Shown here: positions 1-43,457 of the stretch, piece after piece
Layout of the letters: the number at the start of each line of letters is the position of its first letter
How positions within the stretch are numbered: the stretch's first letter is position 1
Origin: Candidatus Nanohalobium sp.
GTDB lineage: Archaea; Nanohalarchaeota; Nanosalinia; Nanosalinales; Nanosalinaceae
Direction of reading: 5' to 3'
DNA length: 43,457 nt
Assembly: GCA_042217545.1 (NCBI GenBank)
Contig: JBDGSM010000003.1
Location: 1-43,457 of the forward strand
The notes under the pieces: generated by a model
The model's input: only the letters and a program-made list of their open reading frames with translations
Told to the model about the DNA's origin: nothing
The model's database searches: none
Position numbers and translations under genes: made by a program

Positions 1-1493
1 CTTTCCACGATCATCTTGTCGTCTCTCTCGAGTACGCCTGAGAATGCTATCATGGCTGCGTAGAGGCCTCCGAACATCCCCAGGTCTATGATGAAGAACC
101 ATTTCGGGGTCACGGTAAACAGGTAATTTGAGAGGCTCCAGGGGAGGAAGATGCTTATTCCGCCGATGATCCACACCTTGAACGTTTTGAGCTTTAGGGG
201 AGGTCTTCCCAGGAATCTGTAGCTCATCAGGAGGTTGAATGCTGCAACTATCAGGAAGCTGGCTGTTGTGGCGTAGGCAGCTCCCAGGATACCCATATCG
301 AGCGGCACGATGAAGAGGTAATTCAGTATGAGGTTTGATACTCCTAGCATTGCTGAGGTCAGAAAGTTCAGTTCTGTTCGGTCATAGGCCTGGTAGATGT
401 TGTTAACCGGGCCTGTCAGTGATGAAGCCAGGAATCCTACCGATAAGACGCTCAGCACCTTCGAGGCCTGGTAGTATTCGTTTCCGAAGAGGAGCAGTGC
501 TGTTCTCGGGAAAAGGAAGATAACGAGGAAGATTGGAACCGCGACTATAGAGACCCATTTAGTCAATGTTCTGAAGATATCTGCGTTCAGACCTTCCTTA
601 CCTTTTGATTTGAGCTTGGAGGCGCTCGACATGAAGACTGAGTAGAAGATTGATGAGAAGCTGAAGATAAGCAAGGCAAAGGGATATGCTGCATTGTAAA
701 GCCCTACGCTTGTTGTTCCGATGAAATACTGTATCATGTAGGTGTCTATCTGGTTTGATATTACTCCGAAGACTCCGCCGGCTACGAGCGGAACTGAGAA
801 GTATCCCAGCTCTTTGAAGTTGTACTCGGGTGTGCTCTCAAGGACCTCATCAGGTGTCACCTTCCTGTAGAAGTAATAGGCTATCACTCCGCCGCAGATC
901 ACTGAGAACGAGAACGAGAATGCAGCACCGAGATAGCCGAAGCCCGCGTAGATCGCTATGGCGGTCAGCACTACCTTTATCACATTGACAGATATCTGTC
1001 CGGTGTATGCTGTGGGCTTCATGTTTTCGTAGCCTTCCCCGACGTTCGTGAGAACTTTTGTAGCTCCGAGGAACGGGAGAGATACTGCCACGAATCTTAT
1101 CGGCCAAAGGGATAGAGGTTCTTTGAATATTTCGTAAGCGATAAACCCTGAGCTGAGGAATAGCAATATTCCCAGTAAAGAGCTGGATGCCAGGACCATG
1201 ATCAGTCCTGAATGTATTGTTCCCTTTATCTTGCTGTATTTCTCTTTTCCCCTGTAATCTGAAACGTATTTCTGCACCCCTTGGTGAAAGCCGAGGAACG
1301 CGAAAGTCGTAACAGTGGAATAGACGCCCATCATCAGCGTAATTACCCCGTAATCTGTAGGACCGAGGAATCTTCCTGTCATCAACCGGTATAGAAGAGC
1401 GAGGGACTTGGCGGACAGTGTGGCTACAAACATTACTCCAGCCCCCTTCACGATTGATCTCAGCGCTGAATCCTTCTCGTCCCGGTCCTGCAT
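1..1493 (-). CDS. Oligosaccharide flippase (Wzx/RfbX, MOP superfamily), 3' end runs off the window
   Basis: Not in ORF track (no stop inside window). Manual translation from ATG at 1493: MQDRDEKDSALRSIVKGAGVMFVATLSAKSLALLYRLMTGRFLGPTDYG..., multi-TM, typical Wzx N-terminus (R.LGP..YG); frame consistent down to base 3. Confidence 0.9.
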   Translation of the reverse strand, partial: MQDRDEKDSALRSIVKGAGVMFVATLSAKSLALLYRLMTGRFLGPTDYGVITLMMGVYSTVTTFAFLGFHQGVQKYVSDYRGKEKYSKIKGTIHSGLIMVLASSSLLGILLFLSSGFIAYEIFKEPLSLWPIRFVAVSLPFLGATKVLTNVGEGYENMKPTAYTGQISVNVIKVVLTAIAIYAGFGYLGAAFSFSFSVICGGVIAYYFYRKVTPDEVLESTPEYNFKELGYFSVPLVAGGVFGVISNQIDTYMIQYFIGTTSVGLYNAAYPFALLIFSFSSIFYSVFMSSASKLKSKGKEGLNADIFRTLTKWVSIVAVPIFLVIFLFPRTALLLFGNEYYQASKVLSVLSVGFLASSLTGPVNNIYQAYDRTELNFLTSAMLGVSNLILNYLFIVPLDMGILGAAYATTASFLIVAAFNLLMSYRFLGRPPLKLKTFKVWIIGGISIFLPWSLSNYLFTVTPKWFFIIDLGMFGGLYAAMIAFSGVLERDDKMIVE

Positions 1494-1550
1494 ACTAAAT
1501 AAAAGGCCTCTCTAAGCTATAAAAAAAGTGATAGAAAATCCTCAATTGTA

Positions 1551-2957
1551 ATGGCTACAGTAATTTTTGGATTGGATGGAGCGGACCCGGAACTGATCGA
1601 AAGATGGCTTGATGAGCTCCCTAACTTCAAGAAGATAAAGGAAAAGGGTTTCTTTGGAAGTTTCAAGACTACTGAGCCCCCTATCACTGTACCGGCGTGG
1701 ATGTGTATCTTCTCGGGGAACAGGCCTTCAGATTTTGATTCATATGACTTCAGGACTGTTGATTTCGAAGACTACAGAATAAACGTTTCTAACTCAACTA
1801 ATTTTAGGGGTAAAAACCTGATAGATAATTCGGAAGATGTGATCAGCTTTCGTGTTCCGGGAACTACGCCGAAATATCCGATAGATGGTTACATGGTATC
1901 AGGTTTCATAGAGGGAGAGCAGCTAAGTTTCGAGCCCGAGTCCCTAGAGGATGAGCTTGAGGACATAGATCTTGACTTACAGGAATTTGAGGGGGATAGA
2001 TCCGAGAAGAAGGAAATCTCGAGAAGCAACTTCAAGAAAAACTATCGGGTATTCGAGAGCTTGCTTGAAGAGAAGAACTTCAAGACTGCTTTCTCGGTTT
2101 TCCGACTGGTTGACACCCACATGCACAATGTCGATGAACAGAAAGATATGCTTGAAGTCTACAAGTTAGCTGACAAGTACCTTGGGAAGATGATGGATTT
2201 AGCGGAGAAGGAAGAACACGATCTTGTTGTTCTGTCGGATCACGGCTCTATGCAGACTGAAAGGAAACTTTATCTGAACAATTACCTGAGACAGAAAGGA
2301 TTTCTCGAGTACCAGGATGAAGAGAGCTCCGTTCTAAGAAGATATGAGGAGAAGATAGGATCACTTCTTGTAAATTTAGGTTTCAAGAAGGAGGTAAAAA
2401 AACTTCTATCTATCTACTCCAGCTTGACCGGCAAGGATCCTCAGCAGACACAGGGCACAATCCTTCCAAACATCAAGAAAGAAGAAACTGAGGCCTTCTG
2501 CTATATCTCCGGAGTCTCCAGGTACGGTGCTATCTGGCTGCACGATGACAGGTTCAGCAAAGGTGTGGTCGAGAACAGAGAGAAAAAGGCAGATGAAATA
2601 GAAGAGCAAATTCAGCAAGAAAAGTTCATAGATGAAGTGGCCAGGCCTGAAGACTTCTGGACAAACCCTGAAATGCCCGATATCCTTGTAAAAGCAGACA
2701 AAGGAATAGTCATAGGAGGAGAACCCTACAATGTTAATTTCCACAAAACCTCAGCCGTCGTCCATGACGGAAGAGGTCTTCTAGCTGGGATAGGGCCTTC
2801 TTTCGAAAAGGGAATATCAGTTGAGAAGAACTATAGGGATATAGCTCCGACAATCCAGGCCTTGCAGGGGGAAGTCGATATCTCAACAGGGGACGTTCTC
2901 GAGGAGATAATTGCTGACGTAGACTACGGGAAGGAGTTGAAGGGATTGGATATTTAG
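1551..2957 (+). CDS. Alkaline phosphatase superfamily / type I phosphodiesterase-like protein
   Basis: VIFGLDGA metal motif, PPITVPAW..IFSG nucleophile loop (Thr), VVLSDHG, late H-D-G-R-G; no signal peptide. Confidence 0.85.
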   Translation: MATVIFGLDGADPELIERWLDELPNFKKIKEKGFFGSFKTTEPPITVPAWMCIFSGNRPSDFDSYDFRTVDFEDYRINVSNSTNFRGKNLIDNSEDVISFRVPGTTPKYPIDGYMVSGFIEGEQLSFEPESLEDELEDIDLDLQEFEGDRSEKKEISRSNFKKNYRVFESLLEEKNFKTAFSVFRLVDTHMHNVDEQKDMLEVYKLADKYLGKMMDLAEKEEHDLVVLSDHGSMQTERKLYLNNYLRQKGFLEYQDEESSVLRRYEEKIGSLLVNLGFKKEVKKLLSIYSSLTGKDPQQTQGTILPNIKKEETEAFCYISGVSRYGAIWLHDDRFSKGVVENREKKADEIEEQIQQEKFIDEVARPEDFWTNPEMPDILVKADKGIVIGGEPYNVNFHKTSAVVHDGRGLLAGIGPSFEKGISVEKNYRDIAPTIQALQGEVDISTGDVLEEIIADVDYGKELKGLDI

Positions 2958-2987
2958 GATGCTAATTCACTATTTTTAATGTGTAAA

Positions 2988-4004
2988 ATGGAATCAAAAA
3001 AAGTAGCTGTTTTGGCTTCGAGATTCTACAGATATGGAGGAATCCCTAGAGTCGTCACAAGGCTGTTGGATAATCTTGAGGAAATTGAGGGGTTAGAGTT
3101 TGATGTTATAACTTCGAGGACAGACTTTTATTGGGCTGAAAGAGTGGATGCAGATATAAAACAAATTTCAACTTATCCTCACCCGGTTCTAAGTTTCTTC
3201 AACCCTTTAACTATCAGGAAAATGGAGGAATATGACCTTGTATGGATTCATAACACATATTTGAACAGGCTGTCTACAATATTGGACACTCCAACTATTG
3301 CTACTTTTCATCCTCCACATAGGAGATATTCAAGCATATTTGACTTTGAAAGAGGTGTTCAAGCCACTCTAGAATCTTTTCTTCAGGAAAGAGGGTTGAG
3401 ATATCTACAGTTCACAGATAGAGTGGTCGGTATTTCAGATGAGGTTAGGGAAAGGTTAACGGAGCATTATAAAGCAAATGCTGTTAGAATTTATCATGGG
3501 GCCGATCTTCCTGCGAGTGAGAAGTCAGCAACGTCTGAAGAATTTATATTCGCATTTGCTGTGGATGCAACCGTAGAATCTGTTGCTGAGGATTATCCCG
3601 TAAAGGCGCTGACTTCAACAGGTCAGATAGAGGAAATAGAGGATAAGACGGATTCAGGCCTTATTTCTGCAATCAAGAGATCTAAGTTTGTGGTTTCCGG
3701 GTCTTTTCAAGAGGGTTTCGGCCTTGAGCCTGTTGAAGCAGCTTTCTGCGGCAAGCCGGCAGTTGTTAGGGCAGTAGGAGGACACGAAGAAACTATAAAT
3801 CACGGTGAAACAGGTTATCTGGCTAATAATAGTAAGGAATTCAAAAAGTTCGTAGAAAAATTATGGGGGGATGAGGCTCTAAGGGAAAAAATGGGCGGGA
3901 AGGCCTTTGAAAGAGCTAAAGATAAATTTACTTGGAGAAGAGCTTCTTTGAAGTATCTAGAGGAATTTAATGATCTTATGGGTACAAGTTTCCAACTAAA
4001 CTAA
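2988..4004 (+). CDS. Glycosyltransferase family 4 (GT-B)
   Basis: YGGI N-terminal motif, QEGFGLEPVEAAFCGKPAV (EX7E), HGETGYL, KFTW; start ATG 2988 (or 2979); visibly AT-rich codons. Confidence 0.9.
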   Translation: MESKKVAVLASRFYRYGGIPRVVTRLLDNLEEIEGLEFDVITSRTDFYWAERVDADIKQISTYPHPVLSFFNPLTIRKMEEYDLVWIHNTYLNRLSTILDTPTIATFHPPHRRYSSIFDFERGVQATLESFLQERGLRYLQFTDRVVGISDEVRERLTEHYKANAVRIYHGADLPASEKSATSEEFIFAFAVDATVESVAEDYPVKALTSTGQIEEIEDKTDSGLISAIKRSKFVVSGSFQEGFGLEPVEAAFCGKPAVVRAVGGHEETINHGETGYLANNSKEFKKFVEKLWGDEALREKMGGKAFERAKDKFTWRRASLKYLEEFNDLMGTSFQLN

Positions 4005-4990
4005 AAGTCTATGTTATCTGTTTCGCTCTGGTACCGGCCTTCCCTCTCTATAATTTCTCCTTTACCGATCTTACTTAGGAGCATTCTTAGATCTTCTCTT
4101 AGTATGGTTTTTTTCAGGTCTGATTCTCCCTTTGTTGGCTCCCAACTACCATTCTCAAATCGCCAGGCAGTATCATAAGATACATAGCCATCGATTACAC
4201 TTCTCCCGGCTTTCGGACATTTCTCTACTAAGTTAATCCCATCATTTTTGAGCGAAGAGCCTTTCATCAAGTTAAGCGCTGTTTCTGTCAGGTCAATTAA
4301 TCTTGCGTTTTCTTCTTGAATGCCATCGTAGTTGAGGAATACTGTTGGTACTTCCACTAGCTCCCTACTCATAGGGTGGCCGTGTGCAAATCTACGCCTA
4401 AAATTTTTTCTTTCACCTAAGAGTTCGCCGTGATCTGAGGTGAATATTATCAGAGTGCTTTGCTTCAATCCTCTTTTCTCAAGCTCCTCTATATGTTCCC
4501 AAAAATGGCTTTCGACACTCTTGCTACCTTCTTCATATTTCTCATGTATGTTTTCAGAGCCTCTGACCTCTCCATCTTCCATCTGATGTGCTAGCAGATC
4601 GTTACCATGACCCATCTCCCCATAGGGTATATGTGTGTCCATGGCTCTTTCGATGTAGACGAATGGTGGTTCTATTTCGTCTAGTTCCTTCGCTTCAGGT
4701 GTGTGCTTCAGTACTGTATTTCTTACTGGGTCCAGTTCGTTGTCGTAGAAGCTGCCGTTCTCAAAGAAGTCGAATATCGTCCTGTGGTGGGCTGAGAGAG
4801 TATCGTTGAATCCTCTTACGCTGTGGTTCTCAGGGCTTTTGCCTGTGATCAGAGATGCGAAGGATACTGGGGTATGCAGTGACGGTGCTAGCGTGTTAAT
4901 CACATTTCCCTCTTCTGCTATGCTGTCTGGAACGTGGTCATATCGCAGGGAGTCTGAGACGAAGATGAAGATGTTCTCGAATTCGCTCAT
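4001..4990 (-). CDS. Sulfatase-like hydrolase/transferase (AlkP superfamily)
   Basis: NIFIFVSDSLRYD, HTPVSFASLITG, THIPY, IIFTSDHGELLGE, HGH, VPTVF; lacks the C/S-x-P-x-R formylglycine motif. Confidence 0.85.
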   Translation of the reverse strand: MSEFENIFIFVSDSLRYDHVPDSIAEEGNVINTLAPSLHTPVSFASLITGKSPENHSVRGFNDTLSAHHRTIFDFFENGSFYDNELDPVRNTVLKHTPEAKELDEIEPPFVYIERAMDTHIPYGEMGHGNDLLAHQMEDGEVRGSENIHEKYEEGSKSVESHFWEHIEELEKRGLKQSTLIIFTSDHGELLGERKNFRRRFAHGHPMSRELVEVPTVFLNYDGIQEENARLIDLTETALNLMKGSSLKNDGINLVEKCPKAGRSVIDGYVSYDTAWRFENGSWEPTKGESDLKKTILREDLRMLLSKIGKGEIIEREGRYQSETDNIDF

Positions 4991-6303
4991 ATATCTACTT
5001 CCTCTATTTCCTTGTGATATGTTATTGACTCGAGTTTTTGAAGAGTTTTTGTTTCTTTCTTTAATTTGCCGAGTAGGCTTTGAGTTATTTCTTCGTCTCC
5101 GTAGAGATGCTCTCCGTCCTCATCTATGACTGCTCTGTTTTTCCCATCTGTTATCATTTTACAGGATTTTTCTTCATCGTCAATGTTTTCTGCGATGGCG
5201 TAACCTTTGGCCTCGAAGGGTTCTCTATCCAGCAACGACTCTATCATTTTTTGTATCTCTCTCAGGGTTGTGATATCTTCTGGCTCGAACAATCCGTCTA
5301 GATTGGTTTCCTCGCTGTAAATGATGAAAGGGACTTTCAGCATCTCATCGGAGCATGAAGGTGTATCGTGTCCTTGTGCAGGCTCCTCGTGTTCCAGGGA
5401 GTTGTCGAAGAAGAGCTCTCCGTGGTCAGATGTAATTATGAATACGGTTTCGGGGTTTTCCCCCCTGTATTCGGTGATGAAGTCCTTTAACTGCTTGTCG
5501 ATATATCTTATACAGTCGTCGTATAGATTGATTCTTTTCTGCAAATTTTCGCCTTTCGCCTTCTCCCTAGCGTTCACTACACCGTCTTTAGGCCGGTAGT
5601 AAGATGAAAATTTTCTACTGAATCCTATAGGGGGAGAATATGCAGCGTGGACCTCCATGAAGTTGCAGAAGGCGAATAAAGGTTTTTCTACCTGCTTTCC
5701 TTTTCTTTTGATTCTTCTGATGCTTTTGGTAGATCCGTAGTCGGATATGCCCCACCTTTTGCCGAATTTTCTCTCGAACTTGAAACCAGCTAACTTCAGG
5801 ACTGTTCCCGGGCCCTTCTTCGCTGCTTTCTTCATGGCTGAGAGGTACTTTTCTTTCCTTGAGTCCCAGTCGCCTCTATGTATTTCCTTTAGCATTTCGT
5901 TTGAGTCTCTGTTGCCCATGTCCGATGCCCAGAGCTGGAAGTCGAAGTCGTCGAAGGCCTCATCGTATCCGTAGAGGTCGTTCACCCACATGTTGTTGCT
6001 GTTTCCGTAGGTATGGTATCCTTTTTCCTTGAGGGAGTTCACTAAGAGATTTTCCCTTTCCAGCTCAGGGTTCTCGTTGCTGATTATCTTGTGGTCGGAA
6101 ACGAGATCTCCTGTGAATATCGATGCATGGCTCGGGACACTCCAGAAGGAGTTTGCGTAACATTTCTCGAATTTTACGCCTTTCTCAGCCAAGCTGTCTA
6201 TGAAAGGGGAAGTCTCCCTCTCATATCCGTAACAGCCTAGGTGATCAGGCCTCAGGGAATCTATGACCAAAAGCATTATGTCTGGTTTGTCCACTGAAGC
6301 CAT
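4987..6303 (-). CDS. Sulfatase-like hydrolase/transferase (AlkP superfamily)
   Basis: Likely start ATG 6303 (MASVDKPDIMLLVIDSLRPDHLGCYGY), WSVPSHASIFTG, NFMEVHAAY, IITSDHGE, KVPFII; S-x-P-x-H instead of C/S-x-P-x-R. Confidence 0.88.
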   Translation of the reverse strand: MASVDKPDIMLLVIDSLRPDHLGCYGYERETSPFIDSLAEKGVKFEKCYANSFWSVPSHASIFTGDLVSDHKIISNENPELERENLLVNSLKEKGYHTYGNSNNMWVNDLYGYDEAFDDFDFQLWASDMGNRDSNEMLKEIHRGDWDSRKEKYLSAMKKAAKKGPGTVLKLAGFKFERKFGKRWGISDYGSTKSIRRIKRKGKQVEKPLFAFCNFMEVHAAYSPPIGFSRKFSSYYRPKDGVVNAREKAKGENLQKRINLYDDCIRYIDKQLKDFITEYRGENPETVFIITSDHGELFFDNSLEHEEPAQGHDTPSCSDEMLKVPFIIYSEETNLDGLFEPEDITTLREIQKMIESLLDREPFEAKGYAIAENIDDEEKSCKMITDGKNRAVIDEDGEHLYGDEEITQSLLGKLKKETKTLQKLESITYHKEIEEVDI

Positions 6304-6355
6304 ACTCAGGGAAGAATTTTGGAGTCTTAAATAAGATACGAAACAAATATCTGGC

Positions 6356-7423
6356 ATGACCAAGGTTCTTGTAGTAGGCTGGGATGGAGCAAGTCATAAA
6401 CATTTGCAGGAGATACAGCCTGAGTTCTATTCCTCGCTGAAGCATAAGGGAAAGCTTTTGCCGGAAGATGTCTACAGAGGTATTCCGATCGATTCGGGTA
6501 CTGCCTGGACTACTATCACAACTGGTGTCGAGGTTGAGGATCACGGTTTTCTCAGCATCAACAACGTCGTGGAGTCAAGGAAGCTTCTAGGCCTTACCAA
6601 GAAGTTGACGAAGAACATCCCGCACAAGAAGCTGAGGACTTATGCCTACTACGGGCCTAACAAGCTGTTCAACCTGAAGGACAGGACTCCGAGGAGTACT
6701 GATGTCGAGTATAAACGTGTCTGGGATTATATCGATGGTAAGACTCTGAGCCTGGGAGTTCCCTTGACCTATCCTGCGTGGAAACAAGAGGGTGTGATGT
6801 TCTCCGGTATCCCCGCACCTTTAGAGGGTTCGAGGCCTGCGACCCATCCCGAAAAATACGGGGAGTACAGGAAGAGGTACAACGCGTACTACTACCTGGA
6901 CGAGAAGAAGACGCCTCTGGAGGAGGAGTCGCAGCCGAACCTGGAGGAGTACAAGGACAAGATCTACGAGTACAATGAGGAGGCCTTCGACGTTATCAGG
7001 GAATTAGATGAAGAGGAGGGTTTCGAGTTCGTCTTTGCGGTCTTCCCGATAATAGACGACCTTCTCCATGCCCTGGACCCGGAAGAGGACTGGGATGAGA
7101 TAGAGAAGGCCTATAACTGGATAGATGAGAGGACGAAAGAACTTGTCAATGATCTGGATCCTGAACACGTCCTGGTGATCAGCGACCACGGAATGATGCC
7201 TGCGGAGGAATCGCTGAACCCGAACCAGTACCCGGGACTGAAGATGGATCACGACCCTATGAACGGTATATGGGCCTCGGACACCGACCTGGGCCTTGAG
7301 GAGCAGAAGGACGTGACTCCTGCGATCCTGGAACTGTTCGGAAAGAAAGATTTCGAGCCGGAGAAGATGGAGATGGAAATAGATACATCGGAGGATGAAG
7401 GCCTCGAAGACATCTCGGTCTAA
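6356..7423 (+). CDS. Alkaline phosphatase superfamily / phosphodiesterase-like protein
   Basis: VLVVGWDGA, DSGTAWTTITTG, DDLLH, VISDHG, DHDPMNG, DVTPAIL. Confidence 0.85.
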   Translation: MTKVLVVGWDGASHKHLQEIQPEFYSSLKHKGKLLPEDVYRGIPIDSGTAWTTITTGVEVEDHGFLSINNVVESRKLLGLTKKLTKNIPHKKLRTYAYYGPNKLFNLKDRTPRSTDVEYKRVWDYIDGKTLSLGVPLTYPAWKQEGVMFSGIPAPLEGSRPATHPEKYGEYRKRYNAYYYLDEKKTPLEEESQPNLEEYKDKIYEYNEEAFDVIRELDEEEGFEFVFAVFPIIDDLLHALDPEEDWDEIEKAYNWIDERTKELVNDLDPEHVLVISDHGMMPAEESLNPNQYPGLKMDHDPMNGIWASDTDLGLEEQKDVTPAILELFGKKDFEPEKMEMEIDTSEDEGLEDISV

Positions 7424-7470
7424 GTTTTCTTTAAATCCCTTTATCTACAATCCTAGACTGTGATAGATCA

Positions 7471-7695
7471 ATGACGGATAATACTGTAGAGCTTTCGGAG
7501 GAGACATACGGCCTTCTGGCAAAGAGAGCAGAAGACAAAGGTTTCGATACAACAGATGAGTACATCAACTACGTTCTTGACCAGGTAGCTGAGAAAGCGA
7601 AGAAAAAGATGGAGGATGAAGAAGGCGAAGAGTTCAGCGAAGAAGATGAGGAAAAGGTCAAGAAAAGGTTGAAAGGCCTCGGATACCTCGACTAA
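7471..7695 (+). CDS. Small CopG/RHH-like protein with acidic linker and C-terminal RLKGLGYLD tail
   Basis: beta-alpha-alpha pattern (TVELSEETYGLL...DEYINYVL), acidic linker, tail KVKKRLKGLGYLD. Confidence 0.75.
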   Translation: MTDNTVELSEETYGLLAKRAEDKGFDTTDEYINYVLDQVAEKAKKKMEDEEGEEFSEEDEEKVKKRLKGLGYLD

Positions 7696-7740
7696 CTTCC
7701 TATCTTTCTTTTTCTATACCGGTCCATTTATTAATCAAGG

Positions 7741-7755
7741 TGCATAAGTTATGCA
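7741..7755. promoter_or_regulatory. Inverted repeat TGCATAA-G-TTATGCA, putative RHH operator
   Basis: Perfect 7-bp arms between a TATA-like TTTATTAA (7727-7734) and the ATG at 7758. Confidence 0.55.
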
Positions 7756-7757
7756 TC

Positions 7758-7955
7758 ATGCCCAGGAAGACTATCTCCCTGCCGGAGGATCTCGCGGACT
7801 TCGTGGATGAGAACCATATCAATCTCTCCAGATTCGTCCAGGACAAGCTTAGAGAGCTCGCTGACTCTGAAAACGGAGATGAGGATGAGATAACGGAGGA
7901 GCAGGCGAAAGAGATCTACCAGAAGCTGGAGAAACTGGGCTACTTAGACAGGTAG
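7758..7955 (+). CDS. Small RHH (CcdA/CopG-like) protein with C-terminal KLEKLGYLDR tail
   Basis: MPRKTISLPEDL...INLSRFVQDKL is an RHH signature; ATG 7758 preferred over GTG 7740. Confidence 0.75.
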   Translation: MPRKTISLPEDLADFVDENHINLSRFVQDKLRELADSENGDEDEITEEQAKEIYQKLEKLGYLDR

Positions 7956-7962
7956 AGTTACA

Positions 7963-8172
7963 ATGGAGAAACACAGAAGGACTTTGCTTAAAGCAGCTTC
8001 TTACAGGGTTTTCGCAACTCTAACAGTCTTCGCAGTTTCATTCGCATATACAGGAAGCTTTGCTTCGGCAGCGAGTATAGGCCTTACAGCTGCTGTCGCT
8101 AAAACAATGCTGTATTATTTGTGGGAGAGGCTCTGGAACAACATCTCCTGGGGCCTTGAGGTAGAAAACTAA
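7963..8172 (+). CDS. DUF2061 family small membrane protein
   Basis: RTLLKAASYRVFAT...KTMLYYLWERLWNNISWG matches the DUF2061 pattern; the family is often found beside sulfate-activation genes. Confidence 0.85.
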   Translation: MEKHRRTLLKAASYRVFATLTVFAVSFAYTGSFASAASIGLTAAVAKTMLYYLWERLWNNISWGLEVEN

Positions 8173-8194
8173 TGCTAGGTGACAAATTAATGTA

Positions 8195-8294
8195 CGAAAA
8201 TCAGAGATTTTCTGGACATACAGAAAATTACGGTGAAATTTTGAACGAAGATTTGAAGAAATCTTCTTGCAGAAAACACGCGAGGCGAGTTTTC
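8195..8294. repeat. Array of four short hairpin repeats in alternating orientation (CGAA..TTCTG / CAGAA..TTCG family)
   Basis: 8195 CGAAAATC-aga-GATTTTCTG; 8221 CAGAAAATT-n7-AATTTTG; 8246 CGAAGATTT-gaag-AAATCTTC; 8270 CAGAAAAC-n11-GTTTTC. Confidence 0.8.
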
Positions 8295-8296
8295 AA

Positions 8297-9082
8297 ATGA
8301 AAGTTATCGGTATAGACGCGGCTACTTGGGACATGATAAAACCTCATAGAGACGAACTTCCAAACTTTGACAGGCTGATGAACGAATGCGATTACAAGAC
8401 TGTGACTGTCGAGGAGACGCCAAAGTCAGCTCCTCTGTGGACTTCGATCTTTACAGGCCTTCGTCAGAGCCAGCACGGCCACAAAGATTTTGTGGTTGAC
8501 GACGATTTACAGAAAAGGGAGGATATAGATGGGGACTTTGTCTGGGAGGTCATGGAGGACATAGATTCCAGGATACTGCAGATTCCTTCGATTATCCCGC
8601 CGATCAACTACAACACAAGTTATGAGCCGGAGGGCTTCGGAGTCTCCAGCGATCTGGAAGAACTGGAGGCCGACAGGAAGAAGCTGATCGAGAAGTCGAA
8701 GGAAGTTCTTGAAGACGATCCCGAGTTCTTCGCTGTCGTCTTCATGCAGCTTGATCGCGTCAGCCATTTCTACTGGGACGATAAGGATCTGATCCTGGAA
8801 TGGTACAGGAAGATGGATGAAGTCCTGGGAGAACTGCTGGAGTACTACGACTTTGACGGCGATGAACCGCTTGTAGTACTTTCAGATCACGGTTTCGCGG
8901 AGTTCGGTGAGGGAAGGATCCAGACGCTGCCAGAGGAGACTCCTCACGGCACTCTTGAGGGCGACCACCACGAGGACGCTGTCCTGATCACGAAAAACGT
9001 TAATTTCGAGATTGAGCAGCCTGAGGACGTCGCGAAATCTATCCTGAATCATTATGGCTACGACGTGGAGGAGTTGTCATAA
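8297..9082 (+). CDS. Alkaline phosphatase superfamily / phosphodiesterase-like protein
   Basis: Start ATG 8297 MKVIGIDAATW, PKSAPLWTSIFTG, LDRVSH, VVLSDHGF, GDHHEDA. Confidence 0.85.
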   Translation: MKVIGIDAATWDMIKPHRDELPNFDRLMNECDYKTVTVEETPKSAPLWTSIFTGLRQSQHGHKDFVVDDDLQKREDIDGDFVWEVMEDIDSRILQIPSIIPPINYNTSYEPEGFGVSSDLEELEADRKKLIEKSKEVLEDDPEFFAVVFMQLDRVSHFYWDDKDLILEWYRKMDEVLGELLEYYDFDGDEPLVVLSDHGFAEFGEGRIQTLPEETPHGTLEGDHHEDAVLITKNVNFEIEQPEDVAKSILNHYGYDVEELS

Positions 9083-9084
9083 TG

Positions 9085-9105
9085 CAGAAAATCTACAGGT
9101 TTTCG
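9085..9105. repeat. Hairpin repeat unit (same family)
   Basis: CAGAAAATC-taca-GGTTTTCG directly after the TAATG at the end of the AlkP gene. Confidence 0.65.
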
Positions 9106-9141
9106 AATTACGGCTATGATCATCCAGAGCACAAGAAAAGG

Positions 9142-9167
9142 ACTTAAGTACTTAGGTGAGTAAGTTA
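9142..9167 (+). promoter_or_regulatory. Promoter/operator of the vapBC-like pair (ACTTA/TAAGT half-sites)
   Basis: ACTTAAGTACTTAGGTGAGTAAGTTA; repeated with one mismatch at 10907-10932 upstream of the paralogous antitoxin. Confidence 0.65.
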
Positions 9168-9172
9168 CTAGT

Positions 9173-9445
9173 ATGGGAGATATCAAGGTTTCGGTTCCGG
9201 ATGAGAAAGAAGAAAAATTCAGGAAAGCTGCTATGAAGGTTTTCGGACACAAGAGAGGCTCTATCAGCAAGGCTGCCACCAAAGCTTTGGATGAGTGGGC
9301 GGAAAGAATGTCTTTTGAGAAGGATTTGAAGATGCCTGAGGATCCTGTAGAATTCCTTGAAGGCAACATGGCTGGAGTTGAGGAGAGTGGTGTTGAACTT
9401 CAGGAACAAGCTAATGAGGTAAGATCAGATGAAGTGTCTAATTGA
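9173..9445 (+). CDS. RHH-type antitoxin (VapB-like)
   Basis: IKVSVPDEKEEKFR...GHKRGSISKAATKAL RHH pattern; overlaps the downstream PIN gene. Confidence 0.8.
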   Translation: MGDIKVSVPDEKEEKFRKAAMKVFGHKRGSISKAATKALDEWAERMSFEKDLKMPEDPVEFLEGNMAGVEESGVELQEQANEVRSDEVSN

Positions 9446-9839
9446 TGCGAACATCTTCCTGGAAGCTCAGCTTGAACAGGGAAAAAGTGAAGTCTGCAGA
9501 GAGTTCCTTGCTGAGGTCAGAGATGGTGACATTGAAGGAGTTTTGACTATGTTTCACGCCGATACTATAGCGGTGATGATGGAGAATAGGGGTTTCCAGG
9601 ACAAGATTTCTGGGTTCATGCTCAGTCTCTACATGTATGAAGGGCTGGACGTATTTACTCTAGAGTTATCAGGGAAGGCTAAAGCTATGATGTCTGATAC
9701 TGGACTAAGTTTCGATGACAGTATAGCCGTTCAGACAATGAAGGAGCTTGAAATAGAAAAAATTGTTTCATACGATGATGACTTTGATGGATTGAAGGAA
9801 AGAACTACTCCTGAAGAAGTCCTAAAAAATACTACGTGA
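9429..9839 (+). CDS. vapC: PIN-domain toxin (VapC family)
   Basis: MKCLIDANIFLE, LSFDDSI, IVSYDDDFD: PIN acidic residues. Confidence 0.9.
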   Translation: MKCLIDANIFLEAQLEQGKSEVCREFLAEVRDGDIEGVLTMFHADTIAVMMENRGFQDKISGFMLSLYMYEGLDVFTLELSGKAKAMMSDTGLSFDDSIAVQTMKELEIEKIVSYDDDFDGLKERTTPEEVLKNTT

Positions 9840-9847
9840 TTATATCT

Positions 9848-10765
9848 ATGCCAGAAGCACCAGTTACACGTGAAGAGATCGAGAACGCGCCTATAAAGGC
9901 AAAAATCAGGGCAGGAGAGGAAGTTGTCAAGCGAGCGCTTGAGGAGTACGACACCGATAACGTCGTCATCGGTTTCACCGGTGGCAAGGACTCCACTCTT
10001 ACGGCCTGGCTCGTGAAGAGGGTCTGCGAGGAGCACGGCTTCGACAAGCCGCGCTTCATGTTCGTGGACCACGGCCAGCACTTTGACGAGCTGGAGGACT
10101 ACGTGGAAAGACTCGCAAGCGACTGGGGATTCGAAGTCCTGGTAGCCAGAAACGATGACCTGATCGAGAAAGCAGATCAGCCCGGAGACATGGTTCCTGT
10201 AGCTGAACTTAACGAGACCAACCAGGAGGAGGCAGCAAGGATCGACGAAGAACTTGAAGAAGTACCATGGCTTATGGATACTGAAGCAGGAAACCACCTC
10301 CTCAAGACCGTGCCGATGAACGAACTCCTGAAAAAAGAAGGTATCGAAGCAGTCATCAACGGAGTTCGCTGGGACGAACACGAATCCAGGGGGGACGAGG
10401 ACTTCTACAGTCCAAGGGACAACCCAGACCACATCAGAGTACACCCGATCCTACAGCTAACAGAAAGAGATGTCTGGGACGTATCCTGGTTCCACATGGT
10501 ACCGGACATCACAGGAATCGACATAGACGAATACCCGGAGAGTCCAGAAGACCTCCCCGAAGGCCTCGCAAAGGATGACGTACCGATCTCGCCAAAGTAC
10601 TGGGCAGGATTCAGAAGTCTGGGATCCGAAGTATCCACGGACAAGAGCGCCGAAGAACCAGCATGGCTCCAGGACGTAGAGAACACGAAGGAAAGAGCTG
10701 GAAGAGCCCAGAACAAGGACGACAAAGAGATTATGGACAAGTTGAGAAAGCTAGGATATATGTGA
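9848..10765 (+). CDS. cysD: Sulfate adenylyltransferase subunit 2 (CysD)-like, PAPS-reductase fold
   Basis: FTGGKDS PP-loop, GVRWDEHESR, RVHPIL, FRSLG, ERAGRAQ...MDKLRKLGYM CysD-type tail; lacks the ECGLH motif and Fe-S cysteines of CysH. Start ATG 9848. Confidence 0.75.
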   Translation: MPEAPVTREEIENAPIKAKIRAGEEVVKRALEEYDTDNVVIGFTGGKDSTLTAWLVKRVCEEHGFDKPRFMFVDHGQHFDELEDYVERLASDWGFEVLVARNDDLIEKADQPGDMVPVAELNETNQEEAARIDEELEEVPWLMDTEAGNHLLKTVPMNELLKKEGIEAVINGVRWDEHESRGDEDFYSPRDNPDHIRVHPILQLTERDVWDVSWFHMVPDITGIDIDEYPESPEDLPEGLAKDDVPISPKYWAGFRSLGSEVSTDKSAEEPAWLQDVENTKERAGRAQNKDDKEIMDKLRKLGYM

Positions 10766-10775
10766 GCTAGTATTA

Positions 10776-10808
10776 AGGCCTGAAAAGGCCTAATCTTTCT
10801 TTATTTTT
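10776..10808 (+). terminator. Putative terminator: AGGCCT-GAAA-AGGCCT hairpin plus T-rich tract
   Basis: Two self-complementary hexamers closing a GAAA loop 10 nt after the cysD stop, followed by AATCTTTCTTTATTTTT. Confidence 0.45.
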
Positions 10809-10937
10809 TAATATCGAGTCTGTTTGTAGTTGTGGCTCAGGCTTTTGAGCTGTCCCATTTCTATTGTCTTGTCTTGGGGTATTGGGCCATCTCTATGTGA
10901 GAGAGAACTTGAGTACTTAGGTGAGTAAGTTAGTTTT

Positions 10938-11210
10938 ATGGGCGGGATCAAGGTTTCGGTTCCGGACGATAAGGAGGAGAAGTTTAGGGAAGCTGCTATG
11001 AAGGTTTTTGGCCACAGAAGAGGTTCTATCAGCAAGGCTGCTGAAAAGGCCTTAACTGAATGGGCGGAAAGAATGAATGATGAAGAGATTAATAAGTCGC
11101 AGGGACTGGGAGATTCCCTTAATGGGAATCTTGCTGATATAGAAAAATCAGGTTTAGAGTTACAGGAAGAGAGAAGGCGATTTCTGGAAGTACCTGGAAG
11201 GAGCTTATGA
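10938..11210 (+). CDS. Second RHH antitoxin paralog, orphan, C-terminus replaced
   Basis: Near-identical N-terminal ~47 aa to 9173..9445; homology ends after LELQE; no PIN gene follows. Confidence 0.75.
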   Translation: MGGIKVSVPDDKEEKFREAAMKVFGHRRGSISKAAEKALTEWAERMNDEEINKSQGLGDSLNGNLADIEKSGLELQEERRRFLEVPGRSL

Positions 11211-11406
11211 CTCCGATGGAGATCTAAGTCAGCCAGCGCCCAGAATCTGCTCGTATGATGCAGAGGAAAAGAAATTTCTGAAGAGGATATTAGACTATCT
11301 GGGCCTTGAAGTCAGTATACAGCAGAATAATGTATACGTCAAAGTCGCTAGTAGCGAAAGTTTCTTTGAGAATGTCAATCTGGTTTACGGGAAGAGAGCG
11401 CCCTGA
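11173..11406 (+). pseudogene. LAGLIDADG homing-endonuclease fragment (no start codon)
   Basis: Frame not in ORF track: EGDFWKYLEGAYDSDGDLSQPAPRICSYDAEEKKFLKRILDYLGLEVSIQQNNVYVKV...; YLEGAYDSDG fits the LAGLIDADG helix; in-frame TAG at 11155. Confidence 0.65.
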
Positions 11407-11475
11407 GGCCTTTCTGTTATCTATATCCTGTTCTACCAATGGAGTATTTAAGGTCCGTGTCCAAGTTTCTTCTCT

Positions 11476-12504
11476 ATGAAACGTTACTTGATCGGTTTGC
11501 TGGCTTTAGTGGTAGTTGCTTCTGGATGTGCGGGTTCTGGTCCGGCCAACAGTGGCTCGGGTGGAGCTGCTTTTTCTTCCATGAGTCCGCAGCAGAAGTA
11601 CAGCCATCTGATCTCTAGTAACCAGGATGCTACTTACCATGTCAGTTACAACATGACTTTTGACATGAATGCTGGGGATAGCAGAATGAGTGGCTTGCTG
11701 GGCATGATCAAGGCAATCTTTGAGAACGCTGATATTGATCTTTACAGCTACAAAGGAGATGTGAAGAGTGTTGTTTCGGTTTCTGCGCTTGGTTCGCAGA
11801 GTGTGACGGCGACATATCCTATCAAGGATTCGAACTACTCGGTTCAATGTTCGGAATCTGCAGGTTCGTCGGATCTTTCGTGCTCCTTCTCACAGTCATC
11901 AGGACTGGGTTCAGGGAACAGCGCGATGAGTACAACACCTTCCCAGGACTTCAGCGACGACCTGGATAAGATCAACCTCAGCTACGAAGGAAAGAAGACG
12001 GTAGCTGGACGTAAATGCGCCAGCTTCTCGGTAAGTATGCCTCCATCTCTCATGAACAGCAGCACTGTCCAGGGAGATGTCACAGGCCATCTATGTGTGG
12101 ATATGGAGAAAGGATTCATGTCCAGGATGGCTATGAACATGTCAATGGAGTCGTCAACAGGATTCGGAAACAACACAACTCCTGCAAACGTGTTCATAGA
12201 GTTCAAGGCCAAAGATTACAGCGAAGACGTCACAGCGTCCGATCTTGAACTGCCTAAGAACATGATCGTAGACCTCAAATGTGATGGAGGCCTTACAGGC
12301 CGTGTCTACTCCAGAGACTTCAGCGGACAGGCAGACCTTGATGTAAACGGAGAGCAGATGCAGAAACAGATCAGTTCCGGACAGATCCAGACATACAACC
12401 TGACACAGTACAGGACAAGCGGAGCCAACAGCCTCAACATCACAGCAGGAGGCGAAACCTACTCTGACAGCTGCTACCACTACGACTTCGGAGGCCTTTC
12501 CTGA
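11476..12504 (+). CDS. Lipoprotein, paralog 1 (DUF4412/LolA-like core)
   Basis: Lipobox VVASGC; TYHVSY, GKKTVAGRKC..F, LCVDMEKG; N-x-S/T sequons. Confidence 0.8.
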   Translation: MKRYLIGLLALVVVASGCAGSGPANSGSGGAAFSSMSPQQKYSHLISSNQDATYHVSYNMTFDMNAGDSRMSGLLGMIKAIFENADIDLYSYKGDVKSVVSVSALGSQSVTATYPIKDSNYSVQCSESAGSSDLSCSFSQSSGLGSGNSAMSTTPSQDFSDDLDKINLSYEGKKTVAGRKCASFSVSMPPSLMNSSTVQGDVTGHLCVDMEKGFMSRMAMNMSMESSTGFGNNTTPANVFIEFKAKDYSEDVTASDLELPKNMIVDLKCDGGLTGRVYSRDFSGQADLDVNGEQMQKQISSGQIQTYNLTQYRTSGANSLNITAGGETYSDSCYHYDFGGLS

Positions 12505-12542
12505 AGAAGAGTCCTGAAGACTTCCTATCTCCCTTCCTTTTT

Positions 12543-13442
12543 TTATTCAAGAAGCTCTCTGGCGCATTCCCTTACTGAATCCGCAGAGTTCCTGCCCGGC
12601 TTCCATCCGGTCGACTTCAGCTTCTCTATCTCAAGCCTCATCTCCGGAACATCGCCGTCCCAGCCTTTCTCCCCGCCCGTGTAAGAGTATTCCGGGTCGA
12701 GACCCATCTCATCACTTACAATATCCGCGATGCCGTCCACATCTATAGAGTCCTCGGAACCTATGTTGAAAGCAGTCCCCGAGGCCTTCCAGGCCTTGAT
12801 TATACCCCTCACAGTGTCATCCACGTGTAGATAGCTCTTCCTCTGCTTCCCGTTGCCGAGGATCGTCAACTCCTCAGGATTATCCTTCAGTTTATGTATG
12901 AAATCGTAGATAACGCCTTTCTGATTCCTGCCGCCGACAATATTTGCCAGGCGGACGATAGTCGCATCTATACCGAAGATCTGCTGATAGACCTGGCACA
13001 TGTGTTCGCCTCCGGCCTTTGTAGCGCCGTACATCGATATAGGATCAAGCAAAGCATCTTCAGGCGTCGGAATCTCCGCGTCCTCGCCATAAACTACGGA
13101 AGAAGAGGTGAAGACTAACTCCTCCACACCTGAACTCTCACAGGCCTCCAGAACATTCTTCGTACCTCTCAGATTCTCTTCGAAATCCTTATCCTGGTCA
13201 TCAGGGAACGTGTTCACCTTGGGATTAGCGGCCAGATGAAAGACAGCATCTACATCTGAAAAAGCATCTTCAAGGCCTTCATAATTCTTTATATCATGTT
13301 CAACCAGCTCTGCATTCTCCGGAACGTTTTCCTCAAGACCTGAGGACATGTTGTCGACAACCTTGACCTCGTGATCCTCGAGCAGTTTTTCCGATAGCCT
13401 TGATCCTATGAAGCCAGCTCCTCCTGTGACCGCGACCTTCAT
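12543..13442 (-). CDS. NAD-dependent sugar epimerase/dehydratase (GalE-like)
   Basis: VTGGAGFIG, FHLAA, TSSSVVYG, YGATK, GNGKQRKSYLHV. Confidence 0.92.
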   Translation of the reverse strand: MKVAVTGGAGFIGSRLSEKLLEDHEVKVVDNMSSGLEENVPENAELVEHDIKNYEGLEDAFSDVDAVFHLAANPKVNTFPDDQDKDFEENLRGTKNVLEACESSGVEELVFTSSSVVYGEDAEIPTPEDALLDPISMYGATKAGGEHMCQVYQQIFGIDATIVRLANIVGGRNQKGVIYDFIHKLKDNPEELTILGNGKQRKSYLHVDDTVRGIIKAWKASGTAFNIGSEDSIDVDGIADIVSDEMGLDPEYSYTGGEKGWDGDVPEMRLEIEKLKSTGWKPGRNSADSVRECARELLE

Positions 13443-13541
13443 ACCTGAAACTTTGTCAGTGGAACTTAAAGGCCTTGCAGCCTTAGATTTTCCCTGGTTT
13501 TAGGGAAAGTTTTTATATCATGTTGAGGTAACCTTTGCGTT

Positions 13542-14501
13542 ATGAGACTTAGCGTTGTACTGCTGGTTTCTCTTGCTTTACTGGCTTCAGGATGTGCTTC
13601 GCTTGGAGGAGGGATGACGACGGAGCAGAAGTTCAAGTCACAGCTCCAGGATATGACACAGTCCAACTACCACGTGAAGTACAAGATCTCTGCGAGCGGC
13701 AAGGCAGGGATCCTTGAGGGAGCGGTTCAGACTCCCGAGATCTACAGCAAGGGGGGCCAGTCCAAGTTCGTGGCAGGTTTCAGCTTCGGCATAGCGAGCG
13801 GTCAGATAGCCGCGTACGACATCTTCAGCGAAAGTCCCGTGATCTGTACTACATCCGGTTCCAGTTATGGGATGGGATCTCAGACCGGGCCACAGTGCAG
13901 CGTCTCCTCGAGCAACGTCTCCTTCTCGAAGGAGAAGATCGACAGATTCATGAAGAACATCTCCCTGGAGATGAAGGGGACGGAGACGGTGGCAGGAAGG
14001 AAATGCAACATGTACGAGATCACCTCCGCAGAGAACCTGACGGACAGGCTACCTGACCAGGCCTCACAGTACGGCCAGGGCAAGGTGAACATCTGTCTCG
14101 ACAGCGGAAAGGGATACCCCGCGATCATCAGCGTCAAGGCGAACCAGACATCGCAGATCAGGGAGTCCGAAGGCCTCACAGAGGTCTTCAGGCTTGAGGT
14201 CAAGGAGTACAACACCGACTTCCCTGACGGCGTCTTCGAGGTCCCTGTCGACGCTGCAGCCAGCCTCTCCTGTGATCCGTTCGAGGCAACGGTCACCACC
14301 TTCGACTACAGCGGACAGATCAAGATCTCCGTCAACGGCGGAGAGAACATGACAAGACAGGTCGAAGCCGACTCCAAGGAGACCTTCAGCCTCGACAGCA
14401 GCAAGAAAGACAGCTTCAGCAACGAGATCACTGTCTACACCGACAGCGGAGAGAGCCACACCGCAAGCTGCTACGGAAGCATCGGAGGCCCGAACTACTG
14501 A
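13542..14501 (+). CDS. Lipoprotein, paralog 2
   Basis: Lipobox LLASGC; NYHVKY, GTETVAGRKCNMY, ICLDSGKGY. Confidence 0.8.
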   Translation: MRLSVVLLVSLALLASGCASLGGGMTTEQKFKSQLQDMTQSNYHVKYKISASGKAGILEGAVQTPEIYSKGGQSKFVAGFSFGIASGQIAAYDIFSESPVICTTSGSSYGMGSQTGPQCSVSSSNVSFSKEKIDRFMKNISLEMKGTETVAGRKCNMYEITSAENLTDRLPDQASQYGQGKVNICLDSGKGYPAIISVKANQTSQIRESEGLTEVFRLEVKEYNTDFPDGVFEVPVDAAASLSCDPFEATVTTFDYSGQIKISVNGGENMTRQVEADSKETFSLDSSKKDSFSNEITVYTDSGESHTASCYGSIGGPNY

Positions 14502-14578
14502 CCACGAAAAATCCTTTTCCTTCCCTCTTTTTTCTTCCACGCACCGATTTTTAACCCTCCGGAACCACAGAGTTCAAC

Positions 14579-15484
14579 GTGAAACACCGAACCCTGGTAA
14601 TCCTCGCCGCGGTACTCCTCGCCTCTGGCTGCGCATCCCAGACACCGCCGGAGGAAAGACTGAAACAGCTCAGCTCGCAGGCCTCCAACGCCACCTACAA
14701 GGTAACTTACGAGATGGAGAGGCCTGGAACATCCGTCATCAGGCAGGGCCTCACGGACCCGGTCCTCTACAGCTATGAAGGAGAGACCATGTTCAGCACC
14801 TCCACGTCCTTCATCGGGGGAAAGGCCCTGATGAACATCTACGAATACACCGAGGGAAAATCAATAACGTGCATCACCAGGAAGATCGCTGGCGCCCCTG
14901 AAAAAAGCTGTCAGATCTCAAACACGACCACAAGCCTGTATACAGAGGCCTCACGGTACGCGGACAAAGCAGACAGCATAAACGTTGCATACCTCGGAGA
15001 AAGGAAGTTCGCGGGAAGAAAATGCGGCATGTTTGGCCTGGGGATACCGGAAAAACAGTTCAAGGCCTCCTCCAGAAACACTGGCGCAAACGTGAAGCTC
15101 TGCGTCGACAAGAAAAAAGGATACGTCGCCTACATCCAGATCAACCTCACCAACCCGATCAGGACAGCGACAGGAAAAATAAACACGATACTCCAGCTGA
15201 AGGCTCTCAACTACTCCTCAAAGGTGAAAAAGAGCAGAATCGAAACTGGAAAAGGCCTCGTAACCTCCACAAGCTGTAACCCTCTCAAAGCCCAGGTTAC
15301 GTCCCTTGGATACAAGGGAAAGTTTAACCTATCCGTCAACGACGCTAATACAACCTACAGCCTGAAGAAGGCGGAGAGCAAGGCCTTTGATCTATCTAAC
15401 TCTTCTATCAACGGTGTGAACGATGTGAAAGCTTTTTATTCCGGCAAAGTTTCGTCTGCTTCCTGTAACGCTACTGCAGGCTAG
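14579..15484 (+). CDS. Lipoprotein, paralog 3 (strongly basic)
   Basis: GTG start; lipobox LLASGC; TYKVTY, GERKFAGRKCGMF, LCVDKKKGY; many Lys and sequons. Confidence 0.8.
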   Translation: MKHRTLVILAAVLLASGCASQTPPEERLKQLSSQASNATYKVTYEMERPGTSVIRQGLTDPVLYSYEGETMFSTSTSFIGGKALMNIYEYTEGKSITCITRKIAGAPEKSCQISNTTTSLYTEASRYADKADSINVAYLGERKFAGRKCGMFGLGIPEKQFKASSRNTGANVKLCVDKKKGYVAYIQINLTNPIRTATGKINTILQLKALNYSSKVKKSRIETGKGLVTSTSCNPLKAQVTSLGYKGKFNLSVNDANTTYSLKKAESKAFDLSNSSINGVNDVKAFYSGKVSSASCNATAG

Positions 15485-15533
15485 GTTGCCCGAGGACGGT
15501 GGTAAATTAAAAGTTCGATGAAAAAGTTCTTAC

Positions 15534-16289
15534 ATGGCAAAGCAGAGGATATCACTTACCCTTGATGAGGACCTTCTGGAGAAGATAGACGCAGAAGTAG
15601 ACCGGAAGGATCTGAACCGTTCCCAGATGATGGATCAGGTGGTCTCGGAGTATCTCTCCTCACAGGGCCTGGATACCGCTGTCGTTTTCTGCGGTGGCGA
15701 AGAAGCGAAATCTATGCAGGTCTACGATGGAAAGCCTGTGCTGAGCCATGTGCTGGATCATCTCTCATCCGAAGGTATCGACCGAATAGTACTTCTCGTA
15801 GGGCCTAACAAGGATGAAATTGAGGGTCATTTCGGCTCCGAGTACCGTGGAAGCGCACTGGAATACATGGAAGAGCAGGAGCCTGAAGGAACAGCCTCTG
15901 CACTGGAGAAAGTGAAGGAAAAGATAGGTAAGACCTTTGTCGCAGTCAACGGACATGTTGTTACGGACGTAGATCTCCAGGACATGCTGAAAGTCCACAG
16001 GGACGAGGGAAACGTCGCCACAATGGCGTTGACGACTGTAGAGAACCCCTCGGATTATGGAGTTGTTAAACTGAAGGGAAGAACGATTCTTGGATTCGAG
16101 AGAAAACCCGATCCCGGAAGAGAGCCTTCAAGACTGATCAACGCCGGAACCTACATCTTCGAGCCCGCAATATTTTCAAAACTGGGCCCTGAAAGCCTTG
16201 AAACAGTATTCGAACATCTTTCATCCGATAAACAGCTATCAGGCTACATTTACGGCGGCAAATGGCAGGACATTAAGGAGAACTGGTAA
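15534..16289 (+). CDS. RHH domain fused to a degenerate sugar-phosphate nucleotidyltransferase domain
   Basis: N-terminal RISLTLDEDLLEKID...NRSQMM (RHH); C-terminal GKPVLSH, EQEPEGTASAL, VNGHV, YGVV, FERKP, INAGTYIF; GxGTR and catalytic GD are missing. Confidence 0.8.
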   Translation: MAKQRISLTLDEDLLEKIDAEVDRKDLNRSQMMDQVVSEYLSSQGLDTAVVFCGGEEAKSMQVYDGKPVLSHVLDHLSSEGIDRIVLLVGPNKDEIEGHFGSEYRGSALEYMEEQEPEGTASALEKVKEKIGKTFVAVNGHVVTDVDLQDMLKVHRDEGNVATMALTTVENPSDYGVVKLKGRTILGFERKPDPGREPSRLINAGTYIFEPAIFSKLGPESLETVFEHLSSDKQLSGYIYGGKWQDIKENW

Positions 16290-16680
16290 CAAGCTCCGAA
16301 ATATCTTCTTCAAGCAGTGAAAGCAGGTTGTACAGCAGAGAGACTCCAAGGCCCCCCAGGAAGAACGCAGGATATGCTGAGAAGGTATGCGCAAGAAGTC
16401 CGGCGAAGACTATAGGTGCAAGCGAGGCCATGTAGTGCACTGTAGCAAGAGCCAGGTACTCTGACTCGTTCTTCTTCACTTCCTGTCTGGCGCCGCCGAA
16501 ACTGGCGACAGCCAGCACACCAAACCCTAACACGGCTCCGAGGCCGTAGGAAAGCGCGTGAAACATATTCGGTGCGCCAAAGGCGTTCACAAGTACTGCA
16601 CCGGTACCCCAGAAACCTATTGTAAACCCGTAGGCCCGGGACTCACCTGCCAGCATCGATCTAAGGAAGTTCTGCCTCAC
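16273..16680 (-). CDS. Small multi-pass membrane protein
   Basis: Hydrophobic segments, ESRAYGFTIGFWG; GTG 16680 preferred as start (ORF track extends to 16740). Confidence 0.65.
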   Translation of the reverse strand: MRQNFLRSMLAGESRAYGFTIGFWGTGAVLVNAFGAPNMFHALSYGLGAVLGFGVLAVASFGGARQEVKKNESEYLALATVHYMASLAPIVFAGLLAHTFSAYPAFFLGGLGVSLLYNLLSLLEEDISELVTSSP

Positions 16681-16731
16681 ATCTCTAGAACCGTGCTTTC
16701 TGGTTAAAAGTCCTACGAAGATTTTTAAGTG

Positions 16732-16762
16732 GTAATACATCGTAATATATTACGGAGTAATA
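16732..16762. promoter_or_regulatory. 14-bp palindrome CGTAATATATTACG with three GTAATA half-sites
   Basis: Palindrome 16741-16754; GTAATA at 16732, 16742, 16757; lies between TTTTTAAG (16722) and ATG 16762 in a divergent intergenic region. Confidence 0.5.
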
Positions 16763-17520
16763 TGTCTGCATTCGGGAGACAGGACTACGACACATACGAG
16801 ATGCTCCTCCAGGAGTTTTCTGGAGAGAAGCTCAACGGCCAGATGCCTGAAGAAGCAGCGATACTGGCCCTGGATGATGTCCAGGTAACAGGAGCAGAAA
16901 CAGAGGAAAGAGTCAGGCCTGGAGAGTACGTAAGAGTCCAGTCGCCAGAATGCATTGAAGGCCTCGCAGCTGTGCTCCCTGGAGAAGTCTTCACAGATTC
17001 TGTAACAAGGATTTCGGAGCACGAGAGGAACGGAGGAGGCTTCGTATTCACAAACGGTTCCCGCGCTGAACGACCGGAGGCCTCGTTCTCCAACGTCGAG
17101 CTGAAGTCAAGGTTCCCGGATGAGCTGAGAGACTACCCGGAGACAGTTCACGTCCACAACGTCCCGGAATGGTACTTCTGCGTCGGAGAGTTTGAGATGG
17201 CGCTGGGCAACGAAAACATGCCGGACAGTCCGCAGGACGTGTACGATGAAGCTCGGAGCATTCCCGGAGATGATCCAAACGCCCTCCTCGAGGAGAGGCC
17301 TGACTGGTTCGACACGTACACTTTCGAGGACGAAGTCCTCAGAGTCGATTCCGGCCAGTACCACGGCATAATGAGCAAAGACGACGAAGCATACCTTGGC
17401 GTGGCAAGAGGAGATCCTTCAGGAGAGGAGGAATGGGTCGGCAAATGGGACCTGGAAGGAAACCAGTTCTACGACCATTTTGAAGAAGAACCAAGCCTAA
17501 ACCAGCTAGTATCCTACTGA
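16762..17520 (+). CDS. Acidic protein with cupin-like metal motifs
   Basis: HVHNVPEWYF (H-x-H-x3-E) and VLRVDSGQYHG resemble cupin motifs 1 and 2; start ATG 16762. Confidence 0.6.
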   Translation: MSAFGRQDYDTYEMLLQEFSGEKLNGQMPEEAAILALDDVQVTGAETEERVRPGEYVRVQSPECIEGLAAVLPGEVFTDSVTRISEHERNGGGFVFTNGSRAERPEASFSNVELKSRFPDELRDYPETVHVHNVPEWYFCVGEFEMALGNENMPDSPQDVYDEARSIPGDDPNALLEERPDWFDTYTFEDEVLRVDSGQYHGIMSKDDEAYLGVARGDPSGEEEWVGKWDLEGNQFYDHFEEEPSLNQLVSY

Positions 17521-17532
17521 GGTACAAATAAG

Positions 17533-18078
17533 ATGAAATGCATACAATGTGGAGACGAAGACATCGAAATAATCGAAGAAAACGGCGAAGAAAAATACAG
17601 GTGCTCCAAAGGCCACGTAAACCCAAGGATGGTCAAAAATGAAGGCCTCGAGTACTACAGGGAAGACGGAGACGTCATACACAGGAGCGTCGGCGCCCTG
17701 ATCGTCAACGACGGCGAACTACTACTTCTGAAGAGAAGAAAATACCCCTACAAATACAGTATTCCGGCAGGCCACCTGGAAAAAGACGAAGATCCGGATA
17801 AAGCAGTGGGCAGAGAGGTAAAAGAAGAGACAGGCCTCGAAACCTCTCCTGAAGACTACAAACAGGTTTTCAGGGGCCAGATCAATGATCCCTGCAGGAG
17901 AGGATGCGACGTACACGACTGGAACCTCTACATCCTGGAGCTGGAGGAGAGGCCTGAAACCGCTTCTAACGAGGAAGCTGAAAGGCTTGAATGGGTGGAT
18001 CTCTCCGAGGTGGATGAGCTGGAGCTCACCGCACCAACTAAAAAATTCATAGTCAAAAAGAAACTATTGGAGGAGTGA
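17533..18078 (+). CDS. NUDIX hydrolase with N-terminal zinc-ribbon
   Basis: Nudix box GHLEKDEDPDKAVGREVKEETG; N-terminal CIQC...CSKGH. Confidence 0.9.
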   Translation: MKCIQCGDEDIEIIEENGEEKYRCSKGHVNPRMVKNEGLEYYREDGDVIHRSVGALIVNDGELLLLKRRKYPYKYSIPAGHLEKDEDPDKAVGREVKEETGLETSPEDYKQVFRGQINDPCRRGCDVHDWNLYILELEERPETASNEEAERLEWVDLSEVDELELTAPTKKFIVKKKLLEE

Positions 18079-18079
18079 A

Positions 18080-19018
18080 ATGGAAAGAGTTCTCGTGACC
18101 GGCGGCGCTGGATTTATCGGTTCAAACCTTGTAGAGGAACTTGTCGAGAGAGGGAACGAAGTAGTCGTTCTTGACGATCTCTACCTCGGCGATGAAAGCA
18201 ATCTTTCAGAAGTTGAAGATGAGATAGAGTTCATTCAGGGATCCGTTCTCGACAGGGAAGCTCTGGACGAGGCGATGCAGGGAGTTGATACTGTCTTCCA
18301 TCTCGCCGCGCGGTCCTCAAGCCCGATGCACAAGGAAAATCCTGCTCAGGGTGCCAGAGTCAACGTCGAGGGATTCGTACGGACGGTAGAGAGAGCAAAG
18401 GAGGAGGAAGTCGACAAGATCGTATACGCATCCACAAGTTCCATGTACGGGAGTGTCGAGCCACCTCACAGCGAAGATCAGAATCCGAAGCCTGCAAACC
18501 TGTATACTGCTTCAAAGATGTCCAGAGAGAAATACGCAGAGGCCTACAGCTACAACAAAGAGATACAGACCACAGGCCTGAGATTCTTCTCGGTATTTGG
18601 ACCTCACGAAAAAGCGAAGGGAAAGTACGCCAACGTTGTTACACAGTTCCTCTGGAAGATGATGGACGATGAGCAACCGGTTATATGGGGTGACGGAACC
18701 CAGGAACGCGACTTCGTCTATGTCAAAGACGTTGTGGACGCCATCATCAAGGCCGCTAAGAAGAAAGACTCGCTCGATGGAGAAGTATTCAACGTTGGAC
18801 GGGGCGATCCGGTAACATTCAATCAGGTGGTCGAAAAGCTCAACCAGAAGCTTGACAAGAATATAGAGGCAGAACACGTGGAGAACCCTCGTGACAGGTA
18901 TGTCAGGCAGCACAGGGCTGAAAACTCGAAGGTAAGAGAACTCCTCGACTGGGAGCCACAGCACAGCTTCGAGGAAGGCCTCAGGAAGACCGTCGAGTAC
19001 TACGGGCGGAATCTATAA
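18080..19018 (+). CDS. NAD-dependent sugar epimerase/dehydratase
   Basis: VTGGAGFIG, YASTSSMYG, YTASK, GDGTQERDFVYV. Confidence 0.92.
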   Translation: MERVLVTGGAGFIGSNLVEELVERGNEVVVLDDLYLGDESNLSEVEDEIEFIQGSVLDREALDEAMQGVDTVFHLAARSSSPMHKENPAQGARVNVEGFVRTVERAKEEEVDKIVYASTSSMYGSVEPPHSEDQNPKPANLYTASKMSREKYAEAYSYNKEIQTTGLRFFSVFGPHEKAKGKYANVVTQFLWKMMDDEQPVIWGDGTQERDFVYVKDVVDAIIKAAKKKDSLDGEVFNVGRGDPVTFNQVVEKLNQKLDKNIEAEHVENPRDRYVRQHRAENSKVRELLDWEPQHSFEEGLRKTVEYYGRNL

Positions 19019-19043
19019 TAAACTTTAACCGGGAATAATCGAC

Positions 19044-19415
19044 ATGGGCAGGATCGACAAGCCGTGGGGGTATGAGGATCAGGTTCTGATGACTCAGCTC
19101 GAAATCGGCGACACCACCGGCATGCTCGGCATGAGGAAACTGGTCATAAACGGCGACGAAATGACTTCTTACAGTTTTCACGAAAGCCAGACTGATATAA
19201 TCTACCTGCAGGAAGGAACAGTCGTAGTAAGACTTGAAGACGGCATGAAAGAACTGGAGAAAGGCAACGCAATGGTAATAAGAGCCGGACAGAAACATCA
19301 GCTCCAGAACATAGACAGCTCGGTGGCGGAAGTCCTCGAAATCTCCTTCCCCTACCGACCGGAAGACATCGAAAGAATAGAAGACCCTTACAAAGAAGCC
19401 CGCGAACAGGAATAA
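19044..19415 (+). CDS. Cupin protein resembling the type II phosphomannose isomerase C-terminal domain
   Basis: IDKPWGYE, SFHESQTD, IRAGQKHQLQN, DIERIEDPY. Confidence 0.75.
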   Translation: MGRIDKPWGYEDQVLMTQLEIGDTTGMLGMRKLVINGDEMTSYSFHESQTDIIYLQEGTVVVRLEDGMKELEKGNAMVIRAGQKHQLQNIDSSVAEVLEISFPYRPEDIERIEDPYKEAREQE

Positions 19416-19419
19416 AAAC

Positions 19420-19701
19420 ATGAAAGAAGCCCTGGAGAAAGGAGCACTCCAAGGCCTCTTCACAGCAGGCCTCGCATACCTCGTAACAGCATTCATAGGA
19501 TTCAACCGGATATCTCTCAACCTGATGCTATACATGTTCTTCATATTCGGCGCATTCTTCGAACTGAAGAACTCGCTGGAACTAGGCCTCAACGACCTAT
19601 TCGGAGAAGTAGTAATAGTCGCAGAAGAAGAGGAAAAAACACTGAAACGCATCTTCCGCGACAAAAAGTACAGGGTCAACGGCGAACTGGAAGAGATCTA
19701 A
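19420..19701 (+). CDS. Small membrane protein
   Basis: Two hydrophobic segments; 4 nt after the previous gene; codon usage matches neighbours. Confidence 0.6.
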   Translation: MKEALEKGALQGLFTAGLAYLVTAFIGFNRISLNLMLYMFFIFGAFFELKNSLELGLNDLFGEVVIVAEEEEKTLKRIFRDKKYRVNGELEEI

Positions 19702-20426
19702 CCTGAGGAATCAATCCGTCTACCCGCCTCGTTCTCCAGGACCAGTCCATCATTACTGTCAACGCCGACATCCATGCTCATGTTCTCACCCGGACCAAGC
19801 ACAGTCTCAAGCTCTACAGGATAAGGCTCCTCCGTCTTACCCGACTTCACAATCCTCCACCCCTTCAGCGACACAGTACTGTTCCCGGCGTTCGTCAGGT
19901 TAATGGTATCCAACTGGTAATCCGAACTCATCTCCACATCCGGCAGAACCCTGTCCATAACTGACCGCTTCCGGGCCACGCTCTCCCGGTGACTTACATT
20001 CATCCTCTTCATAAGCTTCCGCCGGATCTTCAAAACCCGCGACCTCATACCTTCAGGCCCTGTAAACTTCGAAACATTCTCACCATCCCGGTAACCAGTC
20101 TTCAAAGTACCGTACGGCGTCTTCAATATAGTAAGCGACTCATTAGCCGTCCTCCTCTTCCTGAGAAGGCCTTTAGACGTAACAAACTTCTCCCGCTTTA
20201 CCGAAGGCCTCTGAGTGTAGCTGTACCGAGATCTGCTGTCAACAAGTTCCATACTCCTCTTCCCTGTACTCGTATTCAGCCTGTAATTTGTAGTGTAATC
20301 TGTACTTACGACAGCGTTGAAACCGCCGTCCTTTTGCTGTATCCGGACCTGCTGGGACGCAACAGGCACTGAGAGAAGTACTGTAAGAGTTGCAGAGAAC
20401 ACGATAGCTCTCCGGGCATCGACCAC
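19698..20426 (-). CDS. Secreted basic protein with C-terminal lamin-tail-like domain
   Basis: Signal peptide (RRAIVFSATLTVLLSVPVAS); INLTNAGNSTVSLKGWRI resembles the LTD motif; K/R-rich N-terminal part. Confidence 0.65.
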   Translation of the reverse strand: MVDARRAIVFSATLTVLLSVPVASQQVRIQQKDGGFNAVVSTDYTTNYRLNTSTGKRSMELVDSRSRYSYTQRPSVKREKFVTSKGLLRKRRTANESLTILKTPYGTLKTGYRDGENVSKFTGPEGMRSRVLKIRRKLMKRMNVSHRESVARKRSVMDRVLPDVEMSSDYQLDTINLTNAGNSTVSLKGWRIVKSGKTEEPYPVELETVLGPGENMSMDVGVDSNDGLVLENEAGRRIDSSG

Positions 20427-20463
20427 AACAGCCGTTTCTCACGGTAAGGTTAAAAACCTGGCC

Positions 20464-21464
20464 TTACAGATCGTCGTAGTTCTCCTCGAACACTTCAGGC
20501 ACAGATTTCAGCACTCCCAGCGCTATCGGCCCCATGAAGATCCCGGCAGCGCCGAAAACGTAAAGGCCTCCAATCACGCCAATCAGGATCACTACAGGAT
20601 GCAGATCTGATTCACAGTCCACAGGCAGAGGCCTCATGAAGTTGTCAGTAAAGCCGACAATCACTGCACCTCATATCAACAGGAAAACGCCTGCAGAAGG
20701 CCTCCCGTTTAGAAGAAGGTACAGACCTGCCGGACCCCAGACCAGGAAAGCACCTACCAGAGGGATAAACGCCAGCATGATCATGATGAAAGTCCAGAAC
20801 GCATAACTCTGGATACCCACAAGGAAAAGTCCAAGGCCTGCGACAGCACCCTGCGCTATAGCGACGAGTACGTGACCTTTAACCACCGCCCAGGTCGTAT
20901 CGTACGTGTTCTGGTACAGATCTTCCTGTATATCCTGCGGCATCGGCGCAGTCCTCTGGAACCAGTCCTTGAAATCCTTGCCATCCTTCAAAAGATAGAA
21001 CGTGACGAACAGTGATATGGTAAACCCTATAGACACGTTAGCAAGTATATCCAGGATCTTGGAGACGCTTCCAAGCGTATCGCTTACAAAAGTCCTGAAA
21101 ACATGCTCTATCTCTGCGTTAACATCTATATCCCGTCCTGTCCACTCATGTATCTTCTCCTGGATCTGGTCAACCTTCAGCACGTTCGAATTATTGAAAC
21201 TGCCGGCAAGAGTCCTTGCGTCATCAACGACAGCATTAACCACCAGTACAAAAGGCACAACAGCGGCCACCAGAGTAAATATCACGAGAAGGCCTGCGGA
21301 CAGCCTGCTGCCGATCCTGGACCTCAGCTTTTTCTGAGGAGGGTATAAAACAAAAGCAACCATCATAGCTCCCAGAAGGTACGCCAGGAAGGGCTGTAAC
21401 ATCTTCAGCGCCAGGTAAAGAAGCACCACTATTATCGTATAAGAAAGCTCTTCTGAAGGTCCAT
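20464..21464 (-). pseudogene. AI-2E (PerM) family transporter, disrupted
   Basis: ATG 21464 (MDLQKSFL) is out of frame with the main ORF; in-frame TGA at 20671-20673 where LI-W/Y-G is expected, followed by DNFMRP...LHP...GGLYVFG..GIFMGP. Confidence 0.8.
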
Positions 21465-21485
21465 GGAGCCAGCTTCAAGGCCAAT

Positions 21486-22667
21486 TTAAATAAAAATTCC
21501 TATTCCGAGGTAGAAGAGAAAAGCAGGGATGATCAATACGGACATCGAAACCATTCTGCAACCATTTCTCCACGCAAGAAGGCCTATGATCGAAGCGGTG
21601 AACAGAATTAACAGGCCAGGAAACCCCAGGAAAATAAAAGTCAGCACCGAGATAAATGAGAGAACCAGGACCAGCACAGCATCTATATCAGCTATCTTTA
21701 CCGCTCTCAGAAATATGTCATGAGTCTTTAAAGATATGAGTGCTGCGAGGCCTGCTCCCAGAAAGCTCGCACCCAGAGAAGTCAAAAGTAGCGACCTGCT
21801 CACCTCTCCCAGAGCCTGGAGTGCGACTGACGCCCCAGAACGCGCCTTTCCCAGCACGAAGAGTGTTACAAAGGAGACAAATATGTCTGTGGTATTGACA
21901 GCGCCCAGGCCGGTCATCACCTCCTCAATGTCCTCTATAACCGGTGAAAGAAAGGAAGTTGCCGCTCCAGCTCCTACGCCAGGAACGGTGCCAGCCAGAA
22001 GGCCTGAAGCAAACCCGGCAATGCTTCCGGCACGTGAAAAAGAAGCATTCTTCTCCTCCTGTTCGGGAATCACAAGATCCGATCTCCAGGCTTCAACCAC
22101 GGCAGGAACCGCGAAGAGACCTGTGAATACCGGCATAAGTACAAGATCCTGGTTCACAGGCATCCTGAACGCGAGGATTCCGAGAGCGCCGGAAAGGCCT
22201 GAAACCAGGAATGCAGAGGCACTGAACTTTCTTATCAGGATGAAGAAAAGGAAGAAAAGCAGTATGACCGGCATCAGGATCGATGCATAACTGTAGACTG
22301 GTTTGAGAAGTAGAAGGAGTACGGGTGTCGCCACCGCAAACAGTATTACTGCCGAGAGGCCTCCAAGGACTGTGTAGCTGAAGGCTTCACGTCCCCGTCC
22401 CTCCGTCATCATCTTCCTTCCTGGCAGCGATGCCATGGCCGACTCGGCTGAAGGGGCTGAAAGATAGATGGCGGGCAGGAAGTCGTGAAACGTATGGCTG
22501 ACAGAGATACCGGCTATGAAGCAGAGGTAGAGCGGCATCGGGATTCCGAGGGAGAAATAGACCGGGAAAGATGAGAAGATCACGGTGTTCGGATGGATTC
22601 CCGGTATTGATCCTGTGACCGCTCCCAGCAGTGTTCCTACCAGTACAGCTCCGATCAGCTCCAGCAT
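21486..22667 (-). CDS. TctA-like (DUF112) membrane protein, archaeal type
   Basis: TGSIPGIHPN, HTFHDFLPAIYLSAP, LPGRKMMTEGRG, GTVPGVG, GKARSG. Confidence 0.85.
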   Translation of the reverse strand: MLELIGAVLVGTLLGAVTGSIPGIHPNTVIFSSFPVYFSLGIPMPLYLCFIAGISVSHTFHDFLPAIYLSAPSAESAMASLPGRKMMTEGRGREAFSYTVLGGLSAVILFAVATPVLLLLLKPVYSYASILMPVILLFFLFFILIRKFSASAFLVSGLSGALGILAFRMPVNQDLVLMPVFTGLFAVPAVVEAWRSDLVIPEQEEKNASFSRAGSIAGFASGLLAGTVPGVGAGAATSFLSPVIEDIEEVMTGLGAVNTTDIFVSFVTLFVLGKARSGASVALQALGEVSRSLLLTSLGASFLGAGLAALISLKTHDIFLRAVKIADIDAVLVLVLSFISVLTFIFLGFPGLLILFTASIIGLLAWRNGCRMVSMSVLIIPAFLFYLGIGIFI

Positions 22668-22724
22668 ATGTTATGTTCTCAAACAACGGATACCGATTTA
22701 AAAAACAAGGTATAATCTCCGGGT

Positions 22725-23039
22725 ATGTTTGGAGGAAACATGCAGCAGATGATGAAGCAGATGGGCGTCGACATGGATGAGATAAACGCTGACAAGGTCG
22801 AAGTCCACATAGGAGACGAGAAAATGGTATTCGACAATCCAAACCTGTCGAAGATCGATGCACAGGGACAGGAGATCTTCCAGCTCCAGGGCGACTACAG
22901 GAACGAGGAAAAAGACACAGGCCCAGAGGAAGAGGACGTGGAGCTTGTCATGGAAAAGACAGGCGCCTCAAGAGAAGACGCGGTTAATGCCCTAGAAGAA
23001 TCCGACGACGTAGCCGGAGCAGTAATGCAGCTCAGCTAG
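22725..23039 (+). CDS. nac: Nascent polypeptide-associated complex protein
   Basis: MQQMMKQMG..EI.A..V, NAC beta-barrel, UBA tail EDVELVMEKTGASREDAVNALEES.DVAGAVMQL. Confidence 0.95.
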   Translation: MFGGNMQQMMKQMGVDMDEINADKVEVHIGDEKMVFDNPNLSKIDAQGQEIFQLQGDYRNEEKDTGPEEEDVELVMEKTGASREDAVNALEESDDVAGAVMQLS

Positions 23040-23803
23040 GCCCTATCGGTAAACATGTAGAAAAACTTTCTGGGCAGGAAACGCTTAAGCTTCGGCGCCA
23101 GCCAGGCCAGCCAGGTAATAGTATACCGTCTCTTAGGCCTTGACGCCGTAACAGCTTTCACCACTTTTTTACCAGCTTTTTCCGAGTTAGTCCCCGGAAG
23201 GCCTCCATGTTCAAGGCTCTCATTGTATCTATCGCTGTAGACCGAATCCAGCATATACTTCTTCACCGCTTCAAGGCCTCTAACATTGAAACCCGTGTTT
23301 ATGTATCCGGGCTCGACTATAACCACGTCCACGTCAAACTGTTTGACTTCTCCGCGAAGTGCATCGCTTAAGGCCTCGATAGAAAACTTTGTAGCAGAGT
23401 AAACACCGTAAAACGGTACTGTCGCTCTGCCAGCGATCGAAGAAGTGTTTACTATACGGCCTGACTTCTCCCGGAGCATAGGCATGGAATGCCGGATCAT
23501 GTTCAAAGTGCCGAAGACGTTGTCCTCAAACATCTTTTCAACAGTCTCTGAGGACATATCCTCAAGCGACCCTGCCTCCTGGTATCCTGCCAGGTTCACA
23601 AGGACTTCGTACTCGTTCTCCTCGACAAAGTTCTCAACAGCTTCCTCATCTCCCACATCAAAGCAGTAAGTAGAAGTTACGTCAAGATCTTCAAGGCCCT
23701 TCTTATCCCTGTCAACAGCAAGGACTTCATGCCCTTTCTCTTCAAGCATCCTTGAGGCCTGGCTGCCGATTCCCCCGGCTGCACCGGTGATAGCGATTCT
23801 CAT
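23036..23803 (-). CDS. Short-chain dehydrogenase/reductase
   Basis: TGAAGGIG, NLAG, YSATK, VEPG. Confidence 0.92.
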   Translation of the reverse strand: MRIAITGAAGGIGSQASRMLEEKGHEVLAVDRDKKGLEDLDVTSTYCFDVGDEEAVENFVEENEYEVLVNLAGYQEAGSLEDMSSETVEKMFEDNVFGTLNMIRHSMPMLREKSGRIVNTSSIAGRATVPFYGVYSATKFSIEALSDALRGEVKQFDVDVVIVEPGYINTGFNVRGLEAVKKYMLDSVYSDRYNESLEHGGLPGTNSEKAGKKVVKAVTASRPKRRYTITWLAWLAPKLKRFLPRKFFYMFTDRA

Positions 23804-23806
23804 CTT

Positions 23807-25630
23807 CTAATCGTTCCTTATGTGTTCAATGGTTTTCGCATATGCAGGCCTCGTGATCATTATTCCCACCAGGATGCCCAGTATCGTAGTGTAGGCGAAC
23901 TCGTGGATTGCCTGTAGAGCAGATCCTGAAGGATGAAGCTCAGTAGTGAAGACTCCCACCATCAGAGCTATCAATCCTATACCGAAGTAATGGAGGTTAG
24001 TCTTCCTTGAGTACATAGTGTAGCCGATAAGGCCTGCCCCGGCGGCACCTACAAACAGGCTGATAAGGCCTGGCTGGATCACGGGGAGCATGGCCCCGAT
24101 AGTCGAAGCTGCCGACGTGAAGATGACGAAGAAAGCCCTCTTCATCCTGTCGCTCCAGGAAGCAACTCTTTCACGGCCTGATTCGTCCGTAATAATTATC
24201 TGGTCATCCACACCTGTTCCAACGGCCGCGATAATACCTGCAATCGCTGAAAGGCTCAGCGTACCTGCCGTGGTGAACCAGAGGCCCAGCAAGATATATG
24301 TCTCGGCAGCACCGGTTATGATAATCGGTATCACGACTTTTGGGTCCCTGTAACGTAGGAAGACAATCCCCCCGACCGCTACAAGAGCAGCGAGAATCGA
24401 AAGGCTTGACGCTGCCAGGAACTGGTCTCCCAGCGAGGACGATATCTTGTTGTTGCTCTCGATCTGGACGGGAACAGGCAGCTTACCTGACTGCAGGATC
24501 GCCTGAAGCCGGTCACGTTCGTTCACAGCTCCCTGGCGTGAAGAAGCACCGCCCTGTACCGAAGGCTTTGTGATAACCTGGTTCTTGAAGACAGCGGCAA
24601 CTGTAAGCGAAGTCGTCTCACTGCCGTCAACGTAGTATGTCAGTCGGGCAGGTTGGCCGTTATCAAGGCCTAACTGAGGCCCTCCCTGTGTGATAACAGT
24701 CTGGTAGTTGTTAGATATCTTCTGGACTCTCTGGGCTGCAGATTTCTCGATAACGATCTGGAAACTCCATCTGTAACCGCTTGTAGGTCCGCCTGTAAGC
24801 CGTCCCTGGGAGCTCAGGACCTTTATGATCTCTGATCCGCTGTAGGCCACTACCTCAAGCCTTGCGCTCTGATTCGTGTTGTTAACGTAGTAGTAATGGT
24901 TGTCGTTGATCTCGAAGTCGTCCCCAAGATTGTACGTGCCCAGATCCTTTGATCCCCGGCTTACCGAGATAGAACTCTCGTTCTTCCTCCTGAAAGTATA
25001 CGTGTTTTCTATCGTGAAATTCTTCTCATCCTGAACTATAATCGGCATCCTCGCCTCAAAGCTTCCCTGCTGGGATATCAGCTTCTTCAGGTTCGCGGTA
25101 TCTGTAGAACCGGTCTGCACCTGGATCTTGTACTGCCCGTTACCCAGGTTTATGGAACGAACACTCGTATCCGCAAGGCCTGCTCTCGAAAGCCTTATCT
25201 GAAGTATCCTCTCGATCTGCTGGACCTGCTGCTTCAGAGCATCACCGGTCTTGTTAGTCTTAAGACCTAGCAAAATCCTCATACCGCCGGAGAACTCTAT
25301 ACTCTTCCTGTTATCAAGCCGGGTAGCAAGCACAGTATCGGAAGATATATGCTTCACCGTGTAACCTCTGGACGTAAAGGCCTGCTTGATCTCCGAGGAA
25401 CGGGCAGAAGTCCTCAAGCTCACGGTAGAACCGTTCCTGTTATTTCTTATATCCAGGTTATCGTATTTGATGCCGGCCAATGTTTTGTTGACGATCTTGT
25501 CGTTCATCGTCCGGTTAACGCCGATAGAAACCTGGTTCTCGTAGTGAGGATTCAACATCAACGTGGAGATTACAATTACTACAAGCAGAACCCAGATCCT
25601 CCATTCCTTCAGCAACTCTCTCAGATCCAT
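23807..25630 (-). CDS. secD: Protein translocase subunit SecD
   Basis: IEFSGG, LQSGKLPV, ISSSLG, AGIIAAVGTGVDDQIIITDE, ITRPAY. Confidence 0.92.
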   Translation of the reverse strand: MDLRELLKEWRIWVLLVVIVISTLMLNPHYENQVSIGVNRTMNDKIVNKTLAGIKYDNLDIRNNRNGSTVSLRTSARSSEIKQAFTSRGYTVKHISSDTVLATRLDNRKSIEFSGGMRILLGLKTNKTGDALKQQVQQIERILQIRLSRAGLADTSVRSINLGNGQYKIQVQTGSTDTANLKKLISQQGSFEARMPIIVQDEKNFTIENTYTFRRKNESSISVSRGSKDLGTYNLGDDFEINDNHYYYVNNTNQSARLEVVAYSGSEIIKVLSSQGRLTGGPTSGYRWSFQIVIEKSAAQRVQKISNNYQTVITQGGPQLGLDNGQPARLTYYVDGSETTSLTVAAVFKNQVITKPSVQGGASSRQGAVNERDRLQAILQSGKLPVPVQIESNNKISSSLGDQFLAASSLSILAALVAVGGIVFLRYRDPKVVIPIIITGAAETYILLGLWFTTAGTLSLSAIAGIIAAVGTGVDDQIIITDESGRERVASWSDRMKRAFFVIFTSAASTIGAMLPVIQPGLISLFVGAAGAGLIGYTMYSRKTNLHYFGIGLIALMVGVFTTELHPSGSALQAIHEFAYTTILGILVGIMITRPAYAKTIEHIRND

Positions 25631-26556
25631 GGAACCACCTCCTCAACTTTCTCACCGTATTTCGAAAGGAACTCCAGGTCGCCGTTTACATACTTCTTCA
25701 GTATAATAGCGTTTCCAAGCCATGTGAACGGCATATCCGCCAGCAGGCCTATAACCATGACTGCGGAGATGTTCGACAGCTCCGAAGACCCTACTATCAT
25801 GTATGAAATAGTGTAGAGCAATGTAAATCCTGCGATACCACCCATACTCATCGTAGTACCTGTTTTAACCGAACTCCAGATCCTTGACTTCAGGCTGCCC
25901 CTGTTTCTCTTCAGGACCCTGGTCGACAGCACAATGTCCGTGTCAACGGAGTAACCGATAAGCATCAGCAGCGCCGCCAGAGATCCCAGCGTAAGAGGGA
26001 TTCCCAGTGCAGCCATGCCAGCCATGCCGAAGACTATATCTCCAAGAGCCGCCGCTATAACGGCCAGCGAAGGAGTCAGGTCCTTGAAAGCGATGAAAAT
26101 CACGAGACTCATAGTCATGAACGCCAGCACGAAAGCGATCTGCGCCTGAAGGAAAAACTGCTTTGAAACAGAGGCAGAAATAGTCCTCAAGCTCACAACT
26201 GTGGCATTATAACCTGCATTACCCATTATCTGCTCTGCCTCATCGTCCTGGATCGTGGGTGGCGGAAGCTGAACAATCGCAAGAGTCTGATTCCCTGAAC
26301 GCTGGCTCAAGGCCTCAGCGTTAGGCCTTCCAGCTGACTCGAAAGCTTTGGCGATATTGTTAGTATTGAAATCTCCTTTCACCTTGAACTGTATCTCGGA
26401 ACCCCCTGAGAATGCTGTTCCTTTTTCGACAAGCTGACCTGTCGTAATGTACGTGAAGCCGAGAACTCCTATCGCCAGAATAAACATCACCAGAGGCACT
26501 ACAAGGAACTTGTCGTAGTCCTCGTAAACTCTGTTGAAGTACTTCTCAGCGTTCAC
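25621..26556 (-). CDS. secF: Protein translocase subunit SecF
   Basis: GTAFSGGSEI, AALLMLIGYSVDTDIVL; probable GTG start 26556 (the ORF-track extension overlaps aglB). Confidence 0.92.
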   Translation of the reverse strand: MNAEKYFNRVYEDYDKFLVVPLVMFILAIGVLGFTYITTGQLVEKGTAFSGGSEIQFKVKGDFNTNNIAKAFESAGRPNAEALSQRSGNQTLAIVQLPPPTIQDDEAEQIMGNAGYNATVVSLRTISASVSKQFFLQAQIAFVLAFMTMSLVIFIAFKDLTPSLAVIAAALGDIVFGMAGMAALGIPLTLGSLAALLMLIGYSVDTDIVLSTRVLKRNRGSLKSRIWSSVKTGTTMSMGGIAGFTLLYTISYMIVGSSELSNISAVMVIGLLADMPFTWLGNAIILKKYVNGDLEFLSKYGEKVEEVVPWI

Positions 26557-26646
26557 GAAAAAAGCCCTGTCGTGGAATCCTTTTAAACACTCCGCCATTA
26601 GAAAGAAAGAGATTATAAAAACTCCCGCCTCAATCCCATTCAAGTC

Positions 26647-29493
26647 ATGAACCTCAGCGACTACAGGGAGAAAGCCGAGTACCTTTCTCAGCCCGAAAAC
26701 TTCAAGCAAGCGCTGAAAGAGAACTGGCAAATCCCTGCAGTAAGCCTGACCTTTCTGATAGGCCTGTGGCTGAGGTATATCCCGGCTAAAGGGATGCAAT
26801 ACCTCCAGGCGCTTGACCCGTACATGGAGTACAGGATGTCGAAGCATCTGGCGTTGAGCGGTTCTCTACCTGCTCTCGACTTCACAAGGTACTTCCCGTA
26901 CGCGACCCCGATACACGTAATGAATATAGGTAACATCGCAGTACCTGCATTTCTATACCGCTACCTAGGATTCTCGCTGATATTTCCCAACTATCTCCAG
27001 TTCGCACAGTTCTACCCGGCGTTCATGGGTGCTGTAAGCGTAGTGATGATCTACTTCCTTGGAAAGGAGATATTTGACAGATTCACGGGCGTATCGGCCT
27101 CATTCTTCTTCGCAACCCTTACAGGAGTAATGCACAGGACGTCGGCAGGATTCTTCGAAAAAGAACCGACCGGAACAGCATTCATGCTTATTTCAATGGT
27201 CTTCTTCACAAGAGCCTGGAAAAACAGGAACTGGAAAAACGGAATACTATCCGGCTTCGCATTCGGGCTCTTCACAATCTCGTGGGGAGGATCAAGAGCA
27301 GTATGGCTGCTCTACCCAGCTATAGTCGGCGCAGTACTCTTCATAGATGAAGACATAAGATCGCTGATCGCAGCATACACGCCAACAGTAATACTTGGAG
27401 GCCTCTTCGCATCCGCCGTAAACCCGGGCAAGTTCTGGTTCACAGGCAAGTACTTCCTCGCCAACCTGGGGCTTGTAGCACTTCTATGGAGCCGCTACCT
27501 CATCGAGGAGTTCGAAATCCTCGAAGAACACCAGCTAAAATACTATGTACCGTCAATATCGATAATAGGCCTTTTAATGGCCATCACAGCTCCGCTCTAC
27601 TCCGAAAAGCTTGGACATCTTGTTTTGGGCCTCTGGAATTCAGCCACGCAGTCAGGGGGTGGTGTAATTGGAGGAACGGTCGCGGAGAATCAGGCAGCAC
27701 AAATTTCCTCGATGGTCAGCTCTCTCGGAGGTAACACGGCCTCTGGAATGGCGGCGTTCGCAAACTGGTTCCACTCAACACTGCCGTTCATGCAGCCGGT
27801 AGTTAGCGCTCTTGGAATCCTGCTGGTGCCGCTTGGAAAGCTTGTGATCTTCCTTTCCTCGTTCCTGAGCCCTTGGACGTTCATGATTCTTGGAACCCCT
27901 CTACTGCTCACGCACCTGCTGATTTACCTGGGAAGAAAGTACAGTATAATAGAGGAGGATATCTCCGGAAAGACATACTACGGATACCTCGCAGCGATAA
28001 CAATAGCGTGGCTGATCTCTGCAACAGGCTTCCTCGCCGCCACAGACCTCGCCAGAACCTTCCTTAAAGCAGGCGCATCCCGAACCCAGATATTCTCATA
28101 CGCAGCCCAGCTAAGAGTAAACGCAATAATACTCGGCTTCGTGGCGGCAGGAGCGCTTTCAGGCCTTGTATACTACCTGAAAGACGAGGCCTACAAGGTC
28201 ATGCTGATGGTTTTCGGATTCCTGACTCTTGCAGAGGTCGTCGGCGCCCTCAACGTCGTTGGAAGCCAGAACATGCGTGTAATCGTATACGCATTACTGA
28301 ACTCGCCGTTCGCCAGAGGCCTTGTACTTCCAACCTTTGGAGGCCTGGTCGCTTTCCTGTTTGTATACCTCTCAAATGACTTTGAGAAACCTGACCTGAC
28401 GACTCATTGGTACTACACATTCCCATTCATTTGGGGCGTAACACACCTGTTCATCTCGGCATCGACTTCAAGACTGATATTCCTCGCAGGATTCCCCGCC
28501 TCGTTTGTAGCAGGCTACGGGTTCACAAATGCCTTCCGGAAGTTCAGGGCCATGGACCTCCCAGATATAGAGATGGATAATCCTGAGAGCCTTGAAGACA
28601 TTAGAAAAGGCCTCATGGTTGTTGCGGCCGCAGTCATACTTGTAACCACGATCTTTTCGGGTTATGCGGTCGCACAGCAGCTCGGAGGATCTCCTTCTAG
28701 AGCCTGGAGTCCAAGCCTGGATTACATGGAGAACCAGACGCCTAAAGGATCCGTCATCCTTTCATGGTGGGACTACGGTTACTGGTTCCAGTCCATAGGC
28801 AGGAGAGGAGCTGTCGCGGACGGAGGAAACTTCGGATACTACTCGGGAAGCGATCCAAAGATAAACTATCCGCTGGCCGACTTCCTGACATCATCCAACG
28901 CCAGCAACTGGAAATGGTTCCTCCAGAAGCACTCCGTGGACTACATAGTGCTTGACAGGTCGATGATCGGCAAGTACTCGGCTGTCAGCCAGATCTCCCG
29001 AGGGAGCAACACCAACTTCACCACGATGCAGACGTTCAAAACAGGCAGACCAATCAACTCATACCTCAACTCCAAGGACAAGATCCTGAAGTTCAAGTCA
29101 GGAGGCACAGAGATCTTCGCACCTGTCAAGGTAACGGGAGCGAGGAGCAACACCACGAAGCTCTCAATAGATATAGACGGACCTGTAACCCTGAGAGCGG
29201 GAGCCACAACCAGGAAGATCAACTGCCTGCTCACAGACCACGGAAAAGTCAAGCTCGGCAACAAGACAAGGAGAAATATCCCTTACTGCATCGCCGAAAG
29301 ACCAGCACCGGGCTTCGAACTTTCCGCCAGAACAGGCTCACGAGCCGGTATCGTGCTTGTACCGAAGAAGATCGCGGACTCAACCCTGGTAAGGCTCTAC
29401 CTCATGGACGGCTACGGAATCGACTTCGTTAAGAAAGTACAGCTAAACCGGTTCCAGTATGTCAAGATGTGGAAAGTCCAGGACCTAAAATGA
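26647..29493 (+). CDS. aglB: Oligosaccharyltransferase AglB (STT3)
   Basis: LDPY, TVAE, SWWDYGYW, DRSMIGK; many TM helices. Confidence 0.96.
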   Translation: MNLSDYREKAEYLSQPENFKQALKENWQIPAVSLTFLIGLWLRYIPAKGMQYLQALDPYMEYRMSKHLALSGSLPALDFTRYFPYATPIHVMNIGNIAVPAFLYRYLGFSLIFPNYLQFAQFYPAFMGAVSVVMIYFLGKEIFDRFTGVSASFFFATLTGVMHRTSAGFFEKEPTGTAFMLISMVFFTRAWKNRNWKNGILSGFAFGLFTISWGGSRAVWLLYPAIVGAVLFIDEDIRSLIAAYTPTVILGGLFASAVNPGKFWFTGKYFLANLGLVALLWSRYLIEEFEILEEHQLKYYVPSISIIGLLMAITAPLYSEKLGHLVLGLWNSATQSGGGVIGGTVAENQAAQISSMVSSLGGNTASGMAAFANWFHSTLPFMQPVVSALGILLVPLGKLVIFLSSFLSPWTFMILGTPLLLTHLLIYLGRKYSIIEEDISGKTYYGYLAAITIAWLISATGFLAATDLARTFLKAGASRTQIFSYAAQLRVNAIILGFVAAGALSGLVYYLKDEAYKVMLMVFGFLTLAEVVGALNVVGSQNMRVIVYALLNSPFARGLVLPTFGGLVAFLFVYLSNDFEKPDLTTHWYYTFPFIWGVTHLFISASTSRLIFLAGFPASFVAGYGFTNAFRKFRAMDLPDIEMDNPESLEDIRKGLMVVAAAVILVTTIFSGYAVAQQLGGSPSRAWSPSLDYMENQTPKGSVILSWWDYGYWFQSIGRRGAVADGGNFGYYSGSDPKINYPLADFLTSSNASNWKWFLQKHSVDYIVLDRSMIGKYSAVSQISRGSNTNFTTMQTFKTGRPINSYLNSKDKILKFKSGGTEIFAPVKVTGARSNTTKLSIDIDGPVTLRAGATTRKINCLLTDHGKVKLGNKTRRNIPYCIAERPAPGFELSARTGSRAGIVLVPKKIADSTLVRLYLMDGYGIDFVKKVQLNRFQYVKMWKVQDLK

Positions 29494-30632
29494 TCTACCT
29501 CCTGCTATCGCTGGCCCTGGGATTTGCAGTAACCTTCATCGGCGTACCCTTCGCCAAGAAATACCTCCTGGCCTCAGGCATCTACGGAATCGACCAGCAG
29601 AAAAAAGACAAGCCCAAGATACCGACTTCGGGAGGCCTTGTAGTCTTTTTCGGCTTTATAACAACCATAACGTTCTACATGGGCATCCGCTCCCTTTTCG
29701 GAGCACAGAACCTGAATCTCACCCTTCTTCTCGCCGCACTGGCGTCAGTCAACATCATAACGCTGATAGGCCTTATCGACGACATACATATCGATCTCAA
29801 AGCCCTGATACAGGAAGAGATCGATCTTGAGGACGAACCAGAGATAGATATACACGAAAAAATCAACGAAGTACATACACACGGCGAAATAATACTTGAA
29901 ACGCTTTGGAACTTCTTCCCCGGAGAAAGAGACGAAAAAGATACCGAGGAACACAGGAGAGGCCTTGGACAGCTTCCAAAAATGCTCTTCGTACTCCCGG
30001 CAGCATTCCCACTTATTGCGGTTGGCGCAGGAAGCTGGACCATGCACCTGCCACTGATCAACTACACGATCAACTGGGGCCTGATCTATCCATTGATCCT
30101 TCTACCTGCGGCACTGCTCTTCCTTTCCAACGTCATAAACATGCTTGCAGGTACAAACGGACTATCAGCACTCACAAGCCTCGTAGCATCCAGCTCGATC
30201 GCTGTATACGCCTACATCAACCACCAGAAAGAAGCAATGCTCATAGCAGCAGCCCTATCTGTAACACTGCTCGCATTCCTAAAATACAACATGTACCCTG
30301 CCTCGATACTGCCGGGCGACTCCCTGACATACCTCTCCGGAGCAGCAATCTTCTCAGCAGTAGTAATAGGCAACATGGAAAAATTCGGCGTCGTAATCTT
30401 CCTCCCATGGTTCGCAGAGTTCCTCCTGAAACTCAGAAGCGGATTCCAGGCCCGCTCATGGGGAGAACTACAGGAAGACGGAACACTGAAACCACAGCAC
30501 GACAAAATCTACTCGTTAACCCACGTCTTCATGAGAAAAGACCTCAACGAAAAACAGGTAACATATGCCATCGCAGGCCTCGAACTCGTCATCTGCGTCT
30601 CAGCACTCCTGTTCTTCACCCTTGTAATTTAA
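29490..30632 (+). CDS. aglH: UDP-GlcNAc:dolichol-phosphate GlcNAc-1-P transferase (AglH/GPT, MraY-like)
   Basis: ATGA overlap with aglB; KIPTSGG, IGLIDD, NVINMLAGTNGL, YNMYPASILPGDS, YSLTH. Confidence 0.85.
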   Translation: MIYLLLSLALGFAVTFIGVPFAKKYLLASGIYGIDQQKKDKPKIPTSGGLVVFFGFITTITFYMGIRSLFGAQNLNLTLLLAALASVNIITLIGLIDDIHIDLKALIQEEIDLEDEPEIDIHEKINEVHTHGEIILETLWNFFPGERDEKDTEEHRRGLGQLPKMLFVLPAAFPLIAVGAGSWTMHLPLINYTINWGLIYPLILLPAALLFLSNVINMLAGTNGLSALTSLVASSSIAVYAYINHQKEAMLIAAALSVTLLAFLKYNMYPASILPGDSLTYLSGAAIFSAVVIGNMEKFGVVIFLPWFAEFLLKLRSGFQARSWGELQEDGTLKPQHDKIYSLTHVFMRKDLNEKQVTYAIAGLELVICVSALLFFTLVI

Positions 30633-30657
30633 CATCTTTCAGGCCTCAAAACTGAAC

Positions 30658-30864
30658 ATGGGAGAGGAAGTCTTCTACCAGTGCCCTGACTGCGGATACC
30701 GGCAGAGAAGCCAGGCGCAGAAACGCGTGAAATGCCACAGATGCGGCCGCAGCTACCTCAAAAGGGATGCGAAGAAGACCAGGGATAAGAAGGACAAGAT
30801 CGACGAGGAAAAAGGCACAGGCTTCTTCAAATACAGGAAAAAAGGAGACGAAGAATCCGAATAA
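30658..30864 (+). CDS. Small zinc-ribbon protein
   Basis: CPDCG...CHRCG. Confidence 0.75.
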   Translation: MGEEVFYQCPDCGYRQRSQAQKRVKCHRCGRSYLKRDAKKTRDKKDKIDEEKGTGFFKYRKKGDEESE

Positions 30865-30891
30865 AACAGTTCCCGGAGAAAGACCCTTTCT

Positions 30892-31803
30892 ATGGAACAG
30901 TTCAAAATCTCTGTGGAAAACTTCGACCTCGAGGAAACAATGACATGCGGCCAGACATTCGCCTGGCACCGCATCAACGGCGAGCTTTACTCCGATGGAG
31001 CCGAAGATCAAGGATCTTCTGAAGAAGGCGAATCCTCACCGGAATCGCCTGACCCCCATTTCTACACCTTCAAAGATGGAAAGCCGATAGTGGTGGAGGA
31101 GAAAGAAGGCGAGCTACACGTTAAGACAGAGGCCTCCAGAGAAACAGTTGAACAGGTTCTAGGCCTGAACCATGATCTCGAGGAAATCTTCGAGACTTTT
31201 CCCGAAGATGAGAACCTGAAGAAAGCAAAGGAGGAGCTATGGGGCCTGAGGATCGTCCAGGATGACTTCTTCCCCTGTCTGGTATCTTATCTCTGTTCGC
31301 CACAGATGAGGATTCCCAGGATCAAGCAGATGCATAACAGGATCGCGGAGGAGTTCGGGGAAACGGTAGAGTTCGATGAACATAAGTTACTGAGATTCCC
31401 GACGCTGGAGGAGCTGTCGGAGGCCTCGGAGGACGATCTTCGTGACCTCGGAGTAGGTTACCGGGCTAAATACATAGTTGAAAGTATCAAGATCATGCAG
31501 GATGGCTTCAGGCCTGATTTCCCGGAGGATTATGAAGCTTCGAGGGAGAAGATGAAGGAGCTCTACGGAGTTGGGGATAAGGTGGCTGACTGTGTTTTAC
31601 TGTTTTCCCAGGAGCAGCTTGAGGCCTATCCGATTGATACATGGGCGATGAAAGCGATAAAGAGCCAGTACCCGGAGCTTCACAGCGAAGACTATGACGA
31701 GCTCTCCCGGAACATGAGGAGTTACTTCGGCGAGTATTCTGGTTACGCACAGGAATATATCTTTCACGCCGCAAGAAATGGGATAATAGAGGTGGGCGAA
31801 TGA
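30892..31803 (+). CDS. 8-oxoguanine DNA glycosylase (OGG1-type, HhH-GPD)
   Basis: FDLEETMTCGQTFAW, GLRIVQDD, LGVGYRAKY, GVGDKVADCVLLF, YPIDT, GYAQEYIF. Confidence 0.9.
   Translation: MEQFKISVENFDLEETMTCGQTFAWHRINGELYSDGAEDQGSSEEGESSPESPDPHFYTFKDGKPIVVEEKEGELHVKTEASRETVEQVLGLNHDLEEIFETFPEDENLKKAKEELWGLRIVQDDFFPCLVSYLCSPQMRIPRIKQMHNRIAEEFGETVEFDEHKLLRFPTLEELSEASEDDLRDLGVGYRAKYIVESIKIMQDGFRPDFPEDYEASREKMKELYGVGDKVADCVLLFSQEQLEAYPIDTWAMKAIKSQYPELHSEDYDELSRNMRSYFGEYSGYAQEYIFHAARNGIIEVGE
31002..31050. repeat. Two hairpins in-frame inside the glycosylase gene
   Basis: CGAAGATC-aag-GATCTTCTG (31002-31021) and AGGCGAATCC-tcacc-GGAATCGCCT (31026-31050); encode the AEDQGSSEEGESSPESP loop. Confidence 0.6.
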
Positions 31804-31805
31804 AG

Positions 31806-31827
31806 ACGAAAATCAGAGATTTTCTGG
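31806..31827. repeat. Hairpin repeat unit, identical to 8194-8215
   Basis: ACGAAAATCAGAGATTTTCTGG, 22/22 identical to the copy 23.6 kb away. Confidence 0.85.
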
Positions 31828-31855
31828 GACATTCCTCATCTCGAGGTGGAATTCG

Positions 31856-32221
31856 ATGAGAAAGGAGCAGGAAGAGGTAGCCGAGTTCATGGAGGAACAC
31901 GAGCTTGGAGGTACGACCCCGTTCAGACTCCTCGACCTGGTCTCGGAGATCGGCGAATCCGAAGACTCAAAGAGTCTTCTGGTTCAGAGAAAACCTCAGG
32001 TTTTCGGGGTCGCCAGGGACGCGACAAAGAGTTCCGAATACGGTGAGAGGCCTCAGGATCTGGACGTGAAAAAGGATGAGATCGGCGACGTACTTTTCTC
32101 TCTTCTCGCGGTCTCCAACGACCTCGGTATCGACGCGGAAGAGGCCTTTGAAGAGGCGATTGAGAAGTACGAGGACAGGATCGCAGGTGGAGGTGATCCC
32201 GGATCAGGATCACACTCGTAA
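31856..32221 (+). CDS. MazG-like NTP pyrophosphohydrolase with a 17-aa repeat-derived insertion
   Basis: LLDLVSEIGE...VARDATKS..YG, DEIGDVLFSLL, EEAIEKYEDR. Confidence 0.85.
   Translation: MRKEQEEVAEFMEEHELGGTTPFRLLDLVSEIGESEDSKSLLVQRKPQVFGVARDATKSSEYGERPQDLDVKKDEIGDVLFSLLAVSNDLGIDAEEAFEEAIEKYEDRIAGGGDPGSGSHS
31958..32008. repeat. 51-bp in-frame insertion made of two inverted hairpin units
   Basis: CGAAGACTC-aaa-GAGTCTTCTG then CAGAGAAAACC-tca-GGTTTTCG, between the SEIGE and VARDA codons. Confidence 0.8.
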
Positions 32222-32415
32222 GAGACGACCTGGAAGAGGAAGTGGAGAAAGATCTGGACGTGGATGAAGGCCTTATGGTGGATGAGCTTCTTGACCGGGA
32301 AGGGATCGAGAGGCAGGAAGTCCTGGTATCACGTAACGGCACTATCATCTCCGGGAAACACGAACTGGAGAAAGGGGATAAGGTCCGTGTCTTTGATGTT
32401 ATAGCCGGCGGCTAG
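32203..32415 (+). CDS. Ubiquitin-like SAMP/ThiS/MoaD protein, apparent ATC start
   Basis: Not in ORF track. IRITLVRDDLEEEVEKDLDVDEGLMVDELLDREGIERQEVLVSRNGTIISGKHELEKGDKVRVFDVIAGG*; C-terminal GG; SD GGAGGTGA at 32189-32196. Confidence 0.85.
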   Translation: MRITLVRDDLEEEVEKDLDVDEGLMVDELLDREGIERQEVLVSRNGTIISGKHELEKGDKVRVFDVIAGG

Positions 32416-32544
32416 AAAAACAGTTCTGAAAAGCCCTGATCCCGAACTTAGGCCTGTTTAAGATCCTCTGGAGAACTGCCCGTCTGCTTCTTCTGGCAGT
32501 GGATGCTGAAACGCTTTTAATCTTAAAGGATACATTGTTCTACA

Positions 32545-32871
32545 ATGGATTTTCTTGACCTCGAGGGGAAGGAAGACCTGGAGATAATCTTTGATGTCTT
32601 CAACCTGAACGAGTTACAGCGCGACATCTTCAGGGAGCTCGAGGAAAACAAACTCACCGTACAGGAGATCGCAGAAAGAGTTGACAGGAACAGGTCCACT
32701 GCCCAGAGAGCACTTCAGGAAATGATCGACAAAGACATCCTGATGAGAGAAGGCAAGACCGACAAGACAGTCTACTATGTCTACACGACACTACCGGTCT
32801 CAGAACTCAAAGACGTGACCCTGGAAGCTATCGATTCCTGGCACCGCGAAGTACAGAACAAACTGGACTAG
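32545..32871 (+). CDS. Winged-helix transcriptional regulator (TrmB-like)
   Basis: LTVQEIAERVDRNRSTAQRALQEM HTH; YYVY wing. Confidence 0.85.
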   Translation: MDFLDLEGKEDLEIIFDVFNLNELQRDIFRELEENKLTVQEIAERVDRNRSTAQRALQEMIDKDILMREGKTDKTVYYVYTTLPVSELKDVTLEAIDSWHREVQNKLD

Positions 32872-33167
32872 TACTTCCAGAAAAGGAATGCGAAATAAGC
32901 CAGAGCCACTAACTCGCTGAACAATTTCAGCAGCGGCGAAGGCGAAAGGCCTGAAACCGCAAACAAGACACCTACACCTATAAGACCTGTAACAACCTCG
33001 TTAGAACTCTGCATGACATCGCCTATGAAGGCCTCGCTCGTGAAAGTTCCTTCGTAGAAATTCTTGGCTGCAAGGGCTAAAAGGAAATACTTCAGGAAGA
33101 TCGAGGACGCTATCCAGCTGCCCTGAATGACCGCAACAACTGAAGAAGTTATAAGGGATAGAAACAT
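32868..33167 (-). CDS. Small membrane protein
   Basis: Hydrophobic 99-aa ORF just downstream of the PRC-barrel gene on the same strand. Confidence 0.6.
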   Translation of the reverse strand: MFLSLITSSVVAVIQGSWIASSIFLKYFLLALAAKNFYEGTFTSEAFIGDVMQSSNEVVTGLIGVGVLFAVSGLSPSPLLKLFSELVALAYFAFLFWKY

Positions 33168-33180
33168 GGCTCAGAGGCCT

Positions 33181-33453
33181 TTACTCGTTGCCTTCTACCT
33201 CGCTGGTCTGGAAGTCGTTAATGATGATGATGTCGTCAATGCTCTGTACCATTCTGTACGGGATGACGACATTCTTCGAACCTCCGACCTTCTGGGCAAG
33301 ATAGGATCCCTTTTCGGCGCCGACTACTACAGCGCGTGCGGCGAACTTGCCTAGGTTAAGTTCCACGTCTTTTACTTTTCCGCAGTAGGATCCGCTGCTT
33401 GTGAAGACGTCCTTCTCCTTGATGGTGGAGAAATCGAGTATATTTTCGGCCAC
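33181..33453 (-). CDS. PRC-barrel protein (CdpB-like cell-division family)
   Basis: KDVFTSSGSYCGKVKDVELNL...VVIPYRMVQSIDDIIII. Confidence 0.85.
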   Translation of the reverse strand: MAENILDFSTIKEKDVFTSSGSYCGKVKDVELNLGKFAARAVVVGAEKGSYLAQKVGGSKNVVIPYRMVQSIDDIIIINDFQTSEVEGNE

Positions 33454-33553
33454 TTTTTATCACTCTACAACGAGTAATAACCCGCAGAAACTTAAATACC
33501 TTATCCGGATGGACCGTCGGATTTTAAGTCTTTGCAGAGAAATTCTTATCCAG

Positions 33554-33964
33554 ATGAATCTTAGAGAAAGAGTGATCAAAGGCTTCGTCCACACATATAT
33601 TGAGAACGAAGAGAAGATCGTAAAGAACCTTCTCCAGACGGGACGAATGAATGAGGAAGAATGGCAGGGTATCGCCGACAGACTCGGACAAAAAGCCGCC
33701 GACTACCTCCAGGAAGAGATCGCACCAAAGGAATACATCCGGTCCCGAAGTGAGGAGATCACAGAATTCAACAGATCACGTGAAGAAAAAGAGGCAGGCA
33801 TGACAAGCGAAAAAGCCACCAACCTCTACGGCGAAATCAAAGAAAACCAGAGAAAGGCCTTACAGAAAGCATACATAGACTCCAGCATATCCACATTCAC
33901 AGTTCTCGCAAAAACACTTACCGCCCGCTTCAAATACACAGTCACACGACTCAAAAACCTGTAA
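33554..33964 (+). CDS. Hypothetical helical protein
   Basis: Codon usage like neighbours from ATG 33554 (MNLRERV); no recognisable motif. Confidence 0.6.
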   Translation: MNLRERVIKGFVHTYIENEEKIVKNLLQTGRMNEEEWQGIADRLGQKAADYLQEEIAPKEYIRSRSEEITEFNRSREEKEAGMTSEKATNLYGEIKENQRKALQKAYIDSSISTFTVLAKTLTARFKYTVTRLKNL

Positions 33965-34016
33965 ACCAATACAAGGGATTAAAAACAGTTCACCGACCAA
34001 CCCATCGATACACCAA

Positions 34017-34100
34017 GTCGGGGTCGCATAGTCTGGTATTGCGGTAGCTTGCTAAGCTACTGGGCGCAAGCCCACGCGGGTTCAAATCCCGCCCCTGACG
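34017..34100 (+). tRNA. tRNA-Ser(GCT)
   Basis: Acceptor GTCGGGG/CCCTGAC, anticodon arm GTAGC-TTGCTAA-GCTAC, variable arm GGGC-GCAA-GCCC, T arm GCGGG-TTCAAAT-CCCGC, discriminator G; CCA not encoded. Confidence 0.96.
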
Positions 34101-34130
34101 CTTAAAGTTATTCTTGGCCGGAATTTGATT

Positions 34131-34182
34131 AGAGAAGCTCCAGTTCTGCGAGCTTCGGGTTCAAATCCCGCCCCCGACGCTT
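34131..34182 (+). repeat. Hairpin unit abutting a 27-bp duplication of the tRNA 3' end
   Basis: AGAGAAGCTC-n9-GAGCTTCG (34131-34157); CGGGTTCAAATCCCGCCCCCGACGCTT (34156-34182) versus 34077-34103, one mismatch. Confidence 0.85.
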
Positions 34183-34188
34183 TCACTT

Positions 34189-34614
34189 TCACACGGCTTC
34201 TTGTTCCAAGGCCTTAACTAAATCATCTGTCTCACTGATCAACAGGTAGATATCTCTGCTTTCAAGGCCTTCAGCCCTGCTTATACTGATGATTTCGTCG
34301 TCTAATTCTTCGTCTTCGAAACTTAGTTCCTCGTAATCCAGTATATCGAATTCTCCAAGATTCCGTACGTAGGCCTCAAATTCTGTTCTAGAATCCCAGA
34401 CCGGATCTGGAAACCTGTCATTCTTGGCTTTCATCCCGGTGTCCGGCATATAGGTATCGCCGTGCGGGAAGACGTCCTGCACCTGTTCGGCTCTGTATGC
34501 ATCATCAGGTATTTTTTCAGAAGTTATGAACTGGCAGAGGATAGGCCTGTAAAAACTCCATTCCGAGGCCTTTTCTTCTGTAATATACTCCGGGAACTCT
34601 TTGGGTGAAGGCAT
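34189..34614 (-). CDS. Hypothetical acidic protein
   Basis: 141-aa ORF directly downstream of 34631..35563 on the same strand. Confidence 0.65.
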   Translation of the reverse strand: MPSPKEFPEYITEEKASEWSFYRPILCQFITSEKIPDDAYRAEQVQDVFPHGDTYMPDTGMKAKNDRFPDPVWDSRTEFEAYVRNLGEFDILDYEELSFEDEELDDEIISISRAEGLESRDIYLLISETDDLVKALEQEAV

Positions 34615-34630
34615 TTTTCTGTATCAACTT

Positions 34631-35563
34631 TCAGTATGAGATGTCTATCTGGTCTGGTGTGGGGTTCCAGTCCTCTGTCCGGTTTGCGACTCCGAGTCTT
34701 TCTTCTTTCCAGAATCCTTCGAAGTTTCTGATTCCTTTTTCTCTGTAGGTATCTTCCATCTCCAGTTCATGTTTCAGCATCAACGCATCGTAGCTTTTCA
34801 CATCCATTTCGTTATCCGAGTGTTCCTCTCTGTAACTCTGTAAAAATTCGTGTGGTACATAAGCTGTTAATTCATCTCTCGGTACTTCGGAAACTTTTAC
34901 CTCGCCAAGAGAGCTGTATTCCTCGGTTTCCAAGGCCTCTATTTCATCTCTGGTCGGAGGTCTTCCTATATCTATCTGGTCCTTGATCGCGTCATAGTCA
35001 GTCCCGAAAACTACTTCATGGGCCTGGATGCCATCTTCAGGAATCTCATCCGACAAGTTCTCAAAGCCTCGGGTGTCTTCTTTCAGGCCTTTCAGAATCT
35101 TCGAGTTGTACGAGGCGCCTCTATCTTCTAAATCTTCTGGATCTTTCAGAGATTCGACGAAATCAACCAATCCATCTCTTTCCTCTATACCAGCTCCATA
35201 ATTCCTGTTAACGAAATCTGTAACTGTATCAACAGTATTTGGGTCCTGGTCCAGCGAGTAATGAAGGGCCCAGGCCGGAAGATAGGTAAGCGAGGCCTCG
35301 CTCTGTGTTCCGGTCTCGCCGGTCAAACGCGTATCTTCAGGGCTTCCACGGATTCCAACCTTCATAATCTTTTCCGCAGATTCGCCCCGGGTGCCATGGT
35401 AGAAATCGTTGCCATAATCCTCAAAATTATCCAGAAGTTCCTGTCCAATACTGACAAATCTGTCATTACCTGAGGCCTTACCAGATTCTATACGCTCTTC
35501 AAGACGCTGCTTTTCGGCCTCAAGGCCTTGGTTTTCAGAGTTTGAGGAAAACAAACCAACCAT
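34631..35563 (-). CDS. Hypothetical protein with ADP-ribosyltransferase-like (H-Y-E) motifs
   Basis: FYHGT....AEKIMKVGI, ASLT....ALHY, GEVKV..VP; ORF secure, function tentative. Confidence 0.55.
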   Translation of the reverse strand: MVGLFSSNSENQGLEAEKQRLEERIESGKASGNDRFVSIGQELLDNFEDYGNDFYHGTRGESAEKIMKVGIRGSPEDTRLTGETGTQSEASLTYLPAWALHYSLDQDPNTVDTVTDFVNRNYGAGIEERDGLVDFVESLKDPEDLEDRGASYNSKILKGLKEDTRGFENLSDEIPEDGIQAHEVVFGTDYDAIKDQIDIGRPPTRDEIEALETEEYSSLGEVKVSEVPRDELTAYVPHEFLQSYREEHSDNEMDVKSYDALMLKHELEMEDTYREKGIRNFEGFWKEERLGVANRTEDWNPTPDQIDISY

Positions 35564-35586
35564 ATACAGTATTTGTCACTCAAGAG

Positions 35587-36462
35587 TTATAACTGTTTTC
35601 CTGTGTCTCTGGTTTCTCGAAGCTTCCTGACTCTACTGTAGGGTGCTGTTACCTCTCCCAGGAAGTATTTATCAGATTCAGAGCCGTGACAGTCGCTGCC
35701 GCCGGTCTTGATTAGATCAAATTTTTCAGCTAATCTCGAGGCCTTTTTCACTCCAAAGTTAATCGTATAGGATCCCAGGCCTTTTTTCTGCTCGTAACTG
35801 TATTCGACTTCTATACCATCGAGGCTTTTCTCTACAAGTTTCTCTACGGTTTCGTCTGCATTTTCTTCAGTAAGAACTCTGCCAGGATGTGCAAGGCTTG
35901 TGACTCCACCGTTCCCATGAATCGTGTTTATGACTTTTTCAGCGGCTACTTTCTCCACAGGAACGTATTCATCATGTTCAGAACCTATAAACCTTTCAAA
36001 AGCTTCTTTCTCCGAGTTCACAAATCCTTTATCGATCAGAGCCTCTGCGAGATGAGGCCTGCCAACATTTCCCTCCGCTCTATCTAAAACATCCTCTAGT
36101 TCAAGGCCTAGATCATGTGAATCGTTAAGGTTCTCCACAAACTTTTCCATACGTTCCTCTCTCCTATCGGACAGTTCCTCGAGAAGCCCCTGTAACTCCT
36201 TTCTTTCTGGATCGAGGAAGTAACACAGAAGCTCTATTTTAAGGCCTTCTACCTGGCATTTTATCTCTGCACCAGTTATAACTTCAACGCCGTTCTCCGC
36301 AGTAAAAGACCGGGATTCAAGGCCTTCGTTGATTTTGTCGTGGTCTGTGATCGCTATTGCTTTGAGGCCTTTATCTTTTGCGTCTTTTATCCTTTCTTCG
36401 AGCGTGTCTGTGCCGTCGCTGGCTTTTGTATGCATGTGAAGGTCTACTTCTCTTTTTCTCAC
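35587..36462 (-). CDS. PHP-domain metallophosphoesterase (TrpH/YciV-like)
   Basis: DLHMHTKASDG, AITDHD, GAEI, GRPHLA, LAHPG, TGGSDCHG; GTG start 36462. Confidence 0.92.
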   Translation of the reverse strand: MRKREVDLHMHTKASDGTDTLEERIKDAKDKGLKAIAITDHDKINEGLESRSFTAENGVEVITGAEIKCQVEGLKIELLCYFLDPERKELQGLLEELSDRREERMEKFVENLNDSHDLGLELEDVLDRAEGNVGRPHLAEALIDKGFVNSEKEAFERFIGSEHDEYVPVEKVAAEKVINTIHGNGGVTSLAHPGRVLTEENADETVEKLVEKSLDGIEVEYSYEQKKGLGSYTINFGVKKASRLAEKFDLIKTGGSDCHGSESDKYFLGEVTAPYSRVRKLRETRDTGKQL

Positions 36463-36517
36463 TAATTTGTATGATCTTCTTAAAGGGTTAAATCTTTCAC
36501 ACCTTGTTTTCTTTCTG

Positions 36518-37099
36518 ATGAGTTCTGTAAGGATTCCGTCGGACGGCCATATCGAGGTTATCACCGGTTCAATGTTTTCAGGCAAGACCGAGGAACTGAT
36601 AAGAAGAATCACAAGAGCCGAGTTAGCCGGTCAAAAGGTCCAGGTGTACAAACCGGAGATCGATGACAGGTACAGCGAAACCGAGATCGGCTCCCACGAT
36701 GGCAGGAGCTGGGAGGCACAAGTGATAGCCAGCGACGATATGGAATCTCTGAAAGAAGCTGAAGCAGATGTTATAGCAGTAGATGAGGCAAATTTCTTCG
36801 AGGAAAATCTTGTTGAGGCCTCAGATGAACTTGCGGACTCGGGTAAACGTGTCATTATTTCAGGTATTGATCAAAACTTTAGAGGTGAACCTTTCAGGCC
36901 TTTACCGGAACTGATGGCTGCTGCAGAGTACGTCGAAAAGTTAAGGGCGATTTGCGCCCGGTGTGGGAAGCCTGCTACACGTAATCAGCGCTTGATCGAT
37001 GGTGAACCGGCTCATGTCGATGATCCGGAGGTCATGGTCGGTGCAAAAGAAAGTTATGAGGCCAGGTGCCGTGACTGTCACGAGCTGAGAACTGATTAG
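36518..37099 (+). CDS. tdk: Thymidine kinase
   Basis: GSMFSGKTEEL, VDEANFF, DQNFRGEPF, CARC...YEARCRDCH; start ATG 36518. Confidence 0.96.
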   Translation: MSSVRIPSDGHIEVITGSMFSGKTEELIRRITRAELAGQKVQVYKPEIDDRYSETEIGSHDGRSWEAQVIASDDMESLKEAEADVIAVDEANFFEENLVEASDELADSGKRVIISGIDQNFRGEPFRPLPELMAAAEYVEKLRAICARCGKPATRNQRLIDGEPAHVDDPEVMVGAKESYEARCRDCHELRTD

Positions 37100-37129
37100 A
37101 GATTTAAACACGGGATAATACAGAGTATT

Positions 37130-38023
37130 ATGGCTTTTCTCTGCGTCGATATAGGAGGAACGAACACACTCTTAGGTATAGGAAACGGCGGTTTTCAGGT
37201 AATAGAAAAATTTGATACAGAAAAATTTCTCAGAGACGTAAACGGCAAAGTCAACGAAGCACTGAACGATATAGATTACAGCAGAGACGAACTGGAAAAA
37301 GTTGCCGTCGCGGCAGCAGGCCCTATCGACAGGGAGGAGAAAACTTTCAGGCCTCCAAACTTCTCAAATTCGGGCCTCGGAGAAGTCGACCTGGGGGAAG
37401 CGTTCCAGGACTTCGGCGAGATCTACGTTGTCAATGATGGAACAGCCGCAGTCGTCGGTGAATACCATTACGGTGACCACGATGCGGAAAACCTGGTCTA
37501 CGTAACAATATCCAGCGGAATCGGAGCAGGAGTCATACTGGAAGGCAGAGTTATAGAGGCCTGGAACGGGAACTTCGGCGAAGTAGGCCACATGAAGATA
37601 AACGAGGAAGGCCCTGAATGCGGATGCGGAGGAACAGCACACTGGGAGGCCTACTCATCTGGAGATAACCTCCCTGAAATGGCTGAAGAACTTTTCGATG
37701 CCCAGTTCAACAGCGCTCTTGAAATATTCCGGGCATACCAGGACTACAGCTCTGTCGCCGAGAAAGTAATATCCAAGATGCATGAAGCCAATACGATAGG
37801 AGTTACAAATATAGCGAACGTCTTCAATCCTGAGAAAATCGTGTTCGGCGGCGCAATACCTCTCAATCATACTGCTATGATCCTTGAACCCTTGAGAAAC
37901 GAAGTTAAGAGAGAATCAATCAACAGGCCTCCAGAGATCGAGCTTTGTGATCTCGAGGAGTACTCTGTGCTTCATGGTCTCCGCGCAGTATGCAACGGAG
38001 AGTTTAAGCCATCCCAGCTCTAA
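37130..38023 (+). CDS. ROK family sugar kinase (glucokinase-like)
   Basis: DIGGT, VNDG, TISSGIGAG, GEVGH, CGCGGTAHWEAYSSG. Confidence 0.92.
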   Translation: MAFLCVDIGGTNTLLGIGNGGFQVIEKFDTEKFLRDVNGKVNEALNDIDYSRDELEKVAVAAAGPIDREEKTFRPPNFSNSGLGEVDLGEAFQDFGEIYVVNDGTAAVVGEYHYGDHDAENLVYVTISSGIGAGVILEGRVIEAWNGNFGEVGHMKINEEGPECGCGGTAHWEAYSSGDNLPEMAEELFDAQFNSALEIFRAYQDYSSVAEKVISKMHEANTIGVTNIANVFNPEKIVFGGAIPLNHTAMILEPLRNEVKRESINRPPEIELCDLEEYSVLHGLRAVCNGEFKPSQL

Positions 38024-38032
38024 GGCCTTTAC

Positions 38033-38503
38033 ATGGGAGACTTCCGCGAACACGTACTGTTCGGATTTTTCACGGCTTCGGTAGTCTCTTTCATACTACG
38101 TGGCTACATCGCTTTGAACAAAACAGAGCTACTTCTCTCCGTATTAATGCTTGTGATAGGATCTATACTGCCTGATATCGACCATAAAAAATCTTATGTT
38201 CACAGGGCGGCTAAGGCTTTTGCCAGCGTTGGTTTTGCATCTCTTTCGCTGGTCTTGCTACCTTTCCCGGTCTACGTGAACTTTGTCTTCGCTGCCGCTG
38301 TGTTCCTTATGATATACACATCTATTTCAAGCATGAAGATTACTCACAGAGGATTTACTCACAGCATCAGCTTCTGTACGGTAGTTACTTCTCTGGCTGT
38401 CCTGGGCTCCAGCTATATTTACTCTTCTGCAGTTCCAGGCCTTGCGATAGGTCTTGGTATCTTCTCTCACCTGATGCTTGACAGAGAGTTCAAGTTCTCC
38501 TGA
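38033..38503 (+). CDS. Membrane-bound metal-dependent hydrolase (YdjM-like)
   Basis: H..., LPDIDH, HRGFTHS, SHLMLD. Confidence 0.88.
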   Translation: MGDFREHVLFGFFTASVVSFILRGYIALNKTELLLSVLMLVIGSILPDIDHKKSYVHRAAKAFASVGFASLSLVLLPFPVYVNFVFAAAVFLMIYTSISSMKITHRGFTHSISFCTVVTSLAVLGSSYIYSSAVPGLAIGLGIFSHLMLDREFKFS

Positions 38504-38505
38504 AC

Positions 38506-38964
38506 CTATTCCTTGACGTCAGCTACGTCTCCAAGTGTCGCTTTTCTGTCGTCGCCGGTGTCACGGTCGTCATAGTCCGAGACTTCCGCGTTGACGTAAA
38601 GTTCGATGCCGAACTTCTTCTCAAGCTTGCCTGCAAGGCTTTTCTCCGGCTTCAGCTTCTCCTGCTCGATCTTCTTCAAAAGCGAAGTTTTCTCGTTCAG
38701 TTCATCACTGAGCTCCTGTATAGAGAGCTGTTCATCTTCCCTGGCACTCTTGACCAGTTCGCCATAGTTTTTTGCAAGCGACTTGGTTTCCCTCTTTCTG
38801 CTCCGTGATCTTCGCTTCTTCTTTTTCTTCTTGACGTTCTTTGAAGGTGTTTCCACCTTTTCTCCCAGCTCAGCGCAGGAGTCACAGACATCAAGCTTTG
38901 CTCCTTCGATTTTGGTCTTGGTTAGAGAGTCGGTATCCTGACCGCATAGTTCACATGATGGCAT
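38506..38964 (-). CDS. mbf1: Multiprotein bridging factor aMBF1
   Basis: MPSCELCG...IEGAKLDVCDSC Zn ribbon plus HTH, TLGDVA tail; start ATG 38964. Confidence 0.93.
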   Translation of the reverse strand: MPSCELCGQDTDSLTKTKIEGAKLDVCDSCAELGEKVETPSKNVKKKKKKRRSRSRKRETKSLAKNYGELVKSAREDEQLSIQELSDELNEKTSLLKKIEQEKLKPEKSLAGKLEKKFGIELYVNAEVSDYDDRDTGDDRKATLGDVADVKE

Positions 38965-39121
38965 TTTTGGGTTCACAGAAAATTTGGTGAAAAGTTCTTT
39001 TTTCTCATTTGAGATCCAAAGTTTGCTTCAAATTTTAATTCCCAGTAAACAGTTAAATAATGGCCTGTCGCGGGGTAAAAACCTTACGACCGAGGAAGCA
39101 TTTTCCCTCTCTCGAAAGGCC

Positions 39122-39742
39122 TTACTTGACTTCAACAGTCTCCTCTTCACTGTCAAAGGATCCCAGGTGATTCAAAGCGATACCGTAGATCAGTGTGGAG
39201 GCGGATACGGCGAGAAGACCTACGCCCAGGAACAGGAAGAACTGTTCCAGCCCCATGCCGTGAGAGGCCTCGGCGGCTTTCTGTGCTGTGGTATTGGCTG
39301 CTTCTCTTGTAGCATTCGCTGCATCCATTGCTTTGAAAGTTTCCATCTGGCCGCCTCCTGCCTGTGGTGAGGCCTTTGGCGCGGCTTTAACTGCTTCTCC
39401 TGCTGTCTTCCTTGCGAAGTCTTTCCAGATCAGGAATGTTCCTGCTACAGCGGTCAGTACCGAGGAACCTATGGAGAACTTGACCTTTCGTTCTTTACCG
39501 TTGACTATGGCATCTGCCTTCCTGGTCGGGCTGTAGACTACGCGTCTGCGGCCTTTTTTCTGATCTTTCTCGACCAGGCCTGCCTCTGTCAGTTCCTTGA
39601 GATGGGAGGAGATCGTGGATTTTGACCTGTCCAGTTCCTCGCTTAACTGCGTCGTCGTTGATTCTTTTTCAAGCACCCTCCTCAGGATCTTCAACCTGGT
39701 CGGCGAGGAAAGAGCTCTGATAGATTTGAAGTCTATTTCCAT
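39122..39742 (-). CDS. ArsR-type HTH regulator with two C-terminal TM helices
   Basis: RALSSPTRLKIL, SKSTISSHLKELTEAGLV; hydrophobic SSVLTAVAGTFLIW and FFLFLGVGLLAVSASTLIYGIAL. Confidence 0.85.
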   Translation of the reverse strand: MEIDFKSIRALSSPTRLKILRRVLEKESTTTQLSEELDRSKSTISSHLKELTEAGLVEKDQKKGRRRVVYSPTRKADAIVNGKERKVKFSIGSSVLTAVAGTFLIWKDFARKTAGEAVKAAPKASPQAGGGQMETFKAMDAANATREAANTTAQKAAEASHGMGLEQFFLFLGVGLLAVSASTLIYGIALNHLGSFDSEEETVEVK

Positions 39743-39783
39743 GAAAGGTTTTGAGTTGGAAAGGATTTTTTAGCTTAGGCCTC

Positions 39784-39803
39784 TGTTCGGGGAAATCCGA
39801 ACA
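39784..39803. promoter_or_regulatory. Inverted repeat TGTTCGG-N6-CCGAACA
   Basis: Perfect 7-bp arms in the divergent region between the ArsR-type gene and the histone gene. Confidence 0.5.
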
Positions 39804-39930
39804 TTTTTTATTGAGGGATCATAACTTTTGGGGAGATTATCCGTTATCAGAACTTGATGAGGAGTTTTTCCCGGTTAAATCCCCGTACCTATAAAAAAGA
39901 GCCTTTACAATCCTTTGTTGGTGAATTAAC

Positions 39931-40098
39931 ATGGTAGACGTACTAAAGAAGTCTGGCGTCCGTGACGCTGCAGATGGCGTCAATGTTGGAAGCGACTTCT
40001 ACAACGCTCTAGACGACGAAGTCAAGCGACTCGTCGAAAGAGCAGTAGAAAGAGCTCAGGAAAACGGACGAAAGACTGTAAAGGCAAGAGACGTATAA
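39931..40098 (+). CDS. Small histone-fold protein (DUF1931-like, 55 aa)
   Basis: Below ORF-track cutoff: MVDVLKKSGVRDAADGVNVGSDFYNALDDEVKRLVERAVERAQENGRKTVKARDV*; RKTVxxxD histone signature; SD GGTGA at 39920, TATAAAAA at ~39890, T-tract downstream. Confidence 0.92.
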   Translation: MVDVLKKSGVRDAADGVNVGSDFYNALDDEVKRLVERAVERAQENGRKTVKARDV

Positions 40099-40136
40099 AA
40101 ACGTCTCAAAACCACTTATTTTTCTCTTTTTGTTTT

Positions 40137-40364
40137 CTAAAGCTCTTCCTGTCTACGTTCCTGTTCCTTGAAGAATGCTTCTGCACGTTCAAGGCCTTCC
40201 TTCAGTTCCTCGACCGTTCTCAGGTTCTCGATCGGCAGTCTTCCAAGATCTCCGTCGTCGATATCGATCACTACTTTACCGTTCCGGTGCTTGAACCTGA
40301 ATGTCATCATGTCGTGAGGCCCTTCTGTGAACTCGAAAAGTATCTCGTCGTCTGATTCTGTCAT
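40137..40364 (-). CDS. Hypothetical small acidic protein
   Basis: 75-aa ORF with typical codon usage, downstream of the phosphohexomutase gene. Confidence 0.65.
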   Translation of the reverse strand: MTESDDEILFEFTEGPHDMMTFRFKHRNGKVVIDIDDGDLGRLPIENLRTVEELKEGLERAEAFFKEQERRQEEL

Positions 40365-40389
40365 AGGAAATAATTGTACAGCGCCTGTT

Positions 40390-41703
40390 TTATGGGTTCT
40401 GGACGAGCTGCCTCACAGTGGCGATATCCCGCGTAACCTTCTTCTCCGAATCAGCCTGGATGATAACACGTATTTTCTCGGAGGAGCCTGAAGGCCTCAC
40501 AAGGACATCGCAGCGATCAGTACGGAACTTTACGCCATCCACTTCCGATAAAACTTCGTACTTCTCTTTGATCTTCTGCTCCAGCTCCTGCATCTTCGCC
40601 TCCCGGTCGTCAACTTTCACACTGAAACGTTCAACGCTGTAATCCGGCAGTTCCTCAAGACCTTCCTCCAGGTCCGTCCCTGCGAGCACCAGCGCTGTCA
40701 GGATGCCGGAGTTGTAGGGCAGGAACTCCAGGAATGCGTAGTGGCCGTTTGGTTCGCCTGCGAGATCCACGTCCTCCTCAAGTGCTTTTTCCATGACAAA
40801 GGGATCGCCTACACGTGTGTAGAACACCTCTCTGTTGATATCGTTCAGGTACTCCTCAAGGCCTCTGGCGGTATCTATAGATGCCACGACATCGCTTCTG
40901 GTCGCCTGCGCCATCAGCCCGAATACCTCGTAGCCTGACAGGAACCTGCCGTTGTAGTAAGCTGTCAGACGATCTCCATCCATATCCGTTGCTATTCCCA
41001 GGTCTGCATCCTCCTCTTCCACACGTTTCTCTAGTTCTTCAAGGTTCTCCGGCTTCGGGTTCGGAGGATCCCTGTACGGATGTTCATCTTTCTCTGCCGA
41101 TATTTCGATCACTTCAACGCCTATATCGCGGAGAAGCTGTGGCAAAAGTTCCTTCGTGGCGCCGCCCAGAGAGTCAACGACTATCCTGGCGTTAACCCTT
41201 CTGCTTCCGAGTCTTGAACCTCTCATCCTGACCCTGTCGCGGTAACGCTGCTTCATCGTCTTCTCCATGCCGCGGTAAGATCCTTCGCCCCGGGAGAAAT
41301 CCCTTTCCCGGAAGATCTCCTTCACTTCATCCAGATCCTCGTTCACAAAACCATTGCCCTCAGGATACATCAGCTTGAAACCGTTGAATCTCAGAGGCAT
41401 ATGCGAGGAAGTTACCTGGACAGAAACCGCAGAATGCTCCTTACCGGAGAAACCAGCGTAATCTGTAGGCCCCATACCGACATCGATAACCTTGACACCA
41501 GAAGACTTCAGGCCCGAGATCAGGGCCTCCTTAAGAGCTTTAGAGCTCTCCTTGTTGTCGCGACAGACGATCACTCTCCCTGAAAACTCCATCTTGGAGA
41601 AAGTGCCGACCGACTTTCCCAGGAGCTCCGCAAAGGCCTCATCGATCTCCCCGGGATGCTCTCCGCGTATATCATATCTTCTGAAAACGTTTTCAGGCCT
41701 CAA
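40390..41703 (-). CDS. Phosphomannomutase/phosphoglucomutase (alpha-D-phosphohexomutase)
   Basis: FRRYDIRG, TSSHMP, DMDGDR, GEPNGH, VRPSGS. Confidence 0.92.
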   Translation of the reverse strand: MRPENVFRRYDIRGEHPGEIDEAFAELLGKSVGTFSKMEFSGRVIVCRDNKESSKALKEALISGLKSSGVKVIDVGMGPTDYAGFSGKEHSAVSVQVTSSHMPLRFNGFKLMYPEGNGFVNEDLDEVKEIFRERDFSRGEGSYRGMEKTMKQRYRDRVRMRGSRLGSRRVNARIVVDSLGGATKELLPQLLRDIGVEVIEISAEKDEHPYRDPPNPKPENLEELEKRVEEEDADLGIATDMDGDRLTAYYNGRFLSGYEVFGLMAQATRSDVVASIDTARGLEEYLNDINREVFYTRVGDPFVMEKALEEDVDLAGEPNGHYAFLEFLPYNSGILTALVLAGTDLEEGLEELPDYSVERFSVKVDDREAKMQELEQKIKEKYEVLSEVDGVKFRTDRCDVLVRPSGSSEKIRVIIQADSEKKVTRDIATVRQLVQNP

Positions 41704-42190
41704 AACTCCTCACCTTCTCGATGACATCCTCCAGAGAGCTCTCATCTCGGTCAAAAACTATTCCGGGGAGGCCTGAACGTTCCAGTTCCTCTTCACGGTC
41801 GTCTACAAGGAAATCGATCCCGTCAACGTTTTTCGGAGCGTTCTGAACGATGAAGAGCTGGTCGAAGAGCCTGTTCGCGCCGGAGGCCTTCACCCTCTCC
41901 TTCTGGAAACGTTCCTCACCCCGCGTTACGATCACAATTTCATGGTCTGGTTTCAGCTTCCTCAGCTCGTCGATGTCAGGATAGAGAAACCTGTTGACGC
42001 CTTTAACTGCGTCGTATACTTCTTCAACATCTATTCCACAGGCCTCCGCATGTTTCTCTGGGGAGTAACAGCCTTCGCTGTCGTAGATATCTGCATCAAC
42101 GTGATGAAGGCCTGCCTGTTCTTTAATGTATTCGTTAAACTCGTCGGTCCTGAACAGCACCCGGTCGAAGTCGAAACCTATCTTCATCAT
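41693..42190 (-). CDS. HAD-superfamily protein
   Basis: IGFDFDRVL, IVTRG, K, FLVDDREEE. Confidence 0.8.
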   Translation of the reverse strand: MMKIGFDFDRVLFRTDEFNEYIKEQAGLHHVDADIYDSEGCYSPEKHAEACGIDVEEVYDAVKGVNRFLYPDIDELRKLKPDHEIVIVTRGEERFQKERVKASGANRLFDQLFIVQNAPKNVDGIDFLVDDREEELERSGLPGIVFDRDESSLEDVIEKVRSFEA

Positions 42191-43455
42191 CTCTCACCCT
42201 GTTTTCTTACCTGCTCCTGGTCCACGTATACTGTTTCGCCGTTCTCAACGTTTTCATGTACTACTGTTGCAGGTCCAATCCTTGCCTCGCTGCCCACCTG
42301 TATTCCGGGCATAAGGGAGACGTTAACACCTATATCGACGTTCTCTCCTATGACTGCGCCCATGAATCTTCTTCCGGTCTCTTTCTCGTAGTCCTTTCCA
42401 AGCAGGTCTGAACTGATTTCAGGCCGCCCATCTTCTCTTCGGAACTTCCTGTTTGCTGTTATTGTTCCTGCACCGATCTTCGAGTTTCTCCCGATTATAG
42501 AGTCTCCTATGAAGCCTGAATGCATGGAGCTGCCTGGCTGGAAGACTGAGGCCTTGACCTCGCTGTTTGCGCCTACTGTGGCGCCTTTCTCCACGGCCAC
42601 GTGATCCCTCAGTAGCGAATTGTTTCCTACTGTCGCGTTTTCACCTATGTAGGCCGGTCCTTTTATCACGGCGTTCTCGTAGATAGTAGCATCGTCTTCC
42701 ACTATAACATTTCCTTTTATCTGCGCTGAGTCGGCTATGGAGGCCTTTTCGGATATGTTTCTGTCCTGCTGTTCCATGAGTTCTTCCAGTACTGAGAAAA
42801 GATCCCATGGATACTTGATGGAGTTCGTCTCCTCACCTATTCTAAGCACGGAGGCAGGCTCTCCGCTCATCTGTTCGCTTAATGCGTCCTCGTACTGGTA
42901 CTCCCAGGTCTCCACCTGGTCCAGGTAGTCGAAGAACTCCTCGTTCAGGAGGTACATTCCTACAACTTTCTGGTCGCTTGGAGCATCCTCGGGCCCGGGT
43001 TTCTCCACTAGGTCTACCGCCTGTCCCTCGTCGTCCAGTTCAAGTATGCCGTACTTCTCCGGCTCATCGGTCGGGGTGGAGACGAAAACTGTCTCCGCAT
43101 CCTCCTCTTCCGCTTTCTCTATCATCGGCTGGAAAAACTGTGCGGCATTTGCCCGGTAAGGAGTCAATACCAGGAACTTCCTGTCCAGAAGATCTTCGGC
43201 CTGTCGAAGAGCGTCGCCCATCCCTTTCGGCTCCTCCTGCACAACGTAGTGATCCGCAGCAGAGCCCAGGGCCTTCTCCATTTCCTCTCCCCGGCCCTGA
43301 ACAACTATCACTTCCTCTACACCGGCGTTCCTCAGCTCCTCTATAGTATGCTCTATTATAGGCTTTCCAAGGACCTGTGTAAGGCCTTTATGCCGGTTGT
43401 CGCTCAACGGCCTGAACCTGCTGGATTCACCTGCTGCGAGGATTACGGCTTTCAT
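42187..43455 (-). CDS. glmU: Bifunctional sugar-1-phosphate nucleotidylyltransferase/acetyltransferase (archaeal GlmU-like)
   Basis: AVILAAGESSRFRPL, EKP, YPWDL, left-handed hexapeptide repeats, GAGTITAN, GAVIGENVDIGVN. Confidence 0.85.
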   Translation of the reverse strand: MKAVILAAGESSRFRPLSDNRHKGLTQVLGKPIIEHTIEELRNAGVEEVIVVQGRGEEMEKALGSAADHYVVQEEPKGMGDALRQAEDLLDRKFLVLTPYRANAAQFFQPMIEKAEEEDAETVFVSTPTDEPEKYGILELDDEGQAVDLVEKPGPEDAPSDQKVVGMYLLNEEFFDYLDQVETWEYQYEDALSEQMSGEPASVLRIGEETNSIKYPWDLFSVLEELMEQQDRNISEKASIADSAQIKGNVIVEDDATIYENAVIKGPAYIGENATVGNNSLLRDHVAVEKGATVGANSEVKASVFQPGSSMHSGFIGDSIIGRNSKIGAGTITANRKFRREDGRPEISSDLLGKDYEKETGRRFMGAVIGENVDIGVNVSLMPGIQVGSEARIGPATVVHENVENGETVYVDQEQVRKQGER

Positions 43456-43457
43456 AG

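Follow-up and report, generated by a model that had tools for sequence, protein, structure and literature searches.

The AGGCCT array in the window

The stretch of DNA that was analysed as a whole (the window, 43,457 bases) carries an array of 147 dispersed copies of the palindrome AGGCCT (64..43387, assigned to neither strand), the first at 64-69 and the last at 43382-43387, which amounts to one per 296 bp. The original prediction had put their number at about 145 and the excess at about 15-fold. Dinucleotide-preserving shuffles of the window (n = 100) contained 12.28 copies on average (sd 3.64, maximum 23) and none of the 100 reached 147, and the 1.03-Mb genome of the source organism (G000), a salt-loving symbiotic archaeon, holds 3,699 copies at an observed/expected ratio (O/E) of 15.1.

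By the crude gene call used here (longest ORFs, without a gene finder), the coding sites of the window fall in all three phases, namely AGG CCT (R-P, 21 sites), nAG GCC Tnn (E/K/Q-A-x, 45) and nnA GGC CTn (x-G-L, 61). Genes 3-1493 and 25621-26847 are absent from this call and hold the sites at 64, 386, 464, 25745, 26310 and 26323. Thirteen sites are intergenic by our reading: the seven that the original prediction had named (1504, 10776, 10786, 13470, 30641, 32450 and 39777), all of which lie outside ORFs, and those at 8079, 11406, 20564, 20629, 33175 and 36896. Two of them, 10 bp apart (10776..10791, neither strand), lie shortly after the TGA stop (10763-10765) that ends a conserved PAPS-reductase-like gene (Pfam PF01507; 9836-10765). 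The closest pair in the window, with its sites 9 bp apart (12782..12796, neither strand), lies within gene 12543-13442.

Two window sites overlap stop codons. At 38021..38028 on the plus strand, the site shares its first A with the TAA stop of gene 37130-38023 (TA/AGGCCT), and at 39117..39124 on the minus strand, AGGCCT overlaps the TAA stop of gene 39122-39742, both as read from the sequence. The product of the latter gene, an ArsR-type HTH protein, is found in 40 of 41 family genomes and hence does not track the motif. The two sites exemplify a genome-wide accumulation on or just after stop codons: in G001, which like G003 and G043 is a single-contig genome of a motif-rich relative, the offsets -5, +1, +2 and +3 hold 24, 17, 31 and 27 sites versus about 7 per offset further downstream.

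Three motif-free gaps, none assigned to a strand, interrupt the array. The largest (2.1 kb, 8461..10560) spans a phosphodiesterase-fold gene and most of the PAPS-reductase-like gene, and its genes are unusually conserved, with 82-89% protein identity even to the motif-poor relative G011. The second (2.05 kb, 3907..5954) contains sulfatase-family genes of lower G+C (0.44), and the third (1.5 kb, 15387..16914) contains genes 15534-16289 and 16273-16740.

Genome-wide abundance and independence from coding

In the closed genomes G001 and G003, the O/E of AGGCCT is 19.3 and 19.6. The runner-up palindromic hexamer attains only 2.3-2.9. AGGCCT lies in the range of highly iterated palindromes (HIPs), which is at least about 10-fold over composition genome-wide. 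Its density is 1.3-5.9 per kb across all 82 contigs. The O/E climbs with word length, from 1.68 for GGCC and 1.91 for AGGC to 4.77 for AGGCC and 15.1 for the full word, and 58% of all GGCC in the genome lie within AGGCCT. Longer words (7- and 8-mers) gain nothing (Markov O/E of 0.95-1.08, with the exception of TAGGCCTA at 0.45), and the flanks contain little information, so the motif is sharply 6 bp long. Shorter words therefore do not explain the excess, and AGGCCT is unremarkable in 56 of the 70 genomes of the phylum.

Neither codon usage nor amino acid composition is sufficient to produce these numbers, as had been argued from the presence of sites in all three phases and in intergenic DNA. 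Synonymous shuffles of the window genes (n = 200) yielded 24.1 ± 4.6 sites (maximum 35) versus 127 observed. For the coding sites of the genome (R-P 591, E/K/Q-A-x 1063, x-G-L 1468), synonymous shuffles (n = 30) gave 614.9 ± 19.7 (maximum 656) and permutation of codon order gave 307, versus 3,122 observed. Intergenic DNA is denser in sites than coding DNA (3.95 versus 3.47 per kb), although its G+C content is 0.455. Codon choice depends on context: the Arg codon AGG has a share of 0.80-0.89 before Pro versus 0.20-0.31 elsewhere (0.19 in either context in G011), and the Ala codon GCC has a share of 0.85-0.90 in the motif context versus 0.21-0.24 elsewhere. Peptides compatible with AGGCCT are about 1.8 times commoner per Mb than in G011.

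Saturation and spacing of the sites

The fraction of amino-acid-compatible positions that are realised as AGGCCT is 0.662 in G000, 0.739 in G001 and 0.727 in G003, versus 0.086 in G011. AGGCCT is a genuine genome-wide, DNA-level highly iterated palindrome in some nanohaloarchaeal lineages. The counts, the shuffles, the realised fraction and the context-dependent codon use all bear out the HIP-like label that the word had been given, and the attribution to a DPANN archaeon is supported as well, the relatives being Nanohaloarchaea. A strong per-site force installs the exact 6-bp word wherever coding permits: 66-74% of the compatible positions are filled, context overrides codon choice, compatible peptides are about 1.8 times commoner than in motif-poor G011 and intergenic DNA is the densest.

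Nearby sites interfere with each other within about 50 bp. Compatible positions less than 30 nt from another site are realised at a fraction of only 0.43-0.65, those 60-250 nt away at 0.70-0.84. Relative to the Poisson expectation, nearest-neighbour gaps of 6-10 bp occur at a ratio of 0.19-0.26, those of 50-80 bp at about 1, those of 100-200 bp at 1.08-1.32 and those of 500-1000 bp at 0.73-0.80, and in G001 there are 213 gaps shorter than 30 bp versus 502 ± 21 expected. The index of dispersion at 1 kb (0.85 and 0.94) also indicates a spacing that is more even than random. An alternative cause of the repulsion at short range might be that two self-complementary copies can pair into a hairpin, which is then avoided.

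Distribution, turnover and imported DNA

Motif-rich genomes number 12 of the 70 in the phylum and are spread over four genera, one of which is mixed, with two of its six genomes motif-rich. Such a scattered occurrence, down to the level of a single genus, suggests a determinant that lineages acquire or lose with ease.

Of 1,913 G000 sites, 1,217 (0.636) have AGGCCT at the corresponding position of G001, compared with 0.19-0.20 for controls; in G003, the shared fraction is 0.394 versus 0.11-0.12. Where the amino acids are conserved between G000 and G001, 1,000 of 1,127 sites (89%) are kept versus 0.34 for controls. At about 70% saturation, however, the sharing of sites between lineages can be convergent, and conservation thus does not separate drive from selection. 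In 388 gene trios, 390 sites are common to all three genomes, 449 are shared by G000 and G001, and 276, 432 and 736 belong to single genomes, with 110 and 88 apparent losses. Gains roughly equal losses since the split of G000 and G001, and the force is still acting. Among decayed sites, folded by symmetry (n = 146), A1>G is the commonest change (48), with C4>T and C5>T accounting for 31 and 17. One-base deviations thus favour the outer positions, as is described for HIPs in the available text of PMC4390886. The sole co-enriched one-mismatch neighbour is GGGCCT/AGGCCC (1.7-3.2 versus 0.81 in G011), and none of the one-mismatch neighbours shows the consistent depletion expected of a precursor.

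Recently imported DNA is devoid of the motif. The largest desert of G001 (890530-896064, 5.5 kb) has no AGGCCT and starts about 1.3 kb from a tRNA gene; its genes show 90-92% protein identity to G011 and are absent from, or 27% identical in, G000 and G003, which identifies it as a recently imported island. AGGCCT is also missing from orphan genes of low G+C.

Discussion

The mechanism that the original prediction placed first, which is also Elhai's model for HIPs, is a ratchet on the GGCC core. A cytosine methylase would modify AGGCCT or its core GGCC, and mismatch repair that restores the methylated word would turn near-matches into it; the gene for the methylase could lie on a mobile element missing from the assemblies, or the enzyme could come from the host. 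In the parts available to us, PMC4390886 links alternate HIPs to cognate methylases, PMC12128166 describes a functional restriction system in Alcanivorax whose cytosine methylation is specific for AGGCCT, and PMC11001535 proposes methylase transfer between symbiont and host. The patchy distribution of AGGCCT suits a mobile determinant, and two motif-rich genomes do possess a methylase (G034, PF00145, 2.1e-67; G031, PF01555, 2.3e-33). GGCC restriction-modification also circulates in the nanohaloarchaeal family: at locus L006 of G017, a methylase matching M.HaeIII residues 2-317 (E = 6e-96) adjoins an NgoPII-family endonuclease (7e-73). However, G017 with its complete pair is AGGCCT-poor (only 73 copies), and gene content does not support the ratchet. 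Neither PF00145 (C5 methylase) nor PF01555 (N4/N6 methylase) was found in G000, G001, G002, G003, G035, G043 and G050, that is, in seven of the nine motif-rich genomes searched, three of which (G001, G003 and G043) are single-contig at 95-98% completeness; other methylase families are conceivable. The two families occur in 13 and 8 of 32 other genomes and show no association with the motif. Dam-type methylases (PF02086) were found in none of five motif-rich genomes, and Vsr (PF03852) had no match above the cut-off in any of five. The sole 'DNA methylase' match in G000, from a PF02384 search of this genome only, is an RNA methyltransferase (UPF0020, 8.7e-26). Furthermore, losses are spread over the positions of AGGCCT with no deamination hot spot and no single hot cytosine, the transition neighbours AGACCT/AGGTCT are not consistently depleted as precursors (O/E of 1.87, 1.64 and 0.71 versus 1.47 in G011), interference between adjacent sites is not expected from a ratchet that repairs each site separately, and gains go on in lineages without a methylase. 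We infer that the cause of AGGCCT abundance is not a methylation-deamination-repair ratchet, which we regard as improbable.

A somewhat unlikely explanation is an abundant, dimeric chromosome-organising protein that needs a site every few hundred bp, with natural selection keeping the sites. It would account for the regularised spacing, with its shortage of very short gaps and of gaps of 500-1000 bp, for the retention of sites far above background and for the long-period power in site density, which peaks at 74.5 kb in G001, a level that none of 1000 bin permutations reached, and at 52.3 kb in G003, where 3.4% did, although the null used there ignores the autocorrelation from motif-poor islands (lag-1 of 0.14-0.15). 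The available text of Xu, Lawrence and Durand (PMC5861425) argues likewise for HIP1, which it reads as selected sites for chromosome organisation. Small winged-helix paralogues show a faint likeness to the chromatin protein Sso10a (E = 0.001, below the cut-off), but this candidate is also present in motif-poor G066, close relatives manage without AGGCCT, and a structural role needs neither the filling of about 70% of possible positions nor altered proteins. AGGCCT might also be a Chi-like mark of self, where a nuclease or helicase-nuclease destroys AGGCCT-less DNA and the cell's own is spared or repaired through a protein that occupies AGGCCT. These symbionts have to obtain nucleic acids by scavenging, and each extra AGGCCT would protect a stretch of the genome. 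The absence of sites from imported DNA and orphan low-G+C genes, the even coverage, a palindrome that functions in either orientation and the presence of several nucleases (SNase, TatD, NYN, VRR-NUC, Mre11-Rad50) all agree with such a mark. Nevertheless, it has little probability in our view: the evidence ties none of these nucleases to motif-rich genomes alone (VRR-NUC is found in 22 of 41 genomes), site-less imported islands persist in the genome, and we know of no archaeal Chi-type system. Finally, many genomes show strong oligonucleotide biases of unknown cause, and the word might have no reader at all, being the result of neutral context-dependent mutation bias, of an assembly or binning artefact, or of amino acid composition. 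This is hardly credible, as independent assemblies, two of them single-contig genomes, contain the identical word, which has sharp limits at 6 bp and weak flanks and exceeds both synonymous and codon-order shuffles. Moreover, the use of potential sites depends on the distance to other sites, and neutral bias would not keep 89% of the sites at conserved amino acids versus 34% of controls.

Our best guess, offered tentatively, is that a putative factor reading AGGCCT biases DNA exchange or repair and thereby exerts a drive like that of bacterial uptake sequences. A putative sequence-specific protein, probably dimeric, would read AGGCCT as duplex DNA, and DNA bearing the word would be favoured during exchange, recombination or repair. 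The advantage would be one of biased gene conversion, the 'molecular drive' proposed for bacterial DNA uptake sequences. We favour this reading because the even spacing of AGGCCT, its effect on the proteome and its absence from imported DNA match the published properties of uptake sequences, which PMC1939737 and PMC2817400, as far as available, describe as evenly spaced, methylase-independent, proteome-shaping and absent from foreign DNA. A DNA-binding or uptake-type signal had been the second option of the original prediction; the spacing, the saturation and the foreign DNA agree with it more closely than with the ratchet, but no reader protein was found. No gene tracking AGGCCT emerged, as all nine candidates tested also occur in motif-poor genomes, and the presence of a tenth in motif-poor G066 was deduced from a DNA match. 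ComEC (PF03772) was found in 0 of the 70 phylum genomes and matches only bacteria among 14 controls, so an archaeal route is possible; DprA (PF02481) was found in one of the 70, the motif-poor G045. As these families match almost only bacterial controls, their absence is a weak argument against uptake. To our knowledge, natural DNA exchange has not been demonstrated for nanohaloarchaea. Uptake signals usually follow clades, yet one nanohaloarchaeal genus holds both states, which speaks against drive.

Comparison with known systems

HIP1 is the cyanobacterial word GCGATCGC, and alternate HIPs exist too (Elhai 2015, PMC4390886; Xu et al. 2018, PMC5861425; both as far as available). Like HIP1, AGGCCT is a short G+C-rich palindrome, at least 15-fold over expectation, that occurs in all gene phases and in spacers and is kept between related genomes far above background; in both cases some members of the group lack the word. 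Unlike HIP1, AGGCCT has six bases instead of eight, is denser (one per 250-280 bp, near saturation of protein-permitted positions), belongs to Archaea (DPANN symbionts with 1-Mb genomes) and is polymorphic in abundance within one genus. HIP1 has a long-range periodicity of 10-90 kb in the available text of Xu et al. 2018 (PMC5861425). Whereas HIPs are reported with methylases in that of PMC4390886, no cognate methylase was found in seven of nine motif-rich genomes searched.

The uptake sequences of Pasteurellaceae (USS) and Neisseriaceae (DUS), in the available parts of PMC1939737 and PMC2817400, resemble AGGCCT in their thousands of copies, their accumulation through point mutations inside and outside genes, their shaping of the proteome, their even spacing and their marking of own versus foreign DNA with no need for methylation. 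USS and DUS are 9-12 nt long, non-palindromic and present about once per kb, whereas AGGCCT is an exact 6-bp palindrome; they rely on known competence machinery, whereas ComEC and DprA were not found in the AGGCCT-rich archaea, where uptake is hypothetical. StuI-type AGGCCT restriction-modification systems share the 6-bp palindrome itself, and HaeIII/NgoPII-type GGCC systems its 4-bp core; both are read by dimeric enzymes. Genomes normally avoid the targets of restriction or carry them at near-neutral frequency, but AGGCCT is 15-20-fold enriched, and the motif-rich genomes show no StuI-, HaeIII- or NgoPII-type enzymes. No restriction-enzyme families were found among the 233 G001 proteins scanned, which are shared with G003 and were not found in the compared 65% of G011. 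Chi is an asymmetric word with orientation bias, read by RecBCD/AddAB; AGGCCT, unlike Chi, is palindromic and thus without orientation.

Implications

Highly iterated palindromes have been a puzzle in cyanobacteria for three decades. AGGCCT is a second, independent case in another domain of life, with 1-Mb genomes, a near-saturated word and no apparent methylase, and our literature search found no published account of its hyper-abundance in nanohaloarchaea. The coexistence of motif-rich and motif-poor states in one genus is a natural contrast from which comparative genomics could find the cause. Complete sequences exist for at least two motif-rich genomes, and one strain is possibly cultured; methylome, pull-down and transfer experiments look feasible. 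A force that rewrites codon choice and roughly doubles certain dipeptides is relevant to phylogenetics and binning, and AGGCCT matters for the detection of horizontal transfer because imported DNA stands out as motif-free.

It is possible, if doubtful, that an undescribed archaeal system recognises AGGCCT in order to distinguish self from foreign DNA in cell-to-cell transfer, recombination or nucleic-acid scavenging, and that the determinant of this system is quickly gained and lost. If true, Archaea would have in AGGCCT their first 'self' word of the uptake-sequence or Chi kind, and the fast gain and loss of its determinant would set sister species of one genus apart by thousands of sites and hundreds of amino acid changes.

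Abundance of the hexamer

The window contains 147 exact copies of AGGCCT, spanning positions 64 to 43387, whereas 100 dinucleotide-preserving shuffles gave 12.28 ± 3.64 copies and at most 23. The whole source genome (G000; 1,032,751 bases in 82 contigs, 92% complete, the window being its contig C23) carries 3,699 copies, an observed/expected ratio (O/E) of 15.1 against base composition, with a density of 1.3-5.9 per kb across all contigs. The original prediction of an approximately 15-fold hyperabundance is therefore borne out. The count tops that of every other hexamer summed with its complement, the next unrelated pair being GAAGAA/TTCTTC with 2,815, and the runner-up among the palindromic hexamers, AGATCT, has an O/E of just 2.3.

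The O/E climbs with word length, from 1.68 for GGCC through 4.77 for AGGCC to 15.1 for the hexamer, so that an explanation by shorter words fails. As many as 58% of the GGCC words sit within AGGCCT, and the other palindromes with this core are depleted (O/E of 0.43 for TGGCCA, 0.31 for CGGCCG and 0.17 for GGGCCC). The Markov O/E of longer extensions is 0.95-1.08, save for TAGGCCTA at 0.45. Such flat extensions together with the rise to 15.1 show that the enrichment belongs to the hexamer itself. Flanking bases are only weakly biased (position -1: A 0.41, G 0.28, C 0.21 and T 0.11).

Coding constraints

The iteration of AGGCCT is a DNA-level phenomenon. With the genes of G000 called crudely as longest ORFs (1,161 genes), coding sequence holds 3.47 sites per kb and intergenic DNA 3.95 at a G+C of only 0.455, and all three codon phases are occupied (R-P 591 times, E/K/Q-A-x 1063 and x-G-L 1468), as the original prediction had stated. 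It had also held that codon and amino-acid bias are insufficient, and the shuffles agree: with synonymous codons shuffled within the genes of G000, 615 ± 20 sites are obtained against 3,122 observed, codon permutation gives 307, and the synonymous shuffle of the window genes gives 24.1 ± 4.6 against 127. Arginine is encoded by AGG at a fraction of 0.80-0.89 when it precedes proline and 0.20-0.31 in other contexts, and alanine by GCC at 0.85-0.90 in E/K/Q-A-Tnn contexts and 0.21-0.24 elsewhere, whereas in the motif-poor relative G011 the context hardly matters (0.19/0.19 for AGG and 0.26/0.20 for GCC). Positions with a compatible peptide bear AGGCCT at 0.662 in G000, at 0.739 and 0.727 in the motif-rich relatives G001 and G003, and at 0.086 in G011. 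As compatible peptides are also about 1.8 times commoner per Mb than in G011, the protein sequences have been bent too. Sites pile up on and just past stop codons, and the window sequence has stop-overlapping TA-AGGCCT sites at 38021-38028 (+ strand) and 39117-39124 (- strand); the first 30 nt of genes are poor in them.

An OGG-type 8-oxoguanine DNA glycosylase gene (OGG_N and HhH-GPD; window positions 30892-31803) has five copies inside it. At 8267-10765, a gene with a phosphodiesterase fold and one for a PAPS-reductase-like protein (PF01507) are nearly without AGGCCT, and their products share 82-89% identity between genera for which 60-76% is typical. Two giant ORFs of G001, of 25.7 kb (C1:420250-445971) and 9.9 kb (C1:875186-885133), hold 3.15 and 1.81 sites per kb, respectively, against a genome mean of 4.0.

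Spacing of the sites

Close neighbors are avoided. Gaps shorter than 30 bp number 213 in G001 and 214 in G003, compared to 502 ± 21 and 454 ± 20 under a Poisson model. By length class, the O/E of the gaps rises from 0.19-0.26 (6-10 bp) to about 1 (50-80 bp) and 1.08-1.32 (100-200 bp), then drops to 0.73-0.80 (500-1000 bp). Despite a few deserts, the number of sites per kb shows under-dispersion (0.85 and 0.94). A potential site is filled at 0.43-0.65 when a neighbor lies within 30 nt and at 0.70-0.84 when it lies at 60-250 nt. This interference is predicted by competition between sites, one being enough per fragment or footprint, and also by the avoidance of hairpins between self-complementary copies. 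A methylation-repair ratchet that is blind to neighbors does not predict reduced filling near other sites.

Conservation and turnover

We compared the source genome to G001, G003 and G011 using codon alignments of reciprocal-best orthologues (624, 448 and 256 pairs, respectively). At a nucleotide identity of 0.724, 1,217 of 1,913 sites are matched by AGGCCT at the same position of G001, against 0.19-0.20 for other hexamers. In G003 it is 526 of 1,334 (control hexamers 0.11-0.12) and in G011 only 15 of 729 (controls 0.08). At conserved amino acids the sharing amounts to 0.887, 0.846 and 0.065 for the three relatives, with controls of 0.34, 0.28 and 0.22. Across 388 gene trios from the three rich genomes, 390 positions are common to all, 449 are found only in the two that belong to genus g1, and 276, 432 and 736 are private to one genome each; there are 110 apparent losses in G000 and 88 in G001. 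Arithmetic on these counts, with losses allowed for, gives gains similar in size to losses since the split of G000 and G001. Hence, the process is still running. The shared positions may be partly convergent at a saturation of about 70%, at which they prove neither common ancestry nor selection over drive.

Distribution and motif-free DNA

AGGCCT was counted over 70 genomes of the phylum, 12 of which are motif-rich and spread over genera g1, g29, g26 and g2. All three genomes of g1 (2,691-4,489 sites) and all three of g26 (1,554-2,478) are rich, as are four of the five in g29 (1,481-3,249), where the remaining one, G046, is intermediate with 762. G064, of genus g28, is the second intermediate genome (892 sites in 1.3 Mb). 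Two of the six g2 genomes are rich (3,601 and 4,131) and the other four poor (232-404); the rich members of this genus are G003 and G035, and its poor ones G047, G065, G066 and G067. Overall, the other 56 of the 70 genomes carry 32-579 copies each. A simple two-genus clade, which a sample of 31 genomes had suggested, was overturned by this count. Among 28 named loci, only Nanohaloarchaea archaeon SG9 (corresponding to G001), Candidatus Nanosalina sp. VS9-1 (G003) and MAG BLK6-1.bin.86 are rich; the poor ones include Ca. Nanosalina sp. J07AB43, where 13.5 kb hold 1 site. As a gauge of the polarity of the trait, the site positions of VS9-1 were compared to eight motif-poor relatives: 29 words there match exactly or with one mismatch, where mean identity would predict about 52. 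This null is unsuitable, as synonymous positions abound in motif sites. Within g2, the PadR-like protein of poor G066 is 90% identical to that of rich G003 and the Ogt-like one 75%, while the rich G035 is without close copies. Inside this genus the motif state may be at odds with the species tree.

The largest desert of G001 (C1:890530-896064, or L068:10530-16064) has no site in 5.5 kb, and a tRNA gene (L068:9121-9243) lies about 1.3 kb from its start. The desert encodes PLP-enzyme/rhodanese, Orn/Arg-decarboxylase-like, ParA-like, CobW-like, ParB-like and NikR-like proteins, and is possibly a metal-related cassette. Two of its proteins are 92% and 90% identical to G011, for which orthologue identity to this genus is typically about 60%, and in G000 and G003 the same two are absent or 27% identical. 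These identities point to a recent transfer between genera, with a motif-poor lineage as the donor. Other site-free genes are orphans with a G+C of 0.35-0.40.

In viral contigs, three AGGCCT within about 120 bp occur in at least 122 stretches. Among the 80 viral loci read, a tandem repeat has the highest density of the matches listed (2.7/kb), and no locus resembles the motif-rich genomes. The viral contig IMGVR_UViG_3300020577_009008 (L212, 22-10633; G+C 0.64) has six consecutive matches to this triplet pattern with starts about 105 bp apart; it looks like a tandem repeat containing AGGCCT that has no relation to the archaeal phenomenon.

DNA methylation and restriction

A methylation/repair ratchet acting on a GGCC core, which the original prediction had proposed, finds no support in the gene content. 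The C5 methylase family PF00145 has no match in G000; it is present in 14 of 41 family genomes, and in G034 alone among the nine motif-rich ones. PF01555 (N4/N6 methylases, E<=1e-6) is present in 9 of the 41, with G031 the only rich genome. The single-contig genomes G001, G003 and G043 (95-98% complete) have neither. None of the five motif-rich genomes searched for Dam-type PF02086 has a match, and a search of five genomes for Vsr (PF03852) returned one sub-threshold match in G000 (E 0.009, 16 bits) and zero in the other four. A "DNA methylase" candidate on contig C19 of G000 turned out to be a UPF0020/RMKL-type RNA methyltransferase (8.7e-26). Single-base losses show no deamination-type pattern and are spread over the positions of the folded word (A1>G 48, C4>T 31, C5>T 17, G2>T 15). 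The only co-enriched neighbor is the outer variant RGGCCY, and no one-mismatch neighbor is consistently depleted.

In G017, a methylase that matches M.HaeIII end to end (6e-96) lies beside an NgoPII-family endonuclease (7e-73) at L006:1456-3355 on contig C1. Judged by these matches, the two are a complete GGCC-type restriction-modification pair, and the genome has merely 73 AGGCCT. GGCC systems are thus available to the family, yet they accompany scarcity of the word and not its abundance. The nanohaloarchaeal methylation described in the literature targets GDGCHC, of which 140 sites are given for Ca. Nanohalococcus occultus (PMC11001535).

Search for a reader gene

A phyletic profile of G001 ORFs with a tblastn match in G003 and none in 620 kb (65%) of G011 gave 245 candidates for a protein recognizing AGGCCT (a "reader"). 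Most of them are core genes located in the third of G011 outside the comparison, and a synteny filter leaves 30. Pfam scanning covered 233 of the 245, the 12 spanning chunk borders being left out. No gene tracking AGGCCT was found, and none of the 9 candidates whose distribution was tested follows the motif. VRR-NUC is present in 22 of 41 genomes, UDG in 35, Nre in 36 and an ArsR-type HTH protein in 40. An 85-aa ORF with a pI of 10 (L074:5188-5442; G001:C1:1005188-1005442) has matches in 36 of 41 genomes, most of them interrupted by stop codons, and is probably not a protein but a conserved element without coding function, perhaps an RNA gene. A 200-aa SAM methyltransferase (PADLOC mad2 match) reaches E<=1e-10 in 40 of 70 genomes, and the motif-poor genomes G017, G018, G005, G007, G042, G047 and G066 have close orthologues of it. 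Ogt-like, small winged-helix and PadR-like proteins are all found in motif-poor G066, and a 114-aa protein of unknown function is located in a stretch that matches DNA of the same genome. PADLOC and NCBIfam searches of 21 unannotated candidates gave nothing indicating DNA modification or restriction. Bacterial competence genes were not found with families whose control matches are essentially bacterial only.

Interpretation

Highly iterated palindromes are already known from cyanobacteria, and AGGCCT adds a new form of them: an archaeal one of six bases, close to saturation, polymorphic within a genus and without a cognate methylase. No published report of AGGCCT iteration in archaea was found in the literature searched.

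The exact palindrome, near-saturation, ongoing gains, interference, absence from imports, lack of a methylase and patchiness, taken together, are matched best, if tentatively, by a reader with specificity for the sequence that would bias DNA exchange, recombination or repair toward AGGCCT-bearing DNA. It seems unlikely that AGGCCT is instead a selected site of a nucleoid protein. A methylation ratchet would need a hidden or host-supplied methylase and is rather improbable, and we would be equally surprised by a Chi-like mark of self against a nuclease. In the case of a reader, the putative protein would recognize AGGCCT as a duplex palindrome, and DNA bearing it would be favored in exchange, recombination or repair, resulting in molecular drive. 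This is the kind of process that has been argued for uptake sequences (PMC1939737), and it may be what has iterated AGGCCT here.

Follow-up and report, generated by a model that had tools for sequence, protein, structure and literature searches.

Sulfatase-like proteins that sulfate haloarchaeal N-glycans are already known. In Haloferax volcanii, Agl7 (HVO_2046) carries a sulfatase annotation and is described as required for the sulfation of DolP-hexose (PMC3892788), while in Halobacterium salinarum deletion and heterologous expression identify Agl30 (VNG1056C) and Agl31 (VNG1057C) as sulfatase-like N-glycan sulfotransferases of the AlkP superfamily (PMC11980604). In both papers, the genetics of these proteins indicates that they are needed to add, not remove, sulfate on dolichol-phosphate-linked or N-linked glycans. 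The terms 'PAPS', 'donor' and 'adenosine' occur nowhere in PMC11980604.

The locus described here lies in a window of 43,457 nucleotides (the whole stretch of DNA that was analysed) from a 1.03-Mb, 92%-complete nanohaloarchaeal genome. Compared by their published descriptions, Agl7, Agl30 and Agl31 resemble the window enzymes in belonging to the AlkP superfamily and in being encoded in N-glycosylation clusters. Unlike them, the window enzymes sit together with a CysD-like activator, to which their relatives are fused. With a probability of roughly 60%, this region encodes the modification functions of a nanohaloarchaeal N-glycan/surface-glycan island and carries a PAPS-independent sulfation system, in which the CysD-like enzyme would make APS and the AlkP-fold enzymes would move the APS sulfate onto the glycan.

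Gene content of the locus

Positions 1-10765 of the window contain genes for a flippase, a GT4 glycosyltransferase, five AlkP/sulfatase-fold proteins, a DUF2061 protein and the CysD-like protein; AglB follows 16 kb downstream of the CysD-like/AlkP-fold gene set.

3..1493, minus strand: Wzx/MOP-type polysaccharide flippase (PF01943, E 2e-34; PF13440; MatE), eight TM-like segments, overrunning the window start
1551..2957, plus strand: AlkP_A, NPP-type with cap insertion (PF01663, E 2.9e-27; aligned catalytic columns)
2979..4004, plus strand: GT4 glycosyltransferase (PF00534, 5.8e-15; PF13439, 1.4e-12)
4001..4990, minus strand: Sulf_B, short sulfatase-fold protein (PF00884, 7.3e-11, match confined to the C-terminal part)
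4987..6363, minus strand: Sulf_C, sulfatase-fold protein (PF00884, 5e-37); true start probably Met21 at 6303
6356..7423, plus strand: AlkP_D, NPP-type AlkP-fold enzyme (PF01663, 3.5e-14; alignment)
7471..7695, plus strand: sm74, small acidic protein ending in RLKGLGYLD, a CysD-type tail
7740..7955, plus strand: sm71, small acidic protein, probably ribbon-helix-helix, ending in KLEKLGYLDR; likely start 7758
7963..8172, plus strand: DUF2061 small membrane protein (PF09834, 1.3e-18)
8267..9082, plus strand: AlkP_E, minimal NPP-like AlkP-fold enzyme of ~260 residues (PF01663, 1.5e-23); likely start 8297
9173..9445, plus strand: VapB-like antitoxin, overlapping the PIN gene; no family match
9429..9839, plus strand: PIN-domain (VapC-like) toxin (PF01850, 5.8e-5)
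9836..10765, plus strand: CysD-like PP-loop adenylyltransferase (PF01507, 2.3e-22), ending in KLRKLGYM; likely start 9848
12543..13442, minus strand: NAD-dependent sugar epimerase/dehydratase (PF01370, 2.6e-52), part of the glycan island context
26647..29493, plus strand: AglB/STT3 oligosaccharyltransferase (PF02516, 2.4e-13)
29469-30632, following AglB: AglH-like gene of GT family 4 (PF00953, 2.3e-25)

Within the window the glycan context comprises the flippase, GT4, epimerases, NTP transferases, AglB and the AglH-like glycosyltransferase. The first-pass annotation had placed the flippase, GT4, the five AlkP/sulfatase-fold genes, DUF2061 and the CysD-like gene correctly; sm74, sm71, the VapB/PIN pair (9173-9839), AglB and a sixth, broken sulfatase-like gene, located on contig C42, had escaped it. 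For sm74 no Pfam family was found at E<0.01. The sm71 protein gives a weak CcdA match (0.021) and, as a lead only, relates in the Atlas to its own cluster (0.93) and to a CopG cluster (0.82); among 23 nanohaloarchaeal loci, at least 13 have its gene 5′ of the CysD-like gene. DUF2061 occupies the same position in only 7 of these 23 related loci, and none of its relatives is fused or informative. The VapB/PIN pair between AlkP_E and the CysD-like gene is an inserted element outside the module; the VapB-like antitoxin is missing from the same place in most of the relatives' loci.

Coupling of CysD-like and AlkP/sulfatase domains

Fusions, gene order and co-occurrence show the CysD-like enzyme and the AlkP-fold enzymes to be a coupled unit, which is the new point of this analysis. 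All 41 CysD-like homologues of 542-2000 residues (E<=1e-20) combine PF01507 with PF01663 and/or PF00884, and in the three fusion sequences read whole the AlkP part is N-terminal. Fifteen further long representatives include 14 with the same architecture and one intein form. P0276 consists of AlkP, EF-Tu-type G and CysD-like domains and P0264 of a G domain and a CysD-like domain; both G domains score as EF-1alpha/CysN, which ties the CysD-like family to the CysD-CysN logic. The nucleophile position, sought in the first 140 residues of the 41 fusions, is Thr in 35, Ser in 4 and Cys in none (2 not located), and the sulfatase motif C/S-x-P-x-R is absent from the 39 in which the position was located.

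A gene-neighbourhood survey places an AlkP_E orthologue directly upstream of the CysD-like gene, or fused to it, in 18 of the 23 nanohaloarchaeal loci, and contig ends cut four of the five exceptions. The orthologues that adjoin CysD-like genes in relatives are 71-90% identical, and AlkP_E is proposed as the cognate partner of the CysD-like protein. Across the phylum, 40 of 70 genomes carry the CysD-like gene, 31 carry AlkP_E and 29 carry both. Of those 40 nanohaloarchaeal genomes, 11 lack an AlkP_E orthologue (E<=1e-30). Four of the AlkP_E-less genomes are complete, and all four contain PF00884/PF01663 matches 3-11 kb from the CysD-like gene, which in one of them (G053) fall below Pfam's cut-off. 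Orthologues of Sulf_B, with 44-54% identity, occur in three loci (L018, L021 and L029). The predicted complex of the CysD-like protein and AlkP_E scores 0.45 (best of three controls 0.00), with at least 57% contact agreement between runs and a partner pLDDT of at least 89. Of 157 solved complexes, 116 reach the mark for such predictions, as do 2 of 215 mismatched pairs; at 0.60 or lower, it is reached by only 18 of the 157 and by both mismatched pairs. The prediction lends the pairing weak backing.

In an even sample of 101 Halobacteria, every genome encodes the CysD-like protein and an S-S-A-C-W-type AlkP, yet the two genes are adjacent, as read from coordinates, in only 17; 4 genomes have an APS kinase, 2 have Sat and none has CysN. 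Such universality and strong conservation suggest a housekeeping role, not necessarily glycan sulfation. The CysD-like/AlkP_E pair would then activate sulfate for other acceptors (sulfated lipids, sulfur assimilation), and the other four AlkP-fold proteins would not be sulfotransferases but would transfer or hydrolyse phosphoryl or phosphodiester groups on the glycan or on nucleotide sugars. This agrees with the matches of AlkP_A and AlkP_D to PF01663 (phosphodiesterase/NPP) rather than the sulfatase family, and with a complement of extra AlkP paralogues that differs between loci. We nevertheless consider it unlikely, as Sulf_C, with its T/S-x-P-S-H motif, is significantly similar to the CysD-like-fused sulfatase domains (BLASTP matches to 37 of the 41 fusions, best 8e-24), AlkP- and sulfatase-type proteins with a CysD-type LGY tail are present in the same loci, and the reduced-genome nanohaloarchaea keep the CysD-like gene inside glycan islands. 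Nanohaloarchaea are not known to make their own lipids, which also counts against it.

The five AlkP/sulfatase-fold proteins

The catalytic loops read ITVPAW, HTPVSF, WSVPSH, DSGTAW and KSAPLW, exactly as quoted before, and the C/S-x-P-x-R motif is found in none of the five proteins, Ser or Thr replacing formylglycine. The nucleophile position is Thr in AlkP_A (T-V-P-A-W) and Sulf_B (T-P-V-S-F), and Ser in AlkP_D (S-G-T-A-W) and Sulf_C (S-V-P-S-H-A-S-I-F-T-G). The Sulf_C motif is of a type common to sulfatase domains fused to CysD-like proteins and matches the fusion consensus TLPSHASLFTG. The first metal-binding Asp lies ~7-35 residues from the start, and the earlier observation that signal peptides are missing holds for all five, which have no TM-like or signal-like stretch (maximum Kyte-Doolittle 19-mer 0.54-1.47); all five are predicted to be cytosolic. 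They lack the multi-TM anchor of LtaS and EptA, Thr-type AlkP enzymes that are able to act as transferases. Sulf_B and Sulf_C share the sulfatase Pfam domain and conserved metal ligands with the formylglycine-dependent sulfatases (family S1). In contrast to these, the window proteins have Ser/Thr instead of Cys/Ser-x-P-x-R, no FGE and no signal peptide, and the proposed reaction direction is the reverse.

In the AlkP_E alignment D7, D153, H157, D197 and H198 are invariant and S44 is nearly invariant, which indicates an intact Ser44 nucleophile and a fully retained AlkP bimetal site. The structure model (pLDDT 87.7) has an NPP-like AlkP fold, with Xac NPP and ENPP1/3 as the top folds, which share its D / S-T / D-x-x-x-H / D-H / H metal-site pattern. 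AlkP_E differs from these NPPs in being a cap-less core, and the group that it is proposed to move is the sulfuryl group of APS. Since NPPs attack phosphorus, AlkP_E might simply hydrolyse APS.

More generally, the AlkP/sulfatase-fold proteins could be hydrolases that cleave organic esters to free sulfate or phosphate, supplying sulfate to the CysD-like protein for assimilation, or that trim or edit glycan modifications. That Pfam and NCBIfam relate them to arylsulfatases, choline sulfatase and NPPs fits such a role, and fusion of a 'sulfatase' to a sulfate activator could allow channelling along this route. We regard this as improbable, given the missing sulfatase motif in window proteins and fusions, the predicted cytosolic location, and the content of the whole 92%-complete genome, in which no FGE and no APS kinase were found and a single PAPS_reduct gene leaves no second family member for a CysH-type reductase. 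Two further points count against it: the habitat is rich in sulfate, and formylglycine-to-Ser sulfatase mutants, as studied by Recksiek and co-workers in 1998, reportedly trap the sulfo-enzyme without turnover. The absence of CysN, APS kinase, classical sulfotransferases and FGE, previously noted for the window, extends to this whole genome: no APS kinase scores over the cut-off, the best match to CysN is EF-1alpha (657 bits), and neither Sat nor Sulfotransfer_1 or Sulfotransfer_3 was found.

The CysD-like protein and a candidate route from APS to the glycan

The ATP sulfurylase CysD-CysN (Pseudomonas syringae, PDB entry 1ZUN; E. coli; rhizobial NodP/NodQ paralogues) is driven by GTP, and its CysD subunit shares the PP-loop fold and a C-terminal RxLG / ERxGR / GY-end segment with the CysD-like protein. 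CysD is the closest match both among curated families and among PDB sequences: the best NCBIfam match is PRK05253 with 78.6 bits, well short of the curated CysD thresholds (78.6 versus 195; 52.8 versus 396.6), and the family profile aligns to 1ZUN_A with an E of 3e-15 over positions 24-306, including the C-terminal segment (RSLG in this alignment). Unlike CysD, the protein lacks a segment of ~23 CysD residues in the alignment, its canonical GTPase partner CysN is missing, and it is constantly paired with an AlkP-fold enzyme, not with an APS kinase. The TGGKDST motif is invariant in the family. There is no invariant Cys, and a CysH-type reductase is ruled out for this reason. In a Foldseek search the model is closest to human FAD synthase (1.4e-10), with CysD 1ZUN_A at rank 8, and the modelled fold alone does not tell the protein apart from a FAD synthase or a (P)APS reductase. 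Adenylylation of a non-sulfate substrate such as FMN, as by eukaryotic FAD synthase, with the AlkP partner as the matching nucleotide pyrophosphatase (compare the hydrolase domain of human FAD synthase), would suit this ranking, the presence of FAD synthase 8ROM/8RON among the PDB sequence matches, the NPP-like look of AlkP_E and the universality in Halobacteria expected of a cofactor enzyme, but is highly improbable because FAD synthase covers the N-terminal PP-loop half only (1.9e-8) whereas the CysD alignment runs through to the C-terminal tail, CysD is the best curated family, relatives are fused to CysN/EF-1alpha-type G domains and mostly to sulfatase-family (PF00884) domains, and 10 of 28 high-quality nanohaloarchaeal genomes lack the CysD-like gene. 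We propose that the protein is a CysN-independent ATP sulfurylase.

The part of the original proposal that is strongly backed, by fusions, synteny, co-occurrence and the missing PAPS route, is that the Ser/Thr-type AlkP-fold enzymes would be transferases supplied by a CysD-like sulfate activator, with no APS kinase involved. In the sulfation system favoured here, the CysD-like PP-loop enzyme would adenylylate sulfate (ATP + sulfate -> APS + PPi) without CysN, and the APS would stay unphosphorylated because there is no APS kinase. The AlkP-fold enzymes would consume APS at once as the direct donor, a metal-activated Ser/Thr taking up the sulfuryl group as a sulfo-Ser/Thr intermediate and passing it to a sugar hydroxyl. 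AlkP_E would be the dedicated partner, its use of APS pulling the unfavourable activation step, whereas AlkP_A, Sulf_B, Sulf_C and AlkP_D would be paralogous transferases for other positions or sugars. These four would work inside the cytoplasm, ahead of the flippase and AglB steps; the acceptor may be the lipid-linked glycan where it faces the cytoplasm, and all five paralogues may transfer sulfate rather than phosphate. Aryl sulfotransferases (ASST) likewise transfer sulfuryl groups without PAPS, through a covalent enzyme intermediate, but have an unrelated fold, a periplasmic location, aryl sulfate donors and a His nucleophile. A review names ASST as PAPS-independent (PMC11625862).

In the available text of the papers on Agl7 and Agl30/Agl31, the sulfate donor is a point left unaddressed, and no mechanism is put forward (PMC3892788, PMC11980604). 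The nanohaloarchaeal module is probably a route to sulfated surface sugars that dispenses with the usual donor PAPS.

Coupling of the CysD-like gene to AlkP-fold enzymes

The first-pass annotation proposed that AlkP-fold enzymes, supplied with APS by a CysD-like protein, add sulfate (or phosphate) to a lipid-linked glycan without an APS kinase. The genes that it named are all present in an ORF listing and family scans of the window, together with two small acidic proteins and a VapB/PIN (VapC-like) pair that it had not named.

Features of the module and of the glycosylation island (coordinates, strand where recorded, feature)
3-1493, -, flippase (ORF listing and family scan)
1551-2957, AlkP_A, AlkP/sulfatase-fold protein (ORF listing and family scan)
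2979-4004, GT4 glycosyltransferase (ORF listing and family scan)
4001-4990, -, Sulf_B, AlkP/sulfatase-fold protein (ORF listing and family scan)
4987-6363, -, Sulf_C, AlkP/sulfatase-fold protein (ORF listing and family scan)
6356-7423, AlkP_D, AlkP/sulfatase-fold protein (ORF listing and family scan)
7471-7695, small acidic protein
7740-7955, small acidic protein
7963-8172, DUF2061 (67.6 bits against a Pfam cut-off of 23.1)
8267-9082, AlkP_E, AlkP/sulfatase-fold protein (ORF listing and family scan)
9173-9839, VapB/PIN pair, between AlkP_E and the CysD-like gene
9836-10765, PAPS_reduct/CysD-like gene (ORF listing and family scan)
26647-29493, AglB/STT3, in the glycosylation island with a PF00953 glycosyltransferase

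The remainder of the window is a glycosylation island, which besides AglB/STT3 and the PF00953 glycosyltransferase encodes epimerases, RHH-fused and GlmU-like nucleotidyltransferases and a phosphoglucomutase. The window is contig C23 of a genome of 1,032,751 bases in 82 contigs (92% complete). Close homologues carry the names Candidatus Nanosalina or Nanohaloarchaea, and Ca. Nanohalobium constans has a copy of the CysD-like gene with 88% identity. A scan for bacterial-type promoters and terminators carries little information in an archaeon; the one result of use is a hairpin and T-run directly 3' of the CysD-like gene (10776-10791). For DUF2061, a search for longer or fused relatives found none, and the titles and abstracts of the literature gave no functional lead. 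Just downstream of the module lie three paralogous predicted lipoproteins (11476-12504, 13542-14501 and 14579-15484), Ser/Thr-rich and without a Pfam family, each with an N-terminal LASGCA lipobox-like signal; these could be surface proteins that receive the glycan. The island also contains a ribbon-helix-helix domain fused to a sugar-phosphate nucleotidyltransferase (15534-16289; PF01402 and PF00483), which is kept near the CysD-like gene in other nanohaloarchaeal loci, and a stand-alone TctA-family membrane transporter (21486-22667, minus strand), with a similar gene near the CysD-like gene of one relative (L008).

The coupling between CysD-like and AlkP domains is the main result of the analysis and is well supported. 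A neighbourhood survey reveals an AlkP_E orthologue (38-90% identity) just upstream of, or fused to, the CysD-like gene in 18 of 23 nanohaloarchaeal loci, including one (L028) where the two form a single frame of 570 aa. Contig ends truncate four of the five loci without an adjoining AlkP_E; in the fifth, L014, the only such ORF is a weak sulfatase-like one, 5.5 kb upstream of the CysD-like gene. The two genes are separated by less than 100 bases in most relatives, and the VapB/PIN pair of the window is an insertion into this otherwise tight junction. The same pair occurs in Nanosalina J07AB43 (L012), where fragments of the CysD-like gene and of AlkP_E are also duplicated. The module has variable additions as well: in related loci (L020:9246-10001; L014:11314-12009) an FkbM-type methyltransferase separates AlkP_E from the CysD-like gene, or a sugar N-formyltransferase follows the latter. 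The complement of the four extra AlkP paralogues likewise differs among loci. Of 70 genomes from the phylum, 40 have the CysD-like gene (18 of the 28 of high quality) and 31 have AlkP_E (E<=1e-30); 29 have both, 2 have AlkP_E without the CysD-like gene, and 11 have the CysD-like gene without AlkP_E. The four complete genomes in the last group all have matches to PF00884 or PF01663 at 3-11 kb from the CysD-like gene, those of one genome being under cut-off.

Fusions show the coupling as well. In each of the 41 longer CysD-like homologues (542-2000 aa, E<=1e-20), PF01507 is joined to PF01663 and/or PF00884; the few sources that are named include Thermoplasmata MAGs, Desulfovirgula thermocuniculi and Ca. 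Acididesulfobacter. The CysD-like profile matches 103 proteins at E<=1e-30 in a library of representatives at 50% identity. The best 150 representatives include 19 of at least 640 aa, four of which were fusions already identified; the other 15 comprise 14 AlkP::CysD-like proteins and one with an intein. P0276 combines AlkP, an EF-Tu-type G domain and a CysD-like domain, and P0264 a G domain and a CysD-like domain; both G domains score as EF-1alpha/CysN. The protein with the intein is P0305 (674 aa), and its intein holds a LAGLIDADG domain. P0084 (404 aa) is aligned with about 77 residues duplicated internally, possibly through an assembly artefact. A predicted complex of the CysD-like protein and AlkP_E scores 0.45, the best of three controls reaching 0.00, with at least 57% of contacts in agreement between runs and partner pLDDT of at least 89. 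Of 157 solved complexes 116 reach the mark used, as do 2 of 215 mismatches; at scores of 0.60 or below only 18 of those solved complexes and both mismatches reach it. The prediction lends weak support to the pairing.

Class assignment of the two partners

In the CysD-like protein the PP-loop motif T48-G-G-K-D-S-T-L-T56, of the SGGKDS type of ATP pyrophosphatases, is invariant in 13 sequences. Curated CysD families are its best match, at scores far under their cut-offs: 78.6 against 195 for PRK05253, 52.8 against 396.6 for TIGR02039 and 50.7 against 413 for PRK12563. A profile of the 13 sequences matches Pseudomonas syringae CysD (1ZUN_A) over nearly the whole length with an E value of 3e-15, to the last residues and including the C-terminal RSLG, ERxGR and terminal GY segments (RxLG, ERxGR and GY-hydrophobic); FAD synthase aligned with the profile over the PP-loop half only. 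A CysH-type (P)APS reductase is excluded, since no Cys, the catalytic C-terminal one included, is among the invariant columns of the 13 sequences. Fold comparison was rejected as a test of class: a Foldseek search with the model (pLDDT 87.5) separates CysD neither from FAD synthase nor from APS reductases, so that the assignment rests on sequence and on the fusions. CysD works with a genome-encoded CysN GTPase; in the genome of the window no CysN scores over cut-off. Some distant relatives are fused to a G domain.

The five loops read in the first pass are exact, and none of the five AlkP-fold proteins contains the C/S-x-P-x-R motif, which serves maturation and catalysis in the formylglycine (S1) sulfatases. 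When the loops are read backwards from the conserved T/S-G, Thr or Ser occupies the nucleophile position (TVPAW, TPVSF, SVPSH, SGTAW and SAPLW), and the Arg of the motif is replaced by W, F or H in all five loops. Of the 41 fusions, 35 have Thr at the nucleophile position, 4 have Ser and none has Cys; in two it was not located within the first 140 residues. The fusion consensus TLPSHASLFTG has the motif type seen in Sulf_C and in a broken sulfatase-like gene elsewhere in the genome (contig C42). PF01663 scores of 96.6 (AlkP_A), 53.6 (AlkP_D) and 84.4 bits (AlkP_E) lie above the cut-off of 23. When AlkP_E orthologues are aligned with halobacterial neighbours, AlkP_A and AlkP_D (numbering from the Met at 8297), residues D7, D153, H157, D197 and H198 are invariant and S44 is nearly so, which is the full AlkP bimetal pattern. 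For a model of AlkP_E (pLDDT 87.7, pTM 0.88) the nearest folds are Xanthomonas NPP and ENPP1/3, with E of about 3e-7. No transmembrane segment or hydrophobic N-terminus was found in any of the five proteins; a membrane-anchored transferase of the LtaS/EptA type was rejected, as none has an N-terminal multi-TM domain. Among the matches listed for COG1524, the accessible literature contains bacterial work and nothing on archaea.

The PAPS route in the genome of the window and in Halobacteria

The lack of a PAPS route, noted for the window in the first pass, extends to the genome and is well supported. In this 92%-complete genome no APS kinase or CysN scores over cut-off (the best match to CysN being EF-1alpha), and searches found no Sat, Sulfotransfer_1, Sulfotransfer_3 or second PAPS_reduct gene, nor PF03781, the family of the maturation enzyme FGE. 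At this completeness these are genes that were not found rather than genes shown to be absent. A match to APS kinase in the Haloferax volcanii control was discarded, as it looks like a marginal P-loop match: in two related genomes it reaches 24 bits across 50 positions, and the control has no match at E<=1e-10. In an even sample of 101 halobacterial genomes, APS kinase occurs in 4 and Sat in 2, and CysN was found in none.

All 101 of these genomes encode the CysD-like protein, and all encode a PF01663 AlkP of 448 aa with an S-S-A-C-W loop (52-93% identity to the Halorubrum copy), for which we know of no assigned function. As read from coordinates, the two genes are adjacent in 17 of the 101. 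In the clustering of gene neighbours, ORFs of high-GC Halobacteria, where spurious long ORFs occur, were picked by GC3. The universality of the pair suggests a role wider than glycan decoration. A second, tandem CysD-like paralogue occurs in 15 of the 101 genomes (for example G070:C1:744605-746725, and loci L050, L059, L078 and L080), with 42-46% identity to the window protein and the same C-terminal tail.

It has been known for decades that haloarchaea make sulfated N-glycans. Sulfatase-fold glycan sulfotransferases are also known: without agl7 (HVO_2046, annotated as N-acetylgalactosamine-4-sulfatase) the dolichol-phosphate glycan of Haloferax volcanii is unsulfated, whereas deletion of the adjoining HVO_2047, a hypothetical gene of 296 aa, had no effect (PMC3892788), and VNG1056C and VNG1057C of Halobacterium salinarum are the AlkP-superfamily, sulfatase-like N-glycan sulfotransferases Agl30 and Agl31, as established by deletion and by expression in Hfx. 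volcanii (PMC11980604). PAPS, adenosine and formylglycine go unmentioned in the latter paper, as do any donor and any catalytic residue, and in their accessible parts neither the 2013 nor the 2025 genetic study of such enzymes names a sulfate donor or mechanism. The available part of a 2024 review of polysaccharide sulfotransferases describes the archaeal enzymes as uncharacterised and lists aryl sulfotransferases as the only PAPS-independent enzymes (PMC11625862). Like the proteins of the window, Agl7, Agl30 and Agl31 are AlkP-superfamily, sulfatase-like proteins in an AglB-linked cluster, a likeness drawn from published description. What is added here is a candidate donor-generating partner; no published system that pairs a CysD-like protein with AlkP or sulfatase-like enzymes and APS was found in the accessible literature, and subscription journals may hold one.

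A proposed route from APS to the glycan

The best explanation, to which we assign a probability of about 0.6, is that the CysD-like protein is a source of APS from which AlkP-fold enzymes transfer sulfate onto a glycan. The original proposal is partly supported: the coupling and the lack of a PAPS route stand, and the chemistry and the acceptor are inferred. In this lineage CysN and, as a rule, APS kinase were not found, while the AlkP-fold partner is constant and sometimes fused; in the simplest reading the AlkP enzyme consumes the APS. The metal-bound Ser/Thr alkoxide would attack the sulfur of APS, AMP would leave, and the sulfo-enzyme would hand its sulfate to a sugar hydroxyl; the four extra paralogues may provide position or sugar specificity, as Agl30 and Agl31 do. 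Sulfatase mutants with formylglycine changed to Ser are reportedly stably sulfated (Recksiek and co-workers, in 1998), an observation in keeping with transfer, and not hydrolysis, by a Ser/Thr enzyme. The equilibrium of ATP sulfurylase lies far towards ATP and requires a pull by CysN-GTP hydrolysis, PPi removal or APS kinase. Three main counter-points bear on this explanation: the AlkP_E fold is NPP-like, and NPPs attack phosphorus; the CysD scores fall under the cut-offs; and the CysD-like/AlkP pair is universal in Halobacteria.

A shared C-terminal tail provides a further lead. The CysD-like protein ends in ..KEIMDKLRKLGYM, and the two small, RHH-like proteins (7471-7695 and 7740-7955) end in ..KEIYQKLEKLGYLDR and ..KVKKRLKGLGYLD. 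The pattern L-x-x-[LA]-G-Y-[LMFIC] followed by 0-3 residues occurs in 4 of 6596 genome ORFs of at least 40 aa, namely these three and the tail piece of the broken gene on C42 (C42:1475-1768), all four of them parts of this system. A 479-aa sulfatase-like protein of Nanosalina VS9-1 (L013:5775-7214) has the same tail. In 57 halobacterial loci the pattern is found in 62 of 7239 ORFs, 60 of which are CysD-like proteins or tandem paralogues; the other two are AlkP-family proteins of 505-525 aa (L031:17492-19069; L072:18243-19760). Within the CysD-like model, confidence is lowest in the tail (pLDDT 57-72). As a lead, and no more, the L-x-x-L-G-Y-[LM] tail may be a docking peptide of the system. The C42 gene (C42:1475-2805, minus strand, on a 3.7-kb contig) is a sixth sulfatase-like gene (TLPSHGSMFTG) split over three frames, with the LGYM tail on its last piece, and is either a pseudogene or an assembly error.

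A broader joint reading is tentative, and we hold it to be somewhat doubtful. AlkP-fold Ser/Thr enzymes would form a new mechanistic class of sulfotransferases in which APS, made locally by the CysN-less CysD-like enzyme, is the direct source of the sulfuryl group, via a covalent sulfo-Ser/Thr intermediate and without PAPS. This system, which is universal in Halobacteria, would supply the source so far missing for every sulfated glycan of haloarchaea, and perhaps for sulfated lipids. The tail would be a docking peptide that recruits several transferases, along with small RHH regulators, to a single hub of activation.

With a CysD-like enzyme in 101 of 101 sampled Halobacteria, fused or linked elsewhere to AlkP-fold enzymes, the question of the sulfate donor is now testable. 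If the proposed route is real, biological sulfation can proceed independently of PAPS, and the alkaline-phosphatase fold has a catalytic use that is new. The route would also provide enzymes for sugar sulfation from ATP and sulfate alone, and would explain how symbionts with reduced genomes charge their surfaces in brine.

Follow-up and report, generated by a model that had tools for sequence, protein, structure and literature searches.

Regulators such as Mnt, ParD, CcdA, and TacA-like proteins join an N-terminal RHH DNA-binding dimer to a C-terminal helix or tail that contacts protein, for tetramerization in Mnt and toxin binding in the antitoxins, and in systems of the Mnt and antitoxin type the RHH gene comes first in an operon that is autoregulated through a palindromic operator. 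Short C-terminal peptides also serve docking, as in the EEVD of Hsp70/Hsp90, which goes with TPR proteins, and in encapsulation peptides. The available part of PMC11980604 presents Agl30 and Agl31 as AlkP-fold, sulfatase-like N-glycan sulfotransferases of Halobacterium salinarum, and that part names no sulfate donor, activating enzyme, regulator, or tail for them. PAPS reductases, according to the accessible portion of PMC5947528, are characterized by a C-terminal segment that is mobile and bears a functional residue, the single catalytic Cys of an ECGLH motif. This C-terminal Cys reacts with PAPS. The FXYXXF motif of DltX/MBOAT proteins, as described in the part of PMC12148441 at hand, is a short, highly conserved C-terminal motif with an invariant Tyr that occurs stand-alone or fused and acts in cell-envelope polymer modification. 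In DltX and MBOAT proteins the C-terminal Tyr shuttles acyl groups; DltX itself, a membrane microprotein, carries its acyl group outside the cytoplasm and works together with MBOAT and SGNH proteins.

A conserved LGY tail on proteins of different folds

The window analyzed here is the whole 43,457-nucleotide stretch of a contig from a nanohaloarchaeal genome (1.03 Mb in 82 contigs, 92% complete). Three proteins of its cluster had been noted to end alike despite their different folds, and the ORF translations confirmed this: a [KR]L-x-x-LGY end is common to RHH1 (7471-7695; KKRLKGLGYLD), RHH2 (ORF 7740/7758-7955; YQKLEKLGYLDR), and a CysD-like PP-loop enzyme (9836-10765; MDKLRKLGYM). From the alignment of 42 tails (A6), the motif given in the earlier note was borne out while its extent was not, as the shared element is longer and consists of acidic residues followed by [IV]-[KR]-x-[RK]-L-x-x-L-G-Y-hydrophobic, with L14, G18, and Y19 invariant. 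We scanned all 82 contigs in six frames (6596 ORFs of at least 40 aa) for ends in L..LGY plus 0-4 residues and obtained five matches, four of them convincing. Three of the four genuine tails lie within 3.3 kb, and the fourth, C42:1475-1768 on the minus strand, is the terminal part of a sulfatase broken across three frames; the fifth, on C68, was dismissed as a hydrophobic sequence that matches by chance. A 20-column tail profile found the same four places with E-values of 1e-7 to 3e-6. Our literature searches found no description of this tail.

The earlier note had made conservation of the Tyr in homologues a test of its idea, and the Tyr is invariant in every alignment we made. Phe never takes its place among ~300 tails, and among the best 150 representatives of the RHH family, 140 end in the GY motif and none carries F. 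The tail is as conserved as catalytic residues are, and it is the best-conserved portion of both RHH families. The families bearing it are PAPS_reduct, APS_kinase, Sulfatase, Phosphodiest, and RHH.

The account we favor, to which we give about an even chance, is that the LGY tail is a portable docking/oligomerization helix that joins the sulfate-activating enzymes to the AlkP-fold sulfotransferases and to the RHH proteins regulating them. The recognition helix would be C-terminal and ~12-17 residues long, with hydrophobic positions at -9, -5, and -2 and a Gly-Tyr cap after them; we infer that conservation of L(-5), G(-1), and Y(0) could be structural, as expected of a Schellman-type helix cap. 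Two observations sit uneasily with docking: 11-17 residues make a short helix for a stable bundle, and a purely hydrophobic contact would not demand Tyr to the exclusion of Phe.

Could the tail be a degron or chaperone-recognition motif that gives the pathway members, the repressor included, a shared lifetime? Its C-terminal place behind a disordered acidic linker and its presence on both a regulator and the target enzymes would suit such a role, but we consider it highly improbable, because the motif is not necessarily terminal (0-6 residues follow it, and 8-20 in some CysD-like proteins), the loci scanned contain no conserved protease or chaperone gene, and these families offer no precedent.

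RHH2 as the putative autoregulator of the operon

RHH1 (7471-7695, plus strand), preceded by an SD-like GTGATA, is a CopG/RHH-like protein of 74 aa with an acidic linker and the tail ...EEDEEKVKKRLKGLGYLD, which is nearly invariant in an alignment of 22 sequences from its 39 homologues (58-100% identity). Its nearest ESM Atlas clusters are named CopG family (score 0.92), and its structural neighbors there include ParD- and TacA-like clusters (TM 0.60-0.65). RHH2 (7758-7955, plus strand), the first gene of the operon, encodes an RHH protein of 65 aa with the tail ...EEQAKEIYQKLEKLGYLDR and likely starts at the ATG at 7758. It resembles CcdA to the extent of weak CcdA/RHH-type Pfam matches (CcdA E-value 0.016), and its only invariant columns are S7, L57, L60, G61, and Y62, plus V16 in the 21-sequence alignment.

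Upstream of RHH2 is a putative promoter/operator (7727-7755, plus strand) with a TATA-like TTTATTAAT at 7727-7735 and a palindrome, TGCATAAGTTATGCA, at 7741-7755 that stops 2 nt before the ATG. Of 18 distinct orthologous upstream regions, 10 carry this palindrome unchanged and 7 retain part of it. Each subtype of RHH2 shows a different conserved palindrome in the interval from a TATA-like box to the start codon, so that these operator-like elements co-vary with the subtype, and we therefore read RHH2 as an autoregulator and not merely as a carrier; judging from these sequences, it would repress the operon by binding the palindrome. The earlier note had offered two roles for the tail, relay of a sulfuryl group or coupling of the pathway state to transcription. 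The subtype-specific palindromes fit the second better, with the coupling itself, as a physical contact, an inferred part of it. Unlike in Mnt and the antitoxins, the LGY tail measures ~15 residues, is set off by an acidic linker, and also occurs on enzymes of other folds, and unlike in antitoxin operons, the genes downstream of RHH2 encode a membrane protein, an AlkP enzyme, and a sulfate-activating enzyme, and no toxin.

Genes of the sulfation operon

The small membrane protein DUF2061 (7963-8172, plus strand; PF09834, 67.6 bits) is an operon accessory found in 11 of 41 related genomes, and the seven surroundings examined out of the 11 matches were all the sulfation operon. It is followed by PDE271, a tail-less AlkP-superfamily (Phosphodiest) enzyme of 261 aa (8297-9082, plus strand; PF01663, 84.4 bits). 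Its orthologues begin MKVIGIDAATWD, and the ORF from 8267 is probably over-extended. A VapB-like (9173-9445) and PIN (9429-9839; PF01850) pair on the plus strand is inserted between PDE271 and the CysD-like gene. We rejected this pair as a member of the tail system: L032 is the one other orthologous locus with the pair directly upstream of the CysD-like gene, while L039 has a divergent pair upstream of RHH2 on the other strand and L047 has only a VapB-like match adjoining the CysD-like gene.

Four further AlkP enzymes are encoded on the 5' side of RHH1. A Sulfatase-family member (4987-6363, minus strand; PF00884, 128.3 bits) has a degenerate tail, ...TLQKLESITYHKEIEEVDI. A Phosphodiest-family enzyme of the same glycan cluster (1551-2957, plus strand), a sulfatase-like enzyme (4001-4990, minus strand), and a second Phosphodiest-family enzyme (6356-7423, plus strand) end in ...KELKGLDI, ...ETDNIDF, and ...GLEDISV, respectively. 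The tailed and tail-less AlkP enzymes are of the same kind as Agl30/Agl31 (VNG1056C/VNG1057C) and, like them, are encoded in glycan clusters of halophilic archaea, a likeness of family and locus.

Membrane proximity offers another explanation, in which an amphipathic tail helix would recruit the soluble enzymes, and for a time the regulator as well, to the cytoplasmic face of the membrane as the site where sulfate is added to dolichol-phosphate-linked glycans. To go by the available part of PMC11980604, the substrates are presumably lipid-linked; the operon includes the membrane protein DUF2061, basic and hydrophobic residues alternate ahead of the aromatic one, and 20 of 120 CysD-like homologues carry 8-20 extra hydrophobic residues beyond LGYM, suggesting that membrane proximity matters. 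We nevertheless think it very unlikely: three aliphatic residues and a single Tyr make up a narrow hydrophobic face, strict Gly/Tyr invariance favors a specific protein contact, the extensions are presumably needed because the tail alone does not anchor, and a promoter-bound repressor would be an odd client for a membrane tag. The same extensions indicate that a free C-terminus is not required.

The tails of the CysD-like enzyme and the sulfatases

The CysD-like enzyme (9836-10765, plus strand) has 309 aa, matches PAPS_reduct by profile (80.3 bits) and by fold, and ends in ...ERAGRAQNKDDKEIMDKLRKLGYM. Its AF2 model (pLDDT 91.8) resembles PAPS reductases, FAD synthase, and CysD, with Z-scores of 18.7 to 1zun_A and 21.2 to 2oq2_D, and L303, G307, and Y308 are invariant among 57 sequences (A3). 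That CysD proteins end in GY holds: the family profile can be aligned over its full length with CysD of P. syringae (1zun_A), and the alignment covers the C-terminal ER-x-GR ... G-Y segment, where ...KKRQGY reaches chain residue 324 of 325. Only 204 residues, to ~211, are ordered in that crystal, so the CysD tail lies outside the ordered part. Unlike CysD, the enzyme scores below the curated CysD cut-offs (78.6 vs 195; 52.8 vs 396.6), the two LGY-tail leucines are Lys and Gln in 1zun_A, and its genome, at 92% completeness, yielded no CysN above the cut-off (268.3 vs 336.1), no Sat (ATP sulfurylase), and no APS kinase.

Here the tail comes directly after a conserved ER-x-GR-AQ-x-K segment, invariant in its ER-x-GR part, as a helix (297-305) modeled at pLDDT 70-77, with no acidic linker. 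A tail that follows a catalytic-looking segment and lacks a flexible linker speaks against docking, and in this enzyme it may be an active-site lid instead. Extended to all the proteins, this becomes the proposal that the tail is structural or cis-acting in each, a lid in the CysD-like enzyme and an oligomerization or autoinhibitory helix in the AlkP and RHH proteins, its family likeness arising from a common helix-capping solution or from domain shuffling with no common function. We regard this as quite unlikely. The CysD-like tail is ancestral, as it aligns with canonical CysD, and an h-x-x-L-G-Y helix is also internal to unrelated large repeat proteins (P0309, P0341, P0425), both of which favor the proposal; yet the tails are grouped in one operon and track function rather than fold, RHH-LGY co-occurs with sulfate-activation genes, and the AF2 model of a tailed sulfatase does not place the tail against the protein's own core with confidence.

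That sulfatase has a core pLDDT above 90, a linker at 45, and a tail block at 68 that forms a separate helix. The claim that haloarchaeal sulfatase-like proteins end in RL..LGY proved accurate for 118 of the 120 best homologues of one tailed sulfatase (Nanohaloarchaea and Halobacteria), and L435, L438, G439, and Y440 are invariant among 117 sequences (A7), as are the metal-site residues. In the tailed subfamily the formylglycine position is occupied by Thr (APWTLPSH) instead of Cys or Ser, so its members are not classical arylsulfatases.

These features bear on a covalent shuttle, in which the Tyr, borne on a flexible arm, might for a time form an aryl ester with a sulfuryl or phosphoryl group and pass that group on to the sulfatase-fold transferases. 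Arylsulfatase-type enzymes use aryl sulfates, the disordered sulfatase linker would permit swinging, and a genome lacking CysN, Sat, and APS kinase needs some means to pull APS formation. The Tyr is never replaced by Phe, and the CysD-like enzyme shares the fold of the PAPS reductases with their catalytic C-terminal Cys, with alignments extending to model residues 308-309 (2oq2_D, Z 21.2; 6vpu_F, Z 18.2). As with FXYXXF in the available part of PMC12148441, the motif is short, has an invariant Tyr, and is found near the C-terminus of small stand-alone proteins and of pathway enzymes. Unlike DltX, the LGY proteins are soluble and reside in the cytoplasm, those of small size are of the DNA-binding type, no adduct is known, and a Pfam scan of the 26 window ORFs found no MBOAT or SGNH family. 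We judge the shuttle unlikely, as the RHH2 palindromes and first operon position mark regulators and not carriers, helix capping may explain the invariant residues, the Thr-bearing sulfatases are not classical arylsulfatases, and tails persist in genomes that yielded no CysD-like gene; there the tailed enzyme is APS kinase, for which no reason to carry sulfate on a Tyr is known.

The tail follows the sulfate-activating enzyme

The conserved operon of families f1 and f4 is RHH2-(DUF2061)-PDE271-CysD-like(LGY). G031 and G039 (f3) have RHH2-PDE488-Sat-CysC(LGY), where ATP sulfurylase and APS kinase stand in place of the CysD-like enzyme, and G035 (f3) has this order spread over two short contigs; in G005 (f1), the variant of this second arrangement, the AlkP gene lies 5' of RHH2. 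The sulfate-activating enzyme is thus tailed in each version. Five of seven true APS kinases among the 41 relatives carry the tail, which also ends sulfatase- and phosphodiesterase-type AlkP enzymes there. The association of RHH-LGY with sulfate or glycan loci, another test set by the earlier note, is strong in Pfam scans of the window and related loci. At the genome level, 23 of the 31 genomes with CysD-like or CysC also encode RHH-LGY (E<1e-6), as do none of the 10 with neither; these genomes are related to one another and so not independent, and several are incomplete.

The CysD-like enzyme can be neither an obligatory charging enzyme nor a universal receptor, since four genomes in which we found no gene for it (G031, G035, G039, G020) still encode RHH-LGY proteins and tailed enzymes. 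PDE271 is excluded as a universal receptor by its absence from the operon in L015, L016, L019, and L034, and DUF2061 by its presence in only 11 genomes. The tail is like EEVD and encapsulation peptides in being a short conserved C-terminal peptide on a flexible linker, common to unrelated clients; unlike the EEVD/TPR case, the archaeal loci examined share no conserved gene for a TPR protein or another scaffold.

For the docking/oligomerization reading we count the rarity and clustering of the tail, its conservation, its portability across folds, the non-orthologous displacement that keeps it, the co-occurrence of RHH-LGY with CysD-like or CysC, the subtype-specific palindromes, the separate helix in the sulfatase model, the role of AlkP-fold Agl30/Agl31 as sulfotransferases, and, as physical coupling, the fusion of PDE271 to the CysD-like enzyme in G030 (L024:8461-10173). 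The tag would serve the glycan-sulfation module of halophilic archaea through protein-protein docking or oligomerization. The RHH2 tail would physically tie the regulator to the tailed enzymes through a shared receptor or tail-to-tail bundling, the latter comparable to the Mnt tetramerization helix or the partner-binding tails of RHH antitoxins, and the level or state of the enzymes would thereby feed back on transcription. Coupling would be needed because neither CysN nor ATP sulfurylase nor APS kinase is there to pull the reaction in this genome, and the same tag may set the activating enzyme beside the AlkP-fold transferases so that scarce APS/PAPS is passed on directly.

The glycan-biosynthesis cluster

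ORF and Pfam annotation placed a glycan-biosynthesis cluster at positions 1-13,500 of the window, and close homologues of window proteins are annotated as Nanohaloarchaea. The cluster opens with a Wzx/MATE-type flippase (3-1493(-)), an alkaline-phosphatase-superfamily (AlkP) enzyme of the Phosphodiest family (1551-2957), a GT4 glycosyltransferase (2979-4004), two Sulfatase-type AlkP enzymes (4001-4990(-) and 4987-6363(-)) and a second Phosphodiest enzyme (6356-7423). Inside it follow the small proteins RHH1 (7471-7695) and RHH2 (7758-7955), a DUF2061 membrane protein (7963-8172), the short tail-less Phosphodiest enzyme PDE271 (8267/8297-9082), a VapB-like/PIN pair (9173-9839), a CysD-like protein of the PAPS_reduct fold (9836-10765) and an epimerase (12543-13442(-)), and further epimerase and nucleotidyltransferase genes lie just past it (15534-19018). 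Haloarchaeal surfaces characteristically bear sulfated N-glycans. Agl30 and Agl31, which have a sulfatase-like AlkP fold, were identified in 2025 as N-glycan sulfotransferases of Halobacterium salinarum (PMC11980604, the available portion of which names no sulfate donor, activating enzyme or regulator), and a context of this type is present here, with five AlkP-family ORFs beside the flippase, GT4, epimerases and an NTP transferase.

Some neighboring genes deserve mention in their own right. A single 251-aa ORF at 15534-16289 combines an N-terminal RHH_1 match (26 bits, above the cut-off) with an NTP_transferase domain; here an RHH domain would be joined covalently to a sugar-nucleotide enzyme within this glycan region. 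The epimerase gene is flanked by three paralogs of 300-340 aa (11476-12504, 13542-14501 and 14579-15484) whose N-termini are lipoprotein-like (...LLASGCAS...), and one of these paralogs has a weak DUF7537 match. The VapB-like/PIN pair is an insertion between PDE271 and the CysD-like gene; with a second VapB-like copy of 90 aa just 3' of the latter (10938-11210), the CysD-like gene is flanked on both sides by related small VapB-like ORFs. Among orthologous loci, the identical placement of the pair was found only in L032, and L047 has a VapB-like match alone.

A conserved C-terminal LGY helix

Three proteins of the cluster end alike, as the earlier note had claimed: KKRLKGLGYLD in RHH1, YQKLEKLGYLDR in RHH2 and MDKLRKLGYM in the CysD-like protein. 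Across the 82 contigs of the 1.03-Mb genome, L..LGY followed by 0-4 residues ends five of 6596 ORFs of at least 40 aa, four of them credible tails, and a 20-column profile built from 42 tails found the same four places (E 1e-7 to 3e-6). Together, the two scans give four tails in a 1-Mb genome, so that three of the four lie within 3.3 kb. The fourth, at C42:1478-2805(-) (locus L027), belongs to a sulfatase of the 443-aa type that is 92-94% identical to the homologue P0227; it now runs in three frames, with frame changes near 2032-2036 and 1875, and is either a pseudogene or an assembly error. The full element in the 42 tails is longer than LGY, consisting of acidic residues and then [IV]-[KR]-x-[RK]-L-x-x-L-G-Y-hydrophobic. 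Counting Tyr as position 0, the invariant residues are L(-5), G(-1) and Y(0). Three large proteins of the representative library (P0341, P0425 and P0309, 791-1350 aa) hold 7-11 regularly spaced internal copies of an ELGY helix, of the pattern ...V..LQ.RL.ELGY[FYM]... or ...VAERLRELGY..., similar to the first helix in repeats of the PG_binding_1 type; helices with an h-x-x-L-G-Y cap are thus not unique to the tail system.

The earlier note would have fallen had the tail Tyr been poorly conserved, and alignments of RHH1, RHH2, the CysD-like protein and the sulfatase all found it conserved. RHH1 has 39 homologues with 58-100% identity, and in an alignment of 22 sequences (21 of these plus the RHH2 of the window) R66, L67, L70, G71, Y72, L73 and D74 are nearly invariant, the sole aberrant sequence looking frameshifted. 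Among 21 RHH2 sequences from distant Nanohaloarchaea, the N-terminal domain falls into two subtypes with ~30% identity, and the only invariant columns are S7, V16, L57, L60, G61 and Y62. A search of 1.84 billion representatives with an RHH2 profile, three of whose members are halobacterial, gave 1046 matches at E<=0.001, of which 61 reached E<=1e-10; h-x-x-h-G-Y lies within six residues of the end in 140 of the best 150 matches, always with Y, and at least four of the other ten have the motif followed by a longer extension. For a tailed sulfatase from the relatives (L115:5516-6844), 118 of the best 120 homologues (37-100% identity), including records named Natronomonas pharaonis, Halorhabdus and Haladaptatus, carry the tail at the end and the other two are truncated, while in alignment A7 of 117 of them L435, L438, G439 and Y440 are invariant, as are the metal-site residues. 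This strictness of the Tyr speaks for a covalent tyrosine shuttle, a reading that we consider unlikely; against it stands that conservation of L(-5), G(-1) and Y(0) would also be expected of a helix C-cap. That the element instead marks its carriers for turnover strikes us as very improbable.

The CysD-like family reaches Halobacteria with ~53% identity, and 97 of the best 120 homologues end at the motif, one is a variant with A at -2 and two are truncated. The remaining 20 (P0042-P0113, e.g. P0067; also at loci L016 and L023) run on past LGYM by 8-20 residues, most of them hydrophobic, as in A-V-P-L-F-A-V-G-L-Q..., and this extension could be membrane-associating. In the window, the stop codon comes right after LGYM and read-through yields no hydrophobic extension peptide. 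We regard a membrane-targeting helix as an improbable account of the tail as a whole.

The tail on AlkP enzymes and APS kinases

In related genomes, the tail is also found on Sulfatase-family enzymes (for example L013:13579-15018(-), L022:1911-3221 and L114:5275-6597), on Phosphodiest-family enzymes (for example L116:1059-1973(-), L117:4073-5005(-) and L051:17492-19069(-)) and, in locus family f3 and genome G005, on APS kinases of 202-209 aa (PF01583, 195.5 bits; L111:4185-4799(-), L110:13911-14519, L113:6885-7514(-) and L120:2453-3061(-)). Each of five halobacterial genomes has a CysD-like gene, and four of the five also have one or two small RHH-LGY proteins together with tailed AlkP enzymes (307-520 aa); G043, the fifth, gave a tail match at E<=0.05 on the CysD-like protein alone. 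Three of the five halobacterial small proteins directly adjoin GT2, GT4, epimerase or Phosphodiest genes. Judged from these sequences, the tail is portable and tracks sulfate chemistry. Its presence on APS kinase counts against the covalent tyrosine shuttle.

The tailed sulfatases of A7, to which the window enzyme at 4987-6363(-) is related, have a nearly invariant Thr at the formylglycine position and His for the Arg of the motif (consensus APWTLPSH). Classical sulfatases have a Cys or Ser that is converted to formylglycine, and the Thr/His pair fits a hydrolytic arylsulfatase less well than an AlkP enzyme of the transferase type. A second AlkP ending, hydrophobic-[DE]-hydrophobic at the extreme C-terminus, recurs in the clusters: the window enzymes at 1551-2957, 4001-4990(-), 4987-6363(-) and 6356-7423 end in ...KGLDI, ...DNIDF, ...EEVDI and ...EDISV, and enzymes of relatives (L110:408-1271, L110:2991-3860, L119:6078-6950 and L120:6087-6950(-)) show ...GGIDV, ...RMVDI, ...SGIDI, ...EEIEI and ...AGIDF. 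A loose form of this pattern ends 12 of the 775 non-overlapping ORFs of at least 150 aa in the genome, three of which are cluster AlkP enzymes; the fourth (...EDISV) is missing from the 12, though the pattern was written to admit such an ending. This ending and the LGY tail appear to be alternatives on the AlkP enzymes.

The CysD-like enzyme

The CysD-like protein matches PAPS_reduct (PF01507) with 80.3 bits against a cut-off of 22.5, and T48, G49, G50, K51, D52 and S53 of its PP-loop motif [ST]GGKDS are invariant among 57 sequences. Its AlphaFold2 model (pLDDT 91.8) resembles FAD synthase, PAPS/APS reductases and CysD with Z 18-22, and the protein scores far under the curated NCBIfam cut-offs (PRK05253, 78.6 vs 195; TIGR02039, 52.8 vs 396.6; PRK12563, 50.7 vs 413). 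Positions 153-310 of the family profile A2 align with residues 130-324 of Pseudomonas syringae CysD (1zun_A), C-terminal segments included, and the alignment covers the ER-x-GR segment and the final G-Y at residue 324 of 325, while the two tail leucines are Lys and Gln in 1zun_A. Since the tail aligns with the CysD C-terminus, the CysD-like tail elaborates on an ancestral feature of CysD. In the CysD-CysN crystal, chain 1zun_A has 204 ordered residues and ends near residue 211, so the CysD tail is not seen in it; the CysD passages of PMC10853773 and PMC5770160 hold nothing on the C-terminus, and a 70-residue C-terminal query against PDB sequences returned chance matches only (E 1.7).

The model shows the tail as a helix at 297-305 (pLDDT 70-77) that follows without a disordered linker, and it may serve the CysD-like enzyme as an active-site lid. 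Alignments of the model to PAPS reductases extend to residues 308-309, and according to the accessible part of PMC5947528 these reductases have a single catalytic Cys in a C-terminal ECGLH motif. This analogy speaks for the covalent tyrosine shuttle, as does the lack of CysN and APS kinase in the Nanohalobium genome: at 92% completeness, no ATP sulfurylase, APS kinase or CysN was found over cut-off, and the best TIGR02034 match (268.3 bits vs 336.1) is presumably an elongation factor. A specific version, in which the LGY tail is a protein-bound aryl-sulfate shuttle, is in our estimate unlikely. Working with neither CysN nor APS kinase, the CysD-like enzyme would form APS and capture the sulfuryl group on a tail Tyr, in a reaction similar to the step that PAPS reductase, of the same fold, performs at its C-terminal Cys; sulfatase-fold AlkP enzymes would use sulfo-Tyr tails, their own or those of the carrier-regulators, as donors for sulfating lipid-linked glycans; and a sulfated RHH tail would signal donor surplus to the promoter.

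Two sulfate-activation routes in one operon slot

A tblastn map of 45 nanohaloarchaeal loci gave the conserved order RHH2-(DUF2061)-PDE271-CysD-like, with the CysD-like gene directly after RHH2 in four loci (L015, L016, L019 and L034). In genomes G031 and G039 (f3), the order is instead RHH2-PDE488-ATP sulfurylase (PF01747)-APS kinase(LGY) with RHH1 nearby, and neither genome gave a CysD-like match; G035 (f3) shares this gene order over two short contigs, and G005 (f1) has RHH2, ATP sulfurylase (Sat) and a tailed APS kinase (CysC), with an AlkP gene on the opposite side of RHH2. Comparison of the CysD-like and Sat/CysC orders indicates that two unrelated sulfate-activation routes occupy one operon slot, and in either route the last activating enzyme bears the tail. 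In G030, a PDE271-type enzyme and the CysD-like protein are fused in one 570-aa ORF (L024:8461-10173(-), the same as L048:5420-7132) with both Pfam domains and the LGY tail.

Among 41 related genomes, RHH-LGY proteins (E<1e-6) occur in 23 of the 31 that have a CysD-like protein or a true APS kinase and in none of the ten that have neither, counts that describe a pattern and do not test it, because the genomes are kin and several are incomplete. One of the ten, G020, still has a tailed sulfatase, and the tail was not detected in two genomes with APS kinase (G025 and G028). DUF2061, present in the window at 7963-8172, occurs in only 11 of the 41 relatives, at sites including G005:C23:4232-4381(-) and G014:C32:30473-30622(-); at the seven of these 11 whose surroundings were read, it lies in the sulfate-activation operon, in the CysD-like or the Sat/CysC version, which suggests a sulfate-related membrane role. 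Titles and abstract openings in the DUF2061 literature hold nothing bearing on sulfur.

RHH2 as a putative autoregulator

RHH1 and RHH2 of the window gave no RHH_1 (PF01402) match even at E up to 1; a homologue at L026:11591-11824 just passes (20.6 vs a cut-off of 20.5), those at L130 and L135 score 18.2 and 16.4, and the nearest Atlas clusters of RHH1 are named CopG family (0.92). Upstream of RHH2, the first gene of the operon, lie a TATA-like TTTATTAAT (7727-7735) and, between it and the ATG, a palindrome TGCATAAGTTATGCA (7741-7755) that ends two bases short of the ATG. Over 18 distinct orthologous upstream regions, TGCATAAGTTATGCA is exact in ten, partly kept or variant in seven and absent in one. 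The second RHH2 subtype has TAATTA-N4-5-TAATTA instead, in 6-7 of ten regions, one halobacterial locus included. The region upstream of RHH1 has an SD-like GTGATA only and no conserved palindrome. RHH2 is thus a probable regulator, as putative operators that change with the subtype are what a sequence-specific autoregulator predicts. It lacks the downstream toxin gene expected of a type II antitoxin, since DUF2061, Phosphodiest and CysD-like genes lie there, and the VapB/PIN pair is a separate insertion. This evidence for a regulator weighs against the covalent tyrosine shuttle.

What the tail may do

A comparison with DltX also speaks for the shuttle, as its motif likewise occurs stand-alone or fused (PMC12148441, as far as the available part of that article goes), and the LGY system shares with it an invariant Tyr in a short C-terminal motif that is stand-alone or enzyme-fused. 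However, DltX is a membrane microprotein with MBOAT and SGNH partners, whereas RHH1 and RHH2 are acidic and of a soluble type, and neither MBOAT nor SGNH families appear in the Pfam matches of the 26 window ORFs scanned.

We place about even confidence in a docking or oligomerisation tag that joins the activating enzyme, the AlkP-fold transferases and the RHH regulator, and this reading fits the published Agl30/Agl31 context. The joining would proceed through a receptor or by tail-to-tail association. Docking of the tail in cis on the AlkP core found no confident support: in the AlphaFold model built for the tailed sulfatase from 117 aligned sequences, whose output comprised confidence and secondary structure only, the core is confident, the linker has pLDDT 45, and the tail, a helix at 428-438, lies in a block at 68 with its end at 48. 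The low confidence of linker and tail indicates a helix set apart from the enzyme that carries it, with no confident packing against it; a purely cis-acting element with no common partner seems to us unlikely.

Three candidate receptors were rejected. The CysD-like protein is no universal receptor, as G031, G035, G039 and G020 have no match and yet have tails, on RHH-LGY proteins and on tailed APS kinase or sulfatases. PDE271 is absent between RHH2 and the CysD-like gene in L015, L016, L019 and L034, and in f3 another AlkP enzyme stands at its position. DUF2061 is present in too few relatives (11 of 41). Within the docking reading, the minimal conserved pair, a tailed RHH2 and a tailed activating enzyme, would favour a direct relation between the two tails.

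Implications for archaeal sulfation

Literature searches yielded no description of the LGY motif, nothing on sulfotyrosine in haloarchaea and nothing that brings Nanohaloarchaeota together with sulfatase and glycosylation. New in this analysis are the finding that the tail aligns with the C-terminus of canonical CysD, the displacement of the CysD-like gene by Sat/CysC(LGY) in one operon frame, the PDE271-CysD-like fusion, the subtype-specific putative operators and the rejection of three proteins as candidate receptors. As a short linear motif the LGY tail is widespread, and its strict conservation and the operon link AlkP sulfotransferases to the CysD-like protein, to its Sat and APS kinase replacements and to RHH regulators of a large family (1046 representatives at E<=0.001). 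The missing steps of the pathway thereby gain concrete candidates that can be tested, with the tail peptide as a handle for pulling out the complex. If the aryl-sulfate shuttle were true, it would amount to a sulfation route independent of PAPS and would identify the donor that archaeal AlkP-type sulfotransferases still lack.

Follow-up and report, generated by a model that had tools for sequence, protein, structure and literature searches.

What are the short palindromes that recur across the 43,457 nt of a Candidatus Nanohalobium contig analysed here (the window), and do they move? A preliminary description had listed ten of them as REP-like hairpins with asymmetric ends. All ten were present at the positions given (Table 1): seven form perfect hairpins whose stems reach at least 7 bp, and three (8221, 8270 and 9085) are imperfect or decayed. 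As claimed, 8194-8215 and 31806-31827 match exactly over 22/22 nt (repeat family D16), and units pair in inverted orientation, both in the window (8195 with 8221, 8246 with 8270, 31960 with 31985) and in the genome, where a relaxed scan returned 45 clusters of at least two. The 5' arm of the unit at 8221 has an alternative partner in the 3' arm of unit 1 (hairpin 8207-8228; the minimum-energy fold), and the 6-bp GAAAAC/GTTTTC stem of the unit at 8270 encloses a long loop. The window holds seven perfect GAA-hairpins, compared to a mean of 1.04 and a maximum of 4 in 200 dinucleotide shuffles (0/200 reached seven).

Table 1 Features of the hairpin-carrying loci in the window.
Feature	Position	Strand	Description
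Relay reading frame	8190..8299	+	ATG 8190 to TGA 8298-8300, overlapping ATG 8297; spans four hairpin units
Unit 1, type hpA	8195..8215	+	C-GAAAATC-AGA-GATTTTC-TGG; perfect hairpin 8196-8212
Unit 2	8221..8247	+	Imperfect, reverse orientation, CA-GAAAATT..AATTTTG; 6 bp, outer pair G.G
Unit 3	8246..8269	+	C-GAAGATTT-GAAG-AAATCTTC-TTG; perfect hairpin 8247-8266
Unit 4	8270..8296	+	Imperfect, reverse orientation, CA-GAAAAC..GAGG..GTTTTC-A; contains GAGG, resembling a Shine-Dalgarno sequence (SD, the ribosome-binding site), for ATG 8297
Type I phosphodiesterase / nucleotide pyrophosphatase family gene	8297..9082	+	261 aa; PF01663, E = 1.3e-23
Decayed unit	9085..9105	+	CA-GAAAATC-TACA-GGTTTTC-G; stem with one G.U pair; directly 3' of the phosphodiesterase-family stop codon
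OGG/HhH-GPD DNA glycosylase gene	30892..31803	+	PF07934, PF00730
OGG in-frame insertion	31000..31050	+	51 nt, 17 codons, AEDQGSSEEGESSPESP; from alignment to relatives
Unit in OGG insertion	31002-31021	+	Perfect hairpin 31003-31019, GAAGATC/GATCTTC
Relay reading frame	31800..31859	+	MKTKIRDFLGHSSSRGGIR, then stop; contains the hpA unit
hpA unit	31807-31827	+	Perfect hairpin 31808-31824, GAAAATC/GATTTTC
MazG-like nucleotide pyrophosphohydrolase gene	31856..32221	+	121 aa; relatives 100-104 aa
MazG in-frame hairpin doublet	31958..32008	+	51 nt, 17 codons, SEDSKSLLVQRKPQVFG; units a and b
MazG doublet unit a	31960-31981	+	Perfect hairpin 31961-31979, GAAGACTC/GAGTCTTC
MazG doublet unit b	31985-32006	+	Perfect hairpin 31989-32005, GAAAACC/GGTTTTC
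tRNA-Ser(GCU)	34017..34101	+	
tRNA-trailer element	34102..34182	+	T-rich spacer, inverted T-arm copy, hairpin unit, duplicate of tRNA 3' end
tRNA-trailer unit	34131-34158	+	Perfect hairpin 34134-34156, GAAGCTC/GAGCTTC

The host genome (G000) belongs to a nanohaloarchaeon of 1.03 Mb, is 92% complete and about 90% coding. Among its 989 perfect hairpins, 113 start with GAA (mean 21.2, maximum 30 in ten shuffles). A following TG or a preceding CA was found at 45/113 GAA-hairpins, compared to counts of 70 and 66 among the other 876 hairpins, and the base before the stem was C in 39 of the 45 oriented units, which bears out the asymmetric ends. The unit is about 20 nt long and reads C-GAAR-stem-loop-stem-YTTC-T(GG); inverted doublets of 50-60 nt are common. 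Chance palindromes from the codon usage of an acidic proteome (GAA, GAT and GAC being common) were refuted as a source and we give them practically no credence. Several copies do read as Glu/Asp-rich peptides (EDQGSS, SEDSKS), but shuffles yield 21 GAA-hairpins, not 113, 62 of these 113 (55%) lie outside a crude ORF map, in only about 10% of the genome, their flanks are conserved and their indels are clean.

These indels became apparent by comparison with the same-genus genome G001. The orthologous site was empty for 23 of 57 mapped GAA-hairpins, compared to 20 of 330 other hairpins (Fisher p = 1e-10); conversely, 13 of 41 G001 copies were absent from G000, compared to 22 of 292 other hairpins (p = 5e-5). 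At the loci in the window, the alignment gaps were clean and coincided exactly with units. With copy numbers far above shuffled background and orthologous loci often lacking units, the earlier proposal of a non-autonomous mobile palindrome is supported in the form of a dispersed, structured and insertion-polymorphic family. Copies were probably gained at defined sites, and precise loss probably occurred as well. We consider it likely that the units are very small insertion elements of hairpin form, constituting one family across the Nanohaloarchaeota, and that their surviving copies are non-disruptive and of three kinds. Target duplications at gene-start and in-frame sites were inconsistent (-5 to 8 nt), the cases of 7-8 nt including the element's own ATG end, and duplications of 8 to 27 nt occurred at tRNA-linked copies and one gene-end copy. 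That the two sets of sites differ in this way, with no single mechanism obvious for both, counts against our preferred reading.

The family extends well beyond the two congeners. The sequence GAAAATCNNNGATTTTC was present in 32 of 41 related genomes and its reversed control pattern in none, and a covariance model of the two-hairpin leader (R1) matched in 30 of the 41, with 30 matches in G000, including 8184-8251 and 31794-31862 in the window, and 21 in G001. Matches to the 21-mer in a public genome collection fell mostly in Nanohaloarchaea records. Neither a matching Rfam family nor, in a literature search, a paper describing the hairpins was found; this family of tiny insertion elements of salt-loving symbiotic archaea is apparently undescribed.

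The stems had been described as covarying. This holds among different copies, which preserve complementarity, but hardly between orthologous copies of two species, where one stem pair was compensatory, 104 were unchanged, 10 changed on one side and 18 were broken. Between orthologues, about 11% of stem positions changed in GAA-hairpins compared to 26% in loops, with 18% and 19%, respectively, in other hairpins. Hairpins with one mismatch (n = 59) comprised 11 G.T, 18 A.C and 30 other pairs and showed no strand bias.

The window illustrates how copies sit in genes. At the phosphodiesterase locus, about 107 nt are inserted at the relay frame relative to G001; in G001, G003 and G007, SD and start codon stand directly on the orthologous gene, and G006 has a different relay frame with one hairpin. 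The relay region folds with z = -4.45. The G001 orthologue of the decayed unit behind this gene is perfect (GAAAATCTTCGATTTTC). The insertion in the OGG gene combines its unit with a second, imperfect hairpin (31030-31052). It was missing in four of four outgroups (G001, G003, G006, G007) and in a contig of run X3, and 21 of 119 OGG homologues carried an insert at the same site. Parsimony required 13 gain/loss changes, at least five of them forced by well-supported branches, and inserts of different lineages encode similar peptides (EDQxSS). Instead of repeated gains, this pattern may reflect one old gain followed by many precise losses, a possibility that counts against our preferred reading. 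The second relay frame overlaps both of its neighbours, its ATG the OGG stop and its TGA the start codon of the MazG-like gene (ATG 31856); about 55 nt are missing here in G001.

The doublet in the MazG-like gene (fold z = -2.84) was missing in four of four outgroups (G001, G002, G003, G007), was skipped by an X3 contig (31957-32018) and occurred in 1 of 96 homologues, the G000 copy alone; it is a gain in the G000 lineage. No full-length, near-identical donor for its 51 nt was found; elsewhere only single units matched (17/17 in contig C51, 22/22 within the window). Thus, the moving entity is the single unit, or else copies diverge fast. The missing donor counts against the reading as insertion elements.

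The preliminary description had overlooked that the units at 8195-8296 and at 31807 lie in short reading frames that appear coupled to the next gene. This relay design recurs: in 21 G000 leaders, an upstream start is followed by hairpins and by a stop no more than a few nucleotides from the main start, and about 16 of the 21 carry GGTG or GGAGG at most 15 nt before the relay start. hpA follows the relay start at a fixed distance of 0-6 nt, and the main gene has its SD in the last hairpin. Across copies, the hairpin is read in all three frames (ENQRFS, KIxDF, RKSKIF), so that the DNA and not the peptide is conserved. Of the 15 exact matches to GAAAATCNNNGATTTTC in G000, ten fall in relay frames, three are tRNA-associated and two are elsewhere, and the design was also found in other nanohaloarchaeal records. 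The genes behind the leaders belong to translation or transcription in 16 of 18 cases in G000 and in 12 of the 13 best R1-leader genes in G001, including sites occupied in just one of the two genomes. In G000 they encode L4, L23, S3, L24, L5, L1, L10, S7, L13, S9 and S15, besides SUI1, SerRS, part of RpoB, Spt4 and an RNase PH-domain protein, by our own reading exosome Rrp41/42-like. This bias towards ribosomal-protein genes is not predicted for a purely selfish element and counts against our preferred reading.

Alternatively, the units may tentatively be seen as cis-regulatory RNA modules with a function in the translation apparatus, spread by selection rather than by selfish mobility. They would keep translational coupling strict or recruit a common RNA-binding regulator of ribosome output. 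Besides the gene bias, the conservation of the hpA motif GAAAATC..GATTTTC across an order, its fixed place, the location of the main-gene SD and the better conservation of stems than of loops between species speak for this possibility. It fits less well that the units were not found in 4 of 24 same-family genomes (G016, G017 and G020, 96-99% complete; G013, 79%) and in 7 of 16 genomes from the other families of the order, that 40% of copies differ between two congeners and that units also stand in frame in unrelated enzymes (OGG, MazG-like). Moreover, the sense strand lacks a G.U excess, and the compensatory pair between orthologues is a single one. If mobile units were co-opted, this explanation would overlap with that of insertion elements.

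Also overlooked was that the unit at 34131 belongs to a structure in the tRNA trailer, in which the tRNA 3' end is duplicated. In this trailer, 34116-34128 (GGCCGGAATTTGA) is an imperfect inverted copy of the 3' half of the T-arm, and 34156-34182 duplicates the tRNA 3' end over 27 nt (26/27 identical to 34077-34103); the element folds as a single long hairpin (z = -2.74). The layout is repeated after four other tRNAs of G000 and also occurs in G001 and other nanohaloarchaea; GAA-hairpin copies were likewise found in tRNA leaders and one tRNA intron. Such trailers would suit a local origin instead of transposition, with template switching or snap-back synthesis acting on GAA/TTC-rich sequence, by which stems would differ from copy to copy. 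A Woesearchaeota record (locus L137) with a 24-nt direct duplication and an inverted target copy around a GAA unit, contig C35, where the 3' arm of the SD-hairpin already exists in the empty G001 site, and the donorless MazG doublet point the same way. We nevertheless regard this origin as improbable, as identical units including loops occur at unlinked loci (22/22 and 17/17), one consensus extends across an order and beyond, and flanks in general are not complementary (mean 4.70 of 12 positions, compared to 4.61 in re-paired flanks).

A mechanism of the REP/BIME-RAYT type, as originally invoked, did not hold up. The Y1 HUH transposase domain (PF01797) was not found in G000 or in 40 of the 41 related genomes, including the complete, single-contig, element-rich G001, G018 and G021; the sole positive relative, G039, carries an ordinary IS200/IS605 element whose ends are other hairpins, not GAA. 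None of TnpB, reverse transcriptase, Cas1 and DDE transposases was common to the element-carrying genomes: TnpB-like genes exceeded the cut-off in one of five element-rich genomes, as did a DDE transposase in one of five. Judged from these gene sets, the moving activity is apparently not a RAYT/IS200-type enzyme encoded in the examined genomes. That no mobilising enzyme was found counts against the insertion-element reading.

In REPINs, the two halves pair with each other, whereas the hairpins of a nanohaloarchaeal doublet have different stems and do not pair together. Bacterial REPs are dispersed, high-copy, imperfect palindromes of 20-40 nt with an asymmetric foot, often in inverted doublets, that are seamlessly present or absent and in some cases lie inside genes (PMC3733652, PMC3116915, PMC2817692). 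The nanohaloarchaeal units share the palindromic form, foot, inverted doublets, high copy number, occasional location inside genes and seamless presence/absence without regular target duplication. They differ in their archaeal (DPANN) host, in the tag C-GAAR..YTTC-T(G), which is neither GTAG nor CGTC, and in lacking a RAYT/Y1 gene. Most REPs lie downstream of genes; here, many copies are non-extragenic and stand just behind start codons in relay frames that appear coupled, in frame within genes, at tRNA flanks and in one tRNA intron. Classical REP/BIME elements or REPINs moved by a RAYT/IS200-type HUH tyrosine transposase are thereby largely refuted and seem very improbable.

Other systems offer partial parallels. 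In IS200/IS605 'peel and paste' transposition, a bulged hairpin is recognised strand-specifically, excision is precise and the target is not duplicated; by analogy, this mode fits the seamless indels and site reuse of the units, which nevertheless are cargo-free, about 20 nt long and come without TnpA, with TnpB-like genes in one of five element-rich genomes. Like MITEs, the units are small, non-autonomous, structured and insertion-polymorphic, but they lack terminal inverted repeats matching a parent IS, a target duplication of fixed length and a shared DDE transposase. Rickettsia palindromic elements (RPE) are bacterial orphan repeats of about 100-150 bp in a reduced symbiont genome that stand in frame in protein genes and add a peptide segment; to our knowledge, no transposase is known for them. 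The nanohaloarchaeal units are likewise orphan palindromes of a reduced symbiont genome with in-frame insertions and added peptide, but measure about 20 nt (doublets 51 nt) and sit mostly at start codons and tRNAs rather than mid-gene. We know of no RPE counterpart to a relay frame that has an SD and a start of its own. RPE have a CGTC end (PMC3733652). The relay frames themselves resemble translational coupling in bacterial ribosomal-protein operons.

In such operons, intercistronic hairpins sequester the SD and stop and start codons overlap (ATGA). Structure around the downstream SD, the ATGA overlap and the location in ribosomal-protein operons are shared, but in nanohaloarchaea a separate short frame stands between the genes, and the module, a dispersed repeat, is present in one species and absent from another. 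If the units are the small insertion elements that we favour, the copies that persist, with about 90% of the genome coding, would be those that break nothing. A copy of the first kind lies 0-6 nt behind a start codon. There, the old SD and ATG open a relay frame (10-42 codons) through the hairpins, which is predicted to be translated and which ends at or beside the new start codon (ATGA, TAATG or TGAATG). Its last hairpin contributes the new SD (GAGGTG), located in the loop or in the 3' arm and, with the relay stop on this SD-led start, the downstream gene would be expressed by translational coupling. Copies of the second kind, 27 or 51 nt long, keep the frame of the gene in which they lie, and those of the third occupy tRNA leaders, trailers and one intron, where the trailer copies come with a duplicate tRNA end, so that the tRNA gene stays whole.

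All ten hairpin units listed in the preliminary description of the window, one whole 43.5-kb contig (C23) of the genome under study (G000; 1.03 Mb, 82 contigs, 92% complete), were recovered at their positions. Seven of them are perfect hairpins with stems of at least 7 bp, while those at 8221, 8270 and 9085 are imperfect, and the 22/22-nt identity of two distant copies is exact (8194-8215 versus 31806-31827). Perfect hairpins starting with GAA occur seven times in the window, compared to a mean of 1.04 and a maximum of 4 in 200 dinucleotide shuffles. The excess holds genome-wide, as 113 of the 989 perfect hairpins in G000 start with GAA, compared to a mean of 21.2 in ten shuffles. GAAA (63) and GAAG (40) are the leading start 4-mers, followed by a next commonest with 23. 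According to a crude ORF map covering 90% of G000, 62 of the 113 GAA-hairpins are located outside ORFs, compared to 233 of the 876 other hairpins. An extra GAAGGCC..GGTCTTC hairpin (9 pairs including G.U) is present at 14169-14189 within the ORF 13542-14501; it had not been listed before.

The asymmetric ends and the inverted arrangement of the units were likewise borne out. TG follows or CA precedes the stem in 45 of the 113 GAA-hairpins, and in 39 of these 45 the stem is preceded by C. Among the flanks in a relaxed scan (526 hits), C..T occurred 81 and A..G 62 times, where about 33 each were expected. Relaxed scanning of G000 further yielded 40 doublets, i.e. two inverted units, as well as 4 triplets and 1 quintuplet; the two stems of one doublet differ from each other. 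An extended palindrome rule with the left flank complementary to the right was discarded (mean 4.70 versus 4.61 in the control). The hairpins match no Rfam 15 covariance model at gathering score, tRNA being the sole match. At E<=1, the region 8100-9200 gave no match, and in 30900-34300 the only match besides tRNA was to IMES-5, far below threshold with 21 bits compared to a gathering score of 96.

The gene content of the window is that of an ordinary archaeal chromosome, including glycosylation genes, AglB/STT3, SecD/F and NAC. As the best named homologues of the protein encoded by OGG, one of two window genes with an in-frame hairpin insert, are nanohaloarchaeal (Ca. Nanohalobium sp., 86%; Nanohaloarchaea archaeon SG9; Ca. 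Nanosalina; Ca. Nanohalovita), and the sequencing runs containing the window DNA are labeled salt lake metagenome, the host is a nanohaloarchaeon (DPANN). Several further features were observed in the window. A VapBC-like pair at 9173-9839 (a 90-aa ORF and a PIN-domain protein) has no counterpart at the orthologous place in four related genomes (G001, G003, G006 and G007); only 40-90 nt separate the flanking genes there. The region covering the first 170 nt of this pair (9139-9310) is repeated with 82% identity at 10904-11075, ahead of a second 90-aa ORF. At 20464-21429 (minus strand), an AI-2E family transporter is present as two adjacent ORFs (252 and 66 aa) matching consecutive parts of the Pfam profile, possibly a frameshift or pseudogene. 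A single ORF at 15534-16289 carries an unusual fusion of ribbon-helix-helix (CopG) and nucleotidyl transferase domains.

Orthologous sites were compared with G001, a complete genome from another species of the same genus, whose DNA is about 76% identical to that of G000. Clean gaps were found in G001 opposite 8190-8296 (about 107 nt) and 31796-31850 (about 55 nt). Empty sites within genes correspond to 51 nt in frame at 31000-31050 in OGG and 51 nt in frame at 31958-32008 in the MazG-like gene; all four gaps match the units exactly. Where both flanks could be mapped, 23 of 57 GAA-hairpins of G000 were missing in G001, compared to 20 of 330 other hairpins (Fisher p = 1e-10). Conversely, G001 GAA-hairpins were missing in G000 in 13 of 41 cases, other hairpins in 22 of 292 (p = 5e-5). 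Orthologous loci in relatives are thus not always alike, and the empty sites, the clean gaps and the excess over shuffles support the earlier reading of these units as a mobile palindrome.

The two in-frame inserts differ in their distribution. The MazG-like insert is missing in G001, G002, G003 and G007, and among 96 MazG-like homologues from a large protein collection the window protein alone is longer at the insert site, two other long homologues owing their extra length to N-terminal extensions. This marks the insert as a gain in this lineage. The OGG insert is missing in G001, G003, G006 and G007 and present in 21 of 119 homologues. On a FastTree phylogeny computed with the insert columns left out, parsimony requires 13 changes, and well-supported branches force at least 5. 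Repeated gains would account for this pattern; as the inserted peptides are alike (EDQxSS is the in-frame reading of GAAGATC..GATCTTC), one old gain followed by many precise losses is as likely. Contigs of relatives from X3, an unrelated salt metagenome run, lack both in-frame inserts, a weak comparison given matches below 95% identity. No assembled contig from the two likely source runs skips a unit, which has no bearing on polymorphism because assembled contigs drop rare variants. Among the runs listed as containing the DNA, none was of RNA.

Many units are part of a recurrent layout, here called a relay frame, in which a short reading frame runs from an upstream Shine-Dalgarno (SD) sequence and ATG through the hairpins to the start of the downstream gene. 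The layout occurs in 21 places in G000, two of which are in the window (8190-8299 and 31800-31859). A first hairpin, usually GAAAATC-NNN-GATTTTC, lies 0-6 nt behind the SD-led ATG; next come a short linker, often TGGACATGCA, and a second hairpin with GAGGTG in its loop or 3' arm, which leads to GA-ATG-A. The frame comprises 10-42 codons and stops on or beside the start of the main gene (ATGA, TAATG or TGAATG). Of 15 exact GAAAATC..GATTTTC-type sites in G000, 10 lie within relay frames directly upstream of genes; copies within genes and in frame measure 27 or 51 nt. Units may be stacked; the window has a stack of four, and contig C39 has one of five with two successive relay frames. Copies differ in the frame in which the first hairpin is read, all three being used, and therefore its nucleotide sequence is kept rather than a peptide. 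In empty sites of the sister species, the gene's own SD and ATG lie directly on the gene, so the element brought a second SD and start.

Stem covariation had been taken as a sign that structure rather than sequence is conserved. Conservation of structure stood up, while compensatory changes between orthologous copies amounted to 1 pair only. Differences between species are fewer in stems than in loops, and the leaders fold well (z = -4.45 for 8186-8302). Sense-strand G.U pairs, whose enrichment would be a sign of RNA function, showed no excess. Structure is thus kept, be it at the level of DNA or of RNA.

The 18 G000 genes that follow relay frames outside the window include 11 encoding ribosomal proteins (L4, L23, S3, L24, L5, L1, L10, S7, L13, S9 and S15). 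Five more function in translation or transcription, namely SUI1, SerRS, a part of RNA polymerase B, an RNase PH-domain protein, which we take to be exosome Rrp41/42-like, and Spt4; the remaining two have other functions. The genes behind the two relay frames of the window are a phosphodiesterase-family gene and the MazG-like gene. When a two-hairpin covariance model built from 15 G000 leaders (R1) was applied to G001, the 13 best matches preceded 10 ribosomal-protein genes and the genes for EF-2, a part of RNA polymerase A and the proteasome alpha subunit. Occupancy differs between the two species: the sites at L4, SUI1, L1, S7 and the RNase PH-domain gene are occupied in G000 and not G001, those at S14, S2, L37e and proteasome alpha in G001 and not G000. 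As the relay-led genes of both genomes belong mostly to the translation apparatus, either insertion or retention favors the starts of such genes.

Units are also associated with tRNA genes. Unit pairs are located directly 5' of tRNA-His, tRNA-Pro and tRNA-Asp in G000, one further unit resides in a tRNA intron, and trailer elements are found 3' of tRNA genes. The window's trailer element folds as a single long hairpin. In G000, its layout recurs behind tRNA-Met, tRNA-Ser(UGA) and two tRNA-Arg genes; it is also present in G001 and, among the matches listed, in further nanohaloarchaeal records. An alternative reading of the tRNA-Ser 3'-end duplicate as the att site of a provirus was rejected: the window holds two copies only, 79 nt apart, and a large integrated element is not indicated because the short layout recurs behind several other tRNAs.

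Some observations concern the surroundings of these copies. A conserved 11-mer, CGAGCGTAACC, precedes tRNA genes or tRNA-like starts by 5-10 nt, beside hairpin pairs, and is also found at places in G001 that lack the hairpins; it might serve as a leader or promoter element of tRNAs. Few tRNAs were detected in G000 overall, and many of the genes have long introns of 32-137 nt (ARAGORN), e.g. at C54:1-160. The tRNA intron on contig C54 contains a GAAAATC..GATTTTC unit. At C67:11660-11830 (reverse), a hairpin doublet at a gene's 3' end is flanked by a direct duplication of about 20 nt comprising the last codons and stop codon (GAGACACTGGAGGCCTGA).

Positions of the tRNA-trailer element in the window and of the 11-mer in G000 contigs
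Feature	Position	Strand	Layout
tRNA-trailer element	unit at 34131		tRNA-Ser, T-rich spacer, imperfect inverted copy of the T-arm 3' half, hairpin, 27-nt duplicate of the tRNA 3' end
CGAGCGTAACC	C6:3780-3790		
CGAGCGTAACC	C17:17112-17122		
CGAGCGTAACC	C37:971-981		
CGAGCGTAACC	C58:2900-2910	reverse	
CGAGCGTAACC	C35:8205-8215	reverse	

The element is widespread among relatives. GAAAATCNNNGATTTTC is present in 32 of 41 related genomes with 1-15 copies each, compared to none for a reversed control pattern, and the leader model matched 30 of the 41. Both are missing from four genomes of the same family, namely G016, G017 and G020 (96-99% complete) and G013 (79%); the element is therefore dispensable. 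Among the matches listed by a scan of public genomes for CGAAAATCNNNGATTTTCTGG, many are nanohaloarchaeal records showing these relay or tRNA layouts, and some come from Woesearchaeota. Five of the listed loci (L134, L137, L139, L154 and L179) are on MAG contigs labeled Woesearchaeota or Methanosarcinales. There, GGAGGCAG precedes CGAAAATCNNNGATTTTCTGG, and TCT and a second hairpin follow it; three of the five carry the T-arm-like GGCAGTTCGAA further 3', and no tRNA match at E<=0.05 was obtained at the loci with this sequence. The unit at L137 is flanked by 24 nt (SD, ATG and four codons) in exact direct duplication and by an inverted copy of them.

Small palindromic mobile repeats such as REP, RPE and MITE are known from bacteria. 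With the REP/BIME/REPIN-RAYT systems, the present units share short imperfect palindromes in high copy number (here 113 perfect copies in 1.03 Mb) and the inverted doublets and clusters, although here the stems of a doublet differ. REPs are mostly extragenic and downstream of genes, whereas the units are found in upstream relay frames and in frame within OGG and the MazG-like gene. The latter behavior resembles that of Rickettsia palindromic elements, which also insert in frame into conserved protein genes (here 51 nt); the archaeal host and a different unit length set the two apart by description. MITE features, i.e. terminal inverted repeats, a fixed-length target duplication and a related autonomous IS, were not encountered. 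REPs bear a conserved GTAG or CGTC tetranucleotide at one end (PMC3733652); the units have no such tag, their GAAR..YTTC stem being flanked instead by C on the 5' side and T(G) on the 3' side.

The proposed spread by a REP/RAYT-type HUH enzyme was not supported. PF01797 (Y1 HUH transposase) gave no match in G000 or in 40 of 41 relatives, and the single positive relative carries an unrelated, ordinary IS200/IS605 with end hairpins of another kind. By this profile, neither G000 nor the 41 relatives contain an IS200/RAYT-type tnpA flanked by the units, so that the repeat-flanked RAYT gene of REP systems has no counterpart here. No TnpB-type, reverse transcriptase, Cas1 or DDE_Tnp_1 profile was common to five element-rich genomes; each of the four exceeded the cut-off in one of the five, a different genome each time. 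Insertions at gene sites showed no regular target duplication (values of -5 to 8 nt). Duplications of 8-27 nt were found at tRNA-linked copies and one gene-end copy, and tRNA-type copies may have originated by local copying. A full-length donor copy for the MazG doublet was not found; identical recurrence is limited to single units. By analogy, indels that are seamless, a bulged foot specific to one strand and repeated use of one site would resemble single-strand 'peel and paste' transposition.

Tentatively, and with slightly more doubt than conviction, the units could be read as a new kind of orphan mobile element in archaea, in which a hairpin of about 20 nt would move in the absence of a recognizable transposase. 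It would carry a 'translation relay' complete in itself, with an SD and a start of its own and a short read-through frame, letting it sit right behind the starts of genes for ribosomal and other highly expressed proteins and beside tRNAs, where it may have been co-opted so that these ultra-small symbionts express their translation apparatus in a coupled manner. In the literature searched, we found no description of such a palindromic family in DPANN archaea; as far as these searches show, the relay-frame design and the bias towards ribosomal-protein operons and tRNAs are new.

Testable distinctions of the family are the absence of an HUH enzyme, a built-in relay frame predicted to keep the downstream gene translated, and the preference for ribosomal-protein operons and tRNAs. 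Annotation is affected as well, the element being the source of short frames and of 17-codon inserts in genes of nanohaloarchaea, and the starts of genes are prone to mis-calling; the units also provide strain-level markers for these uncultivated symbionts. The family raises the mechanistic question of how a 20-nt hairpin moves seamlessly in a 1-Mb genome with almost no transposases. If relay modules do tune the stoichiometry of ribosomal proteins, they would represent a new archaeal way of organizing operon expression.
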